The notes under the pieces: generated by a model
What the model was told of the DNA's origin: nothing
Databases searched by the model: none
Seen by the model: the letters and a program-made list of their open reading frames with translations, nothing else
From: Chrysomallon squamiferum
Lineage: Eukaryota; Animalia; Mollusca
Length of the DNA stretch: 64,000 nucleotides
Assembly (NCBI GenBank): GCA_012295275.1
Contig: CM022673.1
Coordinates: 3,410,001 to 3,474,000, forward strand
Direction of reading: 5' to 3'
In this document: positions 1 to 64,000 of the stretch, piece by piece
Position numbering within the stretch: the first letter of the stretch is position 1
How the letters are laid out: the number at the start of each line of letters is the position of its first letter
Translations under genes and position numbers: made by a program

Positions 1-107
1 TAATAACAATAGTGGTGATAGTAGTAGTAATAGTATTAGAAGAAGAAGAGATAGCAATAGTAGTTTTAGTAGTCGTAGTCGTTGTAGCAGTAGTAGAGGA
101 GAAAAAA

Positions 108-281
108 GGCTGTCGTTTTCAGATCAGAAGTAATGGATCTTCTCTACATACCCTTAAACAGGATAATATAGTTATAAATCTGCAGTACATCTATTCGACT
201 GAATTTTCATTTCGTGAACACATTTAGACAGACAGAGATATTCTGGCTTATGAAAGAACTTCAGTATAAAAGCCAGACTGT
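108..281. repeat. Intronic block, inverted homolog of 24242-24410
   Basis: ~170 bp near-identical reverse complement. Confidence 0.9.
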
Positions 282-291
282 GCTGTTTTGG

Positions 292-334
<43 letters not shown>

Positions 335-571
335 TTTTTTATTTTTATTTTTGTTTTTATTTTTATTTTTATTTATTTAATTTGTTTCGTGTACAACGCA
401 GTATGAAATGAAATACTACGTGATCGCAAAATGGCGACGATATCTCACTTTCACGTTTCGGCAGACGATATTGTCTATGGAATTTTTTTTTTTTTTTTTT
501 TTTTTTTGACTCGCTATCTGAATGTTTTCACCTCAGAGCAGATATTAAATAGACATAATAAATTAGCTTAC

Positions 572-766
572 CTGCCGTTCCGCATTTGTAAGTGTTACAT
601 GCTTCTGTTGTAATGAGTATGTCACTTCCGTTGCAATCTCTGCCACCATTTTTGGGAACGGGATTGTTACACTTTCTTGTTCTGGTGACGTTCCACACCC
701 CGCCGTCACACGACGCAGAGCAGTCGCCGTGTATTCTTTTACTCCAGACGCTCCACCCTCCGTGAA
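572..766 (-). CDS. Gene A TSP1 exon
   Basis: VHGGWSVW...CSASCDGG...RTRKCNNPVPKNGGRDC...C...C; 195 bp, phase 1-1. Confidence 0.9.
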
Positions 767-1118
767 CTGCAACAACATTGCAAACATTGCAAACAGCGAC
801 GTTTACCTTATCGTCTTCATCACCACATCCATCATCATTATTATAAACACGCACACACACAGTGTTGTGGAATTTGGCGGTTTTTGGTGGGGTAGCGTTT
901 GTGAATAAAATAATCTGAATGTGTCATTAAGTGTGGATGCAGAGTGGGGCGACTGAGGGAGTGAATGAGTGAGTTAATGAGTGAGTGAATGAAAAAAAAA
1001 AAAAAAAAAAAAAGAAATAGCGATGGGTAAAGGAGACGTTGGGTATATATCTTTCCCATTTCTTTCCTGTTTTTCTTTTTTCTTTATATTCATTTTTTTT
1101 CTTTTGTTTTAATTTCTT

Positions 1119-1153
<35 letters not shown>

Positions 1154-2901
1154 TCATAATTTACTTTAAAAGAGATTTACTATTAAATAAATAAACTTAA
1201 CTACATAATGAACTGCAATCTTAGACATATATTCAGATATTTGTTTTTTTTCACAGACGCTCACATAACAGTGTAAACAAAAGTGTATACCAATAAATCT
1301 TCTCGTCAAACAACACGAAAACATATACCACAGAAAAAACATACATTTATATACAAACACCACGACCAAATTAGTGTAAAAAAAAAGAAAAAAAAATCAT
1401 TTGAAATTAAGCCATGTTTCGTATTTCAAAATAAAGTAACTCTTCAACAATACTTACCAACAATTGTTACGTAGCCACTGGATTCGAATTTATCAATCTT
1501 TATCATGTAGTTGCCGCCGTCCGCTGTTGTGCCTCCTTTGATCACGAGTCGATGCTTCGTGCCGTTGACACTGATGGCATAACGTCCCCCATTACTGATT
1601 TCTTTCCCGTTGAAATACCACGTGGCTTTAGCGCCTGCCAGTCTGTATTCTGCCTCCAGTACAATGTCTTTCCCAGAATCAACGCTCATGTTGTGAAGAT
1701 CCTGTAAAAACTCTGAAATAAATAAATAAAACTGATGAGTGAGAGAACGGATATATAACTAAGAAAATAAATTTAATAAAGTAATGAATTACAAAAGATC
1801 CAGAAAGATAAATAAATGGATAAAAATGAAAAATTCATACGTATGTACGAATAATTACATGTGATAAGTATAACTGTGAATTAATAAATTATAACAAAAT
1901 TCCCTCCAGAACAAACCAAACAACCCAAAAGTCAGCTAAATAAAATCATCAACAGAAAGATTAAAAACAAAGAAAGAAAAGATATAAATATAGTCAAACA
2001 ATCAAAAAATATTCAGCAAACCAGTGAACTAGAACAAAAAAACAAACAATACTTTCACCATATTCAAAAATGAACAGATAAACGAAAACAAAAATTATCT
2101 TAAAAACAACACAACCGTGAACAAATTTTTTATTTTTTATTATTTTTTTTCTGTAGCTTTTTTTCACACGCCCTAATTTCAGTGACGACTCAGTTCCCAA
2201 TACTGTTGCGAAATAAAATAAATAATAAATTCATTTTATACGTGGACAGTGGTATAAATAGATCCATTTCATATCGTTCGTTTAATTACATCTATCATTT
2301 CACGCTTAAGTTTAGAAGCGGTTCACAGACATAAAAATATAATAACATAAAAACGGAAGAAAGGCAGGCCATTAAAAAACAAAAACTCTTTTGTTGTCAA
2401 TAGGCCTAAACGAACGAGTTAATAATTAAGTTATTATAATAATTGTAAATAAATTCAAAAAATAAACCAAACTAATAAATAAATTAACAAATAAAATAAT
2501 AAATGTCAAAAACAACAAGTAAAACAAAAAATTTAAATAATACAGCACAAAAGAGTCCACAACACATAACATATAATACAGACTATTGTCGAGATTTTGT
2601 AGACATACCTAGAACAGTCACATGTGCTCTGGATTTTGACTCTCCAACCGTTAGAACGTATTTTCCATTGTCGCTAAGCTTAGCGTCAGAGATGGTGAGG
2701 TTGTAGGTGGCGCCGTTGACGGTGATGTGGTAGCGACCCCCATTCTTAATGACGACACCGTTGTGTGTCCATGACGAAAAGTTTTGGGCCTCGTTAGTTC
2801 TTCCTGACAAACTGATAGTGTCCCCCACGGGCACGGTGACGTTCTTCAGATCAATTTCGAAAATAACTAATAACAATAATAATAATAATAATAATAATAA
2901 C

Positions 2902-2951
<50 letters not shown>

Positions 2952-3310
2952 CAATAATAATAATAATAATCATAATAATAATAACAATAATAATAATCAT
3001 AACAACAATAATAATAATAATAATAACAACAATAATAATCATAACAATAATAATATTAATAATAATAATAATAGCAATAATAATAACAACAATAACAACA
3101 ATAATGATGATGATGGTGATGGTGATGCTAATGTTGATGATGCTGACAATGACAACAAATTATACAATTTGAATGTGCAAAAATAAAAATAAATATACCG
3201 AAAGATATACATATAGAGCCGTAAATACGTGCTTTTGTACATACATACATATATATACATACATGTGTGTGTGTATGTTCGTGTGTTCGTGTGTGTGTGT
3301 GATTGTGTGT

Positions 3311-3381
<71 letters not shown>

Positions 3382-3456
3382 GGTAACACTAACCTGTGCA
3401 GACTCGGGAAGCTAAATGCAGGACGACACCTTCAAAGTCTCCAAACTCGTCGAGTT

Positions 3457-3527
<71 letters not shown>

Positions 3528-4233
3528 GGTAACACTAACCTGTGCAGACTCGGGAAGCTAAATGCAGGACGACACCTTCAAAGTCTCCGAACTCGTCGAG
3601 TTCCGTGACCTGGTCGCTAGACGACGCGATAGCGCGAAGCTCTGCCTGCATTTTCGCTTTCTGCTCTTCGTTCTTGTACTGATTGATGCCGACGATGAAG
3701 ATGTTGATGCCACTCGCTTTAGCTCTCTCGGCCGCTGCCTGCGTCTTTTTGGGGTCGTAGGAGATGCCGTCAGTGATGACGATCATGATGTCCGAGCCAG
3801 CTTTTCTGCCTGTTGTCTGTTTGAAAAAAATACTTTCCTGAATTTCACACCATTTTTTTATATATCAGCTCAGCTGAGGTGGTTGGTGTGTGAGGTAATT
3901 CCCATTCTAACCAGAATTCTACGTCTCTTTAATAAAAGTGCGTGATGTCTACTTTTTTTCCCCATCTGTGGGAAGGTGAGTATAAATGATTCTTTTTGCT
4001 GATAATCCAAAAAGACTAAACATTTTTACGTGGCAATAGCGTTTTTCCTCTCTATTTATATACGCAGGTTTTAGCAATATTTCTTATTAATTTGCTTTTT
4101 TGTTTTGTTTGTTTGTTTGTTTTTTTGTTTTCAGCTTTCTAAATGTGAGAATAATTATATATTTTATAACAACATATTGTTATCGATTAACAAATAAAAC
4201 TTCTAAATAAGTCAAAAATACAAAATAATAACA

Positions 4234-4267
<34 letters not shown>

Positions 4268-5024
4268 TAATAATAATAATAATGATGATGATGATATAAT
4301 AATAATAATAACAACAACAACAATAATAATAATATTAATAATAACAACAACAATAACAACAACAACAATAATAATAATAATAACAACAATAATAATAATA
4401 TTAATAATAACAACAATAACAATAACAATAATAATAATAACAATAATAATAATAACAACAACAATAACAATAATAATAACAATAACAATAATAATAATAA
4501 CAACAACAATAACAATAATAATAATAACAACAACAATAATAATAATAACAATAATAATAATAACAACAATAACAATAATAATAACAATAATAATAATAAT
4601 AATAATAATAAAACTGTAACATGACAGTAAAAGCTGGCGTTCACCTACCTCAAAAAGAGTTTTTGCAGCATCAATGGCTTCGTCTGTGTGAGTCCCGGCA
4701 TCGGGGTACTTCAGAGCAAAAATGCTTTTCTTCAGACTGGCGAGGTTGTTGGTGAGGGCGATGGTATCAGTGACGCTGGAGCTGTAAAGGACCATGCCGA
4801 CTTGGACGATGCTGTTTTCGTTGGCTAATATCAGTTCGATGAAGTGTGTTAGAGCTTTTATCATGAAGTTGAAATTTTTCTGGTTGACGCTCTTTGATCC
4901 ATCCAGGACAAACACAATGTCGATTTCCAGTCCACAGTCTGGAACAGAGAAATCACAGACGGGTGGAAGCATGGACCGACGATGTCATATCGGGGTATAT
5001 TCTAATATTTACGATTTTTCTTTT

Positions 5025-5059
<35 letters not shown>

Positions 5060-5271
5060 TTAACTTCATTTTTCATTCATTCATTCATTTAGATTCTGAG
5101 TTATTTATACCCGTATTTTATTTTATTAAATACATGTTGTTTTTTTGTTACTTATTTATATATTCAATTTTATTTATTTTTTTTTTTTTATTTTTTTATT
5201 CGTTTGTTTATGTTTATTTATATAATTTTTTTCTTATTGACATTAATTATTTTATTCATTCGATTATATAG

Positions 5272-5302
<31 letters not shown>

Positions 5303-5469
5303 TATTTATTTATTTACTTATTCATTTACGTATTTATTAACATCCTTAATATATCATATAAATTGCGCAACGTACCTTTGAATTCAACTTTAGCTTCAGA
5401 ATTTGTTGGTTTAAATACAAGGAAAAAAACAAAGGCCAAAAGAAACCACATTGTCGAATGGGACAACAT
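572..5469 (-). CDS. Gene A (3'-partial, spliced): secreted/surface SP-vWA-Ig-Ig-TSP1 protein; exons 5469-5376, 4938-4649, 3816-3540, 2866-2609, 1712-1458, 766-572; continues left of the window
   Basis: Six exons with GT-AG boundaries join in one frame (phases 1,0,1,1,1,1). They give a hydrophobic signal peptide, a vWA MIDAS DGSKS motif, two I-set Ig domains and a TSP1 domain. Confidence 0.85.
1458..1712 (-). CDS. Gene A Ig (I-set, Cys-less) exon 2
   Basis: WYFNGKEI...GRYAI...HRLVI...DGGNY; 255 bp, phase 1-1. Confidence 0.88.
2160..2410. repeat. ~250 bp dispersed repeat, direct copy at ~6000-6255
   Basis: Near-identical sequences, each bordered on the left by T-runs. Confidence 0.85.
2609..2866 (-). 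CDS. Gene A Ig (I-set, Cys-less) exon 1
   Basis: WTHNG...GRYHI...LTISDAKLSDNGKY; 258 bp, phase 1-1. Confidence 0.88.
2870..3130. repeat. (AAT/AAC)n microsatellite
   Basis: Directly visible; similar tracts at 4225-4610, 9330-9410, 11455-11590, 12840-12900, 24120-24225, 29210-29340 and 30830-30920. Confidence 0.95.
3378..3458 (-). repeat. Duplicated 3' end and donor of the vWA exon between (TG)n tracts
   Basis: ~80 bp copy of 3523-3603 with 1-2 differences. Confidence 0.85.
3540..3816 (-). CDS. Gene A vWA domain, C-terminal exon (TTGRKAGSDIMIVITDG...LASRVCT)
   Basis: IVITDG MIDAS Asp, GINIFIVGI and ELRAIAS motifs; 277 bp, phase 0 to 1. Confidence 0.9.
4649..4938 (-). CDS. Gene A vWA domain, N-terminal exon (DCGLEIDIVFVLDGSKSV...GTHTDEAIDAAKTLFE)
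   Basis: DxSxS MIDAS motif and VGMVLYSS beta strand; 290 bp, phase 1 to 0. Confidence 0.9.
5376..5469 (-). CDS. Gene A signal-peptide exon MLSHSTMWFLLAFVFFLVFKPTNSEAKVEFK
   Basis: Acceptor AG at 5492-5491, ATG at 5469, phase-1 donor GTACG; hydrophobic core; homologous to gene C exon 23291-23378. Confidence 0.8.
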
Positions 5470-5829
5470 GGCTTGCCTTTTTTCTGTCTCCTGAAAAACA
5501 AAAGGAATACAGATTATTAGAGATAACATATTGATAAAATGTTTCTTACACAAACAAATTATTTTATTATTAAAATATTATTATTATAATAGTAGTAGTA
5601 GTAGTAGTAGTAGTAGTATTATTATTTTATTAGTAGTATTAGTAGTAGTATTATTATTATAACAGGAAGAAGAAAGAGAAGAAAAAGTGAAAAATAATAA
5701 GGTCACACACGAAAAAATACAATAAAATGACCTATAATAATATAAAAATAACTGCAGGGTAATTAACATCGATTATATTACGAATATCATCAACATTTAT
5801 AGAACTTTCACTTCTAACAATATGCTTAC

Positions 5830-5970
5830 CGATTTAACAATAAATATGATAAATTTCACTTTCTCTCTGACGAAATTAAATTTATAAACTCAGTAAGTAA
5901 CTGTACTCCTGTTTACTTTGTATGTAAAGGAGTAACTACATTTTCTTCTGACTGTCGTTGAAAACTTTCC
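5830..5970 (-). promoter_or_regulatory. Gene A core promoter and non-coding exon 1
   Basis: Reverse-complement homolog of 22985-23150, which has a TATA box; donor CG|GTAAG at 5830/5829. Confidence 0.55.
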
Positions 5971-7377
5971 ATCTTTTTTTTTCTTTTTTTTTTTAGGCTT
6001 TTTTTCACACGCCCTAATTTTCAATGACGACTCAGTTCCCAATACTGTTGCGAAATAAAATCAATAATAAATTCATTTTGTACGTGGAGAGTGGTATAAA
6101 TAGATCCATTTTATATCGTTCGTTGAAATTATATCTATCATTTCACGCTTAAGTTTAGAAGCGGTTCACAGACATAAAAATATAATAACATAAAAACGAA
6201 AGAAAGGAAGGCTGTTAAAAAACTAAATCTTCTTTGTTGCCAATGCGCTAACGTTAAACACAAATGTAAACCTCCCAATAGCTGAATTTCACAGGCGGAA
6301 TTTTCTGAACAGAAGAAATCAATGGGTGACTGTTTTGAAATACGTTATGGTTATGGACTCTATAATCCATTTTCGGATGTTTTTTTGTGTATTATGCTCA
6401 TTGTATAAAATCACAAAGCGATAAATGAAATGTTAAAATCCGTAATAAAACCTGTTCCCATTTTTGCTATTTCGCTTTAACAGATTTTGTTTCTTTTTCT
6501 TCGTTCTTTTTTTTAAATTTTCTTCTTATTATTATTATCATTTCATTTTTCGTTTTTCAGATAAATAGGTAATATTCAGATACTGCCACATACAAATTTT
6601 GTCGCATTTACATTAAAATGAAAAATTTATAAATAAGTAATAAAAATAGATTTGCTCTCTTGACTTCAATATATTTATCTCACTTTCTCATATTCTTTTT
6701 CCCAGTTGGATACCTGATTGCCATTAACATAAACTAGTACAAGGATACAGACATATAAGAAAAATAAACCGTGTCTACACAACGAAAAGAGGTAGAGACC
6801 TATATATTTGTGTACTATTAAATAAAGCTCGGTAACTGAACATGAATATGTACACGCACATTTGATGAGCTTGAAAGAACGTTCTTTCTATATCAATAAT
6901 AAATTCTACATGCAACCTAAATATTACATACATACGTATATACATGCATATATATACGTACATACAATATTATTCAGAATCTATACATAAACTTGCATGT
7001 ATCTATTGATTCCGTTTCACTCCTATATTTTTTATTCTTCGAGCAGTGCGTGTTACTTATTTTTTTTATTGGTGCTAATGTCTTTCTAAAATTGTCAGGC
7101 CACACATAAAAACGTTGTTGTCCCTGTTGTTGTAGGAAAGAAATCGTGTCCTTTCCTGTGGGTGTACATGTTATTCATTTTCTCGGTTTCTTTGAGAAAC
7201 AATAAATAATGGTTGAGAAACGGTGAAAAGTCGATGCGTGATATATGACGTTAATACAAGCAGCAGGGAAGTCTCGATATTTTCTAACGAGTTGCGTTAT
7301 TTTACAATGGTTTGTGTCAGGCCTTGTCAACGAAGAATTATGCCGTCGTTATTTATTTATTTATATTTTTGTTGTTG

Positions 7378-7421
<44 letters not shown>

Positions 7422-7711
7422 TTGTCTGTCTGCCTATCTACATGTGTGTGTGTATGTGTGTGTGTGTGTGTCTATTATTTTTATGGATTGTTATTTTCAT
7501 TTTCATTTTGCTGTTTCAATAAACTAATAATAATAATAATAATAATAATAATAAGACATTAAGACAGAAAGAAGGAAAGAAACAAATAATATTTAATCAA
7601 AATATGCGTAATTCGTCATTCATTTAAGTTGATGACGTCATCGAGTTTCATCCGGAAGGAATCTGGGTATCTTAATCAAGAGTACCGCATGCACGATTGC
7701 CAACCATAATA

Positions 7712-9328
7712 ATGATAAAGGTAATTTAACAAAATAAAAACAGTATATATACATAAATACTAGGAAGTTTTACCTTTATTAATTTATGTATCATATCTTT
7801 AATTAGTTATTTATTACTGTTATTATATAACAATTTATTATGATTGTTATTTATTTCATTTCTTAGACTTCTGCAAAAATAAACACTGAATCAATAACAA
7901 GAGGTTGGAATATCATATTGCTCATTTTTCTTATGGAACTGCATTCTTCTCTAGGTATATATTATCATCATCATTATCGACATCGATATCATTGCTATTG
8001 ATAATACCTTTCTGTCATTTTTTTTCAACTGTCTTTCCAAAGAAACAAAAAAAGGTGACCAGTAACTTATGACGATTATAATAATGGCGATAATGATGAC
8101 GACGACAATCAATTATTTAATAATTTATTATTATTATTATTATTATTATTATGATTGTTGTTGTTGTTGTTGTTGTAACTGTTGATGTTGTTCTTACTGT
8201 TGTAGGGGGTTTGTTATTAATTTAATAATTAGTTTTTTCAGTAGTTATTACAAATTGTAATTTTTTTTTTTATCTTTTGTATTGGGGATTGGGTATTTTG
8301 TTTTAGTTACTGATGTTTTTTATTTCATTTTTCTTTTTGCTGTTGTATTATTGTTGTAGTAGTTGTTGTAGTAGTAATTATATTAATGGGCTAGTGTTGT
8401 TTTTTTAAATATGTATTATTAGCATATTATTACTGTGTGTGTATGCGTGTCTGTCTATCCATCTCTCTAGCTAGCTAGCTATGATATATATCTGTAGGTA
8501 TTTCAGTAACACTTTCCGGCTCATCCACGGTAGCGGAATACAACAAACCATTCACTTTAACATGTCGAGTTACCGAAGCGTCCGAGCTGAAAGACGAGAT
8601 ACGGTTTTACAAGAAAACCGATGAGGCGATGTCGACGTTCTCTTCCAAAGATCAGCACATGGATTTCTGCGAGGTATTTATATCGCCGCCTCCTGGTTAC
8701 ACGTTAACGTGTGGTCAGGGCACGGACAGGGCAGAAAGCGAGGTTAAGCTGTACAGTTTACAAATTGAGAAAGTCGCAGATCACGATGTCACTGAATGGA
8801 GCTGCAGACTAGTAGCATCTGATGTCATTTCCAAATACACGCTTCAGATAAAAAGTATGTTTAATGTGTCTGTGTACATATTCATTTCATATTGATTTTA
8901 TTTTTGTTTAGTTTAGTTTAGTTTATTGGTGTACTTTTTAAATACGCTTTCGGGTCCATGATCACTTTTTCAGTCGAACAATATTATTTATCCAAAGAGT
9001 ACGTTATATCCATAATAATTATACAATTACACGCGATCACACAACATGGTTATAAAAGAACATTACACTGTCTTTAATTTTATATATATATATCAGAAGA
9101 TTTCATTCTCATAGAGGATGGTGGTTGGGGTCCATTTAGTGAGGACAAACCAGGAACATGTTCTACGAAATGTGGAACTGGAACCAGGAAGGTCACTAGA
9201 ACAAGAAAGTGTAACAATCCGGCGCCAACAAATGGCGGTGAGATGTGTCAAGGCAAAGACAAAGTTGTCAGAACAGAAGTGTGTGAAATATTTAGATGCA
9301 ACTGTAAGCCTCTAATTATTATTATTAT

Positions 9329-9411
<83 letters not shown>

Positions 9412-9851
9412 TCAACATCATCATCATCATTATCACCATCATCATTATCATTATTATTATCAATGTTTTGGTTAATATTATTTTATTACAATTATAGTTG
9501 TTGTTGTTGATCATGTAGAGGTTGCTGTTAATGATGAGGTAGATACACGTAGACGCACAAACACATATGTTGGTACTGATATTAATGTTTATTTAACTGT
9601 TGTCGAAATAAAAAAATAAATAAAATAAAATAAAATAAAGTGTTTTTTTATATAATAATTTATTCTTCTTCTTCTTCTTCTTCTTCTTTCTTCTTCTTCT
9701 TATTATTATTATTATTATGATGATTTTTGCAGTTGCAATTTCTGCGGCTAACAGAAAGTCAGTGTTTATGATAAAGTTATGGGATACAACGAAAAGTACG
9801 TCATGTATTTTCTTCTTGCTCTGCTTCTTGGTCGTGGCTCTGATGATGTGA
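7712..9851 (+). CDS. Gene B (complete, spliced): SP-Ig-TSP1-GPI-signal protein; exons 7712-7720, 7867-7954, 8498-8854, 9115-9303, 9733-9851
   Basis: Exons join in frame: MIK|TSAK...WNIILLIFLMELHSSL, an Ig with LTC...YSLQI...WSC, a TSP1, and a hydrophobic C-terminus IFFLLCFLVVALMM*. The 9-bp first exon is the least certain part. Confidence 0.8.
8498..8854 (+). CDS. Gene B Ig exon (disulfide-type, extra Cys pair)
   Basis: PFTLTCRV...DFC...TCGQG...YSLQIEKVADHDVTEWSC; 357 bp, phase 1-1. Confidence 0.85.
9115..9303 (+). CDS. Gene B TSP1 exon
   Basis: DGGWGPF...CSTKCGTG...RTRKCNNPAPTNGGEMC...C...C; 189 bp, phase 1-1. Confidence 0.9.
9733..9851 (+). CDS. Gene B terminal exon, putative GPI-anchor signal
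   Basis: Small residues (ISAAN), a spacer, then a hydrophobic tail ending at the stop with no cytoplasmic segment. Confidence 0.7.
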
Positions 9852-10726
9852 TTACTGTTGTACTTGGACTAATGGTGTGGATGTTTGGCTGTAACAGTAT
9901 AACAAACACGTCGACGGTTCGAGACTGGATTATCCAGTAGACCAAGCAGACACGTGTTTATGAACCCAAGAAAGTAAGTAATCAGTGAGGTATGGATTTA
10001 TTTATACATTGTAATTAAAATAAGCACTTACTAAAAGATAATATTGTGCTACAAATCAGTATATTAAATACATGTATATGATGATGCGAGCGTTCCTGCA
10101 AAAAAATTGTTGTAATGGCGTCTGTCGTGGTAGTAGTGTTACTAAACGTAGTAGTAGTAGTAGTATCAGTAGCAATAGTAATGGTATTGGTAGTTGTAGC
10201 TACTATTGTTGTTAATATTAATACTTAATTGTAGTGCAGCTGAAACAGCAGTAATTGTAATATAATGGAAATAATAGCTAATTAATATAAAAAAAAAATA
10301 TTGTATATATAATTATATAGAGAGTTTGGGTCAATTTCTTTGATTATTTATTTGTTTTATGTATTCATTCATTTGTTTATTTAATGTATTATTGTTTTAG
10401 AACATCTCTCAACTGGACTGCATCTACAGTTTTTTAGTCATAATTAGTTCAGATCTACTTTTTTTCTTGAACCCAGCATTAGAGACATAAAGGAAAAGAC
10501 TGACGGAATCTTTTCATCGATTTAATGCCAAAATCTGATCAGAAATTAAAATGATTGTGCCATTACAAGAGAGACGTAAAGATAAATCAACCAGTCAGTA
10601 ATAAAAAGATCAAAGTATTTTACTACTTCGTAAGGACTATTCTGAAAAAGTAATAAGAACGTTAAATTGTGCCAACATTATACATTTCAAAGTTATCGCA
10701 ATAATACTATACTATGTGTGTACATA

Positions 10727-10791
<65 letters not shown>

Positions 10792-11220
10792 ATATGTGTA
10801 TATGTATGTGTGTGTTTGTATGTATGTATGTATGTGTGCGTGTATAAGTGCATGGAACTGTGACAGCATAATAAGGAAAACAAGCAAATGTTAGTAAATC
10901 ACTGGACGGTTATTTCATTATCATATTTGTTAGTAACAACGAAGTTACATGTTAAATGTACAAATATTACGCATGTTGAGTATTCTTGTGTTTAATTTTT
11001 AATTCTTTATAAATTATTTACGAAATCACTCATTAGGCCAATCGATATGTATTAATGTACATAACTTACATTTTATCAAATAAAATATTTATATATTTAT
11101 AATATCCGATATCTTTATTTATTTTATTTTATTTTTTTTTTTTTTTCTTTCTTTCTTTCTTAATATCATTGATATTAAGGAATAAATATATGCATTAAAT
11201 ACAAAAATTGGTCTACGATT

Positions 11221-11415
11221 AGTGAGCGGAAACCCACCGCAGCATAGAATCTTATGAATATTTTCACAAAGATATGAAACCATGAACTATGCATGGCTTC
11301 TAATTGCGTTGTACGTTGTCTGGGACGGGAAATGGGCCGATAACGTCGCTGAGGAGATCTGAGCCAGCGACAGTTAGTACTTCATGAACTCTAAACAGTA
11401 AACCAGAGCGATCCA
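11221..11415. mobile_element. Degenerate SINE-like relic (paralog ~29940-30130)
   Basis: GC-richer island (ggaaacccaccgc...tgggacgggaaatgggcc...) next to an (AAT)n tract. It resembles, from memory, gastropod tRNA-derived SINEs; not verified. Confidence 0.3.
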
Positions 11416-11451
11416 GATATTTTTTTATTTATTAATTTATTGTTATTTTAA

Positions 11452-11512
<61 letters not shown>

Positions 11513-11913
11513 TTAATAACAATAACAATAACAATAACAATAATAATAAAAATAATAATAATAATAATAACAATAATAATAATAATAAAATTCACAGTCA
11601 GGAATCTGCCGGAAAACGCAGGCTATAAAAATACTATTTTCTTTCATTAGCTTGTATAATATGCATTTAGTCCCACACAATACCGAAGTGTCGGAATATT
11701 CTCGTAGTTCAGCGCATGGCTTTCAGAAACACCCATATCTTGTGTCACAAGTGTTGCAAATGACTTACAAGATTGTTAGGCTGTTGTGAGTATGAATCAT
11801 TTATTAGAAGATTTATCGTGTGAAAATTCCAACACTTGCTGTTCGAATTGAAATATATTCTTGACAAGTGATCTAATGTTAAAGTATTCGCCTCGAACGT
11901 GATAGTTTGCATG

Positions 11914-12070
<157 letters not shown>

Positions 12071-12836
12071 GAATGACTGATAATTGCTCTGTTTTCCTTA
12101 TACTATCATTGTTAGAGAAATGAGTTCATTTAGAAGAATGAAGGATAAGATGGAGGTAAAGAATAGTTCATTTTATTCGGCAGGCATAATAAGAAGAAGA
12201 AGAAGAAAAAAAAAAGAAGTAAAAGAATATAACAGGAGTAACAAAAACAACAATAATAATAATGCATACGTTTTATTCTCCACATGGATTTTAAGTTGAC
12301 GTAAATAAAATTTTCCGTGCAATGCTTTTATAACCGTCGATCATATTTTAACACTTTGGCTTGGAGTTCCATCGATTAGTTTATTCACTGACTTATGATA
12401 CCTGTATTACAGATGTTTACGAAATATTCGGTTAAAATACCTGTGCATTTCTGTTCCCATCTCAAATTTAGCATAATAAATATTAACCCAGATACGCCTC
12501 TCCCATGCAAAACGTAACAACATGACAAGTGTGTAGCAGGTTATTCACAGCGATGAGTCAAAGGACGTCTCGTAGTAAATTAAACAGTTCTGGAAGATCT
12601 TTTGTCCGCCCGAGAATAAACCTGTAGTTATTTGATCAGTTCATAGTGATTTATGGCAAGAAGGCTTTTCAGCTTCACTTATTTTATGTACTTCAAATGT
12701 CATTACAGAATCTAAATATACTGTCACCTGATTTTTACTGATTTGTTTATTACTGTTAGGTATGTCGGCATTCCGTAGATTGTATTTTATTTTATTTTAT
12801 TTTATTTTATTTTATTCATTCATTCATTCATTTCTA

Positions 12837-12899
<63 letters not shown>

Positions 12900-14680
12900 T
12901 GTAAGAGTAGTAGTAGTAGTCGGTTTTAGAGGATTTCTTATTAGTTTATGTATGTTGTATGTTAGTGTATGTGAATGTCATTGTAGCAGTAGTATTACTG
13001 GAAAGTCTAAAAGACAAAAATTAAAATTTTATGATTACAACAGTCTAAAATAAGAATAACTAGGAAATTTATTTATTTATTTATTTACTTATTATTATTT
13101 TTTATTTTTTTATTGACTATTAGTGGACAAAAATGATAGCCCTTAAAGGGCCTTTAAAAAAAGATAGTATGAAGTGATGTCCTTACACAAAGCTGTTCTT
13201 TTCGCTTAAATCAAAACACGACCAAACCTCCTGTATCAAATAAACGAATAAGCACAGTTCACTGACAACTCCATATTTCGTCTCGTTCTCGGAATGTCAA
13301 AGGTCTTGGGGTACATCTGTATTCGTCTGTGATACATTGTTTTCTTGAAAGCTTCGAATACAGTCGTCTGCCATTTGACCTGCAGAGGGCATATCTTATT
13401 AAACCTGACATTTGTTGAAAAGCAGGTTGGGATCACTAGGTTAAAACACCTTGTTACATGTGATGTGTCTTAACAGACAAACTCCGCCACGTGTTGAAAT
13501 CTCGTTCAGATGGGCTTTCGTTTTGGACACAGTTATTATCTGTTTATGTGTTGTGCATGACTATTTCTTGTTATAACGGTTTTGGACGTGCTTTATGTTG
13601 CATATGACGTACTGTGTGTGTGTGTGTGTGCATTGGGTTGCTTCGTATACTGTTTATGCGTTATATACGTTTGCATGTACTCTGTATTTGTACATTGTCT
13701 TGCGGTTTGTTGAGTAAATTAGTAATACCACTTGTCAAAAGTAAATCGTTCCAAAAATGAAAGTGGAATAATGTAAACGGCTGTGAAATTCTAGATAGTT
13801 TTCAGTGTCAGGAAACTAAGTGTTGTTACCTAAATCAATATTTAACTGTACTCAAACCATTTACGTCGAAGAAGTTGCTTAAAATAAAAATCTTTTTGGA
13901 AATATCGCTGTCGGAATGCACTAATGTAATATCAACTGTAACTTAATACAAACATACGCACACACATGAGTTTTCACGTGCACGCATACTTCAGACTTTT
14001 CGATATGATTCTCAGTAAATGATTTGCTAATTACTTGCGTTGCCTGACGCACACACACAAACACAACCACAGACACATTAACAATAAACAATATTTTTTT
14101 AAACAGCGGTTCACGATTTTCCACATGGGTAATTCTTGAGCCCTAATTGTCGTCGTCATAAACATTTCATCGTATGCAGTATGTATCGTATTAAACTGTA
14201 TTCAATAAAAATATATATATATATTTTTTTTTTTATACCGAAACGCCGTTCGAATGACAAAAGGAATGATATGACATTCCGTCTTCTTTCAGTAAAAATA
14301 AAGAACAAACAAAAACGCGAAAGAGAAAGAAACCAAAAACATTAAAGTACAGCATGAATCCAATATCTTTTATACACAGCCTCCCATTGGTTTCAAATTA
14401 GTGCCGAGTTCCACGCCAGTAGCTGGAGAGGAAATGATAACCTATAGGCGATATCCGGGAAGGACTTTCGTAAGGGCGGCGTTCAGTTATACCACTGCTT
14501 GCAATGCGTACACTACGCTGCAGTAACGTTGACGACACAGCTACAACGTAACAACGCTAAGCAAACAAGTGCAAACAACGCGTCAGGTCTCTTGTTGTTT
14601 CTAAGCATTGTGATAACACTGTTATTCTTGGAGTGTGCGATAGGGGTGTACACCCCTCCCCAACATTTAACTGTATTACC

Positions 14681-15071
14681 ATGTGGTGTCTTCTGGTAAT
14701 ATCAGTGAGGTAAGTTTTATTTTTTATTTATTCGATTCTTTCTTTCTGTCTTTTGTCTGTCTTTATAATAATAAAATGTTATTGTCGTTTATATTATTAA
14801 AATTTGTTTTATCATTGAGTAAATAATGTTTTTTTTTTTTATTTTATCTCATTCATTTTATGCTATTATTTATTTATTTAGTTGTTTTTTTTTTTTTTTT
14901 AAATTTATTTGTACTTTGTAGACAGGTAAACAAAAGTTAAAAGAAAACTAAAACCGACGACGTTTTAGAGTTGAAGGGAAATAACTCTATTTGATTTTAA
15001 ACTGAATCTCTAAAGATATAATATATTTTTTCCACAATGACTAATCACGAATTTATTTCTGTTATCTGTTT

Positions 15072-15123
<52 letters not shown>

Positions 15124-17143
15124 ATGAAGAAATAAGAAGACGAATTTAATAAATAATAATTAAAATAAAAGATCATAAAATCATTAATCAAGACAAGAAC
15201 CATATTAATGCCAATTACGGGAACAAAAATAAATAATTAATTCTTAGTACATCAAATAATATAAACTGTTCAAAAATAGACCACTAAACAAAAACAAATA
15301 ATAAATAAATAAATAAATAAATAATAAATAAATTAACAACAACAATAATCATATTAGTCTAAATTTGTTATTTCAATAATTAAATGGAAAGCAGGCTTTA
15401 AAATAGACAATAGCAACATGGCAAAAACAATTCATCTTTATCTTCACTTAGGCTTTCATGTGCAAATTCCTTTTATGATTTCAGTATGAAATTGTAACAA
15501 CTGTAAAAATTATAAACACGTTTGTTTTTGTCACTTCAAAACTATGTATATGATTTATGTCACCAGATTTTATGACAGAGATATGCCTTTAAGTAAATTA
15601 GCACATAAGTAAGTAAATGAAGTAAACAAGTAACTGCAAATTTCAAAACTTTACATCTATGAGTGGATGTATATTTAGGAAACTGATGTCCAGTTAGAGC
15701 TACTGGACAAAATATGACGATTAAAAAATTAGGTTTCTTTGAGTCTATTAAACTCTATTGACTGTTTGAAATTAAAACAAATAATACAAATTACTTTTAG
15801 ACTCAGGATGAGTTAAATGAATTTTTTAGTGAAGACAGATGAATGGCATTAATATTCATTTTGTAAAATATGTAGAAGTTTTTAATTATTCAGTATCTTT
15901 TTTTTTAATAATATTTGAATATGAAGCATTTTTTTACTGATGGTTTTAGCATGAAGTTTGGGAATTATTTTGATTCAGATCAAGTGATATCAATAAAGAA
16001 TTTTTTACTGATATTTTTAACATGAAGTTAAAAATATTCTTTTTATTCAGGTCAAGTGACATGAATGACTGTGAATATGGAAAAGAAGAAACTGGATCTG
16101 TAGGAGGTAACGTAATCAGCTTCAATGGAAACCTTGGAGATGTGCCGAATCCTCTCAAGTTTAAATTTGATCATTGGCCTGTGAGTAAAATTACAACAAA
16201 TTAGAACACATGTATATGGAATAGATGAATGTACAAATATGTGTCATGGTTGTATGTGGAAGTAATTTTTATCTATGGAATATTTTGAATAACAGCACAT
16301 GATGTCTATTTAAACTGTTCCCCATAGTGTTACAATTTGTATTTTGTTTCATGAAAAGTTTTTACAACCCAAAAATGTACAGTAAAATTTATTACAGTAA
16401 TATGTCATGATTTCAGGGTGTTGGAAACATCGATGTGTTGATATATGACAACAACAAATTAGATGACCATTATGAATACCAATATGTGACCAGAGTTTCT
16501 TTGAAGAGAAATAGATGCTCCAGTCATAAATTTAGTTTTGTTAGGATCTCGAAGCAAGTGAGTATTGGGACAACACAAGTTTTTTCAATAAGCCAGTTCT
16601 TGGGCAGAAAAGCATTTGATATTATTTTAAATTTTGCACGTCATTTTTATTTTCAAATAATTAAATTTATTTCATCATGACGGGAATTTTTTTTTTTTTT
16701 TTTTTTTTTGAGAAATACTGAATCCACAGCTGTAATTAAAATAATAATAAATATATATCATTAAACTACCATTCTGTTTTTAATTATATAATTTATTTGT
16801 TAACTTCCAATCAGGAAAGATCAAATTATGATACGCAGTGTTTTATATAGTTTATCAATTCAAAACTTGCTTCTTTTATTTCAGTTTTAAATTTGAATAA
16901 AATCCTGAATATTTTAATATATATCATATGAAAAGTAAATTCTCACATAATTTCAAATGTAAATACATTATCATTATTTTTCAGATTTAATCTAAAACTG
17001 AAGGTGTTTTGTGACACTAACTATTACGGTGAGAACTGTTCCACATTTTGTAAAGATGCTGATGATGACACTGGCCATTATATTTGTGATAAGACTAATG
17101 GTGTGAAGATATGTCAACCAGGTTTGCAGTTATTATTATTATA

Positions 17144-17185
<42 letters not shown>

Positions 17186-20100
17186 TTAAATTACTGCTGT
17201 TGTTATTGTTTGTTTCATCACTATTATTATTATTATTATTATTTTTAATTACTGGTGTTGTTATTGTTCTTTTCATTATTATTGCACATTTCATTATTAT
17301 TATTATTATAATTATTATTATTATATTTAATTACTGCTGTTGTTATTGTACTTTTCATTATTATTATTACTGTTATTATTACACATTTTGTTATTATTAT
17401 TATTTTTTTTTTTTTAAAGGCTGGAAAGGTGACACATGTGACATATTAAATTTTATCAAAAACTCTTCTCCAGCATACCCGAAATAATAATAAAAAAAAT
17501 ATATATATATTACCTTCATCCCCGACAAAAATCAAATATTTTAAACTTTCTAAAATAATGCCCTGTTGTTATTAGAATCTGTGAATTAAAAGTAAATAAA
17601 CAAATAAATAATTAAATAACTGTAATAAAAAATAATAATAATAATAAAACTGTATTTCAATACTCAGGTGTAAAATGAATGTAAAGACCCACAATCCCTA
17701 TTCGTTTAATTTATTTAATGTATTTGATTCAGTTTTCCATGGAGATGTTTAATGCAATTTATGTTGTCAGGAAAAAATGATCCCAAGTTTGTTTACTTTA
17801 TGGATGTCCTCTTTATTACAGGTATACATTGTGAAGGAGAAATAAATGAATGTGCTAGTAACCCATGTCAGAATAATGGTATTTGTCGTGATGCAACATT
17901 TGGATTTGTCTGTGATTGTCCTCCAGGCTTCACAGGCCTGCAGTGCCAAGTGGAAGATGTTAAATGCCGAAGCAACCCTTGTAAAAATGGAGTACGTTCT
18001 TTCATCTACATCTACAATATGTACTTCAAGAATCTATTTTTATTTTTTAATTTTACTTTTATGTTTAGAATAACAGAAGTTGACATCTTTTGAAATAATT
18101 TTAGAAGAATATGGTCAAATGTTGCCTTAGTATATTAAAGAATAACAGCTTTTATGAACTAATTTATTGTGTATCATTCATATATAAAAATCACTGTTTT
18201 TAAATGGACTGGTTTAAGATTGGCTTTTATCAGCTGAATAAATTTAGACATTAAACAATCATATATTCTAAGATAGTTTTATTTGTATATTTTTTTTATA
18301 TTCATTATCATCATAATAATAAGTATTAACAGACTTTCATCATTATTATTATTGCAGGGTAGTTGCTATAAGAAACAAAATGATGAAACTTGTATATGTA
18401 AGCCAGGTTGGACAGGTAGTTTATGTGAAGATGAGATAAATGAATGTGAAAGTGCCCCTTGCATCAATGCTGTTAAATGTACTGACAAATTTAATGATTT
18501 TATCTGTCAATGTAGTCCTGGATTCACAGGTTAGTCTTACATAAACTTTGGATAGTTTATATATGATCAGATTTTATAATGAAAACATAGAAATCTGTGA
18601 TTTTATGAGGAATAGTCCAGGAATATCTAATTATTTTAACTTTACTTAATTTTTATTATCTCTTCAAATGTAACATTAATTTTGAAACAAAAAATTAGAA
18701 CAGCCATTTGTTGTAATAATATGTTATTGTCTACAGTGTTACTGTATTAGTGTTATCTTTCCTTTTGGATCCATTCTGTAGATAGTTCAGTTTTTTAGAT
18801 AGGTACAGAATTTGGTTACCATCTTATTTCTTTTGTAAAAGTAAAAAATAAAAATTAAAGCTATCAAAAGTTCTGTTTGTTTGAAAAATGACAAAGTTCA
18901 TAGAAATAATGTTCCAGTTTTCAAAATGAAAAAACTTACCATTGAAACACTGCAAATAGCACAGCATTATTACTGACACATTTTGATTTCTTGCAGTGCA
19001 TTGATCACAAGATAGGAATGTGAAGGACTAACATCATTGCACCAAATTATTTTCTCACTGATCTGTCAACTGCCTAAATTAAATGATTTTAATAACCCAA
19101 TAAGTAGAATTGTTTGTTATGAAAAAAAAACAACAGCTAACCGTTCTTTATCAGTATCCTACAAATGTTTTATAGTTATCTCATATGGAGGGAATGTTTT
19201 TATTTACTCTTTAATATTCTAACTTGAACAACAGGCAGGCTATTAAGGCACAGCACTATGCATAGAAAGAATAGTTAATGATCAAGAATGTTAAAAGTTT
19301 ATTATTTTTAAAATGATCAATTTGTTTAATAATGTTATAACCATTTAACAGTCTGTGTAACCATTATTTTTTTATTTCTCTCTCGATTGTTATTATTACT
19401 ATTATTTTCTTTTGTTGAAGCAGTAATTGTGATTTGCTTCATTTCCAAAACAAAGATTTTTATAATACAGTAATTAAGTTAGAGGAATGTATTTTTCACT
19501 GATTGTATTGGACATTAAATCTTTTCCATGATCTTTTCAGACATGATTACATTAACTAATAAATTAACACCTTAGCTCTCTGTTTGTTTAATAGTGGTAA
19601 GATCACAGATAATAAAAATAATCAGATTTCTTTTAAAATAGTCATAAATCTCATAGATTAAGAATTATACATTTGAAATATAACACCATAAATAGTAGGA
19701 GGATAATTTTTCCAATTTGTTCTTGCAAATAAGCAATTTCTGTTCCTTGTAATTTCTTTAATTTTGGCAGTGTTTAACAAAATAATTGATACAATATTCT
19801 TCAGATTGCAATAAACATATACGTATGTGCTTTTTTAAAAATATAAATTTTGTCATTAATGGAATTTATATACATTATTTAACTGAATAAAAGTTTGGTG
19901 GGTTTTTTCTAATTCATTTATTTTATTATCACAGGTCCAACATGCTCTAAAAGAGTCAGTCTGTGTGACAGTAATACATGTTACAATGGAGGGACATGTC
20001 TGGAGAATGGTAAAGCTTTCACTTGTTTGTGTCCTTTTGGATTTAAAGGCAGCCGTTGTGAACTGTCATCAGCACAGGACACAGACAACTAAACACAAGA

Positions 20101-20790
20101 CTATGTTAGGTAAGAGCACTGTTTCATTTTCCAATACACTTAACCATTCATAAAAAGTCACCATAGACAGCGCAAACAAGGTTATTAAAGTGGGGTTAGA
20201 TTTAACAACTTATAAGATTCCAGTAGACATAACCAATGAAATTTCGAGTGTTGAACATTTAGTTGCAGAAAAACATGAAATTCATCTGTAAGTAACAATC
20301 ACTTGTTAAATAAAACAAGTGAACTGAATTCTGTTACTAAAATAACATCTAATATGGTCACAAATGAACCATCTATTACACAAACAACAACAGATGCATA
20401 TAGTAATGAAAAATTAGCTACACAAAGAACACATGTTCTTGCAAATAAACAAATTCTACTTATACAAAAATAAGAAACTAGAACAAGTGACTCTGTATCT
20501 GTAACACAAACAAGTGAATATAGAAACAAGTGAAAATTCCACAAATTTAAAAATAATGCTTGAACCAACTACAGACCAAAAACATCAATTTACACAAACA
20601 ACAGAACAAAGAATAAGTGAAAGTACCTTATATTCACTTTTGTAAATGAATCAAGGGCAATCTCAAATACTGGAACCTCCTTTTCACAGAGGACATCAGA
20701 TAATATTATCAAAGTAAAAATGATGAAGAATTAATTTCAACAAAAATATTGCAACATCTTATATCTCAGTTGTCAATATTATCCAGTACT
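14681..20790 (+). pseudogene. Pseudogene copy of the DSL-EGF-mucin gene; exon remnants 14681-14709, 16051-16180, 16417-16557, 16985-17121, 17420-17439, 17822-17991, 18358-18529, 19935-~20790
   Basis: Relative to gene D: 10-bp deletion in exon 1, loss of exon 2, frameshift in exon 4, truncated EGF1 exon, loss of the EGF5-6 exon, and stops in the mucin part (first at 20151). Confidence 0.88.
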
Positions 20791-21346
20791 GCAAAGTTTG
20801 TGTGTGTGTGTGTGAGCAAATCAGAACGTATTGTACAGCATTTTATTCGTTAATCTTCGTTTTCTAAACTCTGGGTATTTCAATTTATTTAATTTAATCA
20901 CATTCGAAGATGTGTGTTTGTTCTGTTTAACTTCCTATTTCATACTGCAGTATTCTTCTTTGTTGTCAAATAATAGCTCTAAACCTGTTGCATGTTTTAT
21001 ATTCATTTTATTTTATTTTGCATGTTTCAAATCCTTAACTGTGTGTAACCATGCAGAGATGTAAATCTGGCTGTACGTGAAAAACTGATGAATTAAAATA
21101 TGAGCATAAATATGATACTCAAATGCAGCAGATCTTCAATCCAACAAAGAGAATCAAAGTTAATGGAGATAATAACTCATTGCGTTGTGCTGATTATTAT
21201 TATCTTTATTTAGAAACAGAAATATAAATATAGTGCACTCTTAGTACATGTAAAAAAAAAATGCCTGTTTGTATGTTAATAAATATAAATAGCATAAAAT
21301 TACAAAAATAAAATAACTTATTTAAATATGTTGGTAAATTCTACAG

Positions 21347-21545
21347 GTGTTTGTGTTGGATCAAAGGTTGTTAAAGGTGTGGGATACAATCTGGACAGAA
21401 CCGACTGCAGCAACATGCGTGCAGTGTTTGTTTGACAAAAACAACGTCACTTCGGGTGTGTTTCACTGCCAGTGTCCCCACGGTTTACACTGGGATCAGA
21501 TGTCGTTGACGTGTAGTCAGCCAAACATCACCAACTGTCCTTACG
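21347..21545 (+). pseudogene. Frameshifted chitin-binding type-2 (peritrophin-A/ChtBD2) exon, Pif/BMSP-like
   Basis: AG|GVCVGSKVVKGVGYNLDRTDCSN/CVQCLF...CPHGLHWDQMSLTCSQPNITNCPY|GT; length 199 = 198+1, consistent with a single-base insertion near 21415. Confidence 0.75.
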
Positions 21546-21687
21546 GTAAAGTTGTTTTGGTTTATAATAACGTTTTACAACTGTCAATCTTTGTTTATAA
21601 GATTTGCATTTAGCTAAGGAAGAGAAATAATGAGAAAGATATGGTATTCAGGAAGAGAAAAGAGAGAGAAATGTTAAGAAGGAGAGT

Positions 21688-21750
<63 letters not shown>

Positions 21751-21920
21751 GGACGAAAATCATAATATACTGTACTACCAGTAGTAATAATAGTAATATA
21801 CCAGTAGCAACAGTAGCAGTAGTAACATACTAAAGATAGTAGTAATATTAATAGTATTAACAAGAGATGTAGAGGTGGTGGTAGTAATAGTAATATAAGC
21901 AATAGTAGATAGTAGTTGTT

Positions 21921-21963
<43 letters not shown>

Positions 21964-22399
21964 GCGCGCGCGCCTATATACACACACAGGCACATGCATG
22001 CATATACTTCGACATAAATCGAGGCAATGATGATTGCCGATTGTAAACCATTTTAATCAGAGTCTTAATTAAAGCGATAAAACATCTTCTGCATTACGTG
22101 CCGCAGGTAGCTATTTCCGTACAATGATTCTAAATTAAAGACAAATTCAAAGGAGCAGCTTAAGTTAATGAAAGAGACCAGGAATAGAAAAATAGATCAT
22201 TTATATATTTCTGAAAGGCACATCACTTTTTTCTACTCTTGATTATATGTGGTATTTTATTGTAGCTGATTTTAAAGTAATAGCAGTTTATTTCTCAGAG
22301 AGAGAGAGAATAACAACTATTATCTACTATTGCTTATATTACTAATTTCAATGATGCTATTTATACGACTGACGACGGGTTTTTTCTACACGTCACGTT

Positions 22400-22590
22400 A
22401 CTATGCATTTTATCGGGAACTGAATCGGGAACATTTTCAATAACAGGTAGAATAAAATGTAGTTACTCCTTTACCTATAAAGTAAACAGGAGTACAGTTC
22501 CTTACTGAGTTTATAAATTGAATTTCGTCAGAGAGAAAGTGAATTTTATTATATTTAATGTTAAATCGGTAAGTCTATTGTTAGAAGTAA
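22400..22590 (+). promoter_or_regulatory. Upstream duplicate of the gene C promoter and non-coding exon 1
   Basis: TATAAA at 22476 and donor CG|GTAAGT at 22568; close copy of 22960-23150. Confidence 0.55.
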
Positions 22591-22854
22591 AATTTCTGTT
22601 TTGCTGTAATTCTTATTAATTGAAGTTATTTCCCATTAATCACTAGAGTTAAAAAGAATATATATATAAATACTATCAATATCAAATCCAGATATGAAGA
22701 TTATAATATTAATTAATGATATTTTCAGGCAAGAGTTTTGTACACTAGTTGTGTATTACGTAACTAGATAGTAAAGAAAGATTGTTATTGATTAGTTTAA
22801 TCGTGATAAATTTATAATGAGCATAATACATAAAAACATCCAAAAATGGATTAT

Positions 22855-23122
22855 TATGCATTTTATCGGGAATTGAAATCGGGAAAACCGCGAGATCATA
22901 GATATATATAATTCGGGAAACCCGGCTATTTATACTGACCACGTGTTTTTTGCTATAAATGACGTTATCGGGAATTGATACGGGAAAATTCTCAACGACA
23001 GGCAGAATTAAATGTAGTTACTCCCTTACCTATAAAGTAAACTGAATACAGTTACTTACTGAGTTTATAAATTTAATTTCGTCAGAGAGAAAGTGAATTT
23101 TATCATATTTATTGTTAAATCG
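22855..23122 (+). promoter_or_regulatory. Gene C promoter (TATAAA at 23031) and non-coding exon 1 (donor after 23122)
   Basis: TATA box and strong donor; conserved with the gene A upstream region; clustered CGGGAA motifs. Confidence 0.6.
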
Positions 23123-23290
23123 GTAAGTCTGTTATTAGAAGTGAAAGTTCTGTTAATGTTGATGATATTTATAATATAATCGATGTTGTTTATTACATTA
23201 TTGCGTTTGTGTAAGATATATTTTGTCTATATCTTATTTCTAATAATTTTTATTCCTACTATTTTTCAGAAAACAGGAAAAAAGCAAGCT

Positions 23291-29449
<6,159 letters not shown>

Positions 29450-30151
29450 TTACTGTTGTACTTGGACTGATGGTGTTGATGTTTGGCTGTAACAGTATAA
29501 CAAACATGTCGACGGTTCGAGACTGGATTATCCAGTAGACCAAGCAGACACGTATTTATGAGCCTGTTGCTGTTGTTCTGATAATACTGAAACAGAAGTA
29601 ACTTTATTATAATAAAAATAATAACTAATTAATATATATATATATATATATATACATATATATACATGTAGTATATATTCTTTAGAGATGTTTAGTTAAT
29701 TTTCTTTGATTATTCATTTATTTATTTAATGTATTACTGTTTTAGAAGGTCTCTCACCTGGACTGTATCTACAAATGTTTACTTCTTCATAATCAGTTTA
29801 GATCTATCTTTTTCGTGTCAACCACGTTTCCAGCGTTAGAAATGGAAAAGAAAAGACTGAAGGAATCACTCTTTAGGCCAATCGATATGTGTTAATGAAC
29901 ATAATATAAACAATGCAGTACATTTTTAATCTACAGTTAATGTGAGAAAACTCACAATAGAGGCAGGCAAGGTGTCTTTTCTTATTACTAGTATGGGATC
30001 CCATGAACATCTTCACATAGATATGAAGTCACAAATTGTGCATGACTTATAATAAATCTGTCGTCGAACACTGTTTGGAACGGAAAATAACCCGGTCAGG
30101 CTTCATGACCAGTAAGCCACAGCGATCCCTGCTATTTATTTATCTATTTAT

Positions 30152-30185
<34 letters not shown>

Positions 30186-30846
30186 TAATAATAATAATAA
30201 TAATAGTAAACTTACAGTAAGGAAACTGCTGGAAAACGTGCGCTATAAAAATACTATTTTCTTTCTTTAGCTTGTATAATATGCATTTAGTCCATACAAT
30301 ATATTCTCGCAGTTCAGGGCATGGCTCGGTTCAAATACCTGTGCATTCCTGTTCTCATATCAAATTTAGCATAATAAATATTAACCCAGATACAACATTT
30401 TATTATTTCTCCCATGTTATTAAAAACGTTATTTAACAACATGACAAGATGAAAGAGAAGCAGGTTATTCACAGCGATGAGTCAAAGAGCGTCTCGTAGT
30501 TTATTAAACAGTTCTGGAAGATCTTTTGTCCGTCCGAAAAAAATTTGTCCGTCAGAGAATAAACCTGTAGTTATTTGATCAACTGATAGAGATTTATGGC
30601 AAGAAAGCTTTTCAGCTTCACTTATTTTATGTACTTCAAATGACATTACAGAATCTAAATATACTGTCACCTGATTTTTACTGATTTGTTTATTACTGTT
30701 AGGTATGTCGGCATGCCGCAGATGTCTTCATTTTATTTTATTGTATTTTGTTTTATTTTAATTTATTTTATTTTATTTTATTTTGTTTATTTATTTATTA
30801 ATTTTTTTATTTATTTTTTTATTTTTATTATTATTATTATTATTTA

Positions 30847-30924
<78 letters not shown>

Positions 30925-33900
30925 TGTAAGAGTAGTAGTAGTAGTCGGTTTTAGAGGATTTCTTATTAGTTTATGTATGTTGTATGTTAGTGTATGTGAA
31001 TGTCATTGTAGCAGTAGTATTACTCGAAAGTCTAAAGGAATGAAATCAAAATCTTCTGATAATACTCTAAAATAAGAATAGCAAGAATTATTATTTATTT
31101 ATTTATATTTATTTTTATCGACCATTAGTGGATGAAAATGATAGGACTGAAAGGGCCATTAAAAAAAGATAGTATGAAGTGATGTCCTTACACAAAGCTG
31201 TTATTTTCGCTTAAATCAAAACACGACCAAACCTCCTGTATCAAATAAACGAATAAGCACAGTTCACTGACAACTCCATATTTCGTCTCGTTCTCGGAAT
31301 GTCAAAGGTCTTGGGGTACATCTGTATTCGTCTGTGATACATTGTTTTCTTGAAAGCTTCGAATACAGTCGTCTGCCATTTGACCTGCAGAGGGCATATC
31401 TTATTAAACCTGACATTTGTTGAAAAGCAGGTTGGGATCACTAGGTTAAAACATCTTGTTACATGTGATGTGTCTTAACAGACAAACTCACCCACGTGTT
31501 GAAATCTCGTTCAGAAGGGCTTTCGTTTTGGACACAGTTATTATCTGTTTATGTGTTGTGCATTACTATTTCTTGTTATAACGGTTTTGGACGTGCTTTA
31601 TGTTGCATATGCGGCTCTTTGTGTGTTATTTTTAATTGTAATTTTGTTTTCTGTTAGTTAATTATAGAATGTTTACAGAACCCGTTAAAATCAGAATGTT
31701 TGCATGTACTATATGTATTTTGTACATTGTCTTTATTTAGTTTTGTTGAGTTTGGACGTTTTTAAATGTTTGCTAATATTTTATTTAAAAAGATCAACTA
31801 ACCAGCTGGGCTGAATTAGTTTTGTATTATTTTTCTTTTTCAGTGTATTGTCGAATCCTACGCTTTAATATTGAGTGTTAATTTATGTAAACTGTATATA
31901 TATATATATATAAAAATTATCCATATTAAATTCTTGTTTGTGTTATTGTTCTCTAGTGGATACAGAATAGTTAATTAGTAGTTTAAGCTGTCTCAGATAA
32001 TTAACATCTTGTCACGTGACACTATTATAGTCTGCTACCCTTTAGACGGGACGAGGCCAAATTTGGAGTATTAATACCACTCAGAGTAGTCTTCATGACA
32101 GTGCGTTGGGTTGCTTTGTGTTGTTAATCCTGGCAAAAATGAATCTATGATAGGTTTTAATAATATTATGAACCACTGTCAAAACTGTTATTTGTTATCA
32201 TGAAGTTTAAAATAAAACCACGCCTACAAAACAACTTACTACAAAGCTTGATGACATTAGTCCTCAACAAAAATGGAGTTATCTTCCCAGAAGTGTCAGT
32301 TGCATAAATCTGTGGATTATACGCGGTTCCATGTACTCTGTGATTGATTGAACATTGTCTTACGCTGTTTTGCATTATATACGTTTATGTGTATGATATT
32401 TCATTATGTGTGTCGCGAATGTTAATTATACTGTACATATTTATGTTCGTGCATGCTAGTGTACAGGTTACATCAATAACAACAACATAACAACATCATT
32501 AACAACAACAACAACAACAACAGTAATAATAATATTAATAATAATAACAACAACAACAACAATAGTAAAAATAATAACTGAAAATAATGAAAATTAAATA
32601 GAAAAATAGTTATTTGTAATAAATAAATGAATAAATAAATAAATTTCTTGGCCTTCATATATTCCTCTTCATAACTACGTAGGTTATGTCGACCTGACAT
32701 GAAAACAAATATGCATATAAATAAAAAACAGTATATTTGTATAATTTAAGTGTATTATATATATCTCACGTTCTGTCACATGGTATTGGTTTTAAAAACC
32801 GTTAGAAGTTATCCCATTTCTAGTTAATATATTAATCAGGTGGTTCACACATGGACAACACGCTTTCAGTTTACATTGTTTTAAGAATTAATACAAAATG
32901 TGTCGCAAATTACCAATAATAATCAGCCAAACATTTTATTCTCTGCTTTCTTCTTTTCGTTTTTCTTTTTCTTTTTTTTCCTAGTTCCAACTAGCCTTAC
33001 AAGCAAAACAAAAAACAGGTCTCAGATTACATCAGTCTTTTGTATATTAAATAAAATCAAAAACAAAACTTGGACACAGATTTCCTTTTAGTTTACTTTT
33101 GTCAGTTTTCAAGCAAAAGAGAATTTAGTCTTCCTCTGATTCAAATTTCACTGCATCATCTAATTTCCTTCTAATTTCTTTGTGAAAATGTTTATATTTG
33201 AGTAATATCTTGAATTAATAATCAGCTAATTAATTAATTGATTAATAATAACCGTAAAACAATAATCTGTAATTATCAAATTTGACCAAAGTTCGCTGTG
33301 TTTTTCCAAAGCACTGAGAGGAATCTTTGATGCTTAGAGAGAAAAATGCGGAAATACACAGTGACCATAAGAACCGTATTTTCTAAATAAAATGACTGAC
33401 AACATTTTGATGCTTGCGGCAATATTCAAAGAAAGAACATTGCTTGAATGTGCTTCTTCCAAAATTATGGATCTGACCCTGAGAAATATTTGATGTAAGA
33501 GGCTTTTCTATTTACACAAAGGATCTTGTTTGACATTTTAAGTCGAAAACCTGCCGGACAATCAGAGCAGCAGCAAGTCATGCAGATTGATACAGAACTC
33601 AAGAATGTAATTTTAAACGCTATAACTTGAAACGTATCCTATTCAGTGGTCAGTACTTGTTAGCACTGACCAAGGAAATGGTTTTTATTCGGTCAACGAG
33701 CTTCCAGTTAATTACACAGTTCCAAATAATAAAATGAGAGTAAATTAGTAATACCACGTGTCAAAATTAATTTGTTATAAATATAAAAGTGGAATGTTGT
33801 AAACGGCCATGAAATCTAAGATGGTTTTCAGTGTCAGGAAACTAAGTGTTGTTACCTAAACCCATATTTAAATGTACACAAAAGATTTACGGTGAAGAAA

Positions 33901-34369
33901 TTGTTTAGAAATATCGCTATCGGAATACGCTAATGTAACATTAACTATAATTTAATACAAATATATGCATGCACATGAGTTTTCACGTGCACGCACATTC
34001 ATATTTTTGGTTCTGATTCATACTCATTATATGATATACCAAACATTTGCATATCCTTACACATACGCAGATATATACACGAATACACGCACGTTAAAAA
34101 CAAACACTATATTGTTTTTTTAACAGTTCGTCTCCAGATTTTCCGCACGGTAATTCCATAACCGTAATTTTCATACAAATACGATTATAATTCAAAAATA
34201 ATATTTACTCTATACATTAACTGAATTATCCAGTTATCAAAATAATATATTTATTATTTGTATTAACATTCCATCTTCTTTCTCTTTCAACACCAAAACG
34301 AAAATGAGTAAAAGAAGGAAAACAAAAACATTAAAGTACAGCATGAATCCAATCCATATCTTTTATACA

Positions 34370-34500
34370 CAGCCTCCCATTGGTTTCAAATTAGTGCCCA
34401 GTTCCACGCCAGTAGCTGGAGAGGAAATGATAACCTATAGGCGATATCCGGGGAGGACTTTCGTAAGGGCGGCGTTCAGTTATAACACTGCTTGCAATGC
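34370..34500 (+). promoter_or_regulatory. Putative promoter/TSS of the DSL-mucin gene (CCAAT at ~34378, Inr TCAGTT at ~34476)
   Basis: CpG-richer block highly conserved with 14380-14500, upstream of an ATG exon with a strong donor. Confidence 0.45.
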
Positions 34501-34673
34501 GTACACCACGCTGCAATAACGTTGACGACACACAGCTACAACGTAACAACGCTAAGCAGGTGCAAACAACGCGTCAGATCTCTTGTTGTTTCTAAGCATT
34601 GTGATAACACTCTGTTATTCTTGGAGTGTGCGATAGGGGTGTACACCCCTCCCCAACATTTAACTGTATTACC

Positions 34674-34712
34674 ATGTGGTGTCTTCTGGTAATATCAGTG
34701 ACAGTCACTGAG
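34674..34712 (+). CDS. Gene D exon 1 (signal peptide start [13 protein letters not shown])
   Basis: accATG context; AG|GTAAGT phase 0 joins FLVPVISSG of exon 2. Confidence 0.6.
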
Positions 34713-35034
34713 GTAAGTTTTATATATTTTTTTATTCGATTGTTTTGTGGGTGCTTTTTTGTTGTTTTTTTTTTTTTCTTTCTTTCTTTCTTTCTTTCTT
34801 TCATCTTCTTTGTTCATTTATATTTGGTTATATTTTATAACGTTTTCGTTAACAAAGGTATTTCTTTTCTTTTTTTTATTATTCATTTTCTCCTATTCTT
34901 TTTTTCTTTTTAATTTATTATAATTATAAGAAAATAAAATACTGATGACGTATTAGAATTAAAGGGAAATAACTCTATTTGATTTAAAATCTGATTATTG
35001 ATATTTTTAATATTTATTTCTGTTCATTGGTTCT

Positions 35035-35111
<77 letters not shown>

Positions 35112-37327
35112 ATCGTAGTGGAGGTGCTTCTTATAATGGATATGATGTGAGCTGTTTAAACTGCAATAATTTAATATGGAATAAATCAGGTGTGTCTCGA
35201 CACCGAATCACGGGGTGTTTTAAATACTGTAAGGAAAGCAAATAAATAAATAAATAAATAATAAAAAGACATTTAGTCACAGTTTTTACATAAAAATGTA
35301 CACAAATACTAAGTATGTGGCAAAAGACATAAATGCTCCGCTGCGGAAGGTCGCCTGATGGTTGTGATGCGTTTTTACTTACCTTGAAGAGGGGTCTCTT
35401 ATTCGCGTTTCTCTTTCGTTTTTATTTTTACATTATTTCAAAAACAATAAACACCATAAGGTAGTACACATATTCAGCTTTATCACATCATTCGTTTTTT
35501 GACATTTCATGTTTGAAAGACATCGGGGAATCAACAGACAAATTTATCATTTCAAAATGATAGTCGTGTGTCGAAGATAAGCTTACTTGAGTCTTTAATT
35601 AATCCTATACAAAATTCAAATTAGGCATTTTTATCATAATCTGCCAAATTTCATATAAACATTTAGGGTAGCAGATAATTATTTTTGGATTCCAAAACGG
35701 GTGGTGTCCACAGGAAACTACGCGAGCGAATTTTTCGTTTATTTTTCTGAGTGACCGAGTATTTATGTGGCATAAGGCAAGGAATATGTGGCATGATGCG
35801 TCTAAAGCTATCCAGAATTTATGAAAATTACGTAATTAAGGCGTACGGTAAATTTTAGCTAATTAGTGCATTTAATTAATTAATTAAAATTCATGAATAT
35901 TAGCAACTCGCTTAAAAATACTAGACAGAATTCATCAATAGCTTCATTTTGATATATAACACATGTATATTGGATTAAAACCATATGAGATATTCAGTGT
36001 TTATTTTGGAAAATGACAGCAGTGAATCACAGTTTCTCAGTAGATTATGAAGGAAAAATACTAGCCAATTTTATTGCGATAAAAATTCGTTACAATTTTC
36101 GTTTCAGTGCTATCAAAGAGATCTTGATGTCATTTAATATGCATTTTTTTCTTAGCAAAATAACAGTTTTGAACATTTTTGTAACATACCTATAAATATT
36201 TTAGGCAACATTTCCTGCATGAATTTTAAATGGTTAAGAGATTAATCAAGGTTAAAGATATTCAATAAAACGTATCTCTTTTCAACCAAGCAAGCTGTGG
36301 AAATGGGAGAGGTATCGAAACATGGCTTATCACCAAGCAATATTGTACTCCCTCAAAATGCTACTTAATTCCAAGTCTGCAGTTCGAAAAACAGTGTATT
36401 ACAGCCTATATGCTTAAGAGAGACTGAAGAAATGCAGCAAAGAAAAATCATTAGTTTAAGAAAAAAATAATAAAATAAAATAAAATAAAATAAACAGATA
36501 GATAGATACATAGATAAACAAACAAATAAACAAATATATATAAATAAATAAAAGAATAAATAAAATAAAATACTTTTTTTTTTTAAATAATAAAATAATA
36601 AATAATCAGAGAAATTATTAGGCTATCTTATATGTGTCTACATCGGTCTGCGTCTGATGAAGAACAAAAATGGAAATAATAATCATCATGTTTTTAATTC
36701 TTTGTTTATCAAATAATATAAACTGTTAAGAAAAAAAAATCAAATAAATAAATAAATAAATAAAAATAAAACAAAAATAATGATAATGATGATGATAATA
36801 ATAATAATAATAATAATAATCATAAAAGCAACAAGCAACCAAATTTATGAAAAATAATAAAAAAATTAGAAATAATAAAAATAAAGAAACAAAATTTGAA
36901 ATTTCATTAACAAAATGGAGAACAAGAGTTTACAATAACTAGAGCAAAAACATCTCATTAACAGATTATCCTGCACTTATTATGTGCTGATTCATTTTGT
37001 GCCTTCAGTATGAATTTGTAACAACTGTAAAATTTATAAACACGTTTGTTTTTTTTCACCTTCAAAATTTTGAAACATTTCGATGTATCTGGTTCGTGTC
37101 ACGAGATTTTACAATAAAAATTTAAGAATGTTCGTATTTCACGGATGTACTAATTATAGCTGTGTCGGATTACTGCTAGCCATAAGCGCACGTGACCAAG
37201 CCTTGACCTCGGCGCCAGCTGATCCGCAGTATGAAGTATGAACTGTTAAAGTACTGTGCTGAACATGCTGATTTAATTTATTTACTTTCTTTATTTTCTT
37301 TTTTCTTCTTCTTCTTCTTCTTCTTCT

Positions 37328-37373
<46 letters not shown>

Positions 37374-37990
37374 GATAATAAGTAGTAGTAGTAGTAGTGT
37401 CATCTAATGACAAGGACGACGTCAATAACAACCACAGTGATTAAAATACGAAATTCGACAACACTAAGGGACAAGTAGGTTTCAGAAAATGGGATGAACA
37501 AAACGTTAAACACGTCTGAATTCCATGCACATAGTAAGTATATCAGAATAAAGAAAGAAAGAAAGAAATTCTCCACATTGACCCAAACTGGTTTTTTTTT
37601 TTTTTTTTTTTTTTTTCCATGAGCTGTATCAGTTACAGTATTGAACCTCTGCAGGAAATAATCCTTTAAAATCTTGTTCATACTTCTTCATAAATCGTTT
37701 CCTTATTTCCACAACAAAGCAGTAGTTGTTGATTTTCATTCACAGCTCGCCCTATGCTTAGAGTACAGTTTAAACACTCGACAATAATACAGATGGATGG
37801 ATTATGCTTTGAAGGTGAAACTCTTTATCGACCAATAGGGGTCACAGGGACATACAACCTAAATTACGTACCGTAAAATAATACAAACAGATACGTACAC
37901 ACAGACAGACACACACAGCCATCAATAAAAGCTTTCAAGTATTTATTACTATTTATTTCCTCTGTTACGAGAAGTATTTTGACCGCGAGT

Positions 37991-38041
<51 letters not shown>

Positions 38042-39215
38042 CAGGTTAGAATATGCATGTTCATAAAATTAATTAGCAAATTGTGACAATAATTATTTCA
38101 AAAACAACTGTAACAATACTACATTTAAACGGGTAGCTTTATTTTATATAACATATATTTTGATTAAAGTATTAATTTAAATTTATAATTTTTTATTATT
38201 ATTATTATGATTAATTTTGTTTTTCTTTCTTTTCTCACTTTCTTTGTACTTACTTCAGTTTGTGAATAATCTGAGACAAAAACTCTTTCAGATGTCGGAC
38301 ATATGATGTCGGCAACTCCCATCCTTTCACTAAATACGACCAAACATCTGTCTATCAATATCTCCTTTCTTTATCATTTGTATTTACAAATGTTTTCTTT
38401 GACCACACCTTTTATGTGATGGTTCTTTTCTTATTTCTCGATTAGTTGAAGTTAAACGAGTGTTTGGAGAGTTTAGGAGGTCTTGACTGATATTTGTTTT
38501 TCAGATTTAAAATGTTAGTATCATTCTCTTTGCACATTATAAGTGGATATGATCTTAAATATAAAAATAAAATAAAGTACAATAGGTAAATAAGTAATTA
38601 AGTGAGTAAATTAATAAATAAATAAATACATTTATAAATATATTAATTAATTAATAATAATAAGAAGAAGAAGAAGAAGAATACTGGGAAGTTTTTTTGG
38701 GGGGTTGGGTTTTTTTTTTTTTTTTTTTTTGCCATTATTGTTTGTTGTTTTTATTACCGTTATCAGTTATCATCTTCTTCTTGTCTAAACATAATTATTA
38801 TCATTATCAAGAAGTAGATAAAAGCAGGCAAAACGTATTTATATATTTTTATTTCAACCTGACAGCCTACCATTTACCTTTCAGTCACATGTCATCTTGT
38901 ATCCTTAAGATAAATATTTACTCGATTCCCGAGAAACACGTGGCTGTAATATGTTTCGACATGCCGCCTACACGCACTGAACTGAATTATGAGGCTTTAT
39001 GCCCGTAGTTCTTAGCCACCGAGTGCAGAGTTTGTTGTACTTGGCATGTCTGCAACACGAAGACTTTGATCTCTTGAAATGACAGCTCAAACTGAATGAG
39101 GAAATGTTAAACTTTAAATGTAAAATATATAAAAATAGAAGAAAAAAAACCAAACGTAAAAAAGTAAAATTATGAAAAACTGAAATACGTAAGTAGTGCT
39201 TGAAGAATTTAACAT

Positions 39216-39282
<67 letters not shown>

Positions 39283-40070
39283 CTGAGACCCTTTTACTAT
39301 TATGTCTATTTTTGCCCGTTCGAAAGTTCCATATTTACTGGACTATTTATCCTGATTTTATTTTATGTTTTTTAATTTAGGAATACTTTATATGAGACTA
39401 CTCATATTCACATCCATTCTACAGGATGCTGATAATGCATATATTCACATTTTAAAATAATGTTTCCTTAAATGAAAGAAAATTCAAAGGAAATTCACTG
39501 CATTAAGAAATAGGTATTTGCAAGTCGAAATAATAGGTAACGAGATGTGGAAGTCTGTAAATATTCTTTGTCATTCTTTGAACACCTTATATTGGACCTT
39601 TCCCATTATTTTCTTTATGAAAACCATACTAAGCATATGACATTTGACAAATCTATTTGTTTTCCGCGACAAAACATTCACAAAGACGTTAATTCATGGG
39701 TTCTTTACTGAACGTTTTTGATTATTTCCCTTTATCAAATCGACCTCCCATGCGCAGTAATAATTTGCCCGCGTGCGACTACAAGCTCAGTCGTCTGCTT
39801 TAAACGAAGTCATAAATTTTACTGTAATCTTTGAAGTGTGTATTGTGAAATGGGGTGGATAGGTCAGACGTGGTGAAGGTTCGATAAGGTGCGACAATTC
39901 ACAGTATCTGGATATACAAAGAAAATAATAATAAATAAAGAAATCAAAATTAAAAGAACGAACATTATGTTTGACCGTACTTTATAACATCAACGAACGT
40001 AAGATTCAACATGTTGCATTAAGAGGCGAGTCCTACAATTACTGAACTAAATCAGTTTCCTAAGCTGAAT

Positions 40071-40106
<36 letters not shown>

Positions 40107-40108
40107 TT

Positions 40109-40148
<40 letters not shown>

Positions 40149-41102
40149 TTTATAATAATAACAATAATAATAATAAATAGTAACTATCAGATTATCATCT
40201 TATCTACACTGCTGTAAATTGTAATTATATAATTATGCAATTTCAGCTTGCGGTAAAGAAATCTTGATTTATTTTTTATAATTAACAAACATGAATACTG
40301 ATTTATTCAGAAGAATGTAGATTGTGTTGTACTGCGTAAATATTTAACAATTTATGTTTTGTTATTAACATTTGTATTTAGTCAAATTTATTATTTTTTG
40401 TAAACTTTATTTTTCTGTTTTTCTTCTGCTATTGGAATTACTAACAGGTGCTGAACACGTGGTTTAGAGAAAATAACAACTATATTGTTGTTTTCTGATC
40501 GCGTAAATGTTTGAAATCAAGGACTACAAGATGTAGTAAATGTTTTGCATGTGTTTAATTTGTGTGAACCTTCAGTTCTTTATCAGTGGTGGTCTGGTGA
40601 ACTTTACTGGAAGAAAACACCAGAGGCATGGTATTAATAAATATGCATAATTACATCAAAGTATGATATTTGTAAATCATATCTATATTCTATCTTTTAG
40701 GTTAAATATTTTGAATTTGGTTCAAATTTGGATTTATAATGGTTGTATAAAAGATAAAGAGAAAGAAAAAAAAAAAGGAAAACAAAAAGATATGTTGCAG
40801 TCTTTCATGTACAAATATAACAACATTATTCAGTTTTATATATATTAGATATGTTGCAGGCTTTCATGTACAAATATTGTCTAGAAGGTTGCTTTAAAAA
40901 GAAATTATGATCATCAATTAGTTAATAATCATTTTGGGCTTAAAATGTATGGATCATGCCAATCTGGAAGCAGTCTAATTTGCATCCCTTTTTGAACAGT
41001 ATTGTCATTTGTGTCTTGGTTTTTTTATAATCATATGTTTAAATTATCTAACATTTTTAAAACAATAACTCCTAACAATGTAAGTTTAAGTTTGTATTAT
41101 AA

Positions 41103-41190
<88 letters not shown>

Positions 41191-44100
41191 ATACATATGC
41201 ATATATACATACATAATCATACATACAATCATACACACACACAAACATACTTACGTACATCTACATATATGTTGTCTTGCAGAAGAATTAATGCCGTATG
41301 TTTGAGTCTTGTCAACAGCATCTGATGTTTGTGAGGTCATGATTGGACTTCATCCTTATGTGCCATGGCATTCCTGAATATTGTCTATGTGCAGAGTCTA
41401 AACAGTCATATTTAAGACAACAGAATGTTCATTCCTCAACAAACACACATGGACACACACACTAATATATAAACATGCATTTGCAGTACCAGATTTTTGG
41501 GTCAGGTAGTTTAATTTAATGTATGCAATATTATTTTTTTGTTTCAGTTTCTAGTCCCTGTTATCAGCTCAGGAGTAATTGAAACTACTTTTGTGAATTT
41601 TACAAACAATGAAGGGAAAAGATTTGATGGATCTTGTTGTGACAGATCAGGATGGGGTTGGTTTCCTGAAAAAGACTGTCACAAAGGCAATCCTTGTGAC
41701 CATAAATTCATTATCTGCATGGGAAAGAGTCCACAGTAAGTTGTAAATTAAATAAAATATACAAGAACCAAAACCCACTACTCATTATAATTTCTTATGG
41801 TGAAACTTCCATAATTTAATTTTCACATGGTCAGTTTTTTAACTTCCTGACAGAGATATGCCTTTAGATAAATTAGCACATAAGTAAGTAAATGAAATAA
41901 ACAATAACTGTGAATTTCAAAACTTAACATCTATGAGTGGATGTATATTTAGGAAACTGATGTCCAGTTAGAGCTACTGGACAAAATAGGACGATTAAAA
42001 AATTAGGTTTCTTTGAGTCAAGTGAACTCAATTAACTGTTTGAAAATAAACAAATACCTCAGATTACTTTTAGGGAAAATAATATCACTAAGCAATGCCT
42101 TAGGATGGCTTAATTGGACTTCTTACTGGACACTCATCACTGGCATTAATATTCATTTTGTATAATATGTAGAACTTTTGAATTATTTAATATCTTTAAT
42201 GAACAAATTAATATTAATGATGTAGCACATTTCACTAATATTTTTAATATGAAGTATTTTTTACTGATATTTTTAACACGAAGTTCAAAATATTTTGATT
42301 CAGATCAAGAGATGTGAATGATTGTAAATATAGCATTTTTTACTGATATTTTTATAACAAAGTTGATTCATATCAAGTGAAATGAGTGATAGTGAATGTG
42401 ACATTTTTTACTGATATTCTTAACATGAAGTTAAAAATATTCTTTTTATTCAGATCAAGTGACATGAGTGACTGTGAATATGGAAAAGAAGAAACTGGAT
42501 CTGTAGGAGGTAACGTAATCAGCTTCAATGGAAACCTTGGAGATGTGCCGAATCCTCTCAAGTTTAAATTTGATCATTGGCCTGTGAGTAACAAATTAAT
42601 TCAGAAAAATTACATTAAGCATGACTGTATGGAACACATGTATATGGAATACATGAATGTACATATATATGTCTGTTCTTGTGTGTGTGTTTGTGTTTGT
42701 GTGTGTGTTGTGTGTAATTTTGTATGTTTGTGTGTTAAGAAATATATTTGTCAGTATATATTATAATGTTTGTTTAAGTTGTTCACCTTAGTGTTACCAT
42801 TCCTATTTCAGTTTGTTTGAAAGTTTAGCTAATAGCACAAACATATCTAAATCTATCTTTATGTTTTCTTTGTTACAGTAATGAAATAATTTTGAGCTTA
42901 TCATGATTTCAGGGTGTTGTGAAATTAAAAATCGATGTGTTGGATGATGACGACAACAACAAATATGACTTTGTAGATCATTATGAATACCAATATGGAC
43001 CAAAGTTTCTTGGAAGAGAAATAGATGTTCCAGTCAGCAATTTGGTTTTGTCAGGATCTCGAACTGAGTGAGTGTTAAGATAACGAACGTTTAATCAATA
43101 AGCCAAATGTTGGAGAGCAGGGCATCTGGTATTATTTTAGTTTTTGGATGCTTCTTTCATTTTTAAATATTTAAAATAGTTTCATCATAATGGAAACCCT
43201 TGTCCTTCTGAAATACTGGATCCAGGGCTGTAACTAAAAAAAAAAAAAAAAAAAAAAACCCAGCAACAATAATGATATATGTTAATCATTAAACCACATT
43301 TCTATTTTTTGGTTATATTATTTATTAGTTAAATTTCAATTAAGAAAGATAAAATCATGATACACAGTATTTTATATAGTTCATTGATTAAAAACTTGCT
43401 TCTTTTATTTAAGTTTTAAATTATAGGATATGTTTCAATAAATCTATAAAAACCAGAACATTGTCATATATATCATAAACTGTTTCATCACAGGAAAGTA
43501 AACTGTCATATAGTTTAAAATGAACTTACGTTATCATTATTTTTCAGATTTAATCTAAAACTGAAGGTGTTTTGTGACACTAACTATTACGGTGAGAACT
43601 GTTCCACATTTTGTAAAGATGCTGATGATGACACTGGCCATTATATTTGTGATAAGACTAATGGTGCGAAGATATGTCGACCAGGTTTGCAGTTATTATT
43701 ATTATTATTATTATTATTATTTTTTAATTACTGCTGTTGTTATTGTTTGTTTCATCACAATTATTATTATTAGTAATGGTAGAAGTATTATTATTATTTA
43801 TTTTTATTTATTTTTATTTTTTTATTTTTTTAAAGGCTGGAAAGGTGACACATGTCTGATAAACATTGATGATTGTGGAGGTCATAGGTGTTATGAAGGT
43901 GCAACTTGTGTGGATCAAATTAACTATTACACATGCCAATGTCCACCTGGCAGAACAGGTTGGTCATCTATGTATTTATAATATTAAATTTTATCAAAAA
44001 CTTTTCTCCAATATATCCAAATAATTTTAAAATAATATTAAAAAATACTACCACCATCCCTGACAACAAGTCAAATATTTTAAAGTTTTAAAAAATATGC

Positions 44101-47100
44101 TCTGTTGTTATTAGACTCTGTTAATAAAAAATAAAATAAAATAAAATAAGTAAATAACTAAATAAATAATAAAAAAATAAAATAAAAAAAATCGCTACTG
44201 AGAAGATTTGAAATTTTAATTAGAAAGATGGTGTATCTTTTTCTTGCTAAATCAAAGTCATATATTACAGAATATTTAAATAAATTAATTTTCTGCTACA
44301 AACTGGCTGTTTCATAATATCAGGTGTAAAATGAATGCATAGGCCCACAGTCCAGTTTTATTTAATTTACTAAATGTATTTGATTCAGTTCAAAGGGTGT
44401 ACTTGTTGTCAGGAAAAAATGATCCCAGGTTTGTTTACTTTATGGATGTCCTCTTTATTACAGGTATACATTGTGAAGGAGAAATAAATGAATGTGCTAG
44501 TAACCCATGTCAGAATAATGGTATTTGTCGTGATGCAACATTTGGATTTGTCTGTGATTGTCCTCCAGGCTTCACAGGCCTGCAGTGCCAAGTGGAAGAT
44601 ATTAAATGCCGAAGCAACCCTTGTAAAAATGGAGTACGTTCTTTCATCTACATCTACAATATGTACTTCAAGAATCTATTTTTATTTTTTAATTTACTTT
44701 TATGTTTAGAATAACAGAAGTTGACATCTTTGGAAATGTTTCATAACTAATAATTTTAGAAGAATATGGTCAAATGTTGCTTTAGCATATTAAAGAAAGA
44801 CTTGTATTTATTAATTTTCTTTTGCAGTAATAGTTTTTAAGAGCTAATTTTTTTGATTGTTTTTCATTTATAACTAGAAAGATCATAGTTTTTAAATGGA
44901 CTGGTTTAGAATTAGCTTTTATCAGCTGAATAATTTTAAACACTAATGTTTCCTTAGACAGTTTTGTTTTAATTTGTTTATGTTTTCATCATTATCACCA
45001 TTATAATAATTATTAAGAGACTATCATCATTATCATCATCATCGTCATTATTATTATTGCAGGGTAGTTGCTATAAGAAACAAAATGATGAAACTTGTAT
45101 ATGTAAGCCAGGTTGGACAGGTAGTTTATGTGAAGATGAGATAAATGAATGTGAAAGTGCCCCTTGCATCAATGCTGTTAAATGTATTGACAAATTTAAT
45201 GATTTTATCTGTCAATGTAGCCCTGGATTCACAGGTTAGTCTTATATAAACTTTGTGTAATTTATATATAATCAGCTTTTATAATGAAATAAAAAAAATC
45301 AGATAAAATAATAACCTTTTTTAAAAATGAAAAAGATTAATTATGTTATATTTTATTTATTTTTTATTATCTCTTCAAATGTAACATCAATTTTGAAACA
45401 AAAAATTAGAACAGCCATTTGTTGTAATAATATGTTATTGTTTGCAGTGTTACTGTATTAGTGTTATCATTCCTTATGGTTTCATTCTATAAGTTTCAGA
45501 TCCTTAGATAGGTACAGAAAATTGTGATCTTCATATTTCTGATTATACAAAATAATAATAAAGTTATCTAAAAGTTCTAAACCTGGTTCTGTTTGATTGA
45601 AAAATGACAACGTTCATAGAATGACAATGTCCAGTTTGTAAAATAAAGAAAATTACCATTGAAACACTGTATTTACATGTTCCTTTTTGTCCTAGACCAA
45701 CCTCTGTATGCCACTTATATAAGATTTAAATTCCAGGAAAGCGATGTAAAGTTAATATCAATGAATGCGAAAGTAATCCCTGTTTGAACGATGGTTTTTG
45801 TGAGGATCGCGCAAACTCATACGTGTGCCACTGCAAAGCAGGTGTGACTGGCAAACACTGTGAAAACAATTTTGATGACTGTGCCAAGCATCCATGCCTG
45901 AATGGAGGCACATGTCAAGATGGATACAATAATTTTAGTTGTGTCTGTGCCCCAGGATACTCAGGTGCTCATAAATGCAGCATTAATTCCTACAAATAGC
46001 ACAGCATTATTACTAACACCTTTTGATTTCTTGCAGTGCATTGATCACAAGATAGGAATGTGAAGGACTAACATCATTGCACCAAATTATTTTCTCACTG
46101 ATCTGTCAACTGCCTAAATTACTAACCTAATAAGTAGAATTGTTTATTATGGAAAAAAAACAACAACCAACCAACCAACAATCCTTTATCAGTATCCAAT
46201 CCATACAGATTTCATACAATTGTTTTATAGTTATCTGATATGTAGGGAATCTTTTTATTTACTCTTTAATTTGCACTTACACTTTACTTATGTTAAAACT
46301 GTAACTTTAACAGGCTATATAGGCAGAGCATTATGCATAGATAGAATGGTTAATCATTAAGAATGTCAAAAGTTTATTATTTTTAAAATGATTAAATTGT
46401 TTAATAATGTTGTAACCATCTCACAGTCTTTGTAACAGTTGTTATTTTTTTCTTTCCATTATTATTATTTTATTATTTTAAAGAAATCATTGTGATTTGT
46501 TTCATTTCCAAAAAGAAGATTTTACAATACAGGAATTAACTTAGAGGGATGTATTTTTCATTGATTGTATTGTACATTAAACCTTTTTTCATGATCTTTA
46601 CAGATTATAATATGTGTGCATGCTGACTTGATTATATTAACTGAAAAAATAAAGAATATCTGTCTTTTGCAGACTATAAATATTAATTACTGACCTGCAC
46701 AAAACTGTTTAATAACACCTTAGCTCTCTGTTTGATAAGATCACAGATAATAAAAATAATCAGATTTCTTTTACAATAATCATATTTCTCAAAGCTTATG
46801 AATTATACAAATGAAATGTAACACTATAAATATTATAATGCTAATTTTTCCAGTTTGTTTTTCCATAAAGCATTTTCTGTTGTTTGTAAAAAAATATTGT
46901 TAAATGTTTTTTTGGCATGGTTTAACAAAATAACTGATACAGTATTCTTCAATACATATATAAATTTGTATATTTAATTAAAACTAAAAGAGTCCTATTT
47001 GTTCTAGTGTTATGTTATTAATGAATTTCATTTACAATATTTAATTACATCTTGGATCTCTTTTCTAATTCATTTATTTTATTATCACAGGTCCAACATG

Positions 47101-50100
47101 CTCTGAAAGAGTCAGTCTGTGTGACAGTAATACATGTTACAATGGAGGGACATGTCTGGAGAATGGTAAAGCTTTCACTTGTTTGTGTCCTTTCGGATTT
47201 AAAGGCAGCCGTTGTGAACTGTCATCAGCACAGACACGGACAACTAAACACAAGACTATGTTAGGTAAGAGCACTGTTTCAGTTTACCATATCCTTAACA
47301 ATTCACGAAAAATTACTATGTCTTTTGCACCTACAGACAGTGTAAGCCAGGTTACTGAAGTAGTATCAGATTTAACAACTGATAAGATTCCAGCAGACAG
47401 GAGCAATGTAATTTCAAATGATGAACCTTTTGTTTTAGAAGAGACATCAAATTCATTTGTAAGTAACAATCACCTGTTAAATAAAACAAGAGAAATGGAT
47501 TCCACTACCAAAATAACATCAAACATGATCAAGAGTAAACCACTTCACACACAAACAACAACAGATGGACATAGTAATGAACAGTTATCTACACAAAAAA
47601 TAGAAACTAGAACAAATGAATTTCCCACAGATTTAAAAACAATATTTCAACCAACAACAAAACAAAGCTTAATTGAAACAACCCCATATTCACAAAGTAT
47701 GAGTGAATCAAAGCCAACCCCAAATACTGGGACTTACTTTTCTCACACCACCTCAGATAATATTACCCCTCTTCAAAGTAAAAATGCTGAAGAATTACTT
47801 TCAACACAAACATTCCAAACACAGAATGCACTTCCAACATTCCAATACTTTCTATCTCAAGTCACAACATTCCCAACTACTCAAATTAAAAAAACAACAC
47901 CAAGACAAGCTGAAAATGGCAGTAAACATGAATTTCAGATTCAGAATAGGATAGAAATGACAGAAAATAGCCAGATTAAAACAACAAAAATGTCTCCAGA
48001 AAATAAAGACATCAAAAACTCTTTCAGCTGTATCATTACCCTATGAAGAAATAACAAGGAAACGAACAGAATTACTAAAATACACTACAGAAAAGACATT
48101 AGAACACCCTACATACAAAAATCGCATTCAAGGTAAAATAACAAAAATCACACTCATACCACCAACATCTGAAAAGCCCACAGTTACTACACAATTCCAT
48201 ATAAAACAAGAAACAACAATACCTAGTTTCCTATCAGATCAAACAACTCACAAAATTTTAGAAATATCAACACTGGAAAGTAAATTAGCGTCTGCTATAA
48301 AAAGGAAATTTGAAGAATCATCTGCTAGCACATCAGAAACATTTTCTGACATGACTCATGCAATTACAACATCAAGAATGCAATCAAAATTTCAAACCAC
48401 ATCAGATATAACTAAAAAGGAATTTGAAAAATCATCTGCAATGACAACCGAAATTTTCCATGAAACAAGAAAAACAAGTCTAATGTCAACATCTGAAGAA
48501 GAGATTGAAAAATATTCTGGAAAAACAACAGACACATTCACTGATACAAGTGAAATGACTACAAGTGGCGAAACAACAGTGACAATTTCTGAATCACTAA
48601 CAGACACTACAGAAACGGCACCAGATGAGCTTACCTCTGGAGATCACACAGAAGGGGAATCTGTCACAGAGATATCTGAATCTCCTTCTCCGGAACCAAC
48701 TTACAAGAGTTTTGAAACTTCAACTGTGGAAATTAAATTGCCATCTGTATCAGATATGGCAACAAGAGAATTTGAAGAATCATCTGCCACCACATCTGAA
48801 ACCTTCTCTGGCATGACTGATACAATTTCTACATCAATAATGGAATCACAATTTCCAACCACCTCTGACATAGCTACAAAGGAATTTGAAGAATCATCTG
48901 GAATTACAACCGAAATTTTCCCTGAAACAGCCAAAACAAGTACAATGTCAACATCTGAAGAAGAGATTGAAAAATATTCTGGAAAAACAACAGACACATT
49001 CACTGATACAAGTGAAATGACTACAAGTGGCGAAACAACAGTGACAATTTCTGAATCAGTAACAGACACTACAGAAAGGGCACCAGATGAATTTACCTCT
49101 GGAGATCACACAGAAGGGGAAACTGTCACGGAGATATCTGAATCTCTTTCTTCGGAACCAACTGACAAGAGTTTTGAAACTTCAACTGTATCGGATATGG
49201 CAACAACGGGAATTGAAGAATCTTCTTCTACCACAATTGAAACATTCTCTGGCTCGAGTCATACAGTTATGACATCAAGAATGCAATCTACATTTCCAAC
49301 CATATCAGATATACCTACAGAGGAATTTGAAGAAACATCTGGAATGACAACTGAAATTTTCGCTGAAACAGCCAAATCAACTATAATGTCAACACTTGAG
49401 AAAGAGATTGAAGAATATTCTGGCAAAACAACAGATACATTCACTGATACTAGTGAAATGACTACGAGTGGTGAAACAACAGTGACAATTTCTGAATCAC
49501 TAACAGACACTACAGAAACGGCACCAGATGAGCTTACCTCTGGAGATCACACAGAAGGGGAATCTGTCACAGAGATATCTGAATCTCCTTCTCCGGAACC
49601 AACTTACAAGAGTTTTGAAACTTCAACTGTGGAAATTAAATTGCCATCTGTATCGGATATGGCAACAAGAGAATTTGAAGAATCATCTGCCACCACATCT
49701 GAAACCTTCTCTGGCATGACTGATACAATTTCTACATCAATAATGGAATCACAATTTCCAACCACCTCTGACATAGCTACAAAGGAATTTGAAGAATCAT
49801 CTGGAATTACAACCGAAATTTTCCCTGAAACAGCCAAAACAAGTACAATGTCAACATCTGAAGAAGAGATTGAAAAATATTCTGGAAAAACAACAGACAC
49901 ATTCACTGATACAAGTGAAATGATTAAAAGTGGCGAAACAACAGTGACAATTTCTGAATCAGTAACAGACACTACAGAAAGGGCACCAGATGAATTTTCC
50001 TCTGGAGATCACACAGAAGGGGAAACTGTCACAGAGATATCTGAATCTCTTTCTTCGAACCAACTGACAAGAGTTTTGAAACTTCAACTGTATCGGATAT

Positions 50101-53100
50101 GGCAACAACGGGAATTGAAGAATCTTCTTCTACCACAATTGAAACATTCTCTGGCTCGAGTCATACAGTTATGACATCAAGAATGCAATCTACATTTCCA
50201 ACCATATCAGATATACCTACAGAGGAATTTGAAGAAACATCTGGAATGACAACTGAAATTTTCGCTGAAACAGCCAAATCAACTATAATGTCAACACTTG
50301 AGAAAGAGATTGAAGAATATTCTGGCAAAACAACAGATACATTCACTGATACTAGTGAAATGACTACGAGTGGTGAAACAACAGTGACAATTTCTGAATC
50401 ACTAACAGACACTACAGAAACGGCACCAGATGAGCTTACCTCTGGAGATCACACAGAAGGGGAATCTGTCACAGAGATATCTGAATCTCCTTCTCCGGAA
50501 CCAACTTACAAGAGTTTTGAAACTTCAACTGTGGAAATTAAATTGCCATCTGTATCGGATATGGCAACAAGAGAATTTGAAGAATCATCTGCCACCACAT
50601 CTGAAACCTTCTCTGGCATGACTGATACAATTTCTACATCAATAATGGAATCACAATTTCCAACCACCTCTGACATAGCTACAAAGGAATTTGAAGAATC
50701 ATCTGGAATTACAACCGAAATTTTCCCTGAAACAGCCAAAACAAGTACAATGTCAACATCTGAAGAAGAGATTGAAAAATATTCTGAAAAACAACAGACA
50801 CATTCACTGATACAAGTGAAATGATTAAAAGTGGCGAAACAACAGTGACAATTTCTGAATCAGTAACAGACACTACAGAAAGGGCACCAGATGAATTTTC
50901 CTCTGGAGATCACACAGAAGGGGAAACTGTCACAGAGATATCTGAATCTCTTTCTTCGAACCAACTGACAAGAGTTTTGAAACTTCAACTGTATCGGATA
51001 TGGCAACAACGGGGAATTGAAGAATCTTCTTCTACCACAATTGAAACATTCTCTGGCTCGAGTCATACAGTTATGACATCAAGAATGCAATCTACATTTC
51101 CAACCATATCAGATATACCTACAGAGGAATTTGAAGAAACATCTGAATGACAACTGAAATTTTCGCTGAAACAGCCAAATCAACTATAATGTCAACACTT
51201 GAGAAAGAGATTGAAGAATATTCTGGCAAAACAACAGATACATTCACTGATACTAGTGAAATGACTACGAGTGGTGAAACAACAGTGACAATTTCTGAAT
51301 CACTAACAGACACTACAGAAACGGCACCAGATGAGCTTACCTCTGGAGATCACACAGAAGGGGAATCTGTCACAGAGATATCTGAATCTCCTTCTCCGAA
51401 CCAACTTACAAGAGTTTTGAAACTTCAACTGTGGAAATTAAATTGCCATCTGTATCGGATATGGCAACAAGAGAATTTGAAGAATCATCTGCCACCACAT
51501 CTGAAACCTTCTCTGGCATGACTGATACAATTTCTACATCAATAATGGAATCACAATTTCCAACCACCTCTGACATAGCTACAAAGGAATTTGAAGAATC
51601 ATCTGGAATTACAACCGAAATTTTCCCTGAAACAGCCAAAACAAGTACAATGTCAACATCTGAAGAAGAGATTGAAAAATATTCTGGAAAAACAACAGAC
51701 ACATTCACTGATACAAGTGAAATGATTAAAAGTGGCGAAACAACAGTGACAATTTCTGAATCAGTAACAGACACTACAGAAAGGGCACCAGATGAATTTT
51801 CCTCTGGAGATCACACAGAAGGGGAAACTGTCACAGAGATATCTGAATCTCTTTCTTCGGAACCAACTGACAAGAGTTTTGAAACTTCAACTGTATCGGA
51901 TATGGCAACAACGGGAATTGAAGAATCTTCTTCTACCACAATTGAAACATTCTCTGGCTCGAGTCATACAGTTATGACATCAAGAATGCAATCTACATTT
52001 CCAACCATATCAGATATACCTACAGAGGAATTTGAAGAAACATCTGGAATGACAACTGAAATTTTCGCTGAAACAGCCAAATCAACTATAATGTCAACAC
52101 TTGAGAAAGAGATTGAAGAATATTCTGGCAAAACAACAGATACATTCACTGATACTAGTGAAATGACTACGAGTGGTGAAACAACAGTGACAATTTCTGA
52201 ATCACTAACAGACACTACAGAAACGGCACCAGATGAGCTTACCTCTGGAGATCACACAGAAGGGGAATCTGTCACAGAGATATCTGAATCTCCTTCTCCG
52301 GAACCAACTTACAAGAAGTTTTGAAACTTCAACTGTGGAAATTAAATTGCCATCTGTATCGGATATGGCAACAAGAGAATTTGAAGAATCATCTGCCACC
52401 ACATCTGAAACCTTCTCTGGCATGACTGATACAATTTCTACATCAATAATGGAATCACAATTTCCAACCACCTCTGACATAGCTACAAAGGAATTTGAAG
52501 AATCATCTGGAATTACAACCGAAATTTTCCCTGAAACAGCCAAAACAAGTACAATGTCAACATCTGAAGAAGAGATTGAAAAATATTCTGGAAAAACAAC
52601 AGACACATTCACTGATACAAGTGAAATGATTAAAAGTGGCGAAACAACAGTGACAATTTCTGAATCAGTAACAGACACTACAGAAAGGGCACCAGATGAA
52701 TTTTCCTCTGGAGATCACACAGAAGGGGAAACTGTCACAGAGATATCTGAATCTCTTTCTTCGGAACCAACTGACAAGAGTTTTGAAACTTCAACTGTAT
52801 CGGATATATGCAACAACGGGAATTGAAGAATCTTCTTCTACCACAATTGAAACATTCTCTGGCTCGAGTCATACAGTTATGACATCAAGAATGCAATCTA
52901 CATTTCCAACCATATCAGATATACCTACAGAGGAATTTGAAGAAACATCTGGAATGACAACTGAAATTTTCGCTGAAACAGCCAAATCAACTATAATGTC
53001 AACACTTGAGAAAGAGATTGAAGAATATTCTGGCAAAACAACAGATACATTCACTGATACTAGTGAAATGACTACGAGTGGTGAAACAACAGTGACAATT

Positions 53101-56100
53101 TCTGAATCACTAACAGACACTACAGAAACGGCACCAGATGAGCTTACCTCTGGAGATCACACAGAAGGGGAATCTGTCACAGAGATATCTGAATCTCCTT
53201 CTCGGAACCAACTTACAAGAGTTTTGAAACTTCAACTGTGGAAATTAAATTGCCATCTGTATCGGATATGGCAACAAAGAGAATTTGAAGAATCATCTGC
53301 CACCACATCTCTGAAACCTTCTCTGGCATGACTGATACAATTTCTACATCAATAATGGAATCACAATTTCCAACCACCTCTGACATAGCTACAAAGGAAT
53401 TTGAAGAATCATCTGGAATTACAACCGAAATTTTCCCTGAAACAGCCAAAACAAGTACAATGTCAACATCTGAAGAAGAGATTGAAAAATATTCTGGAAA
53501 AACAACAGACACATTCACTGATACAAGTGAAATGATTAAAAGTGGCGAAACAACAGTGACAATTTCTGAATCAGTAACAGACACTACAGAAAGGGCACCA
53601 GATGAATTTTCCTCTGGAGATCACACAGAAGGGGAAACTGTCACAGAGATATCTGAATCTCTTTCTTCGGAACCAACTGACAAGAGTTTTGAAACTTCAA
53701 CTGTATCGGATATGGCAACAACGGAATTGAAGAATCTTCTTCTACCACAATTGAAACATTCTCTGGCTCGAGTCATACAGTTATGACATCAAGAATGCAA
53801 TCTACATTTCCAACCATATCAGATATACCTACAGAGGAATTTGAAGAAACATCTGGAATGACAACTGAAATTTTCGCTGAAACAGCCAAATCAACTATAA
53901 TGTCAACACTTGAGAAAGAGATTGAAGAATATTCTGGCAAAACAACAGATACATTCACTGATACTAGTGAAATGACTACGAGTGGTGAAACAACAGTGAC
54001 AATTTCTGAATCACTAACAGACACTACAGAAACGGCACCAGATGAGCTTACCTCTGGAGATCACACAGAAGGGGAATCTGTCACAGAGATATCTGAATCT
54101 CCTTCTCGGAACCAACTTACAAGAGTTTTGAAACTTCAACTGTGGAAATTAAATTGCCATCTGTATCGGATATGGCAACAAGAGAATTTGAAGAATCATC
54201 TGCCACCACATCTGAAACCTTCTCTGGCATGACTGATACAATTTCTACATCAATAATGGAATCACAATTTCCAACCACCTCTGACATAGCTACAAAGGAA
54301 TTTGAAGAATCATCTGGAATTACAACCGAAATTTTCCCTGAAACAGCCAAAACAAGTACAATGTCAACATCTGAAGAAGAGATTGAAAAATATTCTGGAA
54401 AAACAACAGACACATTCACTGATACAAGTGAAATGATTAAAAGTGGCGAAACAACAGTGACAATTTCTGAATCAGTAACAGACACTACAGAAAGGGCACC
54501 AGATGAATTTTCCTCTGGAGATCACACAGAAGGGGAAACTGTCACAGAGATATCTGAATCTCTTTCTTCGGAACCAACTGACAAGAGTTTTGAAACTTCA
54601 ACTGTATCGGATATGGCAACAACGGGAATTGAAGAATCTTCTTCTACCACAATTGAAACATTCTCTGGCTCGAGTCATACAGTTATGACATCAAGAATGC
54701 AATCTACATTTCCAACCATATCAGATATACCTACAGAGGAATTTGAAGAAACATCTGGAATGACAACTGAAATTTTCGCTGAAACAGCCAAATCAACTAT
54801 AATGTCAACACTTGAGAAAGAGATTGAAGAATATTCTGGCAAAACAACAGATACATTCACTGATACTAGTGAAATGACTACGAGTGGTGAAACAACAGTG
54901 ACAATTTCTGAATCACTAACAGACACTACAGAAACGGCACCAGATGAGCTTACCTCTGGAGATCACACAGAAGGGGAATCTGTCACAGAGATATCTGAAT
55001 CTCCTTCTTCGGAACCAACTTACAAGAGTTTTGAAACTTCAACTGTGGAAATTAAATTGCCATCTGTATCGGATATGGCAACAAGAGAATTTGAAGAATC
55101 ATCTGCCACCACATCTGAAACCTTCTCTGGCATGACTGATACAATTTCTACATCAATAATGGAATCACAATTTCCAACCACCTCTGACATAGCTACAAAG
55201 GAATTTGAAGAATCATCTGGAATTACAACCGAAATTTTCCTGAAACAGCCAAAACAAGTACAATGTCAACATCTGAAGAAGAGATTGAAAAATATTCTGG
55301 AAAAACAACAGACACATTCACTGATACAAGTGAAATGATTAAAAGTGGCGAAACAACAGTGACAATTTCTGAATCAGTAACAGACACTACAGAAAGGGCA
55401 CCAGATGAATTTTCCTCTGGAGATCACACAGAAGGGGAAACTGTCACAGAGATATCTGAATCTCTTTCTTGAACCAACTGACAAGAGTTTTGAAACTTCA
55501 ACTGTATCGGATATGGCAACAACGGGAATTGAAGAATCTTCTTCTACCACAATTGAAACATTCTCTGGCTCGAGTCATACAGTTATGACATCAAGAATGC
55601 AATCTACATTTCCAACCATATCAGATATACCTACAGAGGAATTTGAAGAAACATCTGGAATGACAACTGAAATTTTCGCTGAAACAGCCAAATCAACTAT
55701 AATGTCAACACTTGAGAAAGAGATTGAAGAATATTCTGGCAAAACAACAGATACATTCACTGATACTAGTGAAATGACTACAGTGAGTGGTGAAACAACA
55801 GTGACAATTTCTGAATCACTAACAGACACTACAGAAACGGCACCAGATGAGCTTACCTCTGGAGATCACACAGAAGGGGAATCTGTCACAGAGATATCTG
55901 AATCTCCTTCTTCGGAACCAACTTACAAGAGTTTTGAAACTTCAACTGTGGAAATTAAATTGCCATCTGTATCGGATATGGCAACAAGAGAATTTGAAGA
56001 ATCATCTGCCACCACATCTGAAACCTTCTCTGGCATGACTGATACAATTTCTACATCAATAATGGAATCACAATTTCCAACCACCTCTGACATAGCTACA

Positions 56101-59100
56101 AAGGAATTTGAAGAATCATCTGGAATTACAACCGAAATTTTCCCTGAAACAGCCAAAACAAGTACAATGTCAACATCTGAAGAAGAGATTGAAAAATATT
56201 CTGGAAAAACAACAGACACATTCACTGATACAAGTGAAATGATTAAAAGTGGCGAAACAACAGTGACAATTTCTGAATCAGTAACAGACACTACAGAAAG
56301 GGCACCAGATGAATTTTCCTCTGGAGATCACACAGAAGGGGAAACTGTCACAGAGATATCTGAATCTCTTTCTTCGGAACCAACTGACAAGAGTTTTGAA
56401 ACTTCAACTGTATCGGATATGGCAACAACGGGAATTGAAGAATCTTCTTCTACCACAATTGAAACATTCTCTGGCTCGAGTCATACAGTTATGACATCAA
56501 GAATGCAATCTACATTTCCAACCATATCAGATATACCTACAGAGGAATTTGAAGAAACATCTGGAATGACAACTGAAATTTTCGCTGAAACAGCCAAATC
56601 AACTATAATGTCAACACTTGAGAAAGAGATTGAAGAATATTCTGGCAAAACAACAGATACATTCACTGATACTAGTGAAATGACTACAGTGGTGAAACAA
56701 CAGTGACAATTTCTGAATCACTAACAGACACTACAGAAACGGCACCAGATGAGCTTACCTCTGGAGATCACACAGAAGGGGAATCTGTCACAGAGATATC
56801 TGAATCTCCTTCTCGGAACCAACTTACAAGAGTTTTGAAACTTCAACTGTGGAAATTAAATTGCCATCTGTATCGGATATGGCAACAAGAGAATTTGAAG
56901 AATCATCTGCCACCACATCTGAAACCTTCTCTGGCATGACTGATACAATTTCTACATCAATAATGGAATCACAATTTCCAACCACCTCTGACATAGCTAC
57001 AAAGGAATTTGAAGAATCATCTGGAATTACAACCGAAATTTTCCCTGAAACAGCCAAAACAAGTACAATGTCAACATCTGAAGAAGAGATTGAAAAATAT
57101 TCTGGAAAAACAACAGACACATTCACTGATACAAGTGAAATGATTAAAAGTGGCGAAACAACAGTGACAATTTCTGAATCAGTAACAGACACTACAGAAA
57201 GGGCACCAGATGAATTTTCCTCTGGAGATCACACAGAAGGGGAAACTGTCACAGAGATATCTGAATCTCTTTCTTCGGAACCAACTGACAAGAGTTTTGA
57301 AACTTCAACTGTATCGGATATGGCAACAACGGGAATTGAAGAATCTTCTTCTACCACAATTGAAACATTCTCTGGCTCGAGTCATACAGTTATGACATCA
57401 AGAATGCAATCTACATTTCCAACCATATCAGATATACCTACAGAGGAATTTGAAGAAACATCTGGAATGACAACTGAAATTTTCGCTGAAACAGCCAAAT
57501 CAACTATAATGTCAACACTTGAGAAAGAGATTGAAGAATATTCTGGCAAAACAACAGATACATTCACTGATACTAGTGAAATGACTACAGTGGTGAAACA
57601 ACAGTGACAATTTCTGAATCACTAACAGACACTACAGAAACGGCACCAGATGAGCTTACCTCTGGAGATCACACAGAAGGGGAATCTGTCACAGAGATAT
57701 CTGAATCTCCTTCTCGGAACCAACTTACAAGAGTTTTGAAACTTCAACTGTGGAAATTAAATTGCCATCTGTATCGGATATGGCAACAAGAGAATTTGAA
57801 GAATCATCTGCCACCACATCTGAAACCTTCTCTGGCATGACTGATACAATTTCTACATCAATAATGGAATCACAATTTCCAACCACCTCTGACATAGCTA
57901 CAAAGGAATTTGAAGAATCATCTGGAATTACAACCGAAATTTTCCCTGAAACAGCCAAAACAAGTACAATGTCAACATCTGAAGAAGAGATTGAAAAATA
58001 TTCTGGAAAAACAACAGACACATTCACTGATACAAGTGAAATGATTAAAAGTGGCGAAACAACAGTGACAATTTCTGAATCAGTAACAGACACTACAGAA
58101 AGGGCACCAGATGAATTTTCCTCTGGAGATCACACAGAAGGGGAAACTGTCACAGAGATATCTGAATCTCTTTCTTCGGAACCAACTGACAAGAGTTTTG
58201 AAACTTCAACTGTATCGGATATGGCAACAACGGAATTGAAGAATCTTCTTCTACCACAATTGAAACATTCTCTGGCTCGAGTCATACAGTTATGACATCA
58301 AGAATGCAATCTACATTTCCAACCATATCAGATATACCTACAGAGGAATTTGAAGAAACATCTGGAATGACAACTGAAATTTTCGCTGAAACAGCCAAAT
58401 CAACTATAATGTCAACACTTGAGAAAGAGATTGAAGAATATTCTGGCAAAACAACAGATACATTCACTGATACTAGTGAAATGACTACGAGTGGTGAAAC
58501 AACAGTGACAATTTCTGAATCACTAACAGACACTACAGAAACGGCACCAGATGAGCTTACCTCTGGAGATCACACAGAAGGGGAATCTGTCACAGAGATA
58601 TCTGAATCTCCTTCTCCGGAACCAACTTACAAGAGTTTTGAAACTTCAACTGTGGAAATTAAATTGCCATCTGTATCGGATATGGCAACAAGAGAATTTG
58701 AAGAATCATCTGCCACCACATCTGAAACCTTCTCTGGCATGACTGATACAATTTCTACATCAATAATGGAATCACAATTTCCAACCACCTCTGACATAGC
58801 TACAAAGGAATTTGAAGAATCATCTGGAATTACAACCAAAATTTTCCCTGAAACAGCCAAAATAAGTACAATGTCAACATCTGAAGAAGAGATTGAAAAA
58901 TATTCTGGAAAAACAACAGACACATTCACTGATACAAGTGAAATGACTACAAGTGGCGAAACAACAGTGACAATTTCTGAATCAGTAACAGACACTACAG
59001 AAAGGGCACCAGATGAATTTACCTCTGGAGATCACACAGAAGGGGAAACTGTCACAGAGATATCTGAATCTCTTTCTTCGGAACCAACTGACAAGAGTTT

Positions 59101-60628
59101 TGAAACTTCAACTGTATCGGATATGGCAACAATGGGAATTGAAGAATCTTCTTCTACCACAATTGAAACATTCTCTGGCTCGAGTCATACAGTTATGACA
59201 TCAAGAATGCAATCTACATTTCCAACCATATCAGATATACCTACAGAGGAATTTGAAGAAACATCTGGAATGACAACTGAAATTTTCGCTGAAACAGCCA
59301 AATCAACTATAATGTCAACACTTGAGAAAGAGATTGAAGAATATTCTGGCAAAACAACAGATACATTCACTGATACTAGTGAAATGACTACGAGTGGTGA
59401 AACAACAGTGACAATTTCTGAATCACTAACAGACACTACAGAAACGGCACCAGATGAGCTTACCTCTGGAGATCACACAGAAGGGGAATCTGTCACAGAG
59501 ATATCTGAATCTCCTTCTCCGGAACCAACTTACAAGAGTTTTGAAACTTCAACTGTGGAAATTAAATTGCCATCTGTATCAGTTATGGCAACAACAGAAT
59601 TTAAAGAATCTTCTGGAACATTGACAGAAGTGTTGGATGAAAGAAGTACAACAAAATCATTAATACCCTCTGTTCCAGTGGGCAATATATCAACAACTTT
59701 CAGTCCTGAAGCTGTTGTAGAGAAAGAAACTAATTTGGAAATATTCACTCAATTAACACAACCCAAAATGGATTACAGTAAAGAAAAAGAAAGTAAGGCC
59801 ACTTCTTCTCATATCACTAAAATAATGTCAGAAATGGGCTATTCATCAGATGACCAAACAGTAAGTGAATTAAGTACAATGATGCCTTTAGAATCTCTTG
59901 AATCTGAAACAGATGCATACAACAATGATCCAACTGGTAAAGATGATGAAATATTCCTCTCTGATAATACTGTTATTAAATCAGAAGATATGGCACATGC
60001 TTATGATTCTATTATTTCTGCTGAAATGAGGATTCGTGAACAAATTAGAAACCAAACACAGGATACATCTCATGGAGAAGATAAAGTGGTAAATATTCAT
60101 AACATTGATGAAACTTTAGATGAACTTGAAGGAAGTTCTTCAGATTTGACTGCTGATAGGATAGATTCAGAGGAAGCAAAAAATCATACATCTTCATTTT
60201 CAAGGTCTTTGGCACCAAACAACCAGGAAAATTTTAGTCTTCCTCTAAGCAAATCTCTTCCAATTACTGTCTTGAAAAAGGCAGAGATGATTTTTCCTTT
60301 TCAGTCTTCTGATGAGAATCTTCTGGAAGCAACCAAGATTCCATTTGTGTCATTTTCAAACAATGACAACATTGGTGACACAGTTGTGGAGTCCAGTGAT
60401 AAATTTTCACAAACAGGTGATGTTTTGCTAGAATGTGCTCAACAGTGAGATCTTGTGCTGCCTTTTGAATAGCCTCCATGCTTCATTGAACAAATCATCT
60501 CCAACTCAGTGTTAGTACATGCTTTGTCCTGTTTTGTGCTAAATGTAGCTTATATAAGTTCTATCCACTGTACCATTTTGCTGTATTAAATGTGCATTAT
60601 ATCATGCTATCATGTCTCTGTCTCTCTG

Positions 60629-60681
<53 letters not shown>

Positions 60682-62147
60682 TTGGCTGTCTATCTGTTTA
60701 TCTTTCTGTCTATAATAGATTTGTTTATTAGTGGATTTCAGGCATTTTTATGTATGTAAAGATTTTTATTTTAAAAAAATACAGTAATTTGTTTTTTATG
60801 TAATAAATGTTTTGTGTTGTGGTTCTTTGCATGTTTATGTTTGTTCATGAGAAAAGTATCAGATAGTAATATCTAAAAATATAGATGATATTTGTTTTTT
60901 CTGATGTTTGCTAGTTTTTATATATCAAATATTCATTTTATTAAAAATAAAGTCAGAGTTTGGTAAATATATTAAGAAACAAAAATATTTAGAAGCTTAA
61001 TATCTGATATTTATATATTCTAAATGAATTACTTTCATTGTATTTAAATCTGTGACAGTATGATATATGTATGTATGTGTTGTATATGTATATATGAGAT
61101 AAAGTATGGATTAGATATTTCAACTGATTTTATTTAGTTATTTATATATAATTAATATATACAATTGGGACCTTTTTATCAGGGTTGTTTTGTATTTGTT
61201 TGTTTTGGATGTTTTTTGCTGATTTTTGTCCACATTTTACATTACATATTTTCTTATTTCAGTGTTAATTCTGTCTTTTATGACATACTAACACCTTTTT
61301 TAAACATAGCCAAATGTTAAGTAGAGCATATCTTTGTCATTTAAATATGATAGAAATTGTCTATAAATTTCTTACATTTATTTTGTAATACATATTTCAA
61401 TATTATTGCTATACTTGACACTAATATGTATGCGTGTAGCACACAAAATTTTCTGTTTTCTGTTTTATTTTGTAATACATATTGAATATATTACATATTT
61501 ATTATAATTATTTATTACATATTATCTTGTGCTTTTTATGTTGCATGTATACAGTATATATATTTCTTTTTGTTGTGTAGTGTTATAGTTTTTATTGATG
61601 AAGAAGTTTGTTGCCTATGTTCCTTCTAGTCTCCAAAAGCTAAATAAATTGAAGCTTTCTTTGAAATGCTTGTGCTTCTTATTTTACTTTTTTCAGTACC
61701 CAAATGAATATGATTGGCTGATACTTTATACTGCTTTACAAAAAAACTCTGAATGTTTTTTGTATTAAAACATGTATTTAATATCTGATAAATTAGATGT
61801 TTTTATTATCTGACATGATTATGATAAAGTATCTATAATACATTTCTTCTAATTGTAAGATAAAGATTTGAAGTAAACAAATATATTCTAACTGAATTAC
61901 TTTCATTTCTTTTATACTGTATTTAAATTTGTGACATTGGAAATATAAAAATATAATACTTTGTCTACACTGCAGTAACGTTTCTTTTAATTTAAAACAA
62001 TTTTACAATAATAAAGTTAAGAGTACTGGTATTTTGTTATATTATTTCTGATGTTTTTTGTTTTGTAAGAAATACTTATTTCCATATTTATTTATTTGAT
62101 TACTTATTTATTTATTTATTTATTTATTTATTATTATTATTATTATG

Positions 62148-62191
<44 letters not shown>

Positions 62192-64000
62192 ACTTCAAAA
62201 ATCAAATTTACTTGTTTAAAACAATTGTTTTTTCTTCTTTATCTTATAGGTAAAACAACCTTAATGGATGGCCTGCTAGGAATCACAGACATAACATCTG
62301 ATGACGATATTGCCACCAGTGGTGAAGTCAAGATGATAGGTATGACATTACATACACGTTCCCGTGACACTAGTGACAAAACGACTAACAAGGCAGACGA
62401 AATGACCACACAAAGAGTCCCCTCACACACACTTGGTGTTTCAGGTACATCACACCCATCACTTATTAGAACAGAAACAGAATTCATCACAAAAGTTTCA
62501 GGTGATGAGAAATCAACAGCCTTGATGCAGTCAGATAAAGCTGCATTATTCACAACAGCAGCAACACCTGATGTTCAAGGAACTTCATTTTCTGATTTCA
62601 GTGACCAGACTTCAACTGATGGAGTGACATATGTTACTCTGAGACAAAATACAACAGAGTTAATTTCAGATGTCACTGAGGATCTGTTTGACTGGCAGGT
62701 AAATGGAACTGAAAATACAGATCTAACTCCAGTATCCATGCCAACAACCAAGCAGACAATATCAGACAAAAGTGAGACCATGCCTTTAGAAACAAAAATA
62801 TTAGAAACATATGTTTCTGAGAATTTTACAACTGTGTCACCAGATTTAAGAGACAAGCTTTCATATAGCACAGAAGTATTTACTCAGGCTTCTAATTTAA
62901 GTGATGTAAGTACCATGGAAACTGGGATCATTAACATTACTATGGATAACACAAATGATGATATTACTGAGAGCACAACAGAGTCAATGTTTTCAGATAC
63001 TGCCAGTAATGATAGCAAGACTGATGAAGTTACATCTCTGGCAACAACAGAAACACTGATATCAGAGGACAACCCAACTGCCACAATTTTTTCAGATACA
63101 GCTGCTGATAACATCACATTATATTATACAGCAAGTGTTAATGATTCATTAATGACTGATAGTACAACTACAGTAGATATAACATCACTGAGTAATGATT
63201 CAAGTAGTGAAAGTTTATCATCCATATCGGTGTTTACCAACACAACAGAATCAACAGTAGAAAGTGTGACAGAGAAACAAACAGGTACAGTTACATCAAC
63301 AGATATTTTTGACAATATATCAGATTCACCTGCAATTAATGCCACCACTGAAGATACGGAAACCACAGAATATAGTACAAGCACTGAGAATATCACAACT
63401 ATTGAATCTAAAAGTATAGGATTTTCAAATGTAACTGGAGATGCCTCAACATCTTTTAATCATAACGATACACTGATAACTGAAATTCCCAGTACAGAAA
63501 CGATATCAGGCACAACTGGAGAGCTGAGTACTTCATCTCTAGAAAGTGTGACAGATAATCAAACAGGTGCAGTAACATCAACAGAAAGTTTTGCCAATAT
63601 AACAGATTCACCTGCAATTAATGCCACCACTGAGAATATCACAACTATTGAACCTAAAAGTATAGAATTTTCAAATGTAACTGGAGATGCCTCAACATCT
63701 TTTGATCATAATGATACACTGATAACTGAAATTCCCAGTACAGAAATGATATCAGACACAACTGGAGAGCTGAGTACTTCATCTCTAGAAAGTGTGACAG
63801 ATAATCAAACAGGTGCAGTAACATCAACAGAAAGTTTTGCCAATAAAACAGATTCACCTGCAATTAATGCCACCACTGAAGATACAGAAACTACAGAGGA
63901 TAGTACAAGCACAGAGAATAGCACAACTACTGTATCTACTGAGACAAAAAGTATAGAATTTTCAAATGTAACTGGAGATGCCTCAGCATCTTTTGATCAT
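34674..64000 (+). CDS. Gene D (3'-partial, spliced): Delta/Serrate-like C2(MNNL)-DSL-7xEGF-mucin protein; exons 34674-34712, 41548-41735, 42454-42583, 42913-43067, 43548-43684, 43836-43958, 44464-44633, 45063-45234, 45737-45964, 47091-47264 or -60416, 62250->64000
   Basis: All exons join in frame with canonical sites. Motifs include SSGVIE...GSCCD...CDHKFIIC...[13 protein letters not shown] (MNNL), [14 protein letters not shown]...GHYIC...[14 protein letters not shown] (DSL), Ca-binding EGFs and an S/T/E-rich stalk. Confidence 0.85.
35110..36420. mobile_element. Probable non-autonomous transposon-derived insertion in intron 1 of gene D
   Basis: Present only in duplication copy 2, next to (AG)n; complex non-coding sequence; no TIR or transposase identified. 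Confidence 0.3.
41548..43067 (+). CDS. Gene D C2/MNNL domain exons (41548-41735, 42454-42583, 42913-43067)
   Basis: Notch-ligand N-terminal motifs and an acidic loop [15 protein letters not shown]; phases 0/2/0/2 are consistent. Confidence 0.85.
43548..43958 (+). CDS. Gene D DSL domain and EGF1 exons (43548-43684, 43836-43958)
   Basis: Six-Cys DSL pattern, then NIDDC cbEGF. Confidence 0.9.
44464..47264 (+). CDS. Gene D EGF2-7 exons (44464-44633, 45063-45234, 45737-45964, 47091-47264)
   Basis: Notch-type EGF repeats EINEC.SNPC.N.G.C.D....C.C.PGFTG..C. Confidence 0.92.
47265..60416 (+). CDS. Giant acidic mucin-like (S/T/E) exon extension of gene D, ~4,400 aa if indels are corrected
   Basis: Long S/T/E-rich ORFs 47183-48046, 48351-50174 ... 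58292-60448 broken by small indels; phase-1 donor ACAG|GTGATG at 60416. Confidence 0.72.
48400..59600 (+). repeat. Coding tandem array, 903-bp (301-aa) unit made of 462+441 bp subunits, ~12.4 copies
   Basis: The marker CCAGATGAGCTTACC recurs 13 times from ~48621 to ~59450 at ~903 bp spacing. Confidence 0.95.
62250..64000 (+). CDS. Gene D second mucin exon ([11 protein letters not shown]...), open to the window end, with N-glycosylation-rich repeats
   Basis: Acceptor ttcttttatcttatag|GT, phase 1; T/S/D/E-rich open frame; absent from the ORF track, consistent with no stop before the edge. Confidence 0.8.
63250..64000 (+). repeat. Second coding tandem repeat (~246-282 bp units)
   Basis: GAAAGTGTGACAGA...ACATCAACAGA recurs at ~63260, 63542 and 63788. 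Confidence 0.85.

Follow-up and report, generated by a model that had tools for sequence, protein, structure and literature searches.

A Notch-ligand-type C2-DSL-EGF head spliced to a long Ser/Thr-rich stalk in Chrysomallon squamiferum

The window analysed here, a stretch of 64,000 nucleotides from Chrysomallon squamiferum (GCA_012295275.1, CM022673.1, positions 3,410,001 to 3,474,000), carries on its forward strand a gene whose ten exons between 34674 and 47264 encode 505 codons and exactly seven EGF domains. Expression was followed in RNA contigs assembled from two runs of one study (X4 and X7), for which depths are rough and carry no strand or tissue. The first coding exon (34674..34712) holds the start of a leader with a putative signal peptide (hydropathy KD 2.13 over residues 1-19) and is spliced to the C2 domain in RNA, as an X7 loose end before 41546 matches the sequence from 34681 onwards. 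The C2 (MNNL) domain occupies 41548..41735, with a Trp-rich loop and an Asp equivalent to Jagged1 D72 (Pfam MNNL; RNA joint 41735 to 42454), 42454..42583 (Pfam and RNA) and 42913..43067, where an Asp-rich loop holds the D140 equivalent (RNA and alignment). Its end shares the exon 43548..43684 with the DSL domain, in which Ala stands at the R203 position and Thr at the F207 position. EGF1, of the classical full length and not of the short DOS type, lies in 43836..43958, EGF2 and the first half of EGF3 in 44464..44633, the second half of EGF3 with EGF4 in 45063..45234, and EGF5 and EGF6 in 45737..45964 (all Pfam and RNA); EGF7 and a linker fill 47091..47264, the 3' limit of which is an internal donor, TAG/GTAAGA (X4 and X7 loose ends).

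The Pfam scan of the predicted exons returned MNNL at E 9.7e-6 (above the cut-off), DSL at E 2.1e-11 and the EGF domains, and the head exons were found spliced on single RNA contigs of 1,483 nt in X4 and 1,646 nt in X7, equal to the summed exon lengths. Six of the GT..AG joints are listed in RNA and two more were deduced from record coordinates; the intact head described in the earlier note is thereby confirmed. One X4 contig has a loose end from an alternative upstream exon (3' end 39859..39888, donor AAG/GTGCGA) spliced to 41548; an in-phase stop, read by hand, leaves this form without a leader. Sequence comparison also revealed a degenerate tandem copy of the head on the same strand (13712..20754), which was rejected as the source of the RNA because the contigs hold three exons missing from it.

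The sole splice seen leaving EGF7, present in both runs, joins 47264 to 62250 and skips the 13-kb acidic array. A 1,127-nt X4 contig starts with the end of the EGF7 exon, and the 1,646-nt X7 contig runs from the head to 62340, placing head and stalk exons on one RNA contig. The exon so reached (62250..64000, forward strand) is open to the window end over 583 codons and contains 37% S+T, 17% D+E, 26 N-x-S/T sites in 583 aa and a 246-nt repeat starting at 63382. BLASTP of this exon against six relatives yielded nothing at E<1e-3, and a 30-nt probe from it had 0 matches in metagenome contigs. A second internal donor within it, TAG/GTATGA (62337..62345), is in phase and appears in one X7 contig; the 27 nt of loose end beyond 62340 have no match in the window, which points to a downstream exon outside it.

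Reading on past the EGF7 donor instead leads into an acidic, Ser/Thr-rich block (47265..60448, in RNA) of about 4,390 codons as assembled, closed by TGA at 60446-48; with the 62250 exon, the S/T/E-rich frames total about 4,970 aa. An apparent frameshift at 48012/13 is an artefact of the assembly, which carries one extra base there (48012..48013) that is missing from four of four runs; with this base discounted the frame is open for 1,026 codons. Most of the block is a tandem array (48307..59615) of about 12 copies of a 903-nt, 301-aa unit in halves of 441 and 462, seen as collapsed 933-nt contigs in both RNA runs; indels totalling 25 bases, spread over 10 of the 11 units compared, break its assembly further. 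The unit is composed of 24% T, 17% S and 17% E, and 10 of its 13 Gly sit in Ser-Gly, 10 such pairs against 2.2 expected, a count reached by none of 2000 shuffles; the acidic block as assembled holds about 120 such sites. A Pfam Ilar_coat match on the array, lacking a matched stretch, was taken as compositional noise. Near the stop lies a candidate in-phase donor, CAG/GTGATG (60414..60422), whose use was not seen in RNA: the junction from 60416 to 62250 proposed earlier is joined in no contig of X4 or X7, and 60338-60448 has no RNA cover; we take neither absence as proof of non-use. Should transcripts end at the stop instead, ATTAAA at 60585 is the candidate poly(A) signal.

The architecture is common to relatives in eight named molluscs. 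A full HMMER scan gave 12 matches; the 62-aa C2 exon, searched by word index, gave none. The head signature is shared by database models from Potamilus (KAK3591884), Sinanodonta (KAL3842380), Mya (XP_052799319, WAR03023), Haliotis (XP_071099151, XP_067654361), Batillaria (KAG5689564), Bradybaena (BFZ05216) and Solemya (KAL5007532), all named by automatic annotation only (Delta-like, serine-rich adhesin-like, fibropellin-like). Head identity within the family is 46-61% (eight complete-head rows), and solved ligands show 22-28% identity to one relative, P0003. Three full-length bivalve models of 4,721-5,291 aa run from the head through a Ser-Gly acidic block and a Ser/Thr block to an amphipathic helical end, and these bivalve giants keep the block order found here, with 9-15 EGFs by pattern count against seven. 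In four of four relatives tested the EGFs are followed by a Ser-Gly-rich block (99, 100, 76 and 50 sites against 31, 31, 22 and 13 expected) and then by a Ser-Gly-poor one, the order of the window gene, though the stalk sequences do not align. A nine-row tree, confined to the family, did not place the window gene within any mollusc class.

Taken together, we read the locus as an expressed, spliced gene for a C2-DSL-7EGF head with acidic Ser/Thr-rich sequence, the product of which is somewhat better than evenly likely to be a secreted, membrane-clinging proteoglycan or mucin and not a Notch activator. That the protein is secreted, binds lipid and carries glycans is predicted from sequence only, and the gene's own C-terminus lies beyond 64000. 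The earlier proposal of a DSL module mounted on a giant mucus, matrix or glycocalyx protein is supported by the X7 head-stalk contig and by the bivalve relatives, which have the same layout and no transmembrane (TM) segment.

The receptor-facing residues bear on what such a head could do. Positions F199, R201, R203, D205 and F207 of the DSL face read F, K, A, D and T here, which departs from the canonical set. Among nine aligned rows, the F207 position is Thr in eight and Arg in one, R203 is kept in one, an aromatic residue at 199 in eight and D205 in all nine. In Jagged1, F207A abolishes Notch binding, and D72 and D140 bind Ca2+, as described in PMC3888931; both calcium aspartates of the C2 domain are kept here. 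A C2 loop with at least two Trp was present in 12 of 13 matched rows, and no Trp was found in the loops compared of DLL1, Jagged1, fly Delta and Serrate.

One possible explanation, which we consider unlikely, is that the protein is a secreted Notch decoy or modulator, its matrix-held head engaging mollusc Notch and blocking or adjusting the signal with no pull on the receptor. The fold is complete, as the C2-DSL-EGF region of P0003 matches DLL1 and Jagged1 structures (Foldseek E 1e-19); the six DSL cysteines, the YYG motif and D205 are conserved; and secreted DSL ligands occur naturally in C. elegans, as reported in bioRxiv 2021.02.11.429991. Against this stand the replacement of R203 and F207 and the lack of DOS-type EGF1-2 as defined in PMC3415683, the family conserving a Trp loop and an acidic C2 loop instead. 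A Thr-Gly-His signature is common to these proteins and to sponge Deltas, which likewise lack the F207 residue and are usually regarded as ligands; a head without this residue may therefore still bind mollusc Notch. Because the signature recurs in sponge Deltas, the data do not demonstrate co-option from Delta. A long-reach or decoy ligand, suggested earlier, has weak support at best, because the DSL lacks two Notch-face residues, the DOS EGFs are absent and the relatives are without the tail needed for endocytic pulling.

In an additional scenario the 13-kb block is intron, either retained or from nascent RNA, and the sole protein consists of the head, the 62250 exon and downstream exons. The skip to 62250 is the only splice observed, the 3' end of the block is joined to nothing in any contig, RNA cover fades at 60337 (X4) and about 60226 (X7), before the stop, and some intronic RNA contigs are present at depths of 2.5-4.25. 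The block, however, is covered by contigs at depths of 4-8 on both unique flanks, and the array is in RNA as well, whereas the adjoining 1.7-kb intron (60449-62140) shows RNA only on one dispersed repeat, with DNA cover present; the frame is open through unique and repeat parts alike, the unit is a stop-free multiple of three, and relatives encode an equivalent Ser-Gly block. We consider this scenario improbable. Rough branch depths in X4 were 17.5 for the head, 12.3 for the skip and 6.35 for read-through; the read-through contig shares 26 nt of the EGF7 exon ahead of the donor, in X4 only, which is below the 31-nt bridging rule. Since the array is transcribed, though to a lower depth, and the break at 48012/13 stems from the assembly, it is likely that a minor isoform is a long read-through form of at least 4,900 aa. 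The stalk of about 5,000 aa described in the earlier note holds as frame length, while as a single product it appears to be a minor form; likewise, EGF7 is joined to Ser/Thr-rich sequence in both runs, by a splice that does not enter the array. A direct run from EGF7 to a TM exon past untranscribed mucin, which that note had set against itself, is not what the RNA contains, as array and stalk are both represented.

Equally doubtful is a ligand anchored in the membrane by a stalk of adjustable length, its TM exon lying past 64000 in C. squamiferum. In favour of this, the C-terminus falls outside the sequence analysed, the X7 loose end shows that there is a downstream exon, and the gastropod database models are fragments. 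The window itself, as previously claimed, holds no TM segment, 19-mer hydropathy after the leader reaching at most 0.76 against 3.17 and 3.45 for Notch TM controls. The three full-length bivalve models have none either (maximum post-EGF hydropathy 1.03-1.46), two partial records and a further one, L001, also end in the helical domain without a TM, and the Notch-binding face is degenerate. Very hard to credit is a molluscan proteoglycan of the Eyes shut/Spacemaker type, in which an EGF array and a glycan-rich middle lead to a LamG end: EYS proteins, which have a glycan-rich middle region, dominate the EGF-driven matches and have a similar EGF-then-glycan-block layout, but their N-termini carry no MNNL or DSL, LamG is missing from the full-length relatives and found in the EYS control P0020, and the best EGF matches are colinear neither with EYS nor with Notch, so that derivation of the array from either was rejected.

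Compared with Delta, Delta-like 1 and 4 and Jagged/Serrate, the protein is alike in leader, C2 (MNNL), DSL, EGF array, fold and the kept D72 and D140; it differs in its seven classical EGFs without a DOS pair, the replaced R203 and F207, the Trp-rich C2 loop, a glycan-type stalk of thousands of residues and the absence of a TM from the window and the full-length relatives. Jagged/Serrate need 16 EGFs and a VWC, for which neither window exons nor relatives gave a Pfam match. Under the definition of Gazave et al. (2017, PMC5356439), Delta has MNNL/C2 and DSL, as here, and at least nine EGFs, against seven here. It also asks for a signal peptide, where the window offers the hydrophobic leader spliced to C2, and for a TM with an intracellular domain, of which the window and three of three full-length relatives show none. 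The "DSL-like" proteins of that study, which it left unanalysed, similarly combine C2-DSL with extra regions, and its sponge Deltas (supplement 6) likewise have Thr in place of F207 and a C2 loop rich in Asp; when its sequence file was searched with five family motifs, no member from a mollusc turned up. Mollusc Delta2 (He et al. 2021, PMC8166818), compared by description only, is a mollusc-specific DSL protein, reportedly without a TM, but stalkless and shorter than Delta1 through early termination; it is possibly identical with truncated models of this family. Versican and other hyalectans, as described in PMC4859157, have a globular head, a huge Cys-poor middle, Ser-Gly in acidic context and splice-skipping, and the clustered Ser-Gly, acidic context and splice-variable block seen here are proteoglycan-like; here, however, internal 5' donors are used and not cassette exons, the likeness is one of analogy only, and no Pfam match to the Ig/link G1 or lectin G3 domains was found on window frames or relatives. 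Nor did window frames or full-length relatives match VWD or cystine knot. These two features define the gel-forming mucins.

For the secreted proteoglycan or mucin that we favour, the leader would export the protein, Ca2+ on the two kept aspartates and the Trp-rich loop would dock the C2 head on a phospholipid surface, and the EGF rod would act as its spacer. Glycosaminoglycan chains would sit on the Ser-Gly/acidic block, with O- and N-glycans on the second, so that the stalk forms a spacer that is hydrated and polyanionic. Stalk length and glycan load would depend on competition between two in-phase donors (47264 and 62339), much as they depend on the GAG exons in versican. More tentatively, the head may be an ancient C2-DSL module of sponge type, distinct from Delta/Jagged, that serves gastropods and bivalves as the calcium- and tryptophan-dependent membrane anchor of a giant proteoglycan with at least three stalk lengths set by internal donors; in C. 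squamiferum its longest form could run to more than 10,000 residues, since the assembly seems to have collapsed the array. If true, a Notch-ligand head holds a Notch-independent structural job. The family offers a natural test of the role of the ligand C2 without Notch, lipid-binding features being kept and the receptor-binding face altered. Found across molluscs and filed by annotation pipelines as Delta-like, fibropellin-like or serine-rich adhesin, it can also inflate counts of mollusc Notch ligands, and the putative versican-like, splice-tuned polyanionic scaffold is a search target in mucus, glycocalyx and shell-matrix proteomes.

The helical end, found in bivalve models and marine records only and in no gastropod, has 27-61% identity, two long helices and, in L001, a closing stop. 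Its hydrophobic moment of 1.18-1.24, against shuffle maxima of 0.95-1.04, suggests that the bivalve chain may close in an amphipathic, basic helical hairpin suited to self-association or lipid binding. The domain was modelled at low confidence (pLDDT 56); its fold matches were set aside as generic long helices (Z up to 10.2), with Atlas matches below 0.85. Pfam Apolipoprotein matched two of five rows at E 0.002, which we note as a lead only.

The window consists of AT-rich animal DNA (about 30% GC) with many microsatellites. Ten exons with GT-AG ends (34674-47264) join there into 505 codons, which encode, in order, a hydrophobic leader, a C2 (MNNL) domain, a DSL domain and seven EGFs. Part of 47091-48300 is present in nine public runs, two of which (X4 and X7, from a single study) are on record as RNA. 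In both of these the spliced head was assembled on a single contig matching the summed exon lengths (1483 nt in X4, 1646 nt in X7); six splice joints were listed directly and two were deduced from record coordinates. Exons and RNA contigs agree on the C2-DSL-EGF7 head claimed in the earlier note, with a leader that is a putative signal peptide. The X7 contig starts within the 34674 exon; in X4 an alternative upstream exon (39859-39888), which holds a stop in phase with the coding frame, is joined to the first C2 exon and would yield a leaderless or non-productive transcript. By consensus patterns, the EGFs (43836-47264) carry four O-fucose and four O-glucose sites, and Notch-type glycosyltransferases could therefore act on the protein.

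The predicted model of P0003, a relative, matches DLL1, Jagged1, DLL4 and Serrate. The Notch-binding face of Jagged1 is described as F199, R201, R203, D205 and F207 (PMC3415683); the window gene has F, K, A, D and T at these positions. In a nine-row comparison of family DSL domains (two rows represent the same Mya gene; the relative P0011 failed the pattern and the relative P0004 was left out), F207 is kept in none and R203 in one; both are kept in printed alignments of DLL1, DLL4, Jagged1, fly Delta and Serrate. The F207A mutation of Jagged1 is reported to reduce binding to background (PMC3888931). The short DOS-type EGF1-2 is not found in the window gene. As given in PMC5356439 (supplement 6), Amphimedon Deltas share the Thr at the F207 position and have an Asp-rich C2 loop; the head may therefore be of an ancient type and not a Delta that has decayed. 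Within the C2 domain, the equivalents of D72 and D140 are retained, D144 is replaced by Asn in the window gene, and at least two Trp lie in the loop that connects strands 1 and 2 in 12 of 13 rows. Trp loops of other C2 domains insert into membranes, and by analogy that of the head may do the same.

The earlier note had left the choice between a matrix or mucus protein and a long-reach or decoy ligand. The former is favoured, given the replaced residues, the lack of a DOS-type EGF1-2 and relatives without a transmembrane segment. The explanation we lean towards is a secreted proteoglycan or mucin, in which the Ca2+/Trp C2 head would serve as an anchor and competing 5' donors would fix stalk length and glycan load, in the manner described for versican V0-V3 (PMC4859157), although the window gene itself is not a hyalectan. 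Alternatively, the protein may act as a Notch decoy. The head may bind mollusc Notch, and secreted ligands are reported to be in use in C. elegans, while Notch activation in Drosophila and vertebrates is stated to require endocytic pulling via the cytoplasmic tail (bioRxiv 2021.02.11.429991); with F207 and R203 replaced, we regard a decoy as rather unlikely.

In both RNA runs, contig sequence leaving its local match past 47268 matches 62254 onward, and the X7 head contig is seen again at 62247-62340; the EGF7 donor at 47264 is therefore joined to 62250, leaving out 15 kb. The resulting transcript has a frame open for 1,089 codons up to the window end, its last 583 residues comprising 37% Ser+Thr, 17% acidic residues and 26 N-glycan sequons. 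The skipped block (47265-60448) is also present in RNA: in X4 at 47239-48268 (depth 6.35) and 59553-60337 (depth 4-5), in X7 as pieces at depth 6.9-7.8, and the tandem array inside it (48307-59615) as a collapsed contig of 933 nt (903+30) at depths of 226 and 143. DNA contamination was rejected as the source, because the adjoining intron (60449-62140) is DNA-covered yet free of RNA bar one dispersed repeat; a caveat is a few intronic RNA contigs (depth 2.5-4.25). At EGF7, a depth of 17.5 in X4 divides into 12.3 (skip) and 6.35 (read-through), which suggests, contig depths being rough, that the skip is the commoner form; the read-through contig holds only 26 nt of EGF7 before the donor, below the 31-nt bridging rule. 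Of the stalk of about 5,000 aa proposed earlier, the block is found in RNA, but the giant splice form that includes it is probably a minor one. The 60416-62250 joint, singled out for checking, was on no RNA contig of either run. RNA cover fades upstream of a stop at 60446-48, and with ATTAAA past it at 60585 the long form may terminate here. A second in-phase donor, at 62339 within the 62250 exon, is used by one X7 contig to reach an exon beyond the window, suggesting a third, nearly stalkless form. An in-frame stretch of 72 nt (47265-47336), which starts at the EGF7 donor and closes with a CAG behind a pyrimidine run, is a possible small intron; the X4 contig is unspliced there.

The read-through block could also be a non-coding retained intron. 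The skip would fit this, as would the intronic contigs; on the other side stand its open frame and the equivalent Ser-Gly block of relatives, and we consider it unlikely. A frameshift at 48012/13 is missing from all four runs compared there, and without the extra base the frame continues for 1,026 codons into the array. In the 301-aa array unit, 10 of the 13 Gly fall in Ser-Gly pairs against 2.2 expected, a count matched by none of 2000 shuffles. Small indels occur in 10 of the 11 units compared (25 bases, 16 of them in a homopolymer context), and the 903-nt units are only 4-6 substitutions apart; the indels look like unpolished long-read errors. Unit contig depth relative to flanks was about 38-44x in DNA run X1 and 22-27x in DNA run X3 for about 12 assembled copies; the depth ratio is not a copy number, and it merely hints at a longer true array with two to four times more copies. 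The apparent excess is unequal between X1 and X3, and the array is possibly collapsed or polymorphic.

The gene is real, expressed and conserved, and is a new variant of DSL-domain protein. All its named relatives are molluscs (eight species, four gastropods and four bivalves), and the tree does not settle it within any mollusc class. When the first C2 exon was scanned with HMMER against 1.84 billion representatives, 12 matches came back, the seven named ones all molluscan. Of 47 matches to long proteins, four extend over the complete head. One is from Potamilus (4,721 aa) and one from Sinanodonta (4,792 aa); the other two are Mya models (5,291 and 3,190 aa) that are almost identical along extended stretches and were counted as one gene. 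In the three full-length models the head is followed by an acidic block rich in Ser-Gly, then by a Ser/Thr block bearing N-glycan sequons, and last by a conserved end of 150 aa. Ser-Gly enrichment is about threefold or more in the first block but slight in the second (4 of 4 relatives tested). Stalks of different species do not align with each other, so that what is conserved is composition and block order. The end domain, closed by a stop in the relative record L001 and found in no gastropod record, is predicted with low confidence to form two long helices; its amphipathicity exceeds all 300 shuffles in three of three proteins. A transmembrane-anchored ligand, for which the open frame at the window end leaves room, is improbable: no such segment follows the EGFs in full-length relatives (maximum hydropathy 1.03-1.46 vs 3.17 and 3.45 in Notch controls). 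The remaining 43 long-protein matches are EGF-driven (EYS, Notch, SVEP1), and an EYS-like protein is very improbable despite them. P0011 (381 aa) has C2-DSL-EGF followed by a second C2, another non-canonical use of the module.

No paper describing a DSL head on a giant stalk was found in the literature searched, whose coverage excludes most subscription journals; in its accessible part, PMC12166595 does not mention mucin. Gazave 2017 (PMC5356439) names a class of 'DSL-like' proteins and sets it aside, and Gazave 2009 (PMC2770060) reports seven Deltas in Lottia, putting missing transmembrane segments down to annotation faults. The mollusc Delta2 of He 2021 (PMC8166818), described as short and lacking a transmembrane segment, may bear on the novelty of the gene.

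A tandem segmental duplication (9352-20754 vs 28926-47818) includes a broken head copy (13712-20754) without the array, C2 exon 1, the EGF1 exon and the EGF5-6 exon, with C2 exon 3 interrupted by a stop and a frameshift and EGF7 carrying a 1-nt insertion; it is real, because its private indels appear in DNA runs. Its five surviving exons (16049-20100) differ from those of the gene at 9 of 782 nt (98-99% identity), and the close match extends about 40-100 nt into introns that are otherwise 84-90% identical, a pattern that resembles patchy, exon-centred gene conversion. Plus-strand Ig and TSP1 exons (8485-9494; 25011-28412, with an internal duplication; 26678-27163) probably belong to an adjacent Ig-TSP1 gene affected by these duplications, and a minus-strand gene has TSP1 and VWA exons at 531-923 and 4190-4984.
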